From Gekko japonicus (Eukaryota): 64,000 bases of DNA. Below the pieces are notes generated by a model. It was not told where the DNA came from and made no database searches. It was given only the letters and a program-made list of their open reading frames with translations. How positions within the stretch are numbered: the stretch's first letter is position 1; the number at the start of each line of letters is the position of its first letter. Positions 1 through 64,000 of this stretch are shown piece after piece. Position numbers and translations under genes: made by a program. The stretch lies in NCBI RefSeq assembly GCF_001447785.1, contig NW_015164217.1, forward strand, positions 111,577 to 175,576, read 5' to 3'.

Positions 1-256
1 GGTCTCGGTCACACCTGTCTCGGCCGCCCCCTCATCCTCATCACCCAAGCCCCTCAAGGCATTGACGAATGTGGATTTGCCGGCACCGGACTCTCCAGTG
101 ACAGCAATATCAAGCTGGGCGTTCCAGATGGTCTCCAGGCTGCACTGGATACGCGTCACCACCTCAGAAAGACCTCCCAGCTCATAGGCCTCCTGGATCT
201 CGGCAAGCTCCTTCTCAGTGATCAGTTCAAAGCCTACGCGGGCAGGTTTCAGGACC
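1..256 (-). CDS. IRGQ: IRGQ orthologue, coding exon 2 (partial; continues beyond window start): linker plus start of second IRG GTPase domain
   Basis: Not in the ORF track; translated by hand on the minus strand after acceptor ttcccacag| (AG ends at 257): (R)VLKPARVGFELITEKELAEIQEAYELGGLSEVVTRIQCSLETIWNAQLDIAVTGESGAGKSTFVNALRGLGDEDEGAAETGVTET. G1 GESGAGKS is at 96-73 and is followed by G2 TGVTET. Phase 2 matches the donor at 5810. Aligns with recalled human IRGQ RRLLPPAQDGFEVLGAAELEAVREAFETGGL. Confidence 0.85.
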
Positions 257-290
257 CTGTGGGAATCACAGAATCATAGAGTTGTTAGGG

Positions 291-775
291 ACATAAGAAC
301 ATAAGAGATGCCAATGTTGGATCAGGCCAAAGGCCCATCCAGTCCAACACTCTGTGTCACACAGTGGCCAGAAATACCAGGTGCCATCAGGAGGTCCACC
401 AGTGGGGCCCGGACATTAGAAGCCCTCCCACTGTTGACACCCCCCCAAGCACCAAGAAGACAGAGCATCACTTGCCCCAGAGCCCCTAGCTATACATTGT
501 GGCTAATAGCCACCGATGGACCTCTGCTCCATATGCTTATCTAATTCCCTTTTGAAGCCGTCCATCCTTGTAGCTGCCACCACTTCTTGTGGCAGTGAAT
601 TCCATGTGTTAATCACTCTTTGGGTGAAGAAGTACTTCCTTTTATCCGTTCTAACCCGACCGCCCTGCAATTTCATGGAGATCCCACGGGTTCCTATACT
701 GTGAGAAAGGGAGAAGAATACCTCTTTCTCTACCTGCTCTTTCCCATGCATCATCTTATAAACCTCAATCATGTC
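291..775 (-). mobile_element. CR1 LINE 3' fragment (further pieces at ~9000-9245 and 38218-38412)
   Basis: ORF 503..1039 contains MIEVYKMMHG...KRKYFFTQRVINTWNSLPQEVVAA...FKRELDKHM, typical of the CR1 ORF2 C-terminus; cataagaacataag tail. Confidence 0.85.
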
Positions 776-1863
776 CTCCAAGGTCATCGAGTCCCACCCC
801 CTGCACAATGCAGGAAACCCACAAATACCTCCTCCCCACCCCCAGTGACCCCTGCTCCATGCCCAGAAGATGACAAAAAAACCCAACCCGAATCTCCGGC
901 CAAACTGGCCTGGAAAACAATTGCTTCCTGACCCCAAAGTGATGATCAGCATTTCCCTGAGGGTGTAAGAAAGGGCCACGAGAACTACGCCCTGAGGCAA
1001 CCCTTCCTGCCCTCCGTCTCGTGATCTGCCTAAGTTCACAGAATCCGCATTGCTTCCAGATGGCCACCTAGCCTCTGCTTGAAAACCCCCAAAGAAGAAG
1101 AGCCTCCCGAGGAAGCCTGTGGAACTGCTCTGTCAGGAAGTTTGTCCTAACGTTTAGCCAAAATGTTTAGTGTTTAATGTTTTGAAGAAAGAGTGGAGTG
1201 GATTGTAGGCCAGGATGGATCTCACATGGCTACAATCAGTGATGTGGGCTTGAAGTTTCAAATGTAAGTAAATAATATAGATATGTCAGCAAAATGCCAT
1301 GACCTGGATATCCCAGGCAAGCAAGCCCGAACTCGCCAGATCTCGCAAGCCAAGTGGGGCCGACCCTGGCAAGTATCTGGATGGGAGACTTCCAAGGAAT
1401 ACCAGGGTTGGGAGGCAGAGACAGGCTATCTCTCTGAACCTCTGAACATCCTCCATGCTGAGGAGGAGGAGGAGGAAGAGAAAGAAGAAGAGGAAGAAGA
1501 AGAGATTGGATTTATACTCGTCACTCAGAGTGGCTTACAAACCCCTTCCCCTCCCCACAACAGACACCCTGTGAGGTAGTTGGGGCTGAGAGAGCTATTT
1601 AGAGAACTGCTCTTGAGAGAACAGCTCTGAGAGAACTTGTGACTGACCCAAGGTCACCCAGCAGCTGCACGTGGAGGAGTGGGGAATCAAACTCGGTTTT
1701 CCCATATTAGAGTCTGCCACTCTTAACCACTACACCAAACTGGCCAGAGGTCGCCATGACTTCCAGGCATGGGAGCACAAAAAAGCACAGACAGACACAC
1801 ACATATACAATGCAACCCCCCAAAAAATAAAATGTCAGCAAAAGGAGGTATATATCCACCATG

Positions 1864-2266
1864 CAGGGGTCATTTCCTGCAGGAGTGCACAGGAGCGGAG
1901 CTCCGGCAGTAAAGAGCCCAAGGGGCGGGCACATGCAACAAGCCCCACCCCCTGCTCCCAGCAGCCCTCAGTCAGAGCAAGAAGCAGCCAGGTAAGTTGC
2001 AGAGCCCCCCCGTTCAAAACAGTCCAGTGGCAGCTTTAAGACCAAGTTTTATTCAGGTACAAGCTCTTCCTCCTCTGTGAGGACAGATCTGCATTCCCCC
2101 TCCCAAATAGCTAGCAATCCAAAACAGTCCAGTGGAGCCTGAGCAGTGGGTGTTGCCTTCTGACACACTTCCAGTGATGTCAGGGGATGTGGCATCTGCA
2201 AATAAGTTATGCTAATGAGTTATGCTAATGAGCTCCTGCACCTCTTTTTCTAGGAAATGACCCCTG
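1864..2266. mobile_element. hAT-type MITE, TIR CAGGGGTCATTT (other copies ~12590-13009, 19881-20271, 27744-28128, 49879-50076, 52743-53563, 60461-60870)
   Basis: Terminal inverted repeats plus 8-bp TSD ccaccatg (1856-1863 / 2267-2274); TSD acaacaca at the 19881 copy. Confidence 0.85.
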
Positions 2267-2332
2267 CCACCATGTACAAGCTTGGACCACCCACAAAGAA
2301 GCACAAGAGCCCTGACACAACTATAGACAAAG

Positions 2333-2530
2333 GAGCCATGGTTCAGTGGTAGAACATCTGCTTGGCATGCAGAAGGCCCCAGGTTCAATCCCCGGCATCT
2401 CCAGCTAAAAAGACCAGGTCGTAGGTGACATCATAGCTGATGAAAGGCCCTGGAGAGTCACTGCCAGTCTGAGTAGAGAATATTGATGTTAATGGACTAA
2501 TGGTCTGATTCAGTATTAAGGCAGCTTCAT
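2333..2530 (+). mobile_element. tRNA-headed SINE, Squam2/AnolisSINE2-like (others ~20490-20700, 21250-21460, 39600-39820, 45290-45670)
   Basis: tRNA-like head with A/B boxes (tggttcagtggtaga...ggttcaatccc) and tail gattcagtattaaggcagcttc. Confidence 0.65.
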
Positions 2531-3084
2531 GCCTGCAGATAAACAGACCGTATTTACATACATGAGACAGGAAATTTTCCATGGGAAAATATGGCAGTTT
2601 TCCTCCCCCACATCACTGGCTGCCTTAAGTACTAAAATGACGAAGCTGAGTAAGTGTGATGTTAGTACAGAGGGGTTGGATCCTGGGAATCTCTTCTGCC
2701 AGGTTTTCCTTCAAGAGAGAAAGATTTCCTCCAGCGGAGATTGACTCTTCCTGAGAGACAAAGGCTTCTTCTATTGGAGAAAAGTCTTTCTTTGTTGAAA
2801 GAAGTTTTCCTCTGTTGGCAGAAACCTTACGGGAAGGGCGTCGCAGGATCTAACCCGGTGGCTTCAGGAATGCGGACTCTGATGACTCCGCAAGCCTGGC
2901 TGTTACAGAGACGGCTCTGAGAGAAATACTTTTCAGCTGACGTTGTATCATAATAACTATGTAAAAAATGCTGTTCAACTGGATTGGCCCAAGTGACTGT
3001 AACATGAACATCATCCCTGAGTAGTTCCTTTGGAGCAGACACTGTTTACCTCGGGAGGGGGCACTTTTACCCATCTCAGTCTCA

Positions 3085-3420
3085 AAACGAATTGCAATTG
3101 CTAATGAAGCTCAAGACAATGCATCCACCTGGACTTAATCGAGACCTAGGTTCCCTTTCTCATTACCAGTGCTGATTTCTCCATGCCTACTACCCCTCTG
3201 CATATCACACCTAATCCAATCATGCCCGCTATTGTAATTTACCTGCTACTGTCATTCGCCTGCTGTAGTCATTCGGCATATGAAATCACTCCATTCTCCA
3301 AGACAAAAGGACAGACAGACTAACTTTCTAGCTGTATCTGATGAAGTGAGCAGTGACTCTCGAAAGCTACCCTGCCACAAATTTTGTTAATCTTTAAGGT
3401 GCTACTGGACTCTTGCTCTA
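3085..3420 (+). mobile_element. Penelope-like element 3' fragment
   Basis: Remnant reading ELQLLMKLKTMHPPGLNRDLG, resembling the GIY-YIG C-terminus, followed by ctgatgaagtgagc...cgaaagct...aaggtgctactggactc. Confidence 0.55.
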
Positions 3421-3611
3421 TGCTAAAGTTGCAGGAAAATTAACAGATCCCCCCCCACCGCCGCATTAAAGGTGCATTATTTAGTGTGTGTCAACGCAGC
3501 CTCAGGTAAGTTATTAGGGACTGTAGTCTAACTGTGTTTAGCTTGCATAAACTAGGATCCTGCTATGTAATTTCTGTATCATTTAATGTGTTAAGACTTA
3601 TGCTAGGAGAC

Positions 3612-3870
3612 TCAGTTTGGTGTAGTGGGTAAGAGTGGCGGACTCTAATCTGAGAAAACCGAGTTTGATCCCCCCACTCCGCCACATGCAGCTGCTGGAG
3701 TGACCTTGGGTCAGTCACAAATTCTCTCACAGCTGTTCTCTCAAGGGCAGTCCTCGAAAGAGCTCTCTCAGCCCCACCCACCTCGCAGGGTGTCTGCTGT
3801 GGGGAGGGGAAGGGAAAGGAGATTGTAAACCACTCTGAGTGAAGAGCAGGGTATAAATCCAACCTTTTCT
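3612..3870 (+). mobile_element. Squam3-like tRNA/CORE SINE (many copies: ~1500-1747, 14020-14290, 28230-28495, 29282-29550, 35060-35750, 45905-46310, 50515-50765, 51715-51955, 57505-57780, 58135-58400, 59168-59625, 61803-62290)
   Basis: Recurrent cagtttggtgtagtggttaag...ggactctaatctgggagaacc...ctcagccccacctacctcacagggtgtctgttgtgggg...gggtataaatccaatc unit. Confidence 0.8.
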
Positions 3871-5809
3871 TCTCTCTTATGTCCAGGGCCGCCTGTTGTT
3901 GTTAAATTTTAGACTGTCGCCTAGGGCAACGGCTCGACGAGGGCGCCATTCTGGCCGGCCTCATCCCCTCCTCGCCCCGCACAGGAAGCCTCCCTTGCCG
4001 GCTTCTTGCCCCGTCCCCGGTAAGAGACTCCTCTCTTTTCAACCCCCCAGACAGAAAGAGAAGGAGGTGGGGGGGGAGGCGCGGGGAACAGCCCCCACGG
4101 TCTCTTAGAAGCTTTTTTTGTAGCCTGGCACAGGCCCCCTTCCCCTCCCCTTGAGCGAAACCCGCCCCCCCCTCCCCGCACGTATTTGCAACTCACCCCC
4201 TTGGTCCGCCCGCTGCGGCTCCCGCACCCACCCCTGTNNNNNNNNNNNNNNNNNNNNNNNNNNNNNNNNNNNNNNNNNNNNNNNNNCTGCAACCTGATAT
4301 AGCTAGGGCCGGTCCATTATTGTTAAATTTTAAGCCATCGCCTAGGGCAACGGCTCAATGAGGGCACCATTCTGGCCGGCCTCGTCCCCTCCTCGCCTCG
4401 CACAGGAAGCCTCCCTTGCCAGCTTCTTGCTCCGTCACTGGCAAGAGACTCCCCTCTTTGCAGCCCCCCAGAGAGAAAGAGAAGGAGGCAGGGGGGACAG
4501 GCGCGGGGAACAGCCCGGGACGACGGAAAAGTGCAGCTCACCCTCTGTCGTCCCCTCGGCCTGCCCGCTGCGGCTCCAGCACCTGCCCCCATCCTGCACC
4601 AGGACGGGGGGCGCCAGAATGTATCCTCGCCTAGTGGGCAAAAAAACTTGGGGCCATCACTGCTTATGTCTACGCTTCGCTTCAGTTCTGTTTTTAGATT
4701 TCTGATTGGTTCTACAACCTTAAACCCATCGTGCTGTTTAATGAATACCTCATCCTGTCAACTGTACTGACTCACTCTTGGTAATCCGCCTTGAATCCAA
4801 GAGAGAAAGGCGGACTATGAACGATGTCATTTAAAACAAAATGAATACCGCCAAATCTCCACGAGTTTCCCAAACCCTAAGGTCAACCACGGGATGGCCC
4901 CTACTCAGACCAAAACTGCGCAGGAAGAAAGAAGACGTTTAGCTCTTGCGTGTGCTTCTGTTGATCCGAACCTACTCCCCAGATCTTGGCAGCTAAGCAG
5001 GGTCAACTCTAGCAAGTACTTGGATGCAATGCTCCCTCTAAGCTGTGGAGTCTTGTGAGCAAAAATCCTACTTTGTGAGCTAGTGGCATTAAAGTTGTGA
5101 GCGAGCGATTTGGCTGCTGCGTAAATTAGTTTGCTCTGCAGCCATCCTCCCTGAGCTAAGACCAAAATGTGTGAGCTGGAGGCTAAAAAACTGTGAGCTA
5201 GCTCNNNNNNNNNNNNNNNNNNNNNNNNNNNNCAGCAATGTTCCCTCTAAGCTGTGGAGTCTTGTGAGCAAAAATTCTGCTTTGTGAGCTCCTGGCATTC
5301 GAGTTGTGAGCGAGCAATTTGGCTACTGCATCAATTAGTTTGCTCTGGAGCCATCCGTCCTGAGCTAAGACAAAAAGGTGTGAGCCGGAGGCTAAACAAC
5401 TGTGAGCTAGCTCACACTCACTCGGCTTAGGTCACACTAATTCGGCTTAGGTCACACTAATTCGGCTTAGAGGGAACACTGACGACCAGTGTTCCCTCTA
5501 AGCCGAATTAGTGTGACCTAGCTCAGTTTTTGAGCCTCCGGCTCACACCTTCTTGACTTAGCTCAGGAAGGAGGGCTCCAGAGCAAACCAACTTATGCAG
5601 TAGCCAAATTGGCTCGCTCACAACTTTAGCGTCAGGAGCTCACAAAGTCGGATTTTCGCTCACAAGTCTCCACAGCTTAGAGGGAGGAACCCACCCACCC
5701 CCACACTTGTAATTAGGACCATGGCCACAGTCCCATCCTGTTTCCCCCAAACGCAGCCCCCGCAAAGCCCTGCCGAAGGTTCCCGCAGCGTCCAAGCCAT
5801 TGTACTGAC

Positions 5810-6402
5810 CTCTCGTATATTTCTACATCTTTCAGCAGTGTTTCTCGCAGTTGGGGGCAGTCCAGCGCGTAGGGCTCAAACGCGGAGATCAGGAACACAA
5901 AGGGCTCCCCGAGGCCGTGGGCCCCGAGAGACTCAGCACAGACGCCCCGCAGAGCGTTGAGTACCTCCGACCGGTCGTAGCGTTCGCCCATCAGCCGCTT
6001 GAGGGTGTGCACCTCCAGGTCGGCCTTGGTCCGGGCAAAATAGACTTTCTTGCCAGCCACTCGGACCTCCCCGGCAAGGCGGGCGTGGACCTCATCGAAC
6101 TTGCCATCCGTCACCATGACAAACACGTCCGCCTCCCCTAGCCATCGCTCCGCTTGTCCTTCGCCCTCCAGTTCCAACTCCCATATCAGTAAGTTGGGGT
6201 GGGAGGGATCGGGGTACATGACGGGACCCCCCGGTTTAGGTAGGGCACCCACGGGCGCGGATCCAACATCCCCTTCTGTCATCCCTCGCACGGCGTTCAG
6301 GAAGGCGGACTTGCCCACACCGGGCTTGCCTATGACAACCACGGAGACATCCCCCTGCTCAGGGGAACCTGAGGTGGAGCTCTGAGGGGTCTTGAGAGGC
6401 AT
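5810..6402 (-). CDS. IRGQ: IRGQ orthologue, coding exon 1: N-terminal IRG-type GTPase domain
   Basis: Within ORF 5713..6510. Acceptor tttcag| at 6427, ATG at 6402 (MPLKTPQ...), donor GAG AG|gtcagt at 5810 (593 nt, phase 2). Motifs: QGDVSVVVIGKPGVGKS (recalled human IRGQ QGDVTALFLGPPGLGKS), WELE in place of WDLPG, RTKAD (G4), LISAF (G5). Confidence 0.85.
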
Positions 6403-7877
6403 TCCGGATGCAGGAAAAGGGCGTCCCTGAAAGATGCTGCGGAAACATGAGAAAAGGGAAAATGTGAAGCGGAGGCAGAGGTTTTGCCCGGAGGCTAGCA
6501 TTAAACACAACGAACTTTGCCAGATTATATTTTACGCAGGGCTCTTTCTGTAGAAAAAAACCAGCAGGAACTCATTAGCATAATAGGCCACACCCAACAG
6601 CAGGAACTCATTAGCATATTGGGCTACGCCCCTGACAGCACAGCTCATTGGCACATTAGGCCACACCCCCATGTTACCAGAAGTGTGCTCATCCAGCCAC
6701 ACCCACCTTTTGCTTCTTATTCTGTTTACCCAGGGCTTTTTTTGTAGCAGGAACTTCTTTGCATGTTAGGCCACACACCCCTAATGTAGCCAATCCTAAT
6801 GAGTTCCTGCTGTTGAGTGTGGCCTATTATGCTAATGAGTTCCTGCTGGGCATGGCCAATTTGGGAGCCAGCCGGAACGCCGTTCCTGTGCGTTCCTGCC
6901 CAAAAATAGCCCTGATTACGCCAATTTTCTATCAAGCTGCCAAAATGGAACTAGTTAGCCTCCAGCCGTGAACAACCTGCTCTAATACTTTCTACTAATT
7001 CCTCTGCTTGCTGCTGAAGATGAGACACATATCTGCCCCCCCCAATCTAGAGCAAACCAAGCGCTATCAGCTCCAACCCACTGTTTGTTTGCACCATGCT
7101 AAACAAAGCGGTAGAAAGGGAAGGAAAATATACGCCCTTGATTGGGGCAGAGCCTTAAAATAAATCACTCAGTGGCTATCTAAGCACCGTTAGCCTTTTA
7201 AAACAGGCCTTGGCCAATTTTCTTTGGCTTTACGAGCTGCCCTAAAAGATTTAGGAGCCAGATTTATTTTTCAGCCTTTTCATATTTTCATAACCATGTG
7301 TTGTAATCATGGCTACCGCAAAACCTAATTCTAAACTCCCCATAATTTCTTGTCCTTTTTAAAAGCGATCACAAGCAATGCTCCCTCTAAGCTGTGGAGC
7401 CTTGTGAGCAAAACTTCTATCTTGCGGGCTATTGGCATTAAAGCTGTGAGCGAGCGATTTGGCGACTGCATAAATTACTTCGCTCTGGAGCCACCCTCCC
7501 TGAGCTAAGACAAAAATGTGTGAGCCAGAGGCTAAAAAACCGTGAGCTAGCTCACACTCACTCAGCTTAGAGGGGACACTGAATTCACAAGTGGTGTCGA
7601 AGGAGAGTTTTATGGATCCCGTGGATTACCCAAAAGACAAATCAGGGGGTTCTGGATCAACTCAAGCCTAAACTCTCCCTAGAAGCTAGAACGACTGAAC
7701 TGAGGTTATCATACTTCGCATTATGAGAAGACAAGAGTCACTGGAAAAGATAATGATGCTAGGAAACGTTGAAGGCCGAAGGAAAAGAAGACCCAGCATG
7801 AGACGGATTGACTCAATCAAGGAAGCTACAGCCCTCAGTTTGCATGACCTAAGTGAGGTTTGTTCATGGATAGGAGC

Positions 7878-8234
7878 AGGGCTTTTTTTGTAGAAAAGGC
7901 CCAGCAGGAACTCATTAGCATAATAGGCCACACCCAATAGCAGAAACTCATTCGCATATTAGGCCACACCCCCATGTTACCAGAAGTGTGGTCATCCAGC
8001 CACACCCACCTTTTGCTTCTTATTCTGTTTACCTTGTTTGTTGTCAAAACCCAGGGCTATTTTTGTAGCAGGAACCCCTTGCATGTTAGGCCACACACCC
8101 CTAATGTAGCCAATCCTAATGAGTTTCTGCTGTTGGGTGTGGCCTGTTATGCTAATGAGTTCCTCCTGGGCGTGGCCAACTTGGGAGCCAGCCGGAACTC
8201 CGTTCCTGCGCGCTCCTGCCCAAAAATAGCCCTG
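7878..8234. mobile_element. hAT-type MITE, TIR CAGGGCT (copies 6537-6914, 8506-8875, 18384-18779, 53044-53439)
   Basis: cagggctttttt...aaaaatagccctg with 8-bp TSD gataggag; internal ctcattagcat repeats. Confidence 0.85.
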
Positions 8235-8312
8235 GATAGGAGGTTTTGGAGGACAGAGAGAAGTCAGAGAGAACTTAACGGACACGTCAAAGGTGTGTAC
8301 ATAAAAACGAAG

Positions 8313-8500
8313 TGCCCTGAGCTGAATAGCCCAGGCTAGCCCAATCTCCTCCGATCTCAGAAGCTAAATAGGGTCAGCCTTGGTTACTACTTGGATGGGG
8401 AGACCACCAAGGAATACCAGGGTCACAACGCATAGGCAGGTGATGGTAAACCACCTCCGAACGCCTCTTGTCTTGAAAACCCTACGGAGTCACCGTTGAG
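8313..8500 (+). mobile_element. 5S rRNA-headed SINE (5S-Sauria-like; others ~1300-1450, 4965-5027, 31840-32230 split by a MITE, 52505-52660)
   Basis: Degenerate 5S-like core gcccaatctcctccgatctcagaagctaaatagggtcagccttggttactacttggatggggagaccaccaaggaatacc followed by a non-5S tail. Confidence 0.75.
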
Positions 8501-9426
8501 TCAACCAGGGCTTTTTTTTTAGAACTCATTAGCATAATAGGCCACACCCAATGGCAGAAACTCATTAGCATATTAAGCCACACCCCTGACAGCACAGCTT
8601 ATTAGCACATTAGGCCACACCCGCCATGTTTTCAGAAGTGTGCTCATCCAGCCACACCCACCTTTTGCTTCTTATTCTGTTTACCTTGTTTGTTGTCAAA
8701 ACCCAGGGCTCTTTTTGGAGCAGGAACCCCTTTGCATGTTAGGCCACACACCCCTAATGTAGCCAATCCTAATGAGTTTCTGCTGTTGGGTGTGGCCTGT
8801 TATGCTAATGAGTTCCTCCTGGGCGTGGCCAACTCGGGAGCCAGCCGGAACTCCGTTCCTGTGCGTTCCTGCCCAACAGTGACGTGATGGCAAAAACAAA
8901 ACCAGTTGTCACCGCACACACAGAAAAAGCTAACCTCCGTCTCTCACCTGAAGGTGCTTTGTATTTCTACTGACAATCAACAAGGGGCCTTTACTAGAAT
9001 AAGAACATAAGAGCACAGGAGAATCTAATGCTGGATCAGGCCAATGGGCCCATCCAGTCCAACACTCTGTCACACAGTGGCCAAAAACACCAGGTGCCAC
9101 CAGGAGGTCCACCCGTGGGGCCAGGACACCACAAGCCCTCCCACTGTTGCCCCCCTTCCCAAGCACCAAGAAGACAGAGCATCACTTGCCCCAAACCGAG
9201 AGTTCCTCTCTATGCCTTGTGGCTAATAGCCACTGATGGACCTCTGATTCAAAACGACTGCAGAAAATATCAGGCGCCGCAATGGAATTTCTAGCTGCTA
9301 TCAAGCCCTGTTTTAAAACTTAAATGTCAGATCGGTAGCCATCTTAAGCCTGCAGCAGCAAAAAGCCTTTAAGGTGGCACTGGACTCCTGTTTAATTCGG
9401 CCGCCGCTACTAGTGATGATGTAAAA

Positions 9427-9780
9427 GGAGCTGCGGTGGCTCAAGTGGTTAAGACGCTGAACTGCAGGCTGTGGAAGGTTAGTAGTTCAGCAGTTCGAGA
9501 CCCGGGTGCCGCATGATGGAGTGAGCTCCCGTCTCTAGTTCCAGCTCCTGCCAACCTAGCAGTTCGAAAGCAAGAAATTGCAAGTAGATAAATAGGTACC
9601 ACTTCGGTGGGAAGGGAACAGCGTTCTGTGCGCCTTGGTGTTTAGTCATGCCAGCCACATGACCACGGAAACGTCTTCGGACAGCGCTGGCTCTTCGGCT
9701 TGGAAACGGAAATGAGCACCACAACCCTAGAGTCGGATTCGACTGGCTTTCGAGCAAGGGAACCTTTACCTTTACCTTAC
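9427..9780 (+). mobile_element. Sauria SINE (others 16606-17143 minus, 26516-27415 split, 31058-31410, 41111-41437)
   Basis: ggagctgcggtggctcaagtggttaag...agcagttcgaaagc...gtagataaataggtacc...gaacctttacctttacc, the diagnostic Sauria SINE body and (ACCTTT)n tail. Confidence 0.85.
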
Positions 9781-10960
9781 TAGTGATGTGCTTCTTAAAA
9801 AGGCTTGAGTACTTTACCACCAACTCATCTCCTTCGGCTTTGAAACGGAGATGAGCACCGCAACCCTAGAGTCGGATTCGACTGGCTTTCGAGCAAGGGA
9901 ACCTTTACCTTTTACATCTCCTTGAATTGTACTTTCCCAGTACCTGACGCTGACACCCTCATGCTTTGGAGAGATGCTTCCTGTTTGACTAGCCGACAAC
10001 AACAACAACAACATAGTCTAATCCAACCCAAGCAAGCCAATTACACAAAACCTACCATTTATTTCAGCATCCAAGATTCAGAGTTTGATAGATTAAAGAA
10101 GGAAAGGGCAAAAAAGAAACACAGGGGAATTATTAGTGATATTTTGTTCCTAAGCGTGTAGCCACGGACCAGGATTAATATCATGGTGCCATGTTAAATG
10201 AATGCTAAGAAGGCATAATTGAAAAGGACTGACACAACAAATCAGCAAAACGGGCGTCCATAATTCAGCAAAATTGGCTGCCCGGCGGTGACAGGTACAA
10301 GAGCTTTTCGGAGATTAAATTGTTCAGCTAACGGCTAGGCGAACAGGAAGAACTTCAGGTAATCAGGAATTCTTTGTTACGTGGGGCCTCCTTGACAAAT
10401 GGTAATGAACACCGTCTCTCTCCCCGAGGCAGATTTATCAGCCTCAGCAGAAAGTAACACTTCCAAGGTCACGGCGGTCCCTGCCAGCGGAGGCAGAACT
10501 CTAATAACAGCCCAAACTCATGACCATGTTACCAGTTTGGAACTCTGACTCAAATGTTTATCACTCCTCCCTGGGACGGACCGTTTCAGGTGGGTCGCCG
10601 TGTTGAACTGAAGCAACAGGATGACGTTCTGAGTCCGGTGGCACCTTTAAGTCCGACAAAGTTTAATTCTGGGGATAAACTTTCGTGTGTATGCCAGGCC
10701 CGTCGCTACAGTGGGGCGTTTAGGGGCCCTGCCCCCTTAATTAAAAACCCCGCCCCACAACTAGCCATGCTAGAAAACTAATTTTTGAGGAGAGATCCCC
10801 CCCAAAAAACCCAACTGCTGGCAGTAGCCAAGAGAATAACTTTGTAGGTCTTGCCCTCGGGCTTCCCTTTCCCTCCCACTGTGGATTTTTTTTGCAGGGG
10901 ATCATGGGAAAAGACAGCTCAGTAGGCATTTAATTACCTTCAGAAGGCATCTGTATAAGG

Positions 10961-11796
10961 CTCAAGAAGCAACAGTTAGAACCGGATATGGAACAACTGA
11001 TTGGTTTAGCATAGGAAAAGGAGTACGACAAGGATGTATATTGTCACCTTGCTTATTTAATATATATGCAGAGTACATCATGCGAAATGCTGGCCTGGAT
11101 GAATCACAAGCGGGAATTAAGATTGCTGGGAAAAAGATCAACAACCTCAGATATGCAGACGATACCACTCTAATGGCAGAAAGTGAAGAGGACCTTAAGA
11201 GCCTCTTGCTCAGGGTCAAAGAGGAGAGCGCAAAAGTGGGCTTCAAGCTCAACATCAAGAAAACTAAGATCATGGCATCCGATCCCATCACTTCTTGGCA
11301 AATAGAAGGGGAAGTCGTTGAAGTAGTGAAAGATTTCACGTTCCTGGGATCCCAGATCACAGCAGCCATGAAATTAAAAGACGCCTGCTCCTTGGGAGGA
11401 AAGCGATGGCGAACCTAAACAGCATGATAAAAAGTAGAGACATCACCCTGCCAACAAAAGTCCGCATGGTCAAAGCAATGGTATTCCCAGTAGTCATGTA
11501 TGGCTGCGAGAGTTGGACTATAAGGAAGGCCAAGCACTGAAGAATAGATTCTTTTGAACTATGGTGCTGGAGAAGACTCTTGAGAGTCCCTTGGACTGCA
11601 AGAAGAACAAATCAGTCAATCCTCAAAGAAATCAACCCTGACTGTTCCCTGGAAGGCCAGATAATGAAACTGAAGCTCAAATACTTTGGCCACCAAATGA
11701 GAAGGGAGCACTCACTGGAGAAGACCCTGATGCTGGGAAAGATTGAAGGTCAAAGAAGACGGGGACGGCAAAGGATGAGATGGTTAGACAGTGTCA
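10961..11796 (+). mobile_element. RTE-BovB LINE fragment (RT C-terminal half, frameshifted); other fragments 33895-34311 minus, 51283-51451 minus, 61350-61787 plus
   Basis: SPCLFNIYAEYIMRNAGL...NLRYADDTTLMAESEEDL...VPWTARRTNQSILKEINPDCSLEG...RGRQRMRWLD; (CAA)n tail in 3'-complete copies; frameshift near 11360. Confidence 0.92.
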
Positions 11797-14700
11797 NNNN
11801 NNNNNNNNNNNNNNNNNNNNNNNNNNNNNNNNNNNNNNNNNNNNNNNNNNNNNNNNNNNNNNNNNNNNNNNNNNNNNNNNNNNNNNNNNNNNNNGTTACT
11901 GCATAAATCGGTTTGCTCTGGAGCCACCCTTCCTGAGCTAAGACAAAAACGTGTGACTTGGAGGCTAAAAAACTGTGAGCTAGCTCACACTATCTCAGCT
12001 TAGAGGGAGCAGTGCTCAAGAGTGGCACCTTCAGTCAATGTTCCCTCTAAACTGAGTTAGCGTGAGCCAGCTCACAGTTTCTTAGCCTCCAACTCACACC
12101 TTTTTGCCTTCGCTCAGAAATGAGGGCTCCAGAGCCAAACTAATTGATGCAGCAGCCAAATGGCTCGCTCACAACTTTAATGCCAGTAGCTCACAAAGTT
12201 AAATTTCTGCTCACAAGACACCACAGCTTAAAGGAAGCCATTGCCTTCAGTACACCTCCAACAATCCCCCTTTCTGCCAGCCCAGTCCAGCTGCTGAATA
12301 CCACCTAGGTGACGGTGAGTCTTTCAAAGCCGTTCCCATGGACCTTTCGGAAACATGCTTTCGTGCCCGGTGGAACGGAACTCAAAAGGCATTTAAATGC
12401 CTTCTGAAGGCAGTTAAAGGTTCTCTGACCTGTTTTTTCCCCCCTAAGAACTGACACAGTGGCTGCCTTGACCCTGGAAAGGAAGGCCTGGAAACAGACA
12501 CGGAGCCTCCCCCTTTAAAGACAGGCATTCAGATTAATTTAATTACCTGTAATTTAACTTCCCCCTTAAAAATTTAAATGCCCCCCCTAACAGGGGGCAT
12601 TTTGTAGAAAAAGAGGTGCAGGAGCTCATTAGCATAACTCATTAGCATAACTTATTTGTATACACCACACCCCCTGACATCACCGGAAGTGTGTCAGAAG
12701 GCTACACCCACCGCTCAGGCGCCACTGGACTCTTTTGGATTGCTAGCTATTGGGGGGGGGGGAACGTGCAGATCTGTCCTCACAAAGGAGGGAGAGCTTG
12801 TACTTGAATAAAACTTGGTCTTAAAGGTGCCACTGGACTGTTTTGGACCGGGGGGGGGGCAGGAGGAGCTCTGCAACTTACCTGGCTGCTTCTTGCTCTG
12901 ACTGAGGGCTGCTGGGAGCAGGGGGTGGGGCTTGTTGCATGTGCCCGCCCCCTGGGCTCTTTACTGCCGGAGCTCCGCTCCTGTGCGCTCCTGCAGGAAA
13001 TGACCCCTGCCCCTGAACAAAAAATTCCTGGCTCAGACAGTGTCACCCAAGAAACCTTTATTCTTAGGAACAATCTGCCTTGGCTTGCGAGGCAGTCCTC
13101 TTGCCTTGGATCTCTGCCTCTGTGTGTCTCTGCATGCCAAGCAGCTGTTTGGGCCTGTGACCCAAAGAGCCACGCAGGACCACAGTTCAGACCGCTACCA
13201 CAGTGTCAGCAGGCCGATGTGGTTTAAATTCTCCCCACCCCTTTGCTGATCAAAAACCAGTTAAATGCAAGCACAGTTCCCCTTCTGAGGTTAACAGACA
13301 GAGGGGGAGGTAAATCAGACAGAGGGGCAACGGTTAACCTCTCCACAAATGTATCACTGCCTCCGTTTCAGTTGGAGCTTTGCAGAGAGGCTATTTCACC
13401 TGTGGGGGGGGGGGAACTGATCTCCTAACATGACACTGGGCCCTTGGTCTGTCCTGAGACATGGTTACCCACCCTTCTAACCGAGGATTGCCAACCTCCA
13501 GGTAGAGCCTGGAGATCTCCGGGAATTACAATGGATCTCCAGGCCACAGAGATCGGTTCCCCTGGAGAAAATGGCTGCTTTGGAGGGTGGCCTCTTCGGC
13601 ATAATGCCCGGCGGAGCTCCCCTTTCCCCAAACCTTGCCCTCCTTTAGACTTCACTCACAAACCTCCACGAATTTCCCAACCTGGCAACTGTAATCCCGT
13701 CGACTTCCATGGGTGTCAACTGTCAACACGAGGCCAGTGCTCCCTCTAAGCTGTGGAGTCCTGTGAGCAAAAAATCTACTTTTGTGAGCTACTTTGTGAG
13801 CGAGCGATTATTTGGCTCCTGCATAAATTAGTCTGCCCTGGAGCCACCCTTCCTGAGCTGAGACACAAATGTGTGAGCCGGAGGCTAAAAGACTGTGAGC
13901 AGGGTCGCCAGGTCCCCCCCAACCACGGGCAGGGGATGGAGGGTAAGGGTTGCCAGGGTTGGGGAAATTCTGGATATTTGGGGACAAAGCCTGGGGAGAA
14001 CAGGAACCTCAATGGGGTACAGTTCGGTGTAGTGCTTAGGAGCGGCAGACTCTAATCTGGGAGAACCGGGTTTGATTCCCCACGCTTCCGTGTACAGCTG
14101 CTGGTGTGACCTTGGGTCAGTCACAAGTTCCCTCAGAGCTGTTCTCTCTGGAGCAGTCCTCGAAAGATCTCTCAGCCCCACCTACCTCACAGGGTGTCTG
14201 TTGTGGGGAGGGGAAGGGGAAGGAGATTGTACGCGCTCTGAGACTCCTTCAGATAGTAAAGGGCAGGGTATAAATCCAATCTCTTCTTCTTCTCCTCTCT
14301 CTCTACAACATTATAGATTCCTCCCTCCAAAAGCACCCGTTTTCTCCAGGGCAACTGATCTCTGTAGTCTGGATATGAGCTGTAATTCCTGGGGGTCCCC
14401 AGGTCCCACCGGAGGCAGGCTTAAAAAACTGCAAGCAACACCCCCACCAGTGTTCCCTCTAAGCTGAGTTAGTGTGAGCTGGCTCACAGTTTTTTAGCCT
14501 CCGGCTCGCACATTTTTGTCTTATCTCAGGAAGGAGGGCTCCAGAGCAAACTAATTCATGCAGTACCCAAATCGCTCGCTCACAACTTTAATGCCAGTAG
14601 CTCACAAAGCAGAATTTTTGCTCACAAGGCTTCACAGCTTAGAGGGAACATTGACCCCCACCCCACCCCACCCCAATTTGATCCTTGATCCTACAAAACA

Positions 14701-14855
14701 AAAAGACAACCGCAATGCAAGGCCTGTGCAATGCCGTTTCCTGGCGTCCAAGCCGCGTTCTCCCCACCCCATTTCGCTGACCAAAACCCAGCCTTGCTGG
14801 TAGACAGAAGGAAGCAATGGGGTATTTTCATGCATAAGCCGGTAGCAAGACGCGG

Positions 14856-15358
14856 AAATGTCAGCGGATACAATTTGCTATCCTACCAAACCCAAAAGAT
14901 TCAAATTTGGGCCCAGAGACCCTAATGGAAAACCCATTCCGCATTTTTATTGCAACTCTACTTGTGCCCTAATCTTTTCCAATGGAGCCCAGGCAGGTCA
15001 ATAGCATTCCTGGCTCCCATTATTTCCAATGGGCCTTCCGGCGTCTCCCATTGTTTCCAATGGGCAATCCTGTCCTTCCTTTTAGTACATCCCCGAAACG
15101 GGGATCTACGAAATGTCAGCGGATGCAATCTGCTATCCTACCAAACCCAAAAGATTCAAATTTGGGCCCAGAGACCCTAATGGAAAACCCATTCCGCGTT
15201 TTTATTGCAACTCTACTTGTGCCCTAATCTTTTCCAAGGGAGCCCAGGCAAGTCAATTGGCAATCCTGGCTCCCATTATTTCCAATGGGCCTTCCAGCGT
15301 CTCCCATTGTTTCCAATGGGCAGTCCTGTCCTTCCTTTTAGTACATCCCCGAAACGGG
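14856..15358. repeat. Direct tandem duplication, ~255-bp unit, 2 copies
   Basis: aaatgtcagcggat...catccccgaaacggg starts at both 14856 and 15111 with few substitutions. Confidence 0.9.
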
Positions 15359-15369
15359 CTATTAGGAAT

Positions 15370-15760
15370 AGGGCGGATCGGGCGCGGATGGAGGGCGCTC
15401 TGCGACCGCACCCGACGGCACCTATTCCAGGGCGCAGAGAGACCCACCCGCCCCTTTTAATCCTCTCCGCACCTGCTAACCAGCGACCCCCGTCGGCTCC
15501 AGCGGATTACCGGCGCCGCTCCTCTTTGTCTACCGATCGCCGCCCGGAAACGTCAGAAGGAGGCGGCTTCGGAGGAAGAGGAGGAGCCGCGTCCTTCTGC
15601 CTCCGACCCCCGTAGGTTTCTGTTTCCCCGGCTGCGCTCAAGGGGCGTCTCTTGCGCGCTACCCCGGGGGAGGCAGGAGGGGATCTGCGCCAAAAGGATC
15701 GGCCGGCCGCACCGGGCGGGCAAAGGTAGGGGTCGCCAACCTCTCCGGGTGGGTAAATGG
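15370..15760. promoter_or_regulatory. CpG island between the two divergent IRG genes (candidate promoter/non-coding first exon)
   Basis: CpG-dense unique sequence with GC boxes (GGGCGG at ~15371), ETS-like CCGGAA at ~15544 and ISRE-like GGTTTCTGTTTCCC at 15615-15628. Confidence 0.6.
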
Positions 15761-18700
15761 CAAAAGATCCACGAGCAGGTATAAAGAAAACCAAAATATT
15801 AGTAATTTGGTGGTGGTGGTTTGAACCTCCAGGCGGGGCCTGGAGATCTCCGGGCGGCAGAGATCAGCTCCCCTGGAGGAAAGGGGTGCTTTGGTCGCTC
15901 CCCTGCCCGAACCTTGCCTCGCCCCGGAAGGCGTTGTCAACCTCCAGGTGGCACCAGGAGATCTCCCGCGATTGCAATTGAGCTCCAGGCGACCGGGATC
16001 AGTTCCCCTGGAGGAAATGGCTGCCTTGGAGGGTGGACTCCGTGATACTGTAGACAGGTGGGGTCCCTGGTTCCCCAAATCCCCCCTCCCCAGGCTCCCC
16101 ACACACCCCCCCCAAATCTCCAGGTATTTTCCAGCCCATTGCTGGCATCCCTATCCTCAGGTCTCCAGGAATCTGCCAACCCTAGGTAAAGGATATGTCA
16201 GGAAAGGGGGTGGCTGGGGGCCAGAACCTCAGTGGGGAGGGGGGTTAGGTAGGGGAAAGGGGCTCCAGAGCCGGGACACGCCTGGGTCCTTTTGGAGAAA
16301 AGGGGTTGGGCGGGGCTCTCTCCTGGGTTCTCAGGTTTGCTGGTGGAGGGAGACAAAAGGAGTTGTTTTCTTTCATTTCCCAGGCCAGCGCAGCAGCAGG
16401 AAATACTAGCCGGGTTTTTTTTGGTTCTTGGAAGGGGGTCATGGTTGGGTGGTTTGGTTTTACTTCCTCTAGAAAGGGCGGATTCTAAGGTTCCCCCAAA
16501 CTCTTCCCTTTCCGGGCTGGTCTCTCTTCCCTTTAGCTAGGTCTCTTTCCTTTGAGCTCTGTTAGGTTGGAAGTCGGCTGGCGGAGCTTAAAACTACAGT
16601 GAGGTAAAGGTAAAGGTTCCCTTGCTGGAAAGCCAGTCGAATCCGACTCTAGGGTTGCGGTGCTCATCTCCGTTTCCAAGCCGAAGAGCCAGCGCTGTCC
16701 GAAGACATTTCCGTGGTCATGTGGCTGGCATGACTAAACACCAAGGCACATGGAACGCTGATCCCTTTTCACCGAAGTGGTACCTATTTAAAAGGTAAAG
16801 GTAAAGGTTCCCTTGCTCGAAAGCCAGTCGAATCCAACTCTAGGGTTGTGGTGCTCATCTCCGTTTCCAAGCCGAAGAGCCAGCGCTATCCGAAGACGTT
16901 TCCGTGGTCTGTGGCCGGCATGACTAAACACCAAGGCGCACGGAACGCTGTTCCCTTTTCACCGAAGTGGTACCTATTTATCTACTTGCAATTTCTTGCT
17001 TTCGAACTGCTAGGTTGGCAGGAGCTGGAACTAGAGACGGGAGCTCACTCCGTCATGTGGCACACTCGGGTCTCGAACTGCTGAACTACCGACCTTCCAC
17101 AGCCTGCAGTTCAGCATCTTAACCACTTGAGCCACCGCAACTCCAAAACTACAGTACCCAGCCGATTTCATCCTACCCATTACCTACCCAGCTGCCTCAA
17201 TGCCCAATTAATACACAGGTGCTTTAAAAAAAAAATGTAATGGGTTTCTGGGAAGAGCTGGTGGCTGAAGCTCTTGGAGGGAGTGTTGCAAACGTTCCCT
17301 CTAAGCTGTGGAGTCTTGTGAGCAAAAATTCTACTTTGTGAGCTACTGGCATGAAAGTTGTGAGCGAGGGATTTGGCTACTGCATAAATTAGTTTGCTCT
17401 GGAGCCCTCCTTCCTGAGCGAAGACAAGAATGTGTGAGCCGGAGGCTAAAAACCTGTGAGCTAGCTCACACTGACTCAGCTTAGAGGGAACACTGGTGTT
17501 GACCCCCCCCTCTTGGGGCTGCGTTTGCATTTATCTATAGCCCCCTTTTCTCCCTGGTTGGGACTAAAGCAGCTTAGAAGATCGTTTTCCCCTCTCCCAG
17601 TGCTCCTGCAACCACAACCCTGTCAGGTAAGCCAAAGGGGGAGTTTGTGACTGGCCCAAGATCACCCTGCGAGCGTCTGTGAGAGAAGCGGGGATTCGAA
17701 TCTGGGTTACCCAGTGTCCATGACTGTATCTGCGACATCACACCGGCTTCCAGGGTTGACCTGAAGGACTAGTAACTCGGGGCTTTCTCGCATGCAGTTT
17801 CCTGAAATGGAACTGGATCGAGTGAAAACAGGGCTTTGCTGCCGTTGAGACTGCAGATTTGGCTTAGCTCGCCTTCCGATTTTTTAAAACAAAAGAACCC
17901 ACCACCTATCTTGGTGGCAGAGGGAGGAGACTTACCACATTCTGCTTTTTAGCAGAGCAACAGGCAGGAATCCGACAGGTCCAGTATGCACTTTGTGACT
18001 GCAGTGTTCCCTCTAAGCTGAGTTAGTGTGAGCGACCTCACCGTTTTTTAGCCTCCGGCTCACACGTTTTTGTCTCAGCTCAGGAAGGGACGGCTCCCGA
18101 GCAAACTAATTGATGCAGCAGCCAAATGGCTCGCTCACAACTTGAATGCCGGCAGCTCACAAAGTAGAATTTTTGCTCACAAGTCTCCGCAGCTTAGAGG
18201 GAGCCTTGGCTGGGACTGCCTCTCTCTGGCACTGCAAAAAAGAATCTCGGTGCAGGAAGATGAACAGGAAAGCAGGCAACAAAAGAGAGAAGAGAAGGCT
18301 TGAGAAACAACTGTCCGGGACTCCCTATGGGGCCTCACCTGACACGTGGAAAAAACTCTCTCTCTCTCTCTCTCTCTCTCACCCAGGGCTATTTTTGGGC
18401 AGGAACGCACAGGAACGGAGTTCCAGCTGGCTCCCAAGTTGGCCACGCCCAGCAGGAACTCATTCGCATAATAGGCCACACCCAACAGCAGGAACTCATT
18501 AGGATTGGCTACATTAGGGGTGTGTGGCCTAACATGCAAAGGAGTTCCTGCTACAAAAAAACCCCTGGGTTTTGACAACAAACAAGGTAAACAGAATAAC
18601 AAGCAAAAGGTGGGTGTGGCTGGATGACCACACTTCTGGTAACATGGGGGGTGCGGCCTAATGTGCTAATGAGCTGTTCTGTCAGGGTGTCGCCTAATAT

Positions 18701-18839
18701 GCTAATGAGTTCCTGCTGTTGGGTGTGGCCTATTATGCTAATGAGTTCCTGCTGGGCTTTTTCTACAAAAAGAGCCCTGGTCACCCATCCGCTGTGCTGC
18801 ATAACACGCCCTTTCTTCATTCTCCCCGCAGTTTCCATC

Positions 18840-19522
18840 ATGGCCTGTTTGGACGAATCACAGCTGAGAAACCTCAAGGCCCAGTACGAGGCCCAGAATG
18901 CCAAGGGCACTGCCTCCCAAATCCAGGAGCTGGTGGATTGCGTTACCACCCTCAAGATAAAGGTTGGCTTCTTGGGGGGGCGCGGAGCAGGGGTGAGCAC
19001 GCTGGTCCAGGCTCTGTTGGATAAACCTCGCCGGGTGAACGATCCCTGGGCTTACTTCCGGGAGACTCCAGAGCCCACCAAACAGCTGGAGGCGCACGTC
19101 CATCCGACCTACCCCAACCTCACCCTGTGCGACCTCCCCGGCTTCGAAGCGTCCGAGAAGCCGGCCGCGTATCTCAAGCGCTTGGGCGACCTGAGCAAGT
19201 ACAGCTGCTTCGTGGTGGTGGTGAGCGGAAGCTTGGGAGACACCCACCTGCAGGTCATGAAGGCCGTCAAGCAGAAGGGGAAGACCTGCCTCCTGGCGCG
19301 CACCAAAGTGGACTTGGATCTGCACACGGCCAAGAGGCGGCTCCGCTTCAAGTACAACCCCGGCGAGCGACTGGGCCTGATCCGGAAGGAGCTGACGGAG
19401 ACGTTGGCCAACCACCGGATGGACACCAAGAAGGTCTTCCTGGTGTCGGGGCTAGAGGCGGAGAAATACGAGTTCAGATACTTTGAGGACGGCTTGGAAG
19501 GGGAGGTGCTCAGCTTGAAGAG
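18840..19522 (+). CDS. Two-domain immunity-related GTPase (IRG / interferon-inducible GTPase 5-like), coding exon 1: degenerate GTPase module
   Basis: Within ORF 18624..19526, whose first ~50 codons are MITE sequence. Acceptor tctccccgcag| at 18831, ATG at 18840, donor AG|gtgagg at 19522 (683 nt, phase 2). Motifs GGRGAGVS (G1, K to V), HPTYPNLTLCDLPG (G3), RTKVD (G4), FLVSG (G5). Confidence 0.85.
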
Positions 19523-21721
19523 GTGAGGAAGGAAGGAAGGAAGGGGGCGGGGGGGAACCTTGGGGATACCAAAGCTTCTGGGATTTTGAGAAGCTTCGCA
19601 CCAGAAATACCAAAACTAACTTGAACATATATATATATATATATGAAGTTGTCTTGATCTGGATCAGACCCTTGGTCCATCAAGGTTAGTATTTTCTACT
19701 CAGACTGACAGTGGCTTTCTAGGATCTTAGGCCGACCTCTTTCACATCACTTATTATTATTATTATTATTACTGTTGTTGTTATCATCATCATCAACAAA
19801 ACAACAACAACAATAATAAAATTAAACTTATGACTCGCCCAATCCTCGCTACCGCAGGGCTCTGAGCGATGTACAACACACAGGGGTCATTTTGTAGAAA
19901 AAGAGGTGCAGGAGCTCATTAGCATAACTCATTAGCATAACTTATTTGCATATGCCACACCCCCTGACATCACCCGAAGTGCCTGCCGCTCAGGCTTCAT
20001 TGGACTGTTTTGGATTGCTAGCTATTGGGGGGGGGGACGCGCAGATCTGTCCTCACAGAGGAGGGAAAGCTTGTACCTGAATAAAACTTGGTCTTAAAGG
20101 TGCCACTGGACTGTTTTGGACCAGGGGGGGCTCTGCAACTTACCTGGCTGCTTCTTGGTCTGACTGAGGGCTGCTGGGAGCAGGGGGTGGGGCTTGTTGC
20201 ATGTGCCCGCCCCCTGGGCTCTGTACTGCCGGAGCTCCGCTCCTGTGCGCGCCTGCAGGAAATGACCTCTGACAACACATAATAAAAAGATTAAAACCAT
20301 AAAGTAAGCACCTCAATAATGTTAATCCAGCAATCCAAAAAATATCAAGTGGTGAAATGACAGTTTCTTCCCAATTCCGGATTGCGGCTACCTCGTGGGT
20401 ATGGGGATGAGGAATAAAATAATCTGGTGGAAAGAGAGGAGGAGGGCGCCAGCCAAGATGGAAGCTGTCGCTGTCCTCAACCAAAGGTCCTTTTAAGTAG
20501 AGATGCTGGGGACTGAACCTGGGACCTTCGGCATGCCAAAAAATATGCTTTGCTGCTGAGCCACGGCCCCTCCCTAACAAAGGAACACACGAAGCCGCCT
20601 TATACTGAATCCGACCACTGATGTATCATAGTATTGTCTGCTCAGACTGACAGCGGTTCTCCTGGGTCTCAGGCAGAGGGTCTTTCACATCACCTAAGAC
20701 AGGGATGTCAAACATAAGGCCTGGGGGCCGGAACTGGCCCATCTATGGCTTTTATGTGGCCCGCGAGCCACTGGTGTAAACGAGGGAGTGTTGGGGGGGA
20801 GTGGGGGGAGCCATTCGATTGTGGCTTCAACCCAGCAGAAGAACCTCATCTGCAGCAGTCAAGCATCGTGGGGGTATCTGCCCAGTGCTGCACTGCTACC
20901 TCTCCAGTCCACCCATGTGGGTTTTCCTCTGCAACCCCCCCCCAGTCTAAGGGATCTTGCAGGGAGAATACACCAACTTGGAGCTTACGAGCCGCTGTCT
21001 TATATGCACAATTTATATCTCTGGTACCTGGCATTACATTTTATGGCACACATGGCCCAGCCCGAGAAAGTGACATTTATGTTAGATCCGGCCCTCCTAA
21101 CAACTGAGTTTGACACCTCCGCTGTAGATAGTTTGAAATACCCCTGTCTGAGACCCTAAAGAGCCACTGTCAGTCAGATTAGGCGATATTGTCTTTGAGA
21201 GACCAGTGGGTTGACTGAGTGGAAGGCAGCTTCACGTGCTCTCATTAAGGAAAGGGGCTGTGACTCCATAGTAGAGCATCTGCCTGGTATGCAGAGGGTC
21301 CCACATTTCATCCCAGGCATCTTCATAATAATAATAATAATAATAACTTATGAACCGCCCAATCCCCATTACCTCTGACCTAAGACCTGATTCTTTGAAC
21401 TGGGGATACCAGGGATTGAACCTGGGGCCATCGGCATGTCAAGCAGAGGCTCATTCCACCGTCACACAGTCCCTCCCCCAAATTTCATTGAGAATTGAGA
21501 CCTTGAGAATTAAGATCTCCATCAGAGGCCTTTTCTCAGGTTCCCCCTTCGTTCGAGGCGAGGCGGGTGGGTTGAACAAGGCAGGGACTTCTCGGTGGTG
21601 GCACCCTGGCATTCGAATGCTCTTTGCCCGGTGCCAGACCTTATTGGTTTCTGGCCCTGGACTAAGGCTTGAAGAGACAGTGAGCTGTTTGTCACCCCCC
21701 TTCTCCATGTTTTCTTCCTAG

Positions 21722-22889
21722 GAGCCATGGCGGGGACCTGGAAGACGTGACCGCCGTGAGCCCAAAGAAGATCGAAGAGCTGTACAACATCTGCCAGAGC
21801 GGCAGCTTGGCAGAAGTCCCGGGTGTGATCTCCTCGGCCCTGGAAGAGCCCTCGCAGATCCGTCTGGACGTCGCCGTGATCGGAGAAGCCGGTTGCGGGA
21901 AGTCCTCGCTGGTCAACGCCCTGAGAGGCGTGGCCGCTGGAGAGTCGGGTGCGGCCCCCACTGGGGTGACCGGGACGACGAGGAAAGCCACCGTCTACCC
22001 GCTTCCGCTCGTCCCCTACCTGTACCTCTGGGACCTGCCGGGAGTCGGAGTGACGGAGGAGGACGTGAGGCACCTGGACCTCAGCCGCTACGACTTCTTT
22101 CTCCTGGTGGCCTCCGAGCGCTATAAGCACGCCCACAGCTGCTTGGCCAGGGCCATCGCCGCAGCCGGGAAGGAGGCTTTCTTCGTACGAAGCAAGATAG
22201 ACGTGGACCTGGAGACCCGGCCCGGGAGCCAGCCCATCCCTAAAGAAGAGCTGCAGGAACAGGTGCGGGAGAGCTGCGCGGAGGCCCTGAAGAAGGACGG
22301 CGTCCTCTCCCCACAGGTCTTCCTGGTCTCCAGCCTCGCCCAGGAGGCCTACGATCTCCCCCTCCTCCAGGAAGCCCTGAGCCGTAGCGCTCCCGACCTG
22401 AAGAGGAAAGCTCTGCGGAGAGCCATCCCGACCGTCCTCTCCCGGCTGGTGAGGCGGAAGTCCAAAGTGCTGATGAAGGACGTGTGGGTGAAGGCCCTGG
22501 AGGTCTGCCTCTGCTGCGTGGAGAAGCCGGACCAGGACGTGACCAAGAACCTCATGACCAACATCGCCAGCTTCTGCATAGACCTTGGCCTGGACCAGGA
22601 GTCCTTGGCGCTCACCGCACAGGTCACCGGCAAAGCACTCAGGCTGCTTCAGGATCAGATCCGAAGCCCCTTCGCTAAGCCGCTGGACTCCGAATACGTG
22701 CTGAGTCTCATCGTCAAGCCGGTCTCGCTGTTCACGTGGGCTTGGGACTACGTGCCGTTCCACGGCCGGGGGACCAACCCGGAACCCGAGATCTCCTTCG
22801 AGTCCACTTATGGGATGTTGAAGCAAGTCGTGGTGGAACTGTCGGAGGATGCGGAGCGGGTGCTTCACGCAGCGCTTGTGGAAGGATAG
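21722..22889 (+). CDS. Two-domain IRG, coding exon 2: complete IRGC-like GTPase domain plus C-terminal helical region
   Basis: Acceptor ttttcttcctag| at 21721, in frame with ORF 21747..22889 via AG+G=Arg. Motifs GEAGCGKS, TGVTGTT, WDLPG, RSKID, FLVSS; TAG at 22887-22889. Joined CDS is 1851 nt = 616 aa. Confidence 0.9.
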
Positions 22890-23045
22890 AGCTGGGCGGG
22901 GAATTTGGGGGGGGGGAGGTTCAGTAATAGCAGCAACAGACCCGCCTGCCCCTCTGCCTTAAGGACAGCTGTTGTTTGGAAACTGGGGTGGATGAGTCAA
23001 GATCAGTGGGTCTGAGTACAATGCCGTACGATGGGTTGAATCACT

Positions 23046-23515
23046 CAGATCCGATCCGCTAGCGGGAGTGGTTTTCCGCTGGTGGAAGGCAACATCCCGA
23101 AGCAAGATGCTCGGAAGGGTCTCTGCCTTCGGGGGAAAGTCGCTTCCGCTGGAGGAAAGCTCCTCGACTAGTGAAACAGATCCAGGGGATCCAACCTGTT
23201 GGTACGAAAATGGGATTTTGAGGGCCAAGCAAACTTGTTTTATACGCCAGGGGGACTTGGTTCTCGAAAGTGCAGAGAAAGATCCTTGGATGGGTTGGAT
23301 CGGTCAGATCCGATCCGCTAGCAGAAGTGGTTTTCGTCTGGTGGAAGGCAACATCCCGAAGCAAGATGCTTGGAAGGGTCTCCTTCAGGGGGAGGTTACT
23401 TCCACTGGAGGAAAGCTCCTCGACTAGCGGAGCGGATCCAGAGGATCCAACCTGTTGATGCGGAAATGGGATTCTGAAGGCCAAGCAAACTTGTTTATAT
23501 GCTAGGGGGACTTGG
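23046..23515. repeat. Direct tandem duplication (~260 bp) downstream of the plus-strand IRG stop codon
   Basis: cagatccgatccgctagc...ggatccaacctgtt...ggccaagcaaacttgttt...gggggacttgg occurs at ~23046 and ~23305. Confidence 0.85.
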
Positions 23516-26500
23516 AACTCCCGTGGGCGCAGAACAGAACTTGGACGGAGAGCGGGAGGTCGCGTGCTTTCCCGAAGTGTCTCTGGGCTGTACCACTTCA
23601 TACTGCAGGTGGGGACTTCACAGGAACGCTCCTCTGTATAAAAAAGTCCCCTTCACGTACAGGACAAGAGTGCAGTGAGAAAGCCAGGCTGGAGGAAACC
23701 TTTTCCCCGACAGGTTAGTCCCTTGGCACGGAGCAGTCAAACACATGTGCTTCCCCCCACACACATACTGCATTCTGAAGTGAGACACCTCCTAGCACAA
23801 TTCATTCTGCTGTTTGTGAGAACTAGCCCCAAGACCTCAGGCCGAGGCAGGGCTTACAAGGAAGCATATTATTGAAAGCTGACTTCAGTTTGCTTAAGAG
23901 AGGAGCTTTGCTGGCTAGTTACCTGGTGTTGAGTGCCATTTGGAGGCAATGTACCATCCACATGGCACATGCACCTTCTGCCCCAAGAGCACCCCTGCAT
24001 TGTTTTATGACACACACAGTGGCGGGAAGCCCGTTGTTCGGCTCTTTCCGGAAGTTCCGTTCAGCCCAGTAGGTGAAAATCCTGCACACTCTAACCCTTA
24101 CCTGGAGGAAACGGTTTGAGCAAGTCCATTTCTTTTTTTTCTCTTGTCTCGATCATGAATGTTTTGCATCGCTGTGGCTCGCTGCTTGTGTGGTCATTCT
24201 CGTTCTCAATGATCTTGCTTGTCTACTAAAGCAAAGCAATGCAAAGAGGCAATCACAGGTGTAAGAGTTTTCTTGCAAGGGACTTTGCGCTACTAGTTTT
24301 CACTGGAAGAAAAAGTGTTAGTTCCAGGAAGCATCAACGCTTGGGATTTACTGTTTGACTAGCGCGAGAGAGCACACACGCTTGTCTCATCTGGTTTTGA
24401 CAATTGCCTTAGTTTTGTTTTTGTTTTAAATAACAGTTTGCTTTGCAGTGTGGTCGATGAGTGTCCACAGATGCCAGTTTTTTGAGATCTTAGACCGCCC
24501 TCGCTCTGCCAAGGCAGGGCTCCGGGCGGTGTACAACATAGTATATTCATACGTTATATATCAAAATGGTTTAAAACAATAAAAACATACTGATCAAGCT
24601 AAAAGATGGCGCTAGAGAAGTCCAGTAGTTCCACTGCCGCACGGGGGGGCAGGGGACAGGAGTGCCAGGAAGATGAGACCATCGCTGTCCTCAACCAAAT
24701 TCCTGGCGGAACATCTCTGCCTCACGTGCCCTGCGGAACTGCATCAAGTCCCGTAGGGCACAGATGTTTTCCAACATCTGTAGAGTTTCAACATCTGTAG
24801 TCTGTAGAGTTCCACCAGGTTGGGGCCAGGGCGGAAAATGCCCTGGCCCTGGTCGACGACAGCCGGACATCCCTCGGGCTGGAGACCACCAGTAAGTTCT
24901 GATCTACTGAGCACAGTGCACTTCTGGGGGTATACCGGGAGAGGTGGTCCCAAAGATATGTGGGTCCCTGACCGTTAAGGGTCTTGAATCCTTCCGGCAC
25001 ACACAGAACTGTATGTGGTTCTTGGGGTCACAGCCTACGAAGAGAGGGAAACGCACACTTAACTTACAGAAAGGGCCGGCTTGTCTCGAGTGAAATTCTG
25101 ACATTTGGAGAAGCGGATGGAAGTGAATCAGCCAAGTTTATCTGTGGATGTATCTTGAGAGTCAGAGTACTGTTTCCCACGCCATCTGTTAACAGGAGAC
25201 CAGGCCCTAGAGAAGGGAGCTTGTAACTGGCACGGAAAGGTCTGCACAAATGTTCTGCCACAGGAGCCGAAGCCAGAACAAGCCCTCGCTCCTGTCACGC
25301 ATGCTAAGAGGGGCACAGCCTGAGATTTTACAAGGGAATCTGTGTTGTTTCCGTCCGGCTTGCAAAAAACAGTGGGGATAACCACCACCCGGTGAGTCTG
25401 TCCTCCGCCGACACGGCTCAAACGTCACTCTGTCTTTGCGCACGAATCCCGCGAGGAATTGTTCCAACTGCGGGGGACCCAGCTGGAGCAGACAGCCCCG
25501 GTGGCAGGCCTAAATAAAAAACGATATGCCGCCCTGAACGTCCAAGTACCAGACTGAAAGCCATGTTTTGAACAGGAGGCGTATAATACCGATATGGTGT
25601 TGCTCTCTTCTCTGTGGTGAAAGCCTGGGCATCAAGAGAAACACCCAAATGGGCCGCTCGGTCAGCACCGGGACTGGAACGTCTGTCGTCCTCAAGTTCT
25701 TCAGCACATCGCTGAAGAAGAGAGCAGACCTGCAACTGACGTCGTCTGGGGATGCAAGAGAGAATTGTTCATTGGCTTTGGCTTGTTAGTTAATTACAAT
25801 TAGCGCTCGCAGCAGCTGCCGCCTGCCTGCCTTCTTCTGTCCCCCAGTTACAGATCGCTCGCTCGGTAATAGACAGCTACCTCCGAGGGGGGAACGGCAA
25901 CAGCTGTCGACTGTGGAGTTCCGTCTGTAGCACCGATGCAGGTATCGACAGAGCAGTTTCCTGCAGGTAGGCAGCGGCACCACACCGGGACAGTGATCTC
26001 CGCGGCATCAGAGTTATCCGTTTTATAAGCTGCGAGGAGCCATGTAAAACAGTGGGAAATGCTGACGGTGTTGGGGGTGGGAAGAGAATCTCATCCTGGC
26101 AAATGCGCTGTGTTTACTTTATCATTGCCGCCAAATGCAATTTAGCCTTTGGATCTGCAAATATTATATAAACTTGATATATACCATGATTGGGTGGTGT
26201 GACTCTTCTCTTTTTTCCACATTGGGAACTAGCTATTGCATACCGTAGCCAGGTTATGTTCTAATGGGTGCAGTTGCTAGTTGCATAGAGAAACGTCGCA
26301 GCCCCAACAAGGAGAAACCCACATTAATACATGGGGAAGCTAAAATAAGGAATCTTGTCCAGACGGAGAGGGGGTGACATTTACAAAAACATACAACAAC
26401 ATGGAGAAGAGAATGATTCATAACCTCATATAGAAACACCTGCCTAGTAGGGACTCACGGCATTGGAAGAAGTGAGGGTATGCTGAAATAAAATCTTGTT

Positions 26501-26726
26501 AAGATTTAAGGTGAGGGGGCCACGGTGGCTCAAGTGGTTAAGATGCTGAGCTGCGGACCAGAAGGTCGGCAGTTCGAGACCCGAGTGCCGCATGATGGAG
26601 TGAGATCCCGTCTCTGGCCCCAGCTCCTGCCAACCTAGCGGTTCGAAAGCAAGAAATTGCAAGTAGATAAATAGGTGCCGCTTTGGTGGGAAGGAAACAG
26701 CGTTCCGTGCACCTCAGCCACATGAC

Positions 26727-27288
26727 CTGCTTTGATCTAATTAGATCTAATTTATTACAGCAAGAGCCAGTAAAACAGTACAATTCTGATATAAGAAAGA
26801 TTAAAACAATAATAACATAAGAATAGTATAAAAACATTAACAAGAGAAGATTAATAAGAAAAAAATATTAATAAGAGAATCATACAATTTTTTCAGCTAA
26901 AATAAGTTTACGTTTCCTTATAGCTAAGCAACAAAATTTTGCCATAGCGTAAGTCACTGAGCTCTGAATATCTTCTAGGAGGAATTTACGAAGGACTTCT
27001 GGCCTAAAGGCAAGATAAGACTGCAGAGGGCTAAATCTAGACAGAAGGGGTAATATAAGATGGTCTCGTTCCTCCTGATAGAATCTGCAGAACAGGAGGA
27101 CATGAGTAACTGTTCCCCCTGACAAACTGGACTCCTGGGTTTCCGTTGGTGTAATTTGGTAGTATGGCCACCTTATCTTCCTTCTCTGCGTGAACATTAT
27201 TTGGTTGTCCATTTGTTACCGAAGGGATATTCTGAATACTTAAGAGGGGGGATAAAATTGCCATTTTACAGGAAAAAAATTAAATTTA
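26727..27288 (-). mobile_element. Non-LTR retrotransposon 3' fragment inserted in a Sauria SINE
   Basis: Flanked by duplicated cagccacatgac (26715-26726 / 27289-27300); ORF remnant TVTHVLLFCRFYQEER resembles a LINE C-terminal Zn-knuckle region. Confidence 0.6.
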
Positions 27289-27536
27289 CAGCCACATGAC
27301 TACAGAAATGTCACCGAGCAGCCCTGGCTCTTCAGCTTGGAAATGGAGATGAGCACCGCCCCCTAGAGTCGGATTTGACTGGCTTTCGAGCAAGGGAAAC
27401 CTTTACCTTTAATCTTTAAGGTGCCACTAGATTTCTGTCCATCTTTCCTCTTTCTCATAAAGGGGTTTTCCACATTCTCCTCATGTATGTATTTCTGTTG
27501 TTTCGGATATTTTTTCCCCCTGTTCTGCACACGCTT

Positions 27537-27645
27537 TGCTCCCTCTAGTGGTCAATTTGATACATTATCGCTTTGTGTCCGGCATAAAAACCTGATCTAT
27601 ACGGTACATAGTGATGTCATATCGAATCGACCTCTAGAGGGAGCA
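27537..27645. promoter_or_regulatory. Divergent pair of CTCF-like motifs
   Basis: TGACCACTAGAGGGAGCA on the minus strand (27554-27537) and CGACCTCTAGAGGGAGCA on the plus strand (27628-27645). Confidence 0.5.
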
Positions 27646-27655
27646 AAACATGTAC

Positions 27656-27686
<31 letters not shown>

Positions 27687-30600
27687 CCCAAGCAACAGGA
27701 ACATACAAGCGAGGAAAATAAAAATGTAGGAAAGCCTGAAAACCAGGGGTCATTTCATAGAAAAAGAGGTACAGGAGCTCATTAGCATAACTTATTTGCA
27801 TATGCCACACCCCCTGACATCACCGGAAGTGTGGCAGAAGGCAACCGCCACCACTCAGGCTCCACTGGACTTTTTTGGATTACTAGCTATTGGGGGGGGG
27901 AACGTGCAGCTCTGTCCTCGCAGAGGAGGGAGAGCTTGTACCTGAATAAAACTTGGTCTTAAAGGTGTTACTGGACTGTTTTGGGCTGGGGGGGGCCCTC
28001 TGCAACTTACCTGGCTGCTGCTTGCTCTGACTGATGGCGGCTGGGAGCAGGGGGTGGGGCTTGTTGCATGTGCCCGCCCCCTGGGCTCTTTACTGCCGGA
28101 GGTCCGCTCCTGCAAGAAATGACCCCTGCCCAAAACAGAAGTAAAGCTAGCCCTTTGAAGTCTGTCAGGAATCAGATAGGCAAAAAAAGGTACTACTTCA
28201 CACAATATAGTGTGCTTAGAAGAAGAAGATAAGAGATTGGATTTATATCCCGCCCTTGGAGTCTCAGAGCGGCTTACAAACTCCTTTCCCTTCCCCTCCC
28301 CACAACAGACACCCTGTGAGGTGGGTGGGGCTGAGAGAACTCTGACACAAACTGCTCTTTTTCAAGGACAGCTGTGCCAGAGCTTGTGACTGACCCAAGG
28401 TCACCCAGCCAGGTGCAAGTGGAGGAGTGGGGAATCAAACCCGGTTCTCCCAGATTAGAGTCCGCACACTTAACCACTACACCAAACCGGCTCTCTTAGG
28501 GAACTCACTGCTATAAGCTTACATGACTGTAAAAATGGGGCAGCGTTTTTCAGTGGCTGTTCATCATACTCCCTGAATAGAACCTCCAAACTTAGAGACT
28601 GCATGCTTCATGCCAGATCGGGGAGGGGGGCGCCAACAACAGTGGTCCTCACCTTCTGTTCCGAACTGCACCAGCCTGGTGTGCTGTGACAAGCAGAACA
28701 CGGGACTAGAGGGACCCCGGCGGGCCAAGCGTGACATTCTTCTATCTCAGCATAGCAAATGCTGGCTAAGCCTTAAATTTTAAAGATGCAAGAATAAAGC
28801 CATTGTTGTCTATCCCACCATCCTGCCCCTTCGCTTCCCAGGGACACATAAATTGTACAACCAGAGGCATAAGAACGTAAGAGCTGGCTGGATCAGACCC
28901 GTGGTCCATCTACGTCAGTGTCCTGTTTCATAAAGCAGCCAACCAGTTGCACTGGAGAACCAAACGGGCACGGAGGCTAAGACCTTCCCCAATGTTGCCT
29001 CCTGGAACTGGGATTGAGGTTTGCTGCCTCTGAACATGGAGGCTCCCTTTAGTCACTGGCTGGTAGCCACTGATAGACCTGTCCTCTGTGAATCTGTCTA
29101 ATCCCCATTTAAAGTGATCTTTAAAGCTAGGCCTGGAAGAAATGTTAATAGAGGTTACATAGCGGGACAGCGGAAGACAGGAAGGCCTGGCGGGATCTGG
29201 TCCATGGGGTTGCGAAGAGTCGGACTCGACTGTGCGACTGAACAACAACAACATTTGAGCACCTGTGGATTCTTATGTCAGAGCCAGTTTGGTGTAGTGG
29301 TTAAGAGTGTGGACTCTAATATGGGAGAACTGGGTTTGATTCCCCACTTCTCCACATACAGCTGCTGGTGTGACCTTGGGTCAGTCACAAGTTCTCTCAG
29401 AGTGGTTCTCTCACAGGCAATTCTGTCACTCAGCCCCACCTACCTCACAGGGTGTCTGTTGAGGGGAGGGGAAAGGAAAGGGATTGTAAGCTGCTCTTTG
29501 GACTCCTTCGGGTAGTGAAGGGCGGGGTATAAATCCAATCTCTTCTTCTTCTTTCCCTCCCACATCACGTTACACTCATTCCTCCCAGTCACACAAATCC
29601 AAAACTCATACTCTTGCTCAGGTAAAAACAACCTTTTATTGTTTCCTTGTGAAACAACGGCACTTTGTTTCTTTCAGTGCTCATTTTGACAAGCTACGTG
29701 TTCCTGGAGGGGAAAAAATTAAAAATAAGATCACCTGAACGGGATGTGTGCGCTTCCAGATTAATGTTTCTTGTGATGTTTGGCTCATTGGTTGTAGCGA
29801 ATCCAGGCAAACCTGCCTGCCCAAGCCAGCCCTTCTGGTACACGGATGTCTGCGTTTCTTAGCTTTCAAAGCCACCGTGTTTTTACACAGAGAAAATGTT
29901 TTCTCCTGACCTCAACACCAAATTGTGGAAAGTGGTTGCAACAACATCACTGGCACCTGTTGGTAAAATGGCCAACTCACCACTCCACATTACACTCACA
30001 CACACCACTGTGTCATTTTTCACTGCTATTAAACTGACTCAGAACCTTGGCTTTGTGGTGTGCTGTTTTGCCTCTGGAGTATTCATACAGCTTTGACAAA
30101 ACAAAACAAAATATTGGTTTTAAGCTGCCAGCGGTATTTTATTTCCTTACACCCCGCTTTCCCCCCCAATGGGGACCCAACGCAGTGTACAACATCTCTC
30201 CTCCAATTTCTCCTCACAACAACCGTCCTGTGAGGTAAGAGGTTGAGAATTACTGATTAATTCACCCAGCAAGCTTCCATGGCAGAGTGGCAATTCGAAC
30301 CTGGTTCTCCCAGATCCTAGGCCTGAACAGAAACCCAGTGGTACTGACTTCACAGCTTGCGGAGAGCCACACTCACAATTCTCCTCAGCCAAAAGAGCCA
30401 CATTGATTTCCATCCTTGGCAAGAGGCCCGCACTTCAGGGAGGCTCACAGCTTACCCATTCTTCCGCCAGCGGCTGTTTCAAGGTGCGAATCACCTGCCA
30501 ACCACAGGCCCACTCAGGCAAGGGCCTTGCCCATTTTCCTGAAACACAAGGCAGGTGGCACACTGGGCAACAAGCGCCACAAGTGGCATGTCAAAGAGCC

Positions 30601-33600
30601 ACGAGTCGCTCGCTCCCAATGATAACTGCTCTAACCACTACACGCCACCCTTGTTTAGCGGAAGGAGCTCTTCTACTGCTGCTGTTCGACATGCACCAAT
30701 GTGGGTAAGGCGGCAGAAAAGAGAGGCCGGCTTTTTTGTTGGCCAACACCCAGACACTCAACAGAAGGAGGGCTTACCCAGGCAGGCCAAGACCAAGCAA
30801 GATCATCTAGTATGCTGCAAAGGAGGATGGGGACCAAGCATACACTTTGCATGTGGAAGGCTTTCTATTCCAACCTCTGGCATACCCAGAGCTGAGAAGG
30901 AGAGCTCGAGTAGGTAACACTATGTTAAATGGTCCAGCAGCTCCAGGTATTCTTAAGAGCATTAAGTTTAGCAGCAAGACAGCCAGGTTCAAATTCTTAC
31001 ACACAACCAAGCAAAAACCTCCAAAGGATGTTTAGAAGAGTAGTAAAGAGTAGTAAAGGAGCTGCGGTGGCTCAAGTGGTTAAGACGCTGAACTGCAGGC
31101 TGTGGAAGGTCGGTAGTTCAGCAGTTCGAGACCCGAGTGTGCCGCATGACGGAGTGAGCTCCCATCTCTGGTTCCAGCTCCTGCCAACCTAGCAGTTCGA
31201 AAGCAAGAAATTGCAAGTAGATAAATAGGTACCGCTTCGGTGGGAAGGTAACAGCGTTCCGTGCGCCTCGGTGTTCAGTCATGCCGGCCACATGACCACG
31301 GAAACGTCTTCGGACAGCGCTGGCTCTTTGGCTTTGAAACGGAGATGAGCACCGCAGCCCTAGAGTCAGACTCGACTGGCTTTCGAGCAAGGGAACCTTT
31401 ACCTTTACCTTAAAGGGCCAAAAGTTAAACACATCAATAGGTATAGGCAAAAGTACACGTTTATTTCAAAAACATAAAAACCTTGTAGGGGCCCAAGTAA
31501 AGCCTCATAAAGTAATCAGTGACAAATGCACAGAAAGAACCATCTATGACCGGACGCATTTCGGCCCACATGAGCCTTCTTCACAAGTCAAATACTACAG
31601 AATACAACATGCAACAAAGCCTGTTACATGTTGTATGTTGTATACCTATTGATGTTTTTAACTTTTGGCCCTTTACTAAACTTCCTTTGGAGGTTTTTGC
31701 TCGGTTGGTTTAGTTTTTCATTCGCTACCTCACGGAGCAGCCACAAAACGCCCTATGTATATATTCACACTAAGGCAGGAAAGAAATCTTGATTTAAGAA
31801 ATGAATTTCTTAATCACTGTATTCTTTCCTGTGCTAGGTCTGAAGATATGCATCTCATCAGACCTTGGAAGCTAAGAAGGGTTAGCCCTGGTGAGCAGTG
31901 TTCCCTCTAAGTTGAGTTAGTGTGAGCTAGCTCACAGTTTTTTAGCCTCCAGCTCACACGTTTTTGTCTTAGCTCAGGAAGGATGGCTCCAGAGCACACT
32001 GATGCCGTAGCCAAATTGCTCACTCACAACTTTAATGCCAGTATCTCACAAAGTAGAATTTTTGCTCACAAAATTCCACATCTTAGAGGGAACATTGCTG
32101 GTACTTGGATAGGAGACCACCAAGAAATACCAGGGTTGCTTTGCCAAGGCAGGCAACGGCAAATCACCTCTGAACGTCTCTTGCCTTGAAAACCCCATGG
32201 AGTTGCCATAAGTTAGCTGTGACTTTGCCCCAAACAAATAGCCACAGAGGCTGTACCAACTTTACAAACAAGCCAGCTTAGTCACCTTTTGTTCAGACCA
32301 ACAAACTTTGAAGAATGCAGATCGGCCCCAGAGATCCTTGCAGACACACACCCTATGTAGTGACAGCCAGCTGGACATTGCCACAAGAAACTAGAGAATG
32401 TTGTGGAGTACAATGCCAGTTTTGCAGATCCTTCACATGCTTGTAGATAGAGGATGCAATAAACCTGCATGACACAGTCCCAGGGTGACTCACACACCAA
32501 TTCCACAAAGACAGGTGCCAGAGGACACAGGATGGTCACACTGGTCCTGCACAACGATCGCCTTGAAAGAGCTAACCCTTCACCAGTGTGTGACAACAGG
32601 CAATGCTGAAAACTGAATTTGCATCTCCTAATGCAAGGCTTATAGCTTCTGTGCCCAACTTCTGTGCTCATGAGGGCCAGAAACCTAGATTTAAAAGAAA
32701 AAATGTATTGCAACTCTGGCACACAGCATATGATTTTGGAGAACTTGTAAGGCGGAAGAGCCCAGTATTAAGGTCAGTTTAGAACAGGGGTCCCCAGTGT
32801 GCCTGTGGGCGCCATGGCATCCGCCAACACCGTTCCTGGTGCCCACCAAGTGTTTTTACAAAGTGGGTGGGCCCAACAAGACTTCTGAGTGGCTATGCAG
32901 GTTTTTTTTAAAAAATTGATTGGCTATGGAGGGGTTTTTTTAAATGTTGATTTGATTGGCTATGCAGGTTTTTAAAAATGTTGCTTTGCCACCAGCTTCC
33001 ACCATAACAAAACAAGGATCCTCACTGTGTGACTGAAGGTAAGCTGTGGCAGCCATTTTATTGCTGGCTCCGCCTTGTGGCAGCTATACTGTGGCAGCCA
33101 TTTTGTGTCTGCTCCCAACACACTGTGTCAGAACTTCAGAGGTCTCCGGAATGCGATGCCGTTTCGACAAACGTCTTCTTCTAACCAAGAGTCTATACGT
33201 TGATGATGTATGAAAAATTGCACTTCAATGGAAAAGCTGCCCAATTCACATGGAGTTCAATCTTTTCACCTATTTCATTGCATAAGTAATAGAGAAGAAC
33301 ATCTCTCAAACACATAAGCTTTATTCTGTTTGAGAGTCCATTACTTATGCAATGAAATAGGTGAAACTACTGAACTCCATGAGAACTTCAGAGGTGCCTG
33401 CAAGATCAAAAAGGTTGGGGATCCCTGGCTTGGAAGCCATGAGTGGGTATATGGACTATTCTTCGCCTTGCAGTTCCTAGAGGCAAGAACGGATGTTTAC
33501 TACTGTCAACAGCGTTTAAATATGCAAAGGAAGTGGAGCACTGGCTGCTTAGAGAAAAATAAGTAGGTTTATTATAGAAGAACAAACTGTTATAGAACAT

Positions 33601-36239
33601 ACAGAGAGAAAGCCTAAACTAACCAGTCTAAGTGCTGTGAGAGGAGACCGGAACTGAAAGCTCTGTAGGGAGCAGGAAGTCTCCAGAAGAGCCAATCAGG
33701 AGACAGCGAGGACACAATTTGAAATAGCGGGAAGTCCCTAATCTAGCTATGCGAGCTAGCAGTCCTTCAGCTGCCCGCTTGTAGGGTGATCTTCAGATCT
33801 TCTTCGTAAGGCCGCACTATGGATCTTGCATATTCCAACAACACTGGTTGTATCACTCACTGGCTACCAGCTGAAACAGGGTGGTTCACATACAATGTTG
33901 TTGTTGTTCAGTCGCACAGTCGAGTCCGACTCTTCGCGACCCCATGGACCAGATCATGCCAGGCCCTCCGGTCTTCCGCCATCCTCTGAAGTTGGCTCAA
34001 CTTCATGTCCGTTGCATCTATGACACTGTCTAACCATCTCATCCTTTGCCGTCCCCGTCTTCTTTGACCTTCAATCTTTCCCAGCATCAGGGTCTTCTCT
34101 AGGGAGTGCTCCCTTCTCATTGGGTGGCCAAAGTATTTGAGCTTCAGTTTCATTATCTGGCCTTCCAGGGAACAGTCAGGGTTGATTTCTTTTAGGATTG
34201 ACTGACTTGATCTGCTTGCAGTCCAAGGGACTCTCAAGAGTCTTCTCCAGCAACATAGTTCAAAAGAATCTATTCTTCGGCATTCGGCCTTCCTTATAGT
34301 CCAACTCTCGCATGGGCTTAATAAGGAAGCGCCATCTGGATCAGTGAGAAAGATGCACGATCAGCAAACATCCTGACTAAGGTGCTGGATGCCACCAAAC
34401 ACTAGAAGTAGAAAAGTCCTGGTTTCAGTTTGAACAGAGTACACAATTCTTTATTAGCCTGTCACAGGCAAATAGAAAGAAACTAGCTGGCAAAAGGTCC
34501 TTTCTGCTTTCTTCCCATCCCTGTGGGAAAGGAATTTACACTGGGAGAAAGGGCATGTCTGTGCAACCCACTCCCATGTAAAGCACAGGATTTGCTATCA
34601 GTGGTACCCAGAACTGGAAGGCACTGGTTCAAAACTCCAGGCCTCGATCAAAGCTGTGTATATAGTGACTGGGCTTCAGAAAGTGATAATCAAAACTCCA
34701 AATTAATGTTCTAAATCTTGAAAGTCAGGATTCTGCAACCAGGACATTGCATCCAAACAAAGTGAGGGTTTCCTGCTTTCCAAGAAAACTTCCTCCACTT
34801 CAGTTAGCCTTTGGGAGGGGCAGGAAACAGTAGGGAGAAACCCAAACCCCAGCCTAGAAAGCCCTTTTTGGTCTCCCTCTGATATCACTATGCCCTGCCG
34901 CTGCCATAGTTTCATGTTTCCCCCCTCTACAGCCATAAAGACTCTGTTGAATTTCAGTCCCTATTATCAAACTCCACGTGTGCCTGGGACAATTCAGGAC
35001 ACAAGACAGACACACAGCTCTTGCTTTCCTCTGCGCCTGCACACTGAGACCTCTCTCACTTTGGTGTCGTGGTTAAGTGCGCGGACTCTAATCTGGGTTT
35101 GGTTCCCCACTCCTCCACTTGCACCTGGCTGGATGACCTTGGGCAAGCCATAGTTCTGACAAGAGCTGTCCTTGAAAAAGGGCAGTTTCTGTCCGAGCTC
35201 TCTCAGCCCCACCTACCTCACAGGGTGTCTGTTGTGGGGAGGGGAAGGGAAAAGAGTGTAAGCCGCTCTGAGACACCTTTGGGTAGTGACGGGCGGGGTA
35301 TAAATCCAATCTCCTCCTCTCCTCCTCCTCCTATCCATCCTGCTGGATGACCTTGGGCAAGCCGTAGCTCTGATAAGAGCTGTTCTTGAAAAAGAGCAGT
35401 TTCTGTCAGAGCTCTCTCAGTCCCGCCTACCTCAAAGGGTGTCTGTTGTGCGGAGGGGAAGGGAAAGGAGTTTGTAAGCCGCTCTGAGACTCCTTTGGGT
35501 AGTGAAGGGCGGGGTATAAATCCAATCTCCTCCTCTCCTATCCATCCTGCTGGATGACCTTGGGCAAGCCATAGTTTTGACAAGAGCTGTCCTTGAAAAA
35601 AAAGAGCAGTTTCTGTCAAGAGCTCTCTCAGCCCCACCTACCTCACAGGGTGTCTGTTGTGGGGAGGGGAAGGGAAAGGAGTTTGTAAGCCGCTCTGAGA
35701 CTCCTTCGGGTAGTGACGGGCAGGGTATAAATCCAATCTCCTCCTCCTCCTATCCATCTAGATGGTAAGGAGATGCTCTGCAGGCCACAGACTCCCAAGA
35801 AGTCTTGCTGAAAAGGTATTGCATTCATAGACGACCATCCAAAAGGTGACACACCAGAAGGAAGCTGGGTACAGGGCTTCCTACCCTCTTGGCCAAACAG
35901 CCTCAGACGGATCTATGTATTTATTAAATTAGATTTTTTTAAACCGCACTCCCCTGTAAACCGGGCTCGGGGTGGTGTACAACAATAAAATAGACATAAG
36001 TCAGTTACCAATTAAAAAAACAATAAAACCCAGTAAAATACAACAAGCAACCTAATGAGATGACACCGCTCGGACTGTCGACTATGCCACTGCCCCCGCG
36101 GGAGGGAGGGAGGCGGGAAGACAAGGGCGGCCAGGCAGATGGAGACCATCACTGGCCTTGACCTAATGCCTGGCGGAACGTCTCTGCCTTACAGGCCCGG
36201 CAGAATGGCGTCAGATCCCGCAGGACATGGATGTTATTC

Positions 36240-36660
36240 TGTAGAGAGTTCCGCTAGGCTGGGGCCAGAGCAGAAAACACCCTGGTCCTGGTTGAGGACA
36301 GCCGGATGTATCTCAGGCCAGGGACCACCAGTAAGTTCTTATCCGCTGAGCGCAATGCTCTCCGGGGGCTACAAGGCGGTCCTGAAGGTACGTGGATCCC
36401 AGACCGTTTAGGGCTTTAACGGTTAACACCAGAAGCCTTGAACCTGATCTGGTACTCCACCCGGAGTTAGTGCAGCTTACGCAGCACAGGTTGGATGTGT
36501 GCCGTTCGTGGGGTCCCGGGAAGGACCCGCGCCGCCGCATTCTGAACCAGCCAGAGTCTCCGGGTCAGCCTCAAGGGCAGCGCAGAGCGAGTTACAGTAG
36601 TCTAATCTGGAGGTGACCATTGCATGGATCGCTGTGGAAGATGGAATGCGGACTGCTCCT
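36240..36660 (-). mobile_element. L2 LINE ORF2 remnant (another ~24790-25030)
   Basis: AIHAMVTSRLDYCNSL and VLTVKALNGLGSTYLQDRL are characteristic of L2 ORF2. Confidence 0.75.
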
Positions 36661-36987
36661 CTTCGGAAAAAGTAGAGACGGTTCACACCCTTCCGTCGTC
36701 CATTCCCTACTTCTTGCTCAGCCTAAAGAAGCAGCATTTCCTATTGGGGGAGGGGGGGAGAATGCACATTTAACATACTCCCCTGAACTAGCCCTCCTTC
36801 ATCACCAAGGCACAACCAGTTCTGGCACTTCCTGGAACTTGGGGCGCCTTCCCCTTCTCGTCGGGAAAGGCCCCTTTCTGTGCCGTTCCCCGTCTCCCTC
36901 TGGTTTTTGCTCCTCACACGACAATGCGCATTGTCTTCCTGCCTCCACCCGGACCCCCGAAGCTGAGGCACGTAGCCACAGCTTTTG

Positions 36988-37505
36988 CTAGAGCTCCCCC
37001 CGGGCGTGGCGGATGTAGTGTTCGTGCAGCCCTGCCTCGTGACTGAAGCTCTCTCCGCATTCCATGCAGGAGTAGGGACGGGAGGGAAGCAACTCCTGCG
37101 TCTGCTGGTGGAAAGCCTGGTGCCGACGCAGGTTTGAAAGCTGGCGGAAGCTCTTGCCGCAGTCCGGGCACTGATGCGGCAGGCTGTGGCCAGCGGCGTG
37201 GCCCAGGCGGTGACGCTGGTAGTTGGCCAACTGGCTGAAGCAGCGGCCACAGTCGGGGCAGTCAAAGGTAGGCTGCAAGCAGTCCGTGCAGTCGGAGGGG
37301 CGGGCGGGGGCGTGGCCCCGCTGGTGGCAGATGAGGGCACGCGAGCTCTCGAAGGCCTTGTTGCAAATAAAGCAGATGAAGAGGGTGTCGCGCAGGTTGG
37401 CCTGAACAAAGTCCTCTGGGTGTTCCCGCTTCATGTGCCGTGCCTTGAACTTCTCATCCGGGAATGTGATCAGGCAGTGAAAACACTGGTTTGCGCCCAA
37501 GCTGT
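36988..37505 (-). CDS. ZNF576: Zinc finger protein 576, last coding exon (5 C2H2 fingers)
   Basis: ORF 36988..37500: CFHCLITFPDEKFKARHMKREHPEDFV...LHEHYIRHARGEL closely matches recalled ZNF576 (CLITF..HMKREHP.DFV; HYIRHARGEL). Acceptor ctctccag| at 37506, phase 1. Confidence 0.9.
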
Positions 37506-38960
37506 CTGGAGAGGGGGAGAAAGACAGAGAGTCAAGAAGGGCTCGACGGAACCAGCGGTCTAACCTGCAGTCACCTCTGTAAAATGGGATGGGTAAAGCA
37601 CTGTGAAATGGTCCACTCTCCTCGTCATCAGCTTTTCATTTGGACACACAGTGGTTTCACAACCCTCAGACAATTGGCTGCTTTTAAATCAGCCATATAT
37701 ACAACTATTGGAGGGAACAATGGGGGGACCTCTCTGCTTTTAACTGATGCTGCTCGGGNNNNNNNNNNNNNNNNNNNNNNNNNNNNNNNNNNNNNNNNNN
37801 NNNNNNNNNNNNNNNNNNNNNNNNNNNNNNNNNNNNNNNNNNNNNNNNNNNNNNNNNNNNNNNNNNNNNNNNNNNNNNNNNNNNNNNNNNNNNNNNNNNN
37901 NNNNNNNNNNNNNNNNNNNNNNNNNNNNNNNNNNNNNNNNNNNNNNNNNNNNNNNNNNNNNNNNNNNNNNNNNNNNNNNNNNNNNNNNNNNNNNNNNNNN
38001 NNNNNNNNNNNNNNNNNNNNNNNNNNNNNNNNNNNNNNNNNNNNNNNNNNNNNNNNNNNNNNNNNNNNNNNNNNNNNNNNNNNNNNNNNNNNNNNNNNNN
38101 NNNNNNNNNNNNNNNNNNNNNNNNNNNNNNNNNNNNNNNNNNNNNNNNNNNNNNNNNNNNNNNNNNNNNNNNNNNNNNNNNNNNNNNNNNNNNNNNNNNN
38201 NNNNNNNNNNNNNNNNNCCCTACCTTCTCTCTCCCATGCATAATCTTGTAAACCTCGATCACGTCACCCCTCAGTCGTCATTACTCCAAGCTAAAGAGCC
38301 CCAAGCACTTTAACCTTTCTTCATAGGGAAAGTGTTCCAGCCCTTTGATCATTCTAGTTGCCCTTTTCTGCACTTTTTCCAATGCTGTAATATCCTTTCT
38401 GAGGTGTGGTCACCTAGCACACGTAGCCTCCATAGCCAAAGGGAAAAAAAGAGAGGTGGTTAATGGAAGGGACAGAGTCCAACTGCCCCGGAGGAGCTTG
38501 TCCTCCTAGTGACAAGGGATGCATGCTGTCATGTGGTTTTATAGTTGCTGCAATGACATCTATTACCTCAAAATGGAAGTCACACCAACCTCCCACGATC
38601 AACCAGTGATACTCTAAAGTTTGGGACCTCTTTATAATGGAGAAAATCAGAGACCACATAAGACAAGCCAATTCTAGATCAGTTCACCTCGGTTCACATC
38701 TAAAATGGCTACCTTTTCTAGAACACATATTTTCTAATGACCTCCAACCTCACAAGCAAATATATTTTCAACTACTTTTTATGTGAGCTAACTTCCTCAG
38801 TTTGAATACTCTCTATAACCTCATAACGCACATTTGGTTTAGTTGTGGTACACACCTCAGTTTTGAAATTAGTTTAATTTAACTTGACATCGTTTTTTTC
38901 AAGCAATACTAAATGAAACTTACTAGCTGTATTGTTAAGTATACAGATCACAGTACTCAC

Positions 38961-39183
38961 AGATTGTGCTACTGCTGGAGGAGTCTTTGCCCTTACTACG
39001 TGTGCTGGGGCAGACTGGCAACACTGCGGTTGGGCTCTCCTCTTCCTCGACACAGACAGGTTCCAGTTTACAAGTTTGCAGCAGCTCCCGGGTTGGTAGA
39101 TCACTTGGGCCATCATGGTTTGGAAGCTTTTTAAGAAGATGTTCGGCCAATGGCGGCTTGTTTACTGTAGCAGGTTCAGCCAT
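38961..39183 (-). CDS. ZNF576: ZNF576 first coding exon (MAEPATVNK...SSSTI)
   Basis: Acceptor tttctgtag| at 39189, ATG at 39183, donor ATC T|gtgagt at 38961. The 223-nt phase-1 exon joins the last exon in frame (741 nt, 246 aa). Confidence 0.75.
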
Positions 39184-40329
39184 TCCCTCTACAGAAATGA
39201 AGCCAACAGGGAAAGTGAGCAAAAGACTTTCTTCTTATAGTCCTGCTGTAGGGCCAGGCACAATGTACTAACTTTTCCTCAGCCTCCCACCACAGCCCTT
39301 ACCTCTACACGCCAAATAGCAATTGTACCACAGTCTGGTATGCCTGGCAACCTGGAAAGCCTTTGTAGACAGGAGAACAGCTTGCTACTTTTTCCTCTTC
39401 TAATGCACCTGCGCGCTTATGTGGGCAAGCAGGCAAATTAAATGCAGAACAAGTCGACTAGTAACTTATAGAATTTTGCAAAGCTACTATGAAGAGACCA
39501 ATAACCAGGAGAAATAAGCAAGGCAGTTTCTTCCAAAAATAGCCCCCCGACCACATCCATAAGATTCCCCACAAAGAAAATGCCTCCTGGCTTATCCTTC
39601 CCTTCTGGGATAGGGCTGCAGCTCAGTGGCAAAACACACACTTGGTGTGCAGAAAGCCCCAGAATCAGTCCTCAGCATTTCCAGTTCAAAGGGCCGGCCG
39701 GCTGGCCAACCAGCCAGCCAGCAGGTGATGACTAAGGTTTCTGCCAGAGAGCCACTTGCCAGCCGGGGAACTTTACTGACATGAACAGACCAATGACCTG
39801 ACGCCATAGAAGGAAGCTATGTATATGGGGGTTCTTTTCTCATTGCACCCTGAAAGGAACAACACGCCTCCCTGCCTGGCGTGAGCATCCAGCGGCCAAC
39901 CATGGCCTGTAGGGCTGCCAACCCCATTCTGGGAAACTGCTGGAGATTTAATTTATTTATTTACATTCAATTTATATACCGCTCTAACCTTTTAGGCAGG
40001 TCTCTGAGCAGTTTACATATATCTTCCAAATTCCCTAACTAGGGCCACATTGTTGATGGGTGGTGTCTGCCTACCAGCACCCAGGGCTTTGTTATTCTTC
40101 TGGCTGAGATTCGAGGGTTATGCCTGTGAAGGGAGAATTTGGAGAAGGATTGCACCTCGAATCTATAGCACGCCAATGAATCTGTCTTCGGAAGCTGCCG
40201 TTTTCTCCAGAAGAAATAATCTGCCATCTGAAGATCAGCTGTGATTCCGGGGGAACTCCAGGCCCCACATGGAGGCTGGCAACCCTAACATCACCAGGAT
40301 ACCCAGGCCCACCCCCCACCCCAGTTACT

Positions 40330-40990
40330 CCACGCAAAGAGCTGTAAACTGCGCCCGCTCCCCATCTGCCCCCTTCCTTTGGCCGGCCCTCCTCAAAGGG
40401 GCTGCCCCCCATTGGTTTCCCCGACGCCCTCCCACATCCTGTCTGCAGCCAACGGGACGCCCGCCCAAGCTCCTACCTCCTCCCCCCCAACCCCATTCCC
40501 AGCCCCCGAGAGACGCCGCTCCGCTTGCCTTGCCTCCCTCTACGTTTCTCTTTCCCACAGTGTTTTTTTCCTACTTCCGGGGTCCATCCACTCCCTTTCA
40601 CTCAGGTCCCGTGACCCGTTTCCTGTAAGGGCATCCACACTGGTGCCTGAATGAAAAAGAAATCTCATAAACATGCTTCCCGTCGGGTGCCATGGTCACC
40701 GCTCTCGATAAAAAGGCAGGGAGGCTTTCGGGTTTTCTCTCAAGGGATCGTCCTTCAGAAATTTTGAGTTGTTTTTTTTTCAGGCAGCGTATACGCCTTC
40801 CCTCCTGCAAGGCAACAGCGCATGCGTACCAGTTAGTCGTGGACGCGGCTGGCTCTGCCAGAGTTCACCGACGGCGCACCGGTATGCAAGGATGCGAGGC
40901 GCATGCGCTGTACCGGCGTTTGGCCCAGCAAGGCGGGAGCTCTCGAGCCTCTGGGTTCTGCGCATGCGCCTTTGCACGAGAGATGAATTG
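40330..40990. promoter_or_regulatory. CpG island / promoter upstream of ZNF576
   Basis: CpG-rich, with NRF1-type GCGCATGCG motifs at ~40818, ~40899 and ~40960, and ETS ACTTCCGG at ~40573. Confidence 0.6.
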
Positions 40991-42096
40991 AAGTTTACGC
41001 TATTGCCCCAGACATGTAATAATGGCATAAGAAATTCAACAGGTGAAGCTTTGGCTCCTGATCACGGAGAAAAGCTGGCAATAAATAAGCGTCCTGTACA
41101 CACTAAGCAAGGAGCTGGGGTGGCTCAAGTGGTTAAGACACTGAACTGCAGGCTGTGGAAGGTCAGTAGTTCAGCAGTTCGAGACCCGGGTGCCGCATGA
41201 CGGAGTGAGCTCCCGTCTCTAGTTCCAGCTCCTGCCAACCCAGCAGTTCGAAAGCAAGAAATTGCAAGTAGATAAATAGGGACCACTTCGGTGGGAAGGG
41301 AACAGCGTTCCGTGCGCCTTGGTGTTTAGTGATGCCGGCCACATGACCACGGAAACGTCTTCGGACAGCGCTGGCTCTTCGGCTTGGAAACTGAGATGAG
41401 CACCGCAACCCTAGAGTCGGACTCGACCTTTACCTTACACACTAAGCTATATGAGGGGGAGCTTTACCTGTTGAAGAGTTACCTAATCTTCCGTTAGAGA
41501 CCAGGCAAGAAAAGGAAAACTGATTAATATACAAGCAAGATGTCTCTCTCAATTTGATCTGCCAGGGTCAGAACCCACATTCTCACTGCCTTTGGCTGAA
41601 ACAGGATGGGGGGAAGGGAAAGTTTCCAGCTCCAAGATGGGAAAATTCCTGAGGAGGGACCTCAAGCAGGGTATAATCCCACACAGTCCACCCTCCAAAC
41701 CACCCAGATCTCCAGGCACCGCCGGTAAATTGCTTCTGAGAATCTGGGCTGTACCTTCACCTCCACTTCATGAGGGACTGATTATCCTTTTATGTGCAGC
41801 TGCCAAACTTTTAATTGCCAAATCCTGGAAAAATAACACCTTACAATATCAGCCTGACTACATAAAGTCTGTGGTTTCTGTCTGATGGACAAACTTACTG
41901 ATTCTCTTCTTTGGAAGGCTACAGAATTGTTTGATTTGAAATTTACCTCAATCTGGTTCCCCTTCTTGGACTATTTATCCACTAAACCTGAGTATTCTTT
42001 GATTCTGGATACCATAAGACTGCTGTATTGATGCATTTCATGTGACGTTTCATGTTTATCGCACCTACATTGTTTATGTTTTATCACATGTACCAG

Positions 42097-42310
42097 TAGG
42101 GTCACCAGCCTCCAGGTGGGACCTGGAGATCTCCTGCTTTTACAGCTGATCTCCAGCTGACAGAGATCAGCTCCCCTGGAGAAAACAGCTGCTTTGGAGG
42201 GGGGACTCTATGACACTGCACCACGCCGAGGCCCCTCCCCAAACCCCGCCCTCTCTCGGCCCCACCCACAAAGTCTCCAGGTATTTTCCAATCCAGACCT
42301 GGCAACCCTA
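42097..42310. mobile_element. hAT (Blackjack-like) MITE, TIR TAGGGT(C/T)(A/G)CCA (related pieces ~13485-13690, 15820-16185, 39910-40290, 55690-55930)
   Basis: tagggtcacca...tggcaacccta with perfect 8-bp TSD tgtaccag. Confidence 0.8.
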
Positions 42311-42799
42311 TGTACCAGTTAAGTTATATTTCTGATGTTATAACTACTTGCTTGTGTAAAATAAAGATTAATATGATAAGAATTAAAAAATATTTTTTTA
42401 AAAAAGAGAATCTGGGCTATTCATATTGGAGTGGCAGTACTGCATGTCTGGACAACGCCCTATCCCCTCTTCAAAAAAGCTTTTTGGAGACAGATGCGTG
42501 AAGGCCGGCAGGCTCCGTCAGAGGTGGAACAGCAGCTTCCTTTCTGCAGTCTCCATGCATGCACTTTGACAGTGTATTGCTCGAAAGACTTGACTGCTAT
42601 GTTCTGAAAACAACGAACTGTTTTGAAAGACTTAACTGCTATATTTTGAAAACAACGAAGTGACGTTTTTCGACCCAGGCACTTTATTCCTTGAAATATA
42701 TTGGATGAGACTGGAAATTATTATGGACTAAACATACACGTATGAGACTTTGGAATCGTCATATGAATAGAGTGCATGGATATTAGTATCTTCAACAAG

Positions 42800-43045
42800 A
42801 CGGGGACCCGCGATACTCACGGGGGGGGGAGAAGAGCTCCGTCTCCTCCAACCCCGCCCACTCGATCTCCCCGAGGAGGAGGCGGCGGTGGAGAGGCCGG
42901 TCCTTTCCCCCCCTTTGCCGGGCTCGGCGTCGGCGGCGAGGCCGGTCCTCCCCCCGCCCGCCTGCCCACCCGGCTCTGAGGAGGCAGCGGCGGCGGCGAG
43001 GTCAGCTACAGAGCGTTTCGTGCGCATGTGCACGGAACGCTCTTG
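42800..43045 (-). promoter_or_regulatory. CpG island with putative non-coding first exon (minus strand)
   Basis: GC/CpG-rich, with a minus-strand donor |gtgagt at 42820-42815 and TGCGCATGTGCA at 43021. Confidence 0.55.
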
Positions 43046-46000
43046 CACTTTCAGGGGGATTTAAACATCCCCCCGAAATTTTTTTCTACTTTTAGCATTT
43101 TTGTGCACACGTGGGGACTGGCCCACGTGTGCACAAACCTCCCCCTCCCCCCCAAGTGCCCCCAGAGCGCTGATTTAGCGATCCGCACTCCGGGGGCAAC
43201 TTGGCTATTAGATATATAGATAGGTGTTGAATATATTTCTTGTAATTTGCTCACGGGGGGGGGGATTCTTGTATTTAACCGCCTAGAGGTTGGCCACCGT
43301 AGCGGGCAAGAGGAAGCTGACAGGTAGGGTACCAACCTCATTGGTGAACAGCATGAATTGTTCATATTTCAAGAGCTCTTTCCATCAATTGGAGATTTAT
43401 GTGGCTGGAAACAATCGAGAATCTAACAGCATCTTAAAACCTAACAGAGTCCAAAAACATCTAAAAGTCAGGGCCTGTGCCTTCAGCTACACAACGTGTC
43501 ACACTCAGAAATCCACTCCACAAACACGACAATATAGATGAAGGCACAGGCTCTGGTTACAAAAACTTCAGCCAGGCTCTGTTTAAGTGTCTTGGCCGCT
43601 ACAAAGAGACCTGGAGAATTTGTTACGAACGAATCTCAGGCTCAGTTTTTGCGAAGGCAGATTTGTGTGACTTTGAATTATCTCTGGATAGAGAGTTTTT
43701 GTTTTAATGGGAGGAGGAAGATTGCTAAAAGCAGCAAGCAAGCAAGCTTACCCCCCAAAAAACTATTTTATAGACATGGTTTGCACAATTGGACAAACAG
43801 GACTGCACTCCGAAAGCTAAAATGGGGGGCAGCTGCCTATTTTAACCTCTAGATACTTTAAAGCAAGCTTTGAAGTAGGAACTTCAACTGTCTGAAAGAG
43901 GCTCATGAAGATGAGGGTACAGCCCCGGAGTACAGAATGTTACATTAAAGATGCAGTCATATGTGCGCTCACTTGGCACACTCGTGGTATTCGGCTGGAT
44001 TTGCTTCCTGGGAAATACAGATAAGGACCACCAGTAAGACTATAAAGCAAGGGAAAGAAACCCTCACCTACTAGAACTGTAGCCGTGTGCCTTTCAACAG
44101 ATCCAGCCAGATGAAAACGAGCGCGCACACAAAAAAGAGGGGGAATAATTCATTCTATATTAAGAGGCAACTGGGAATCGTGCCAGGCTGGCACCGCTGA
44201 TTTGCATACCTACACGCTTAATTGCACAATACCTGCTGCTTAATGTGTCGAGCGCATGCCACAATATATAGACGCCCCTGCGTAAAATGAAACTTCCCAG
44301 TGACCAGTTGGCTCTCCCCTGAGGTTTGATCAAATGCACAATGCAGGGCCCAACCTATAGTAGAGTTCAGGCCGCGGTCACATGTGCCAGTTGAAGCAGA
44401 GGGGAAGCGAGGCTATTCCCTCCAGAGGAATTTGACCCACGGTTGCAAGATCACACAGTCCTTTGTAGCACAGCCTGTCACTGTGAGATCAGACGCAACT
44501 GCGGGCGAGTCGGCTTTTTTTTTTGCAGTTTCTTTCCCATGCGCATAAACGAGGAATCGCACCTCCGCACCGAGGCCCCCCTATGGAATATGCGATGATG
44601 TGCATAGTATGAAGGGGGAAGGGAAACGGCACTGAGCCGGGATGTCCTGATCAGACCATCCCAACGGTATGCGTGCGTGCTTGCGCGATCAGACAGGGAA
44701 AAGTCCATCTGTGACCTGTCAGAACCCGTTTACTACCGGACTTTCCCTGATGTCTTTTTACTCCAGAGCAGCACGGGTTGCCGACGACTGCAGGACGCTT
44801 CCCAGATGTTGCTGTCTGATCGCGCCCTTTAGATCCGGCAGGCATTCGCCCCTATGTCGGATCTAAAGGCACGTGTGATCGCAGCCTTCAGACCGCGACA
44901 GAGCAGTGCAACACTTCCCGGTGGGAAGTGTTAGCCGACAAACGGAAGGTCCGCGTGTAAGATCAAAAGCCGAGAGAGATCTACGCAGCATCAAAGAAAA
45001 GCCTGCAATGGACCATTCCGGCCAGACGGTGGCAGTGGTGCGCTGCGACTGAGAAAAATGCTGACGACATCAAGCGACGCCGACTAAAGAATGCTGCCGG
45101 AACACGTCTGATGCTTACAGCTGACCAAACTCCCTGTCGACTACGAAGTGTGTGTGATTAAAAATGATATATGTTGTCCTCCGTGTCAACACGTGAGTAA
45201 CTGTAAATCGCTCAGAGCCGGCAGCTCTGCAAGGATTGAGCAATCAATAAACTGAAATATATTATTATTATTGTTATTATTATTAACACGCACGAAGCTG
45301 CCTTATACTGAATCAGACCATGGATCCATTAAGGTCACTATTTTCTACTCAAGACTGGCAGTGACTCTCCAGTCTCTCAGGTAGTGGTCTTACACATCAC
45401 CTACTGTGGGTATGAAATGCAGTCAAATCCCAGCTGACCCCAGAATGGGGCTTTCAAGGCAAATGAGAAGCAGAAGTGGATCTGCCCTGGTGCTCTCCCT
45501 TCCAAGTATCGACCCTGCTTAGCTCCTGAGATCTGAGGAGATCAGGCTATACCATGCCACCTTCTCTCCCCCTCATCTACCATCTGGTCTTCTTTAACTG
45601 GAGATGCCGAAGACTGAACCGGGACCTTCTGCATGCAAAGCAGAGGCTCTTCCCCTGAACCACAGCCCCTCCCCTCACAGCCCGGACCAAAGTTATTCCC
45701 AGAAACCAATCCAGTTCAGTTGCCACTGAAAGGGCCAATCAGACTAGCACCCACCCCGCCCCAGACCAAAATAAGGTCTACGGCACAGCCCTGACAGACC
45801 ACCTTCGAAGCGTTTCCCTTCCTAGGCGCATCGCTGAGCGTATAAACGCCTCCTCCATTTGTGCAGTGAATCCTTTTCTTCAAAACCCAAAGCCTCCGTT
45901 TTTCAGAAGAGGAGATTGGATTTATACCCTGCCCTTCACTACCCAGTTGTAGAAGAAGAAGAAGAGATAGGATTTATACCCCGCCCTTCACTACACAAAG

Positions 46001-46433
46001 GAGTCTCAGAGCGGCTTACAAACTCCTTTCCCTTCCCCTCCCCACAACAGACACCCTGTGAGGTCGGTGGGGCTGAGAGAGCTCTGACAGAAACTGCTCT
46101 TTTTCAAGAACAGCTGTGCCAGAACTATGGCTTATAGCTATATAGGCCTCCGGCAGAAGAGGACAAGGAGAAGAAGAGATTGGATTTATACCCTGCCCTT
46201 CACTACCCAAAGGTGTCTCGGAGCGGCTTACAAACTCCTTCCCCTTCCCACAACAGACACCCTGTGGGGTAGGTGGGGCTGAAAGCTCTGACGGAAACTG
46301 CTTTTTCAAGAATTCTGACAGAACTATTATTATTTATTATTTATTATTCGCATTTCTATCCCTCACTGCCCGGAGGCTCAGGGCAGCTTACAGGGCATAA
46401 TGCCAGATAAAACAGTAAAACAATACAAAATAT

Positions 46434-47227
46434 NNNNNNNNNNNNNNNNNNNNNNNNNNNNNNNNNNNNNNNNNNNNNNNNNNNNNNNNNNNNNNNNNNN
46501 NNNNNNNNNNNNNNNNNNNNNNNNNNNNNNNNNNNNNNNNNNNNNNNNNNNNNNNNNNNNNNNNNNNNNNNNNNNNNNNNNNNNNNNNNNNNNNNNNNNN
46601 NNNNNNNNNNNNNNNNNNNNNNNNNNNNNNNNNNNNNNNNNNNNNNNNNNNNNNNNNNNNNNNNNNNNNNNNNNNNNNNNNNNNNNNNNNNNNNNNNNNN
46701 NNNNNNNNNNNNNNNNNNNNNNNNNNNNNNNNNNNNNNNNNNNNNNNNNNNNNNNNNNNNNNNNNNNNNNNNNNNNNNNNNNNNNNNNNNNNNNNNNNNN
46801 NNNNNNNNNNNNNNNNNNNNNNNNNNNNNNNNNNNNNNNNNNNNNNNNNNNNNNNNNNNNNNNNNNNNNNNNNNNNNNNNNNNNNNNNNNNNNNNNNNNN
46901 NNNNNNNNNNNNNNNNNNNNNNNNNNNNNNNNNNNNNNNNNNNNNNNNNNNNNNNNNNNNNNNNNNNNNNNNNNNNNNNNNNNNNNNNNNNNNNNNNNNN
47001 NNNNNNNNNNNNNNNNNNNNNNNNNNNNNNNNNNNNNNNNNNNNNNNNNNNNNNNNNNNNNNNNNNNNNNNNNNNNNNNNNNNNNNNNNNNNNNNNNNNN
47101 NNNNNNNNNNNNNNNNNNNNNNNNNNNNNNNNNNNNNNNNNNNNNNNNNNNNNNNNNNNNNNNNNNNNNNNNNNNNNNNNNNNNNNNNNNNNNNNNNNNN
47201 NNNNNNNNNNNNNNNNNNNNNNNNNNN
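46434..47227. other. Assembly gap (other N runs: 4238-4286, 5205-5232, 11797-11894, 37759-38217)
   Basis: Runs of N. Confidence 1.
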
Positions 47228-47680
47228 AACTTCAAGGCCAGTAGCTCACAGAGTTGAATTTTTGCTCACAAGACTTCACAGCTTAGAGGGAACATTGCTC
47301 CAGAGCAGACTCATTTACGCAGCGGCCAAGTGGCTCGCTCACAACTTTAATGCCAGGAGCTCACCAAGTAGAATCTTTGCTCCCAAGACTCCACAGCTTA
47401 GAGGGAGCACTGCCACCAGCAGAGGTAGCACGCACGAAAGGGATTGTTCCAAGCGGTGAGAAGCACTCCGTTCCCCTCCCCGCCGGCAAAAAAACTTGTG
47501 TATTTTTTATTTAAAATACAGAGGAGAAAACCTAAAAAGGAACTAAAAAAAATAAAAATAAAGTGAGGGAAGTCGGGGATTTCTGATCCACTTCTGAAAG
47601 AGTCCTAACCAGAGCAATCCCTTGGCAGGTGCCATTATGTTAGACAGTGGAAGGGGGAGAGAAGAAGAAGGGTGGGCGAT

Positions 47681-48249
47681 CTACAGCTCTCCGCGCGCAT
47701 GGCGCATGTAGTGCTCATGCAGTTCCGACACCAGGCCAAACTCCCCCGGGCACTCGGTGCAGTGGTACGGTCCATCAGCCCCGTCTGCGTCGTGCTCGCC
47801 GTTGGCCGCCCTCGGGGCAGGGGCAGGAGCAGGAGGGGGCTTGTTGCGGGGCGGGGCTGGAGGGCTGCGGCGCCAGCTGTGTTCGCAGCGGTGCGCCTCC
47901 AGCGAGGAGGGAGATGCGAAGCCCAGGCCGCACTCGGCGCAGATGTAGTGGAAAGCGCCGCCCCAGCTGGGAGGCGGAGCCGTTCGGCCTTCCCGGCTCT
48001 CGGGGTTGCCGGAAAGGGTCAGGGTCGGCGGCTTGGAGGAGGAGGAGCCGCTGTGTGGCCGCTTGCGCCCCACGTGGTAGCTGCGGTGCACCTTCAGGGC
48101 TCGGGACGTGCCGAAGCCGCGGCCACATTCGGGGCATTCGTGCCATTCGGGGCTGGGCGCCTGCGAAGAGCTCAGCCGATCGTGCCCGATCTCACCGCCT
48201 TCATCCACTGGTTCCCCTACGGCTCCGTGCGACTCTTTGCTTTGGGGGC
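47681..48249 (-). CDS. ZNF428/ZNF576-like C2H2 zinc finger protein, last coding exon (3 fingers)
   Basis: ORF 47681..48307: CPECGRGF..HRSYH, CAECGLGF..HRCEH, YHCTECPGEFGLVSELHEHYMRHARGEL*. Acceptor gtctcactag| at 48250, phase 1. AATAAA on the minus strand at 47506-47511. Confidence 0.85.
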
Positions 48250-48359
48250 CTAGTGAGACAACCAGAGGGGGGGAAACACAGTGAAGCAAGACACAGCTGT
48301 GATCCACCCGGTCAGCCCCTGCAGGACAGCTCCAGCAGCCACGTGGGGAACCTGTCTAC

Positions 48360-48622
48360 CCTAAACCCTTACCCGTGTTCCTTCTAAGCTGAGTTAGCGC
48401 GAGCTAGGTCACGGTCCTTTTAGGCTCCGGCTCACACATTTTTGTCTTAGCTCAGGAAGGACAGCTCCAGGGCAAACTGATTCATGCCGCATCCAGATCG
48501 CTCGCTCACAACCTTAATGCCAGACTTTTTGCTCACAAGAACTCCGCAGCTTAGAGGGAGCACCGAACCCTAAACTCTAACCCCTAATCCTAAACCTAAC
48601 CCTAAAACCCTAACCCTAAACC
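48360..48622 (+). repeat. Degenerate (CCCTAA)n telomere-like tract interrupted by a MITE
   Basis: accctaaacccttaccc before the MITE and aaccctaaactctaacccctaatcctaaacctaaccctaaaaccctaaccctaaaccc after it. Confidence 0.6.
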
Positions 48623-50081
48623 CCACAGCATGTTGGAGCTGGAAAATGCCAAACGTTGCAGGTTCGGTGAGCGGAATACATCACACTAAAGTAGCTTCCG
48701 CCTCCTTTCTTTGTCTCTGCGAGTTCAGTGCCGTCAAGTCGTTTCCGACGTATGGCGACCAGGCCCATAGCTAACGTGGGGCCCGTGGGGCCCGTCCCCC
48801 TCCCGCTGTTTGGCGGGGCCCCGATCTTCGGCACCCCCTCCCTCATCCCCTGATCAAGCTGAGCCGGCATCTCCCTGTTTGCGCTTGTCTGAGATAAGCC
48901 GAGTCTCTTTAGGACCCAGCAGCAACCGGTGGTTGACTGAGTCACACACCCATTGGTCGGATTGCCGCAGTTGGCTCCTCCTGTTGGATTTTCTGCACCA
49001 GGCTTCAGAAAAGATCCTCGGCTCAGGGAAGGAGTGAGGGAGGAAACTCGATCCCCGCTCTCCTTTTTTAAAAGAAACAGGGCAGCTATCCTAGACCTTT
49101 GTGTCTATGAACCTTGGGATCCTGGCTCGCCTCAGAGGAAGGCTCTAGTGGGGGCTGTGTGCGTGTGCGCCAAGCAGACCCCCCCTTGCCCTGGAGCCTT
49201 TGATGTAATTAGCTGGTGGCCCCCCCAAGGTCCCCTCCCCCCAAAATCCCTAGCTACGGGGCTGATGGCGACCCCATGAATGAATGACCTCCCGAACGTC
49301 CCAGCCTCAATAGCCTTGCTCAGGCCTTGGAGGCTGGGGGCCTTTGTGGCTTCCTTGACGGAGTCAATCCATCTCATCCATCTCATCTTGGCTCTCCCTC
49401 TTTTCCTTCTGCCTTCCACTTTTCCTAGCATTATTGTCTTTTCCGGCGACTCTCGTCTTCTCCTAATGTCACCAAAGCACGGTAGCCTCAGTTTGGTCCT
49501 TTTAGCTTCTAGGGAGAGTTCGATCTAGACTCCTTTGTTTAGGAGCGGAGCAGGGCGGGGGGGAGATCCCACCCCCTGCGTAGTCCTGGAGCTTCTTCCT
49601 ACCCGGCAGACCCAACCTTCCAATCCGGAAGCCCTACTACGTAATTGTCAAGTGTGGGATTGGAAATGCGTGGCCAGGTGCTCTCTCTGCGATTGTTACT
49701 GATTTTATGGCCAGAGCGCCGAACTGCCGGCCTGCATAAAGGTTCTCAGCTGGGCCCTGATTCGAATGAACTCCCTGAACCCAACCCCCCCCAAATTTCC
49801 TCTTATCAAACAGCCTTTTGTTACTGGGCGCTTTGGCCGACCTGCCTCTGACTAGGCCCGTTCAAATCCTGGTGCCTGCAGGGGTCATTTCCTGCAGGAG
49901 CGCACAGGAGCGGAGCTCCGGCAGTAAAGAGCCCAGGGGGCGGGCACATGCAACCCTCGGTCCCAGCAGCCCTCAGTCAGAGCAAGAAGCAGCCAGGTAA
50001 GTTTCAGGTCCCAGCAGCCCTCAGTCAGAGCAAGAAGCAGCCAGGTAAGTTTCAGGGCTCTACAAAATGACCCCTGGGTAC

Positions 50082-50166
50082 CTGGATAGCCATTTGCAGA
50101 CGGAGTTGGGGGGCCGCTGTCTCCGGAAGATACGGAAGTTGTTTCGGAGTCTTCCTCTTCTTGCAT
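50082..50166 (-). CDS. ZNF428/ZNF576-like, first coding exon (MQEEEDSETTSVSSGDSGPPTPSANGYP)
   Basis: Acceptor ttcttccag| at 50178, Kozak-like ccaccATG at 50166, donor CCA G|gtaccc at 50082. The 85-nt phase-1 exon joins the 48249 exon in frame (654 nt, 217 aa). Confidence 0.75.
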
Positions 50167-53100
50167 GGTGGGGACACCTGGAAGAATCAGAGCGTGACTG
50201 GCCAAACGCAACCCCGGGACGTTTGTTGGCGACTCAGTCTAGGACTACATTTCATTTATTTGTTAAATTTAACTTGTCAGGCCGCCTTCCCCTGTGAGCA
50301 GAGCGCAGGGCGGCTTACATCAGTACAAATACAGCTTAAAACAGTATTAAAATTCAACAGCCACAATAAAACAGTACAATCCAGGACGGAAAGTAAATCT
50401 CTAATACCCCCTGGGTTAAGTAAGATACAGAACAGAGGGAGGAAGGGGGGAGGGCCAGGCCGTCGCTGCCCGCAACCAAATGCCTGGCGGAACATCTCTG
50501 CCTTGGAGGAGGAGGAGATTGGATTTATACCCCACCCTTCACTACCCGAAGGAGTCTCCTTTCCCTTCCTCTTACCAGCATACACACCCTGTGAGGTAGG
50601 CAAGGCTGAGAGAGCTCCTGAGAGAACTGCTCTTGAGAGAACAGCTCTGAGAGAACTTGTAACTGACCCAAGGTCACACCAGCAGCTGCATGTGGAGAGG
50701 TGGGGCATCAAACCCGGTTCTCCCAGATTAGAGTCCGTGCTCCTAACCACTACACCAGACTGGCTCTTAGAGACCAACAAGATTTTGGGGTATAAGCGTT
50801 CCACAGTCAAAGCTCCTTTCCTCAGACGAGTGTTATCTGACAAAGGGAGATTTGACTCCCAAAACCTTGACCGTCTCTAAGGTGCTGCTGGATTTGACTG
50901 GAGTGCTTCCACTGGAGACCAACAGGGCTGCCCTCCGAAACTGTGCATATACGCACACTCAGAAGACAAAGGTCCTTATAGTACTGATATGCTAGATAGC
51001 CTGTGTCCATCCTCCACATGCGCCTTTCCGGATGCCCTCGCTTCTTAAATGCCTTCAGCCTTCAGTTCTTGACACGGCTGCCCATCTTCATCTGTCTCCA
51101 AGGAAGGCACACAGAATGGAAAGCAATCCACCCTGTGCCGCTTTCCAATAACTAGGACAGACGGACTCCCATTCTAGCAGTATCTGAAGAAACGAGCAGT
51201 GGCTCACGAAAGCTCACCCCCCCGCCACAACTTTTCTTAGTCTTCAAGGTGCTACTGGACTCTCGCTCTTTTCTACTGCTTTTTTGTTGCTGTTCAGTCG
51301 CACAGTCGAGTCCGACTCTTCGCGACCCCGTGGACCAGATTACGCCAGGCCTTCCTGTCTTCCGCCGTCCTCTGAAGTTGGCTCAATTCCATGTTCGTTG
51401 CATCTATGACACTGTCTAACCATCTCATCCTCTGCCGTCCCCGTCTTCTTTGCTACAGACGGACTAACACGGCTGCCCGTCTCGATCTTGTTCGATTCTT
51501 AACGGCTCTCATGAGCTTCAAAGTTTATTTCACGTACATGTTATTCAGAGAGTGCACCTAAGATCTTCAAGGGTTTCGTTTTAGATCTGGCGCCTTTGAG
51601 AGTCAAAAAGAGGGGGGGGAGTTTAAACTAAGCTTCTCAGCACTCTGAGGTCTGTACCGAGTGTCACTTTTTCTGTCCTCATACAGAACCGAGGAATATA
51701 CAGGGAGCCTGTTTAGCGTGGCAGATGGCAATCTGGGAGAACCAGGTTTGACTCCCCATTCCTCCACATGCAGCCAGCTGGGTGACCTTGGGTCAGTCAC
51801 ATTTCTCTCAGTGCTGTTCTCTCAAGACCGGTTCTCTCGGAGCCCTCTCAGGCCCACCTACCTCACAGGGTGTCTGTTGTGGGGGAGAGGAAGGGAAAGG
51901 AGATTTGAAACCACTCTGAGACTTCACGTGAAGGGCAGGGTATAAATCCAACTCGTTTTCGTCTACACATCAGCGTCCTTTGAAACTCATAACATGAGAC
52001 ATTAAGTGATTTTTAACTTAAGCCACCCAAAAGTCTCACAGAAGTCATTTGGTCCTGAATGATGCGCAAGCTCTGGTGAGTCTCCAAAGGAACAGTGTTC
52101 CTCTGTTGTGAGATGGAGGCAGCAGAAAACGCCTTTCTTCTTGCTATACCAACTGTGCGCAGAGATGGAATTTCTGATGGGTTTGACAATGTGGCGCAGT
52201 GTCTAAGGCTCTGGGAGTTTATTTACAAAAATTTTATCAAAGGAAACTTCAAAATCTCTCCTCAGCGGTGAAGCTTCACCCTTTCTCAACCGGACCTACC
52301 TCAAGAGGCTGTTGTTGCGACAAAGACTAAAAAAAAAATTAGATGATGCCAAACATGCCATGGATAGGAATGGAGCAAAAGCCTTTTTTGGTCATTAAGA
52401 GAGCCTGGTGGACCCAGGGGAGTGGGGTCACACATCCATGGGACACCAACCAGTCTCAAAGTGAATGTTCTTAAGCCTAGGGTAGCTAATGCAGTCCCCC
52501 TCAACCTGGATGGTCCAGCCTAGCCCGATCTCATCAGGTTTCAGAAACCAAGCAGAGTCGGCCTCGGCTAGTACTTGGATGGGAGACCACCACAGGAGGA
52601 AGGCAACTCTGAATGTCTCTTGAAAACCCTGCAGGGTCATCATACGTCACCTGCAACTTGACAATACTTTCCTCCACCACCACCTAATGCCCATAGGTCC
52701 ATAGCAACCAGACCCACTTTTTCCACCTAGAGCAGTATTACCCAGGGGTCATTTCCTGCAGGAGCGCACAGGAGCGGAGCTCCGGCAGTAAAGAGCCCAG
52801 GGGGTGGGCCCATGCAACAAGCCCCGCCCCCTGCTCCCAGCAGCTCTCAATCAGAGTAAGAAGCAGCCAAGTAAGCTGCAAAGCCCCCCCGTCGGTCCCC
52901 TGGTCCAAAACAGTCCAGTGGCACCTTTAAGACCAGGTTTTATTCAGGTACAAGCTCTCCCGCCTCTGCGAGGACAGATCTGCACATCCCCCCCCCCCAA
53001 TAGCTAGCAATCCAAAACAGCCCAGTGGAGCCTGAGCGGGGGGCAGGGCTTTTTTTGTAGAAAAAGCCCAGCAGGAACTCATTAGCATAATAGGCCATAC

Positions 53101-54899
53101 CCAACAGCAGGAACTCATTAGCATATTAGGTCACACCCATGAAAGCACAGCTCATTAGCATATTAGGCCACACTCCCGTGTTACCAGAAGTGTGGTCATC
53201 CAGCCACACCCACCTTTTGCTTCTTATTCTGTTTACCTTGTTTGTTGTCAAAACCCAGGGCTTCTTTTGGAGCAGGAACTCCTTTGCATGTTAGGCCACA
53301 TACCCCTAATGTAGCCAATCCTAATGAGTTCCTGCTGTTGGGTGTGGCCTATTATGATAATGACTTCCTGCTAGGTGTGGCCAACTTGGGAGCCAGCCGG
53401 AACTCCGTTCCTGTGCGTTCCTGCCCAAAAATAGCCCTGGCGGTGGGTGTTGCCTGCTGACACACTTCCGGTGATGTCAGGGGGTGTGGCATATGCAAAT
53501 ACGTTATGCTAATGAGTTATGCTAATGAGCCCCTGCACCTCTTTTTCTATGAAATGACCCCTGGGATTACCTACTCTGACCAGCAGAAACCCCCTGAAAA
53601 GAGCACTCCCATCCTCTGTGGCCAGTTGACTGGTGTTGGAAAGAACTGAAGCTGGGTCTTCCAGCACACACAGCGGCAGCTCCCGACAGTCCACCTCCTT
53701 AAAAGTGCCAGGCCCCAGGGATGGAGCCCCACAGAGATAATGGCGCAAGACAGCTTCCCTGGCTCTTTACCACACACGGCAGCCTGCAGTCGGGAACCGG
53801 AGGACCAACACCTGATCTAACTCACGTCTGTTCTTAGCTCTGTCTACAGATGGATGTTGTGGAAAGACCTACTGGTAAACCACATGGAAGTTATGAAATA
53901 ACACAGCAGGAGCCCACAGAAAGAGAGCCCCAAAAAGGGTGGAATGACCCCCCCCCAAAAAAAAGAACCCCAAGTGATGCTTGGTCCCCTTGCAGTGCAG
54001 TGAATAAGGAAAAGAGGAGGACTTTATCAAGCTACCTGTGTCTTTCTCTGCAACCTAGCTCCCCCTAGTGCCCAGGTGAAGCCACTGCAGCACCTGCCAA
54101 AGTTAACGGTGACACACAAACCTTACAGCTATAGATGCTGTCATCCAGACTACGCTCCAGTTATTCTCGTAGGCAAGAGGCAGATCCACACACCGCTTTT
54201 GCATGCCTGCTGGTTTCTAACTTGGCCAAGGAAACTACTTGGGAAGACAAATTGCCCTTCCTTCAATATATTTTTAGGTACTTCCCTTGTATGTTTCCCG
54301 GTGAAGCTCAAATCAGGCCAGGCAGCCCCAGGCCTCTTTCTCCTGACTCTCCTCTGACCTTTATGGGCTTGCTGGCCGGAGGAAAGGGAACTCAGCCGGC
54401 CCTCCCCACCTCCCACCCCGCTGGCTACACTTTGCTCACCGGTCGAGGTCCCATCCTCCTCCTCAAAGCCAATGTCCTCCCAACTTCCACATGCTTAGGG
54501 ACTTCAGACATGACCCCTGAATAATGCCAGCAGCCCAACCTGCAAGAGGAAGGATCGGGACCGGTCAACTGGCATCCAAACCCGCTTCCCTATGCTCTCC
54601 CATGGAGGAAGGGGAAGGAAAGAGAGGGTGCAAGAAGAGAGAGAGAAAAGAGGGGGAAAGGGACCATGACCCACAATGCACTAGGGCTGACATGATATGG
54701 CCCAATCCCACAATGCGCTGGGGGGACTGTGGCTGCAACCCAAGTGCCCACGATGCACTGCCACCAGTATGGACCGGAGGGGATTCAATCCCATAATGTT
54801 CTGCAGCTGTCTGAACCACAAGATTTGGGGGGGGACCCGATCCCACAATGCACTGCGACTACTGGTAGGGGGTAGCGGACCGGGGGAGGGCATGCAAAA

Positions 54900-55310
54900 A
54901 AACACCCTGCCCCCATAATGCATTGCGCGCCCTAGCACTCACCGGTTCCTCCGGATTTGGGGAGGGGCAGCCCGGTCCCGTCTACCCACAGGACCCTAGC
55001 TGCGCAGGCGCAGACGGAGAAAGTGGGCGGGGTTCTCTCGGCGGTCTTGATTCCTTGCGCGTGCGCTGGACGACCGGGCGAAAACAACAGCAAGCGGGAC
55101 TGCGCATGGGCGGGAGGGCGGAGAGGCCCGGAGGAGACTGGGCGTCGGGGCGCATGCGCCGCAGCGGACGGTCGTGGAGCGGTTCTGCGCGTGCTCAGTG
55201 TAAAAGTAATGGCAGAGGGTGATCGTCGGGTTGCTGGCAGGCGGTTCTGCGCGTGCGCTTATGAATGCACCGCGGGGTGCGGGGAACAAGGATAGGCGCC
55301 GGGAAATTAG
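54900..55310. promoter_or_regulatory. CpG island / promoter and non-coding first exon of the ZNF428-like gene
   Basis: Minus-strand donor CCG|gtgagt at 54942-54937 and several NRF1-type motifs (TGCGCAGGCGCA 55001, GCGCATGCGC ~55150). Confidence 0.65.
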
Positions 55311-56000
55311 TGGGTTTTGTAACACATTGTTTACTCGCAAGTAACTCCTCTTCTGTTCCAAGGGGCTTGCTCCTAAGTAAATATGCACAGGATTGCAGCC
55401 TTCCTTTTCTGCTTATCCCCCCCCCCCTTTCCCCTTCCAAGCAGGAACGAGAAGATACACCAGATTCAAGAATCTGGGGATGCCAAGCAACAGCCAGAGG
55501 CGTGCAAAAAACAACCACCACCCGGCTCTTGCTTCCGGCAGAACCGAGCCGGCGAGGTCTCCGTGAGCGTCCAGCGACGGCCGGTCTAAAGGGGCTGCTT
55601 TGCCTATAGGGCGGCCTCAAGCACAGAGAGACATGCCCATCAGAAGGGCGCAGAAGCATTGCCCGCCGGGCGCTTGGAATGCCGGAATGCCAACCTCCAG
55701 GTGGCACCCGGGGACACACACACCCCGAGAATTGCAGCTCAGACTAGAGAGATCCGTTCCTCTGTAGGAAATTGGATGCTTTGGAGGGTGGACGCTATGG
55801 CCCTGTACCCCACTGAGGTCCCTATCCTTCTCAGGCTCCATCCCCAAGTCTCCAGGAGTTTCCCAGCCAGGATCTGGCAACCCTACCCCGCCGCCTCCCG
55901 CTGGTGGCCAGGGGAGACCTAGCAACCCTACCCGGCACAGCTCCCTTCGAAGCATGGGAGCCCTACGGCGGAGGAGACGTTGGCAACTGCGGGGTGGGGG

Positions 56001-56217
56001 CAGTGCCGGATTTACGCATAAGCTAAATAAGCTACAGCTTAGGGCCTCGCAATCTGCTGGGGCCTCGAATAAAAACACAATATAAAAAATGATTTCAAAT
56101 ATTAAAAAGGCATATATATTTTAAATTTTTCTGAGACCAGCTGATGTAATTTAAAACAGTAGGGGGCCTCTGGGTTTTGTATAGCTTAGGGCCTCGGCAA
56201 GTCTAAATCCGGCCCTG
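56001..56217. mobile_element. hAT-type MITE, TIR CAG(T/G)GCCGGATTTA
   Basis: cagtgccggattta...taaatccggccctg with 8-bp TSD ggtggggg. Confidence 0.8.
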
Positions 56218-56520
56218 GGTGGGGGGAGAGGTCTGGCCGGCAGGGGGCGCGGCTGTCGATGCGGGCGAGTGGGAATGTAGCGCTTTCGACCCGTGGCCGG
56301 CAGAGGGAGCTCGAGTGTTAGATTGGATGCGGGCCGCTGCTGGCGGCGGGTCGTTCTGTGCCGCTGGCGGCGCTTCGGGGAGCAGCGCGGCAGATGCGGC
56401 CGCTGGGGGCACACGGTGCACCGCCCTGCTCCCGTCGCTGCTGGCACACGCTGGAGCGGACTGGAATGGCTGCGGCGGGAGAAGCTGCGATCGTTGTCGA
56501 GGCGGAGGAGTCTTCCTCTG
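56218..56520. promoter_or_regulatory. Additional CpG-rich island
   Basis: Unique CpG-dense stretch; plus-strand GTGAGT donor-like sites follow at ~56651 and ~57113. Confidence 0.45.
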
Positions 56521-56867
56521 ATTTCCTCCTTCAGCGTTTTCACCCTCTCCCTTCCTCCAGAGAGGCTTACGTGGTCACCCTTCTCACAACAACCCTGTGA
56601 GGGAGGTGACTGTGACTGGCTCCAGGTCCCCCAGTGTTGCTTCGCAGCAAGTGAGTATATGAGGCCGGGAAGAGTCTAGATGGGGGCTGACAGTTCTCCC
56701 AGAACAACAAATGGTCTACAGAAAACACTTTTCCCTGGAGAGGGGGAAATGGCAACTTCAGAAGGTTTACAGTGTAGCAGGGATCCTCAAGACGGTGCCC
56801 GTGAGCACCCACTGGTACCTGTCTGGTATGGGCTCCCTGCTTTCGGGAAAGTGGGTAGGGCCAGCAG

Positions 56868-57073
56868 CAGTGTTCCCTCTAAGCTGAGTTAGTGTGAGCT
56901 AGCCCGCAGTTTTTTAGCCTCCGGCTCACACGTTTTTGTCCTAACTCAGGAAGGATGGCTCCAGGGCAAACTGATTTATGCAGCAGCCAAATCGCTCGCT
57001 CACAACTTTAATGCCGGTCGCTCACAAAGTAGAATTTTTGCTCACAAGACTCCACAGCTTAGAGGGAGCATTG
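56868..57073. mobile_element. ~206-bp hAT-type MITE, TIR CAGTGTTCCCTCTAAG (more than 12 copies, e.g. ~5027-5685, 7376-7581, 11895-12243, 14448-14653, 17292-17495, 18002-18208, 31897-32098, 47228-47412, 48375-48565)
   Basis: Near-perfect TIRs and 8-bp TSD gccagcag (56860-56867 / 57074-57081). Confidence 0.88.
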
Positions 57074-60000
57074 GCCAGCAGAGCTTCTGAGTGGCCGTTG
57101 GAGATCTGCTAGGTGAGTTTTTCTTTTCTCTCTCTCTCACTCCACTTATGTGTATAACAATATTTTATTTATTTACTTATCAGATTGGATTTTACTAGGC
57201 CACCCTTCCCTACAAAGTAGGGCTCAGGGCGGCTTACGACGAAATAGTAGACAAATCCCAATGTAAAAACTAAGTTAAAACAAACCAGTAAATACCGATA
57301 GATAAAAACAGCGTACGTACAATATACAAGATGGCGGACAGAATTCCAGCTCCCCAGCCTCCCGGCGGGAGGGGTTACGAGGGATGGGGAAATATATCAG
57401 AGTGCCAAAGGATGCCCTCGTCACTGTCCTCAACCGAAGACCCGGCAGAATGTCTCTGCCTTCCATGCCCTGAGGAAAGGTATCAACAGGGTGCTCATTC
57501 GAAAGAGAAATTGGATTTATACCCCGCCCTTCACTACCCGAAGGAGTCTCAGAGCGGCTTACAAACTCCTTTCCCTTCCCCTCCCCACAACAGACACCCT
57601 GTGAGGTGGGTGGGGCTGAGAGAGCTCTTGACAGAAACTGCTCTTTTTCAAGGACAGCTGTGCCAGAATTATGGCTTGCCCAAGGTCATCCAGCCAGGCG
57701 CAAGCGGAGGAGTGGGGGAATCAAACCCGGTTCTCCCCGATTAGAGTCCGCACACTTAACCACTACACCAAACTGGCTCTCTATTAAACAGAGCTTCTGC
57801 TTGAAATGCGAGTTACGCATTACCTCACTCCCTGGCGTTTTGTGATTGTCTCCGCCTCCCACGGCAGCCATTTTGTGGTTGCACCCACCACCCTGTGTCA
57901 CAATTCCAAAGGTGCCCCAGGCTCAAAAAGGTTGGGGACCCCTACTCTATAACATCGTATCTCTGAAGAGCTCTGTCGCGAAGCTGCACCTTCTCGGCCT
58001 CTGCCCCCGAATCTCAAGGAATTTCCCAACCCGGAGTTGCCAGCCGGGGTCTCCCAAGCCACAACTTGGACCGCTGTGCCACGCTGCTCTCTGTTGCCGT
58101 TCAGAAGCCTGCATTCAAGGATGAGAGAAGAAGAAGAGATTGGATTTATACCCTGCTTTTCACTCCCTGAAGGAGTCTCAGAGCGGCTTACAATCTCCTT
58201 TCCCTTCCCCTCCCCACAACAGACACCCTGTGAGGTAGGTGGGGCTGAGAGAGCTCTCTCCAGAACTGCCCTTGAGAGAACAGCCCTGAAAGAACTTGTA
58301 ACTGACCCAAAGTCACACCAGCGGCTGGATGTGGAAGAGTGGGGAATCAAACCCAGTTCTCCCAGATTTAGAGTCCATGCTCCTAACCACTACACCGAAC
58401 TGGACAGACTAGCCAGAGGGTAAAAGATGCTGCACCAACACGCATCTCCTCGTGGCCTGCCTTTTTTGTGGCTTCTCGACCCCCATTCCCTCTGTGGCAA
58501 GATGCAGATATCTGCGGCGCCCAAAGACGGAAGCGGGTGAACCCGGCTGTATGCAGGGAGGCAAGCCCGGCCTTTCTGCCTGTCTCTCTAGCAGCATCTG
58601 CTCCTTAGCACAGTAACTGTGGGGGACCCCGCTCCACTCAAAGTGGGCTCTCAAATCCCCAACCCTTCCGTGAAGTCCCAGAGAAATACAGGATCCAGAG
58701 TCAGTATAGTAGCATCTCCCTCCCAGCAGAGATGAGCACACCAGTCCCATGGACTTTCAGCAAAGACCCAGACGTATTATTTGAGGATCGGCAGATGTGG
58801 CTGGAGACACCTCTGCGCTTCACTAGGAGTTAGTTTCTGGAAATGGATATCGGGAAGATTAAGAGCTAAGTGGAAGGCTTGTGCGATCAAATAATCAACC
58901 TCTCAGCTTGTCTTTGGGTTTAGCTCCTTCGCGAGTCTCTGAAAGGATCGCCGAGTAACTGGGGCCTGCCTGAAAGCAATCAGTGCGTTCGTTTCAGAAT
59001 GACGGTGTTGCAAAAATTGCCACAGAGCTGCCCAAAGTGAGTAGGGCTGGCATGAAGGGGACACATCCAGTCTCTGCTGAAGGCACAACGGGTTGAACGC
59101 ACCTTGCGGCAGAGGATTCATCGACGTTGGACTTTGTGGGAAGTGAGGGGCTATATCGCTCTACTGCCGGTTTGGTGTAGTAGTTATGAGCGTGGACTCT
59201 AATCTGGGAGAACCAGGTTGGATTCCCCACGCCTCTACATGCAGCTGCTGGTGTGACCTTGGGTCAGCTACAAGCTCCTTCAGAGCTGTTCTCTCACAAG
59301 CAGTCCTCAAAAGAGCTCTCTCAGCCCCACCTATCTCACAGAGTGTCTGTTGTGGGGAGCCAGTTTGGTGTCGTGGTTAAGTGCACGGATTCTAATCTGG
59401 GAGAACCAGGTTTGATTCCCCACTCCTCCACTTGCAGCTGCTGGATGACCTTGGGTCAGTCACAAGTTTTCTCAGAGCTGTTCTCTCAGGAGCAGTTCTC
59501 CGAAGAGCTCTCTCAGTCCCACCTACCTCACAAGGTGTCTTTTGTGGGGAGGGGAAGGGAGTTTGTAAGCTGCTCTGAGACTCCTTTGGGTAGTGAAGGG
59601 TGGGGTATATATCCAATCTCCTCCTTCCTCTTTCACTCAAACGCATATCCCATAAGGTGAGCAGGAGAGTCCATCCTAATGCCTTCTGTCTTCACAGCAG
59701 ATATGCATTATCTTCTTGTAATCCCTGCAAAGTGGACCGATATTACTACCTCTGAAATGCAGATGAGAAGGAGGTGCTGCTTCTCTCTCATCTGCACACC
59801 TAAAAAGCACGCTTCCTCCAAAGTCAAGCTTTCTGGGATGAATGGGGCGCCTACCTAACCCTTAGCAACAAGAACGAAACTCCCCATATGAAGGGGGGGG
59901 GAGGCATTCGGCAAGAGCATGAAAAGCAAGCAGGGAATTTTCCACCGCCTCTTTAAGAGAGCAAAGGAGGAGAGGGGGGGTGTTCGGAATGAGGATGATG

Positions 60001-63000
60001 TCATTCTCCTGGGGGTCACATGGGGCGCCTGGTTGCTACAATGAAGTCAGCTTGGTTTTTATATCTCCCCCCCCCTCCCTCCACACACACACACAGAGGC
60101 AAGCAGAGGCGTGGAATATAATCCACCGATGGGAACACTCCGCTCGTGTTTTTACAGGCTCGGTCAGGGCTCAGACAACATTTCACATCACAAGAGAAGG
60201 GAAATTCTGGCTGCTCTTGGGGGGGAAAGGAGCTTTGCGGGATCACCACCAACAGCGCGACCGGCTTCTGAGTGACACATACCGATGCTCATGCGGATTC
60301 TGGGCCCCATCCCGGAAGGCTAGCCAGACAGACATTCCTTCAGGGTGTTTTCCTTGCAACAGGTTTGCAGGCGTGTTAGAACCAGGCGTTGCAGAAACTT
60401 GGGGGTTCAGTGAGCCTGGGGTCTTTCTGTTTTTCTATGCTATTCAGGTATTGCTATAACCAGGGGTCATTTCCTGCAGGAGCGCACAGGAGCGGAGCTC
60501 CGGCAGTAAAGAGCCCAGGGGGCGGGCACATGCAACAAGCCCCACCCCCCTGCTCCCAGCAGCCGTCAGTCAGAGCAAGAAGCAGACAGGTAAGTTGCAG
60601 AGCTCCCCCCGGCCCAAAACAGTCCAGTGGTACCTTTTAAGACCAAGTTTTATTCAGGTACAAGCTCTCCCTCCTATGTGAGGACAGATCTGCACGTCCC
60701 CCCCCCCCCACTAGCTAGCAATCCAAAATAGTCCAGTGGAGCCTGAGCGGTGGGTGTTGCCTTCTGACACACGTCCAGTGGTGTCAGGGGGTGTGGCATA
60801 TGCAAATAAGTTATGCTAATGAGTTATGCTAATGAGCTCCTGCACCTCTTTTTGTACAAAATGACCCCTGGATAACTGACTTTGGTTTCTTGGTTCAGAA
60901 GTCCCAGAAGCCTTTGCTCTTTTGCTGGCAGCCTAGGCGTAACAACGAAAGCCTTGCCCTGTAAGATGTACCTTTGCCTGAATCCACATTCCCCGGCCTT
61001 CCGAGAGCCAGGCTCCAAAGCCTGAACATCTCTGTCTAGGCCTTGTTGAGATCGCAGTTAATAAAACATATCTGGGGCTGAAGGTCATACTAGCGAAGGT
61101 TCATTGTACCAGCGTAGGATGGGCTGGTGTTTGGCAAGTTTGGTATGTTTTTAATTGACTCCTCCCTTGATTCCTATTGGCTGAAAAGAGAATAAAAAGA
61201 AGGCTTTGGGCTTTTAAGGGGCTGTTTGGCCAACACCCCACCTAGGATTGAGGGGGGTCTTGGTCCACAGTCCAGGAATTCCTTGTTCTTTCTGAAGTGT
61301 ACACTATATCAGGTATTGGGATTTTTCTATATGCTGTTGGGTATTGGTATTGATAGTTATGTATGGCTGTAAGAGTTGGACCATAAGGAAGGCCGAGTGC
61401 CGAAGTATAGATTCTTTTGAATTATGGTGCTGGAGAAGACTCTTGATAGTCCCTTGGACTGCAAGGAGATCGAATCAGTCAATCCTAAAAGAAACCAACC
61501 CTGACTGTTCCCTGGAAGGCCAGATCCTGAAGCTGAAGCTCAAATACTTTGGCCACCCAATGAGAAGGGAGCACTCACTGGAGAAGACCCTGATGCTGGG
61601 AAAGACTGAAGGTCAAAGAAGACGGGGACGGCAAAGGATGAGATGGTTAGACAGTGTCACCGATGCAACGAACATGGAATTGAGCAAACTTCAGAGGACG
61701 GCGGAAGACCGGAGGGCCTGGCATGATGTGGTCCATGGGGTCGTGAAGAGTCGGACTCAACTGTGCGACTGAACAACAACAACAACATTGATATCGGATA
61801 TATGCCAGTTTGGTGTAGTGGTTAAGTGCATAGACTCTAATCTGGGAGACCCGGGTTTGATTCCCCACTTCTCCACATGCAGCTGCTGGTGTGACCTTGG
61901 GTCAATCACAAATTCTTTCAGAACTGTCCTTGAAAGAGCAGTTCTCTCAGAGCTCTCTCAGCCCCACCTACCCCACAGGGTGTCTGTTGTGGGGAGGGGA
62001 AGGAGTTTGTAAGTTGTTTTGAGATGGGGTGAAGGATGGGGTATTAATCCAATCTCCTCCTCCTCTTCTTTTTCTTCTTCTTCATCTTCTTCTTATTCAG
62101 AGTCTCTGAGCAGCTTACAATCCCTTTCCCTTCCCCACAACAGACACTCTGTGAGGTAGGTGGGGCCGAGAGAGCTCTTGAGATAACTTGTGACTGACCC
62201 AAGGCTGCATGTGGAGGAGCGGGGACTCAAACCCGGGTCTCCCAGATTAGAGTCCGCGCGCTCCTAACCACTGCACCAAACTGGCTCTCGTGTATGGTTT
62301 TAGAGTTAATAAATACTTTTCGTTTAAGGCAACTGTTCTTGCTGTGTTTCTCTCCCTCTGGAGGCCTAAGTTCCCTAGCCAGACTCCACACACCCACAAA
62401 AAAGAGCTGTAATAGGGTTGGGGATCCCTGGAAGAGGCCTGGGCCCTAGAATTCCCCTACACCAGGCCTGGAAACGAACTGGTTTGGACCTGAAGATAGC
62501 AGAAGTGTGATCCCTGGTAGCCTAAGGAATGTCCAGTCCGGGCCTCTTGTATGTCTTTCAAAGGAGCATCAAGGAAGGAACCGGCTGCATGGGGCCAACA
62601 GGATATCTCCCTACACAGTCACAGTGAGACATGAAATGTGGCGCCTAGCAAAAAGGGAACGAGTGGGGTAGAGTTTTTCACGGAATTATCCAGAAAATGC
62701 CACCTCACTGTTGTGGGTGGTCTTCTGGGAGCCTCGCACCCCGGTCCGTGGTGGTGGGGGATTTCTCCACTCCTCCACTTGCAGCTGCTGGATGACCTTG
62801 GGCAAGCCATCGTTCTGTCAGAGCTGTCCTCTCCAGGGCAGTTCTGGAAAGAGCTCTCTCAGCCCCACCTACTTCACAGGCAATGCTCCCTCTAAGCCGT
62901 TGGCGTCTTGTGAGCGAAAAATTCCACCTTGTGAGCTACTGGCCAACCACCTCTGGGCGACTTTTGCCTGGAACACCCCATGGGGTTTGTTATGTTCTGA

Positions 63001-64000
63001 GTTATTTCTAAGCTGTTTAGTGATGGCTTGTGCTAAGGTATCCTAGTTTCCTCTGTCGTGATTGGCTGCGTAATAAAGACCTTCTAGTGGTCCTAAAGCC
63101 GTACAGAGTATCCTATCAGAAAGATCCGCTTAGGTCCAATCAGACCTCATGAAAGTAGTTACACTGTATATAGTTCAGTTTGGAACAGTCTAAGTTTGGA
63201 CGCCGCTCTTCACAGAGTCAGATTAGAGCGGAGTAACGTTCTGAATAAAAGCCTTGCATTGATAATCATCTCCCACCTTTCAATACATAAAAGGGGTCTC
63301 CAAAAGTCAGCCGCAACTTGACCACGCTTTCCACCATCCAGTTATCCATCTCCGCGGAGCCTCCCGTATGCACCCCGCACTAGCTACTCAACCACGTCTG
63401 CAGCACTTTTAAATTGGGTTTAAAATTGGATCGCATTCACCCTTCGTTCAAGGTTGCCAACAGGCAGCCTGGAGAAAAATGACCCGTCCCTTTTCACAGA
63501 GGATTCATTTGCAGAAACTGGAAGTTGACGCTTTTCGGGTTAGGGAGGTAAATAGCATCCCATTAATGCCTCTACGAAAGGTTCATGATTATTATTTTAT
63601 TCCAGGCCAGCCGGCAGCCTTAGAGCTGAGACGTGGCATATTCTCCTGACAGCAAGATCGGAATCTAGCCCCCTGCCCTTTGCTATCCGAGGTTGCCAAC
63701 TTCCTTACCGATAGCCTGCTCCTCTGCCTTTAGTGGAGGCAGTGCTAAGGAATGCAACGTGGCTACGAAAAGATGACTTTGGATGTCCCTGGTTCCAAAC
63801 TCGCCTGGGCTGTAGACTCCCGAGGTGATAATCCTTTCTGCACCCCTTCCGGTCTGCAAAAGGGAACGTCGAGGAAATGCCCGTTGCTCAAACAGCATTG
63901 CGGGATTTGACCAAGTCCCGGTTCTCAACCACATCTCGCCCGATGTCTCTCAAAGTGCCCGAGCATGGCCCTGAGGCAAGGCTGGCCCATCTTCTCACAT

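Follow-up and report, generated by a model that had tools for sequence, protein, structure and literature searches.

Results

A two-domain IRG gene at the start of the gecko window

The window, i.e. the whole stretch of 64,000 nt that was analysed and in which all coordinates are given, begins inside a two-domain IRG gene that we refer to as gene A. Its product comprises 598 aa with two IRG domains and is encoded by two coding exons (lengths summed). The minus strand of positions 1-256 encodes VLKPARVGFELI...LDIAVTGESGAGKSTFVNALRG...TGVTET in a frame that is open to the window edge, and the translation matches Pfam IIGP with an E value of 6e-20. This second exon starts at base 256, preceded by an AG acceptor at 258-257, and the first exon (6402-5810) runs from an ATG start to a GT donor, ending in phase 2. 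The locus contains the following features:

1..256, minus strand: 5' portion of gene A exon 2, covering the LIR1-bearing linker and, from a full IRG unit, the N-terminal helices, the P-loop and switch I
1..18, minus strand: domain-2 switch I, TGVTET; equivalents of Irga6 Thr102, Gly103 and catalytic Glu106 (alignment to 1tq6)
73..96, minus strand: domain-2 G1/P-loop, GESGAGKS; G, K and S invariant in 25 of 25 intact orthologues
220..231, minus strand: LIR1 core FELI (F207-I210), corresponding to residues 186-189 of human LIR1 (phmmer and tenrec alignment)
257..5809, minus strand: phase-2 GT-AG intron within Arg198; junction matches 598-aa database orthologues
5810..6402, minus strand: coding exon 1, encoding residues 1-197 as a G domain that lacks helical extensions; Pfam IIGP E 5e-33
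6133..6135, minus strand: Glu90, equivalent of human IRGQ E74; aligns to tenrec IRGQ E74
6307..6330, minus strand: domain-1 P-loop, GKPGVGKS; GxxxxGKS also kept in therian IRGQ domain 1
15251..16000: CpG island between genes A and B
18840..19522 and 21722..22889, plus strand: gene B, a tandem IRG gene divergent to gene A, with the same phase-2 Arg intron
36988..37635 and 47681..48355, minus strand: two C2H2 zinc-finger exons upstream of gene A, with near-identical C-terminal ends

The exon junction of gene A occurs in one frame in transcript-sized Logan contigs of gecko, another lizard and newt, which supports the splice in relatives. Among the reads listed for positions 1-16000, which were dominated by repeats, none joined 256 to 5810, and the RNA depth over exon 1 (~3.5 in X21 and 1 in X22) was not above that of unique intronic bins; the reads therefore give no evidence of expression or splicing.

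Directly beyond the window start, the scaffold consists of N. A genome search recovered an unplaced contig, C59410 (L001), with 284 of 284 bases identical to window positions 1-284. This contig extends the exon 2 frame through WDLPG (G3), RTKVD (G4), LSSF (G5) and the helical domain to a stop codon at 1230-1232, with none earlier. We infer that C59410 belongs to gene A from the overlap, from the single-copy status of domain 1 (the next match in the genome search is at 37%) and from the orthologue P0001, whose contiguous 598 aa are 97% identical to the gene A product. A degenerate or broken exon 2 is ruled out by the canonical motifs and the lack of a premature stop on C59410. The database model P0122 joins the first 279 residues of gene A to downstream Ly6/uPAR exons (L021-L023), a fusion across the N run that is an annotation artefact.

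Genomic neighbourhood and gene B

Ly6/uPAR exons lie 11-21 kb downstream of gene A, and the C2H2 exons on its upstream side are reminiscent of ZNF576. The human gene order is presumably PINLYP-IRGQ-ZNF576, and we assume XRCC1 to be a synteny marker alongside PINLYP and ZNF576. The arrangement is suggestive of a neighbourhood shared with mammalian IRGQ; searches with XRCC1_N and SMG8/9 yielded no synteny, the XRCC1_N matches being located on other contigs.

In gene B, the domain-1 P-loop lacks the Lys, and domain 2 keeps GKS and lacks the Glu106 equivalent. Orthologues are found in turtles, and an alligator copy has His for the P-loop Lys, which makes gene B a candidate sauropsid pseudo-GTPase. 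Adjacent accession numbers suggest that the two genes are neighbours in turtles as well, and no counterpart of gene B was found among the five therian proteins examined. The CpG island between the genes is a possible shared promoter. Elsewhere in this genome, ~60 IRG G-domain matches (61-63) are distributed over contigs C595, C1857, C9100, C9040 and others; many of these are paired frames of 230-260 aa plus 410 aa, which constitute a large tandem-IRG expansion in geckos.

Orthology of gene A to IRGQ

When koala IRGQ was compared with this genome, gene A was the top one of 24 matches; it was also the best match for residues 180-326 and the sole match for residues 3-174. All six IRGQ queries ranked a gene A exon first among 20 ORFs of this genome, and all five therian IRGQs scored highest on the profile of the gene A clade (50-131 bits, versus 33-73 bits on single-domain, 16-31 on gene B and 10-35 on expanded-tandem profiles). 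Therian IRGQ fell within the amniote clade of gene A in a 43-row domain-2 tree (100/100), and a grouping of therians with gene B was rejected (AU p=0.030); together with the profile scores, this rules out gene B as the IRGQ orthologue. In a tree of both G domains (214 domains, two redundant rows dropped), domains 1 and 2 of gene A each occupied a branch of their own, apart from IRGC-like proteins, expanded tandem IRGs and gene B.

The architecture of gene A consists of an N-terminal G domain, LIR1 and an IRG unit. From lungfish to amniotes its clade is single-copy and slowly evolving, with domain-2 identities of 76-97% for squamates, tuatara and turtles, and 60% for a caecilian; identity to P0001 across lepidosaurs and turtles is 81-83% in the domain-2 G region and 61-74% in domain 1. 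Four newt and lungfish orthologues (P0123, P0146, P0131 and P0145) have a third G domain, which is degenerate and precedes the other two.

Direct comparison with the human protein gave a faint signal. Residues 14-210 of gene A align end to end, weakly, with residues 3-189 of the human IRGQ chain 8q6q_C, and the domain 1 match (E 1.5e-7 with the single sequence, 3.5e-4 with a profile) is weaker than that to ordinary IRGs; gene B and the expanded tandems had no comparable match to this chain among the matches listed. A junction profile, built from 14 orthologues and run over 1.84 billion representative proteins, returned 19 matches, not all of them orthologues and 8q6q_C not among them; ten names were looked up and include IRGQ (koala, tenrec, crocodile) and IRGQ-like (lungfish, newt). 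Word-indexed searches that started from the gecko sequences did not reach any mammalian IRGQ. In the ESM Atlas, the whole protein placed an IRGQ cluster 14th of 30, which is a lead only; no IRGQ cluster was among the matches listed for the N-terminal part, and no 8q6q chain among those listed by Foldseek. NCBI names the reptile orthologues of gene A 'interferon-inducible GTPase 5-like', which suggests that a reverse best match from gecko to mammal would return IRGC, and some members from lungfish, newt, frog and crocodile already bear the name IRGQ in databases. The IRGQ identity put forward in the original prediction is thus supported by gene A being the best match of mammalian IRGQ in the genome, by trees and by architecture. 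Resting on the latter two and on a one-way best match, we regard orthology as very probable.

A complete nucleotide-binding site in domain 2

G1, switch I, G3, G4 and G5 of domain 2 are all canonical, and the GKS-class motif set (GxxxxGKS, DLPG, TKxD and G5) is present in full. The second-domain P-loop had been noted to be intact, and GESGAGKS ... TGVTET is indeed read in the minus-strand frame; G3 and G4 are likewise intact in the rest of the exon on C59410, where a premature stop is absent. For human IRGQ domain 2, supplement 7 of PMC1297648 gives AGKADVGLV and WTVPLG with no clear G4, and the former bears out the human G1 that the original prediction had quoted. The same paper defines an IRG quasi-GTPase by a long last exon without GTP-binding motifs (PMC1297648); the motifs of domain 2 being canonical, the gene A product is therefore not one. 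An AlphaFold model shows both G domains folded, connected by a low-confidence linker (200-212), and domain 2 adopts a full IRG fold (Foldseek E 3e-27, TM 0.76 by target). With its full set of GTP-binding motifs, domain 2 is expected to function as an enzyme; we consider GTPase activity likely on the basis of its sequence.

The residues of the Irga6 catalytic interface, whose roles are described in PMC3042988, are largely retained: E77, T102, G103, E106, T108, R159 and K161 are kept, and Ser132, Asp164 and Asn191 are changed to Thr, His and Ser, respectively. The same paper reports that D164H impairs Irga6 (PMC3042988). His occupies the Asp164 position in 24 of the 25 intact orthologues, which counts against an active enzyme, and is also usual there in non-mammalian single-domain IRGs. 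It is one of three GMS-type substitutions, and domain 2 might bind GTP, hydrolyse it poorly and serve as a GMS-like regulator (a GDI or scaffold) for the many other gecko IRGs rather than as an enzyme that activates itself. Slow evolution and a single copy, unlike the expanded IRG clusters (61 matches), would fit such a regulator. However, the equivalents of the G1 Lys, Glu106 and Arg159 are kept, unlike in GMS proteins, and the His is common to single-domain IRGs of coelacanth, lungfish, salamander and reptiles; a regulatory role of this kind is therefore improbable.

Domain 1 and the LIR1 motif

Domain 1 of gene A keeps G1 and G4. Its switch-I threonines are absent and WEL replaces DxxG; with switch I and G3 degenerate, domain 1 is therefore likely a pseudo-GTPase already. 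In human IRGQ, LIR1 lies at 186-189 and E74 is a key GABARAPL2 contact (PMC13172515). The phmmer alignment to 8q6q_C ends at gene A residue 210 and chain residue 189, and F186-L189 and E74 of tenrec IRGQ align with F207-I210 and E90 of the gecko protein. The LIR1 core is kept in 46 of 50 orthologue rows and the Glu at the E74 site in 47 of 50; LIR1 is retained in all 18 frogs despite their decayed domain 2. The four caenophidian snakes aligned (P0018, P0020, P0022 and P0023) all have Pro or Phe at LIR1 position 4 with domain 2 intact, which is possibly a reverse loss. A second LIR, sought as an acidic [WFY][DE]x[LIV] motif between G4 and G5, was found in none of 45 non-mammalian rows. WEVL within an acidic insert between G4 and G5 is confined to therians (three of five models), and we take it to be human LIR2 (421-424).

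These observations make the gecko protein a putative ATG8 binder, a role to which we attach a fair likelihood. Alternatively, gene A could be an ordinary tandem immune IRG with no autophagy role, whose LIR-like letters simply begin the N-terminal helix of the IRG unit, mammals having co-opted them later. A similar [FY]-x-x-I does occur at the start of some single units (P0047, P0141), and the motif has been lost in the four snakes. An ISRE-like 11-mer at 15616, in the upstream CpG island, would also fit an immune IRG, but with such a site in 14 of 100 shuffles it does not exceed chance. Moreover, Trp and the E74-site Glu persist from caecilian through therians, within a domain of otherwise 25-40% identity, and the persistence of LIR1 in frogs with a decayed domain 2 likewise speaks against a helix start of no function in autophagy. 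We therefore judge this alternative unlikely and retain ATG8 docking as the preferred reading.

Repeated loss of the domain-2 P-loop

The 50 orthologue rows were obtained by targeted searches and are a non-random sample; they derive from an alignment of 53 rows, of which two non-orthologues and a duplicate crocodile model were dropped. Of the 50, 25 retain all four scored motifs (19 lepidosaurs, 3 turtles, caecilian, newt and lungfish). The P-loop is lost in the other 25, comprising all 18 frogs, all five therians, Anolis sagrei and Crocodylus porosus, the latter two being one species each and the crocodile model partial. The lesions differ among lineages. A tree of 412 columns, from which the domain-2 G region was left out, forces at least three changes, and a single change was obtained in 0% of 200 bootstrap trees. 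One clade of all degenerate rows is rejected (AU p=0.004), and the site decayed in several lineages rather than by one single loss. The gecko gene had also been viewed as a preserved intermediate between IRGC-like enzymes and the pseudo-GTPase. This part of the prediction does not hold: the intact site, retained by most lepidosaurs and by turtles, a caecilian, a newt and lungfish, represents a widespread ancestral condition rather than a rare intermediate. A search for monotreme, crocodilian and bird orthologues found none and returned the 18 frog orthologues and the alligator gene B protein instead, which is not evidence of loss.

One clade that unites the degenerate amniotes is not rejected (p=0.06), and in the domain-2 tree anole, crocodile and therians cluster together at 96/99, which counts against independent losses. 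Both results would be expected from hidden paralogy, in which an early amniote duplication left an intact copy in geckos and turtles and a degenerate one in mammals, crocodile and anole, making gene A a sister paralogue of IRGQ with one amniote P-loop loss; the locus does duplicate, as gene B attests. However, the degenerate amniote rows are the richest in Gly/Ala/Arg/Pro (0.38-0.53 vs ~0.27), and once mammals are left out, crocodile falls with turtles and anole with Sceloporus, i.e. at their species-tree positions, both at 99/99, and a grouping of anole with crocodile is rejected (p=0.041). Sauropsid monophyly is not rejected (p=0.24). When the long anole and crocodile rows are removed instead, mammals move to frogs, which indicates long-branch attraction; within the gene A clade, the position of therians shifts and tracks the longest branch. 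Given that the lesions also differ and that no second copy was found in this genome, we consider hidden paralogy quite improbable. Four separate losses, in frogs, therians, Crocodylus and Anolis, remain the best reading, and two of them are firm.

Discussion

Human IRGQ has so far been regarded as lacking GTPase activity, and its origin has been unclear. It could not be placed in a tree in PMC1297648, and it clears misfolded MHC class I and contributes to the initiation of autophagy (PMC13172515). Our full-text literature search found no account of an intact non-mammalian IRGQ; some key papers beyond this search may bear on novelty. What is newly seen here, as judged from coding sequence, is an IRGQ orthologue whose second GTPase domain is intact and represents the ancestral state of a known gene.

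The explanation that we favour, and hold to be likely, is that the gecko IRGQ orthologue combines a GTP-hydrolysing domain 2 with a degenerate domain 1 and a linker LIR that dock GABARAPL2 as in humans. Its product would be a GTP-switched autophagy adaptor: domain 2 would bind and hydrolyse GTP, dimerise via the IRG catalytic interface and load onto membranes like Irga6, and the N-terminal module would recruit ATG8. The ATG8-binding module would then be old, and the GTPase switch would have become dispensable several times (in frogs, therians, Crocodylus and Anolis); in therians, an acidic insert that carries a second LIR would later have arisen between G4 and G5, both decayed. We give an even chance to the full history, in which IRGQ arose in lobe-finned vertebrates as a GTP-switched receptor, a dead G domain for ATG8 docking being fused to an active IRG enzyme, and underwent at least four independent deaths of the site (in frogs, therians, crocodilians and anoles) with the ATG8 dock kept, LIR2 being added in mammals and geckos and turtles still being switchable.

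The intact orthologue names the clade from which human IRGQ came and indicates that many reptile and frog genes called 'interferon-inducible GTPase 5-like' are IRGQ orthologues. The gene A product is a protein for a direct test of nucleotide control over an autophagy receptor, and one gene offers several independent transitions from enzyme to pseudo-enzyme. If our reading is true, geckos and turtles keep the switchable form, and a natural series of convergent pseudo-enzyme origins exists in one gene.

Among known systems, the closest is mammalian IRGQ (FKSG27; PDB 8Q6Q), a quasi-GTPase and GABARAPL2/LC3B autophagy receptor (PMC1297648, PMC13172515). In both proteins a bare N-terminal G domain precedes LIR1 and a complete IRG unit, which a single long last exon encodes; they share the conserved E74 and LIR1 positions, and they belong to the same clade. 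Their neighbours appear to come from the same families (Ly6/uPAR downstream and C2H2 upstream), with a presumed human order of PINLYP-IRGQ-ZNF576. In contrast to mammalian IRGQ, G1-G5 are intact in domain 2 of gene A, G4 is preserved in domain 1 as well, and neither an acidic insert nor a LIR2-like motif is present between G4 and G5.

Similar to the GKS-class IRGs Irga6, Irgb6 and Irgb10 (1TQ6, 7VES, 7C3K) and to IRGC, domain 2 of gene A has the full fold, all motifs and most catalytic-interface residues. Unlike these proteins, gene A carries an extra degenerate G domain in front and His for Asp164, is single-copy and slowly evolving, and has no interferon-response element above chance. With the tandem IRGs, such as mouse Irgb2-b1 and zebrafish irgg-irgq1 (PMC1297648), and with the expanded squamate tandems, gene A shares two units joined by splicing. 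Its first unit is degenerate and helix-less and its second intact, whereas zebrafish irgg-irgq1 is the reverse; in the expanded gecko tandems both P-loops are mostly retained, and these proteins make up a clade separate from gene A.

What the first reader, a model, noticed from the sequence alone, without database searches (positions are those of the whole stretch)
1..22889. Head-to-head pair of two-GTPase-domain IRG genes with the same exon architecture
Seen: two divergently oriented genes. Each has a first coding exon holding one IRG G-domain without the usual C-terminal helical region, then a phase-2 intron splitting an Arg codon (AG|G), then a second exon opening with an N-terminal helical segment and a second IRG G-domain. 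Known: most IRGs are single-domain, IRGQ is the two-module member, and mouse Irgb tandem fusions exist. Inference: an old inverted duplication of the IRGQ ancestor left a second, very divergent tandem IRG in this lineage, possibly co-regulated with IRGQ as an immunity/autophagy module. I recall no counterpart at the human locus.
Basis: partly seen in the sequence, partly recalled or inferred. Interest (0 to 1): 0.78.

Follow-up and report, generated by a model that had tools for sequence, protein, structure and literature searches.

The report
Gecko IRGQ and its forgotten twin
Two real, back-to-back gecko immune genes each encode a protein with two GTPase units; one is the gecko version of the autophagy receptor IRGQ and the other is an ancient sister gene that I did not find in mammals.

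Summary
The window is Gekko japonicus. All four coding pieces match Pfam IIGP (E 2.5e-23 to 7.9e-68). Both introns are GT..AG, phase 2, and split AG|G Arg at the same alignment column. No coding piece touches an assembly gap.

The plus-gene splice 19522/21722 is carried by one transcript-like contig in each of 2 of the 4 runs laid. Its 616-aa product equals an existing NCBI model.

The minus gene is the IRGQ orthologue. Crocodile, salamander and lungfish relatives are named IRGQ or IRGQ-like. Its N module is colinear with the solved human IRGQ N-domain. An LIR1-type motif is kept. Its splice was not tested with reads.

The plus gene is not lineage-specific. Orthologues run from lungfish, newt and caecilians to turtles, tuatara and squamates.

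The two N domains group in trees (96/82; 80/73). They share an HT dipeptide in 79 of 79 domains, against 0 of 509 others. AU tests do not exclude rival histories.

Each N domain is disabled differently. Reptile C modules keep the GTPase motifs.

Co-regulation is untested. The scan found a different tandem IRG cluster on another piece of this genome.

The parts
1..256 (-). Minus gene (IRGQ orthologue), start of exon B: last base of the split Arg codon, N-terminal helical segment and the G1 motif of the second IRG module. It runs off the window.
   Evidence: Sequence. Pfam IIGP positions 3-73, E 6.1e-20. Colinear with orthologues P0056, P0049 and P0124.
220..231 (-). Codons F-E-L-I, an LIR1-type core motif ([WFY]xx[LIV]), 9-12 residues after the exon junction.
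   Evidence: Read. The same place holds [FY]xxI in 10 of 11 minus-family rows printed; the Alligator model P0241 (491 aa) diverges right after F-E. Crocodile FEVI is aligned by HMMER to F-E-V-L at the C-terminal end of human IRGQ chain 8q6q_C. PMC13172515 places LIR1 at aa186-189.
73..96 (-). G1 (P-loop) GESGAGKS of the minus gene's C module, intact.
   Evidence: The motif table shows the G. kuhli proxy P0124 with G1, G3 DLPG and G4 TKVD.
257..5809 (-). Minus-gene intron, GT..AG, phase 2. It contains assembly gaps 4238-4286 and 5205-5232, so its length is only an estimate.
   Evidence: Not tested with reads.
5810..6402 (-). Minus gene exon A coding part (197 codons plus 2 bases): N-terminal truncated G domain. 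G1 GKPGVGKS (6307-6330) is intact. The G3 place reads ELEL (6169-6180) instead of DxxG. G4 is TKAD. The HT dipeptide is at 6004-6009. A likely acceptor AG at 6437-6438 suggests an upstream 5' UTR exon.
   Evidence: (IIGP 32-220). The acceptor is read from the sequence only.
15300..16100 (.). CpG island between the two genes (GC 0.61-0.62; CpG obs/exp 0.97 and 0.62 in the two flagged 500-bp windows starting 15301 and 15601, falling to 0.28 from 15901). It holds an ISRE-like core at 15616-15626 (minus strand). Candidate shared promoter; unproven.
   Evidence: The ISRE-like pattern has 2 matches in the window against 1.57 expected, so the count alone is not significant.
18832..19522 (+). Plus gene exon A (CDS from ATG 18840; 227 codons plus 2 bases): partial N-terminal helices plus a truncated G domain. 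G1 is GGRGAGVS (18975-18998) with Val 18993-18995 in place of the P-loop Lys. G3 DLPG and G4 TKVD are intact. The HT dipeptide is at 19323-19328.
   Evidence: (IIGP 6-219).
19523..21721 (+). Plus-gene intron, 2199 bases, GT..AG, phase 2.
   Evidence: Joint 19520>21720 'skips 2199, GT..AG (cut +2)'. It is carried by one contig in X1 (1915 nt, 0 other letters) and one in X2 (1858 nt, 0 other letters).
21722..22889 (+). Plus gene exon B: full IRG module with N-terminal helices, G domain (G1 GEAGCGKS 21882-21905, G3 DLPG, G4 SKID) and C-terminal helical domain. Stop at 22887-22889.
   Evidence: IIGP 1-341, E 7.9e-68; 100% identical to P0001; helices 440-613 in the model.

Best explanation
Positions 1-22889 hold two real, divergently transcribed Gekko japonicus genes. 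Both encode two-module IRG proteins. A first coding exon gives a G domain cut off just after the G-domain core. A phase-2 intron in an Arg codon follows. A second exon gives a complete IRG module: N-terminal helices, G domain and C-terminal helical domain.

The minus-strand gene is the gecko orthologue of IRGQ, of the roughly 598-aa class. The plus-strand gene (616 aa) is an ancient paralogue of it. Both most likely descend from one ancestral tandem gene that duplicated before lungfish and tetrapods split. The plus-type copy is kept in lungfish, salamanders, caecilians, turtles, tuatara and squamates, and I did not see it in mammals, birds or crocodilians.

Shown here: in both genes the C module keeps the G1, G3 and G4 GTPase motifs. 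The N domain has been disabled in complementary ways. The plus type has the P-loop Lys replaced by Val. The IRGQ type has lost the G3 DxxG.

Inferred: the C module is a working GTPase. The N domain is a pseudo-GTPase that serves as a built-in partner or docking surface. In the IRGQ copy, the N domain plus the conserved LIR1-type motif right after the exon junction would bind ATG8-family proteins, as in the human autophagy receptor. The plus copy has no such motif at that place, so it would use its N domain for another partner or for intramolecular control of its own GTPase.
For: Anatomy and Pfam matches.

Splice of the plus gene: one contig each in X1 and X2 lies on 18830-19520 and on 21720-22901 or 21720-22885, with 0 mismatches. 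These are 2 of the 4 runs laid, from two studies. The product equals NCBI model P0001.

Minus gene as IRGQ:
- Full-length orthologues of 598-605 aa join both modules.
- Crocodylus relatives are named IRGQ. Pleurodeles, Ambystoma and Protopterus relatives are named IRGQ-like.
- Exon A hits the human IRGQ N-domain 8q6q_C at E 1.3e-4, while plus exon A has no hit at E 0.01 or better.
- The minus-family profile hits 8q6q_C at E 2.7e-5, with profile positions 14-210 against chain 3-189. The plus-family profile does not show it among its best 60.
- Crocodile IRGQ hits 8q6q_C at E 3.5e-7, with the LIR1 residues aligned.

Common origin of the N domains:
- IQ-TREE on 97 domains gives a clade of plusN, minusN and shark first domains at 96/82.
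- An 84-row tree without the long branches gives the plusN+minusN split at 80/73 and all N-type domains at 93/84.
- FastTree on 588 domains gives an N-type clade at 0.943.
- An HT dipeptide 7-8 residues after G4 occurs in 40 of 40 plusN and 39 of 39 minusN domains. It occurs in 0 of 484 other domains and 0 of 25 other N-type domains.
- The intron sits at the same column and phase in both genes.

Motifs: plusN has P-loop Val in 35 of 40 and DxxG in 38 of 40. MinusN has Lys in 39 of 39 and DxxG in 0 of 39. The C modules are canonical.

Age: a Protopterus plus-type protein and a Lissotriton cluster member, and caecilians.

Fold: AF2 model with pLDDT 78.8. Foldseek top hits are IIGP1/Irga6, Irgb10 and Irgb6 at about 1e-16.
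Against: - The AU test does not reject a tree that holds plusN and plusC together (p 0.225). An internal duplication inside the plus gene therefore remains possible on G-domain data.
- The C modules are not sisters. PlusC sits apart with gar and Astyanax 'irgq1' proteins (96/87, on long branches), while minusC sits with shark and canonical IRGs.
- The sister relation of plusN and minusN was weak in FastTree (0.172) and only 80/73 in the reduced tree.
- No mammalian IRGQ sequence could be put in the trees. The match to the human N-domain is weak in absolute terms, and canonical IRGs score far better against gecko exon A.
- The minus-gene splice and its C module beyond G1 are not seen in this genome. 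I used the G. kuhli cluster representative as a proxy.
- The runs carrying the joined contig are only guessed to be RNA. The one certain RNA run (X21) had low depth and no joint rows.
- All functional statements are inference from motifs and from the human IRGQ literature.
Confidence: 0.75

Rival explanations
1. Convergent architecture. The two genes became tandem independently. For example, the plus gene may have duplicated its own G domain, or captured an upstream truncated IRG. The shared exon plan would then reflect the general way IRG tandems form, by splicing a G-domain exon onto the acceptor of a single-exon IRG.
For: The AU test does not reject plusN+plusC as one clade (p 0.225). The C modules are not sisters. 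Other tandem IRGs clearly arose independently: both domains of P0051-type, fish and mammalian tandems sit inside the canonical clade. Another gecko cluster is reported to splice a G-only exon onto a full IRG exon (s1-824277).
Against: The HT dipeptide is shared by 79 of 79 plusN and minusN domains and by 0 of 509 others. ML trees place plusN with minusN in all three analyses. The intron lies at the identical column and phase, splitting the same Arg. Both N exons end at IIGP position 219/220.
Confidence: 0.13
2. The plus gene, not the minus gene, is the true IRGQ orthologue. It has 616 aa and lies on the ZNF576-like side.
For: The length is close to what I recall for human IRGQ. The gene lies between the minus gene and a ZNF576-like ORF at 36991-37500. 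Its N domain has a degenerate P-loop.
Against: Plus exon A and the plus-family profile do not hit the human IRGQ N-domain (none at E 0.01 or better; not in the best 60). The minus exon and minus profile do hit it, colinearly. The IRGQ-named crocodile proteins fall inside the minusN clade. The LIR1-type motif is present only in the minus family.
Confidence: 0.06
3. On the plus strand there are two separate single-domain genes. The 18624 ORF has its own stop at 19526. Alternatively, the plus gene is a decaying pseudogene.
For: The unspliced ORF ends 4 bases past the donor. Depth in the one certain RNA run is low, and no junction read was listed there.
Against: Contigs in two runs join 19522 to 21722 exactly, with 0 mismatches across both exons. 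Full-length orthologues have intact frames. A clade of 40 plus-type N domains is found in the 588-domain tree, spanning lungfish to squamates. Logan contigs of 1.9-2.5 kb encode 618-643 aa proteins (P0007, P0010, P0036, P0041, P0042), which leaves little room for an intron.
Confidence: 0.03

Closest known systems
[quoted passage not shown]
   Same: The minus gene has an N-terminal G-domain followed by a full IRG-like module on a separate long exon. Its N module is colinear with the solved human IRGQ(1-189) chain. An LIR1-type motif sits at the same place (LIR1 aa186-189 in PMC13172515, passages read).
   Different: Bekpen 2005 (PMC1297648, passages read) reports that mammalian IRGQ lacks conserved GTP-binding motifs in the long exon. 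The gecko copy has an intact GESGAGKS in the window. Its close relative P0124 keeps G1, G3 and G4. So 'quasi' may be a derived state of mammals, with crocodilians also divergent. Salamander and lungfish relatives have three G domains. LIR2 was not examined.
Zebrafish irgg-irgq1 tandem transcript and fish 'irgq1' proteins (Bekpen 2005)
   Same: A truncated G-domain unit is spliced to a second IRG unit, with one of the two units degenerate. In the C-module tree, the plus-type C module groups with gar P0268 and Astyanax irgq1 P0324 (96/87).
   Different: In Astyanax irgq1 the first domain is canonical (GDSGSGKS) and the second is degenerate (GETKSGVT). This is the reverse of the gecko plus gene. 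The fish first domains fall among canonical fish IRGs, not in the N-type clade. The grouping rests on long branches.
Mouse Irgb tandem IRG proteins and other tandem IRGs (P0051-type gecko genes, s1-824277)
   Same: Two IRG G domains lie in one polypeptide made by splicing.
   Different: In those tandems both domains are canonical and each other's close relatives, pointing to recent, independent fusions. The P0051 N module runs on past the KR where the plus and minus N exons end. The plus and minus genes share a distinct, old N-type domain.
Irga6/IIGP1, Irgb6 and Irgb10 (solved IRG GTPases)
   Same: The fold and family match. Best PDB sequence hits for all exons searched are Irgb10, Irgb6 and Irga6. 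Foldseek top hits have E about 3e-16.
   Different: These are single-module proteins. The gecko proteins add a truncated pseudo-GTPase domain in front.

Membership tests
IRG / p47 GTPase family (Pfam IIGP PF05049) | Significant match to the IIGP model above its gathering score (24 bits). | tested here: met
   All 4 of 4 pieces match, at 83.2, 229.7, 114.5 and 72.1 bits.
IRG / p47 GTPase family (Pfam IIGP PF05049) | Canonical G1 GxxxxGKS, G3 DxxG and G4 (N/T/S)KxD in the G domain. | tested here: met
   Plus C module: GEAGCGKS, DLPG, SKID. Minus C module: GESGAGKS in the window, with DLPG and TKVD in proxy P0124. Not met in the N domains: plus N has GGRGAGVS and minus N has ELEL at G3.
IRG / p47 GTPase family (Pfam IIGP PF05049) | IRG fold: G domain flanked by N- and C-terminal helical domains. 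| tested here: met
   AF2 model of P0001 has pLDDT 78.8, with helices 242-269 and 440-613 around the second G domain. Foldseek hits IIGP1, Irga6, Irgb10 and Irgb6 at E about 1e-16, but with low TM-scores of 0.28/0.42.
IRGQ orthologue group (minus gene) | N-terminal G-domain colinear with the solved human IRGQ N-domain. | tested here: met
   Exon A against 8q6q_C gives E 1.3e-4. The family profile gives E 2.7e-5 over positions 14-210 against chain 3-189. Crocodile IRGQ, which lies in the same clade, gives E 3.5e-7. This is weak in absolute terms.
IRGQ orthologue group (minus gene) | LIR1 motif just after the N-terminal G-domain. | tested here: met
   FELI lies at 220-231(-). [FY]xxI is seen at that place in 10 of 11 minus-family rows printed. 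It is aligned to human LIR1 through the crocodile protein. Binding was not tested.
IRGQ orthologue group (minus gene) | 'Quasi' state: GTP-binding motifs of the long exon lost (Bekpen 2005). | tested here: not met
   G1 is intact in the window. G1, G3 and G4 are intact in P0124, P0049, P0155 and P0180. This is a descriptive feature of the mammalian proteins, not of orthology.
IRGQ orthologue group (minus gene) | Grouping with mammalian IRGQ in a tree, and the same chromosomal neighbourhood. | tested here: inconclusive
   No mammalian IRGQ sequence could be retrieved. One search gave 2 hits, and no mammalian IRGQ appeared in the lists. A ZNF576-like ORF lies 14 kb beyond the plus gene (atlas score 0.97, 167 shared features). 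The human gene order is recalled, not checked.
IRGQ orthologue group (plus gene considered) | Similarity to the human IRGQ N-domain and an LIR1 motif at the junction. | tested here: not met
   There was no 8q6q_C hit at E 0.01 or better, and none among the best 60 of the profile search. None of the 4 plus-family rows printed shows a full [WFY]xx[LIV] core at the site.
N-type (tandem first-domain) IRG clade | Truncation at IIGP position about 220, and the HT dipeptide after G4. | tested here: met
   The exons end at IIGP 219 and 220. HT is present in 40 of 40 and 39 of 39 domains, against 0 of 509 others.

The most novel reading that the evidence does not exclude
The two-module plan (disabled N-type G domain plus active IRG module) may be the ancestral state of jawed-vertebrate IRGs rather than an oddity. 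Sharks, bowfin, lungfish and tetrapods all carry N-type first domains. The classical single-exon IRGs, including the IRGC-type genes linked to IRGQ, would then derive from the C exon of an IRGQ-like tandem gene. On this reading the gecko head-to-head pair is a surviving, jointly interferon-controlled unit, driven by the CpG island with the ISRE-like site. One copy feeds autophagy through its LIR. The other acts as a GTPase effector or regulator that was lost in mammals.
Probability: 0.15. Interest if true: 0.7.

Novelty: new member of a known kind. Interest (0 to 1): 0.45.

Why it matters
IRGQ has recently become of medical interest as an autophagy receptor that removes MHC class I and helps tumours escape immunity. 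Its origin is obscure, because the mammalian protein is too degenerate to place in trees (Bekpen 2005).

The reptile locus shows what IRGQ may have looked like before that decay. It has a P-loop-bearing N domain with a lost G3, a conserved LIR1-type motif, and a C module with all GTPase motifs.

The locus also reveals a sister gene that I found no description of in the literature searched, conserved for over 300 million years by my reckoning, and not seen in mammals. The sister's N domain is disabled by a different lesion.

This gives testable contrasts. Does GTP control ATG8 binding in non-mammalian IRGQ? What does a tandem IRG do without the LIR? It also gives a cleaner framework for naming the many 'interferon-inducible GTPase 5-like' models.

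Tried and rejected
- Retrieving mammalian IRGQ for the trees failed. The search with crocodile IRGQ P0366 gave only 2 hits. No mammalian IRGQ appeared in the lists of the P0049 search (120 listed of 1384 hits; the few mammalian rows are other IRG models, e.g. Myotis 'cinema', koala, hyena TGTP2) or the HMMER representative search (150 unnamed rows listed of 787 hits, of which I named only 20). All three homologous-protein searches were then spent.
I have only the weaker fact that plus-type and minus-type proteins share the same longest contig in eight species that I paired from the tables: Carettochelys, Hemicordylus, Elgaria, Rhineura, Varanus, Gekko kuhli, Erythrolamprus and Rhinatrema.
- The idea that the plus ORF and exon B are separate genes is rejected.
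- I considered the plus gene as the IRGQ orthologue and rejected it.
- In one search I first misread a support value after re-rooting with Biopython (100/97 for plusN+minusN). One search, with treekit's own table, gives 80/73. Only that value is used. One search returned no answer and was repeated.
- The ISRE pattern count is not above chance: 2 found against 1.57 expected. Only its position in the CpG island is suggestive.
- The AF2 model has pTM 0.59, so I draw nothing from the relative placement of the two G domains.
They may bear on the motif and LIR statements.
- Literature: search terms are given. None of the papers listed describes a reptile IRGQ paralogue. I read passages only of PMC1297648, PMC13172515 and PMC9232189. 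The Cell 2024 IRGQ paper is cited there as reference 16, but I did not see it.

Full report
What is there. The window comes from Gekko japonicus. Exon B of the plus gene is 100% identical to an NCBI protein of that species (P0001).

On the plus strand an ATG at 18840 opens a 683-base coding stretch. It ends ...AAG AG|GTGAGG at 19522. After an acceptor (..TTCCTAG|G) the frame continues from 21722 to a stop at 22887-22889.

On the minus strand an ATG at 6402 opens a 593-base stretch. It ends ...GAG AG|GTCAGT at 5810. After ..CCCACAG|G the frame continues from 256 to the window's first base. Both introns are thus phase 2 and split an Arg codon AG|G.

Pfam's IIGP model matches all four pieces. The two first exons cover model positions 6-219 and 32-220 of 375. 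The two second exons restart at positions 1 and 3.

The three assembly gaps lie in the minus intron (two) and between the genes (one). No coding piece touches them. They leave the minus intron's length, and strictly its continuity, dependent on scaffolding.

Are the exons joined? For the plus gene, yes. Of four runs laid on 17001-23000, X1 and X2 come from two studies. Their kind is only guessed to be RNA. They hold about half of the stretch's sampled words, close to the share I calculated for the exons. Each has one contig (1915 and 1858 nt) lying without a mismatch on 18830-19520 and on 21720-22901 or 21720-22885. The listed joint 'skips 2199, GT..AG (cut +2)', which is 19522/21722.

X10 has the exons on separate contigs. 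X21 is the only certain RNA run. It has depth 0-4 on the exons and no joint rows.

The X1 contig carries 42 further letters 5' of 18830, where an acceptor AG sits at 18830-31. So there is at least one upstream non-coding exon.

The joined product is the existing NCBI model P0001 (616 aa). I did not build or search a joined model myself. Exons were searched apart, and database proteins were used by id.

For the minus gene I had no read call left, and most of exon B lies outside the window. The join rests on orthologues. P0124 is a 598-aa protein from the cluster that holds the window's own product. It is 96% identical over exon A. Python P0056 and Carettochelys P0049 run colinearly through both pieces.

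Which gene is IRGQ? A search with the turtle orthologue of the minus gene found proteins of about 598 aa in squamates, turtles and tuatara. It also found proteins that NCBI names 'immunity-related GTPase family Q protein-like' in Pleurodeles, Ambystoma and Protopterus. An HMMER search with minus exon A, followed by a name look-up, found Crocodylus proteins named IRGQ. These fall inside the minus N-domain clade.

The solved human IRGQ(1-189) chain 8q6q_C is hit by minus exon A at E 1.3e-4. A profile of 13 minus-family proteins hits it at E 2.7e-5, with profile positions 14-210 against chain 3-189. Plus exon A gives no hit at E 0.01 or better. The plus-family profile does not list it among its best 60, which reach E 0.27.

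Crocodile IRGQ hits 8q6q_C at E 3.5e-7. The printed alignment ends with crocodile ...DFEVIGA over human ...GFEVLGA. PMC13172515 (passages read) places human LIR1 at aa186-189 and calls residues 1-189 the 'N-terminal G-domain'.

In the gecko the same place reads GFELI (220-231, minus strand). An [FY]xxI core stands there in 10 of 11 minus-family rows printed. The exception is the Alligator model P0241, which diverges right after F-E. None of the 4 plus-family rows printed shows a full [WFY]xx[LIV] core at the site.

The ORF at 36991-37500(-) looks like ZNF576 (atlas score 0.97, 167 shared features, a lead only; zf-C2H2). From memory, ZNF576 is IRGQ's neighbour in man. I did not check the human locus.

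I therefore take the minus gene as the IRGQ orthologue, with a probability of about 0.85. No mammalian IRGQ sequence could be brought into a tree.

The plus gene. Its orthologues are 611-631-aa models in many squamates and turtles. There is a partial model in tuatara, and 624-aa proteins in the caecilians Microcaecilia and Rhinatrema at 43-45% identity. Name look-ups add Protopterus (P0253) and a Lissotriton member of the P0041 cluster.

None of the 120 hits listed (of 140) that group with it is from a mammal, bird, crocodilian or frog. The search scores only the 8000 candidates sharing most words, so this is absence of evidence.

Plus-type and minus-type proteins share the same longest contig in eight species that I paired from the tables.

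The gene is therefore old and widespread, not a lineage novelty. It is already annotated, always as 'interferon-inducible GTPase 5-like' or similar.

Are the two genes duplicates of one tandem ancestor? I cut G domains out of 375 retrieved proteins and the four window pieces with an HMM built here. The domain counts were 176 with one domain, 181 with two, 18 with three, 2 with four and 2 with none. The set is biased towards long proteins.

FastTree on 588 domains gives an 'N-type' clade of 104 at support 0.943. It holds all plus N domains (40) and the IRGQ-type N domains (48 in that node). It also holds bowfin first domains, shark first and second domains, and the first domains of three-domain amphibian and lungfish proteins. 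All other 484 domains are on the other side. The direct sister link of plusN and minusN has only 0.172 support there.

IQ-TREE (LG+C20 PMSF, careful) on 97 chosen domains gives plusN+minusN+shark first domains at 96/82. All N-type domains together get only 48/45, and plusC is their neighbour at 54/79.

I then removed 13 long-branch rows: shark first domains, amphibian and lungfish first domains, Mercenaria, P0264, P0307 and Bombina. In that 84-row tree the split plusN+minusN against the rest has 80/73, and appears in 78% of bootstrap trees. All N-type domains have 93/84.

Against this, AU tests do not reject plusN+plusC as one clade (lnL difference 14.5, p 0.225). They also do not reject plusC+minusC (lnL difference 6.3, p 0.371).

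A tree of whole C modules (47 rows, 404 columns) puts plusC with gar P0268 and Astyanax 'irgq1' P0324 on one side (96/87, long branches flagged). MinusC, shark C modules and canonical IRGs are on the other side.

Two characters independent of the tree search favour common descent of the N exons. First, an HT dipeptide lies 7-8 residues after the G4 motif (..TKxDLxxHTxKR..). It is present in 40 of 40 plusN and 39 of 39 minusN domains. It is present in none of the 484 other domains and none of the 25 remaining N-type domains. Second, the intron lies at the identical column, phase and codon.

I put common origin by duplication of a tandem gene, before the lungfish-tetrapod split, at about 0.75.

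How it probably works. Shown: both C modules keep their GTPase motifs. The plus C module has GEAGCGKS, DLPG and SKID. The minus C module has GESGAGKS in the window, with DLPG and TKVD in P0124.

The plus N domain has Val for the P-loop Lys in 35 of 40 orthologues. The exceptions are Lys in the two caecilians and the two newt-type rows, and one gap. It keeps DxxG in 38 of 40.

The IRGQ-type N domain keeps the Lys in 39 of 39 but never has DxxG. It has E or K at the first place and L, M or V at the last.

The AF2 model of P0001 (13-row alignment, pLDDT 78.8, pTM 0.59) shows two Rossmann-like G domains. They are joined by a disordered linker (231-238) and followed by a long helical domain. Foldseek finds IIGP1/Irga6, Irgb10 and Irgb6 first, at E about 3e-16. 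The inter-domain geometry is not reliable.

Inferred: the C module is an active IRG GTPase. The N domain is a pseudo-GTPase that acts as a fixed partner or docking surface. Bekpen et al. proposed this for IRGQ-like units in tandem IRGs (PMC1297648, passages read).

In the IRGQ copy, the N domain with the LIR1-type motif would bind GABARAP-type ATG8 proteins as in man (PMC13172515). In reptiles this may still be under GTP control of the C module. The plus copy shows no such motif at that place and would have another partner.

A CpG island at about 15.3-16.1 kb holds an ISRE-like GGAAACAGAAACC at 15616-15626 on the minus strand. This is one of 2 matches in 64 kb, against 1.57 expected. It lies between the genes and might drive both. 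That is a lead, not a finding.

Comparison and novelty. The pair belongs to the IRG family by every test I could run. The minus gene fits IRGQ except for the 'quasi' feature, which it does not show. The plus gene is a member of the same old N-type tandem group but fails the two IRGQ-specific tests.

Other tandem IRGs are different. These include the gecko P0051 type, also noted by the scan on another piece of this genome (s1-824277), fish tandems, and mouse-like tandems. Their two domains are canonical and closely related to each other.

My literature searches listed no paper that describes a reptile or amphibian paralogue of IRGQ, or the intact GTPase motifs of non-mammalian IRGQ. Bekpen 2005 still described the IRGQ N-terminal extension as about 100 residues on three short exons. 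Supplements were closed, and subscription papers are not covered.

I class the finding as a new member of a known kind. The gene models exist, but the relationship and its implications appear to be undescribed.

Verdict. Interest is moderate (0.45): useful for IRG and IRGQ evolution and for designing experiments on IRGQ's ancestral mechanism, but built from known parts.

Noticed in passing
window 15300-16100, with 15616-15626 (-): A CpG island (GC 0.61-0.62; CpG obs/exp 0.97 and 0.62 in the two flagged windows) lies between the two IRG genes. Inside it is an ISRE-like core, GAAACAGAAAC. This is one of only 2 matches in the window (1.57 expected). It may be a shared interferon-responsive promoter.
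   Followed up: partly
window 36991-37500 (-) and 47684-48307 (-): Two C2H2 zinc-finger ORFs both end ...HEHY(I/M)RHARGEL. The first (170 aa) is nearest to a 'Zinc finger protein 576 family' cluster (atlas score 0.97). The second has no ATG and is probably an exon of a related gene, which I guess to be ZNF428-like.
   Followed up: partly
window 10962-11906 (+), beside the gap 11797-11894; also 61344-61772 (+): There are LINE-type remnants. An ORF at 11041-11418 matches reverse transcriptase RVT_1 (E 3.9e-13). Near-identical C-terminal tails (...RRRGRQRMRWLDSV) appear at two places in the window. Repeats common to many contigs give very high depth at 17.0-17.6, 18.0-18.8 and 19.8-20.4 kb in all runs laid.
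   Followed up: partly
proteins P0155, P0156, P0171, P0180 (related loci, not in the window): Salamander, caecilian and lungfish proteins named IRGQ-like have three G domains (790-831 aa). They carry an extra, very divergent first domain ahead of the IRGQ-type N domain.
   Followed up: partly
protein P0251 (Mercenaria mercenaria, 606 aa): A clam protein with two IRG G domains turned up in the HMMER search. It nests among vertebrate canonical IRGs on a long branch. This could be contamination, gene transfer or a true invertebrate IRG.
   Followed up: no
proteins P0268 (Lepisosteus) and P0324 (Astyanax 'irgq1'): Their C modules group with the plus-type C module (96/87, long branches). This hints that fish irgq1 and the tetrapod plus-type gene share a C-module lineage.
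   Followed up: partly
window 6437-6438 (-) and 18830-18831 (+): Both coding first exons are preceded by a good acceptor (..CCGCAG|). So both genes have upstream non-coding exons. For the plus gene, 42 extra contig letters support this.
   Followed up: partly
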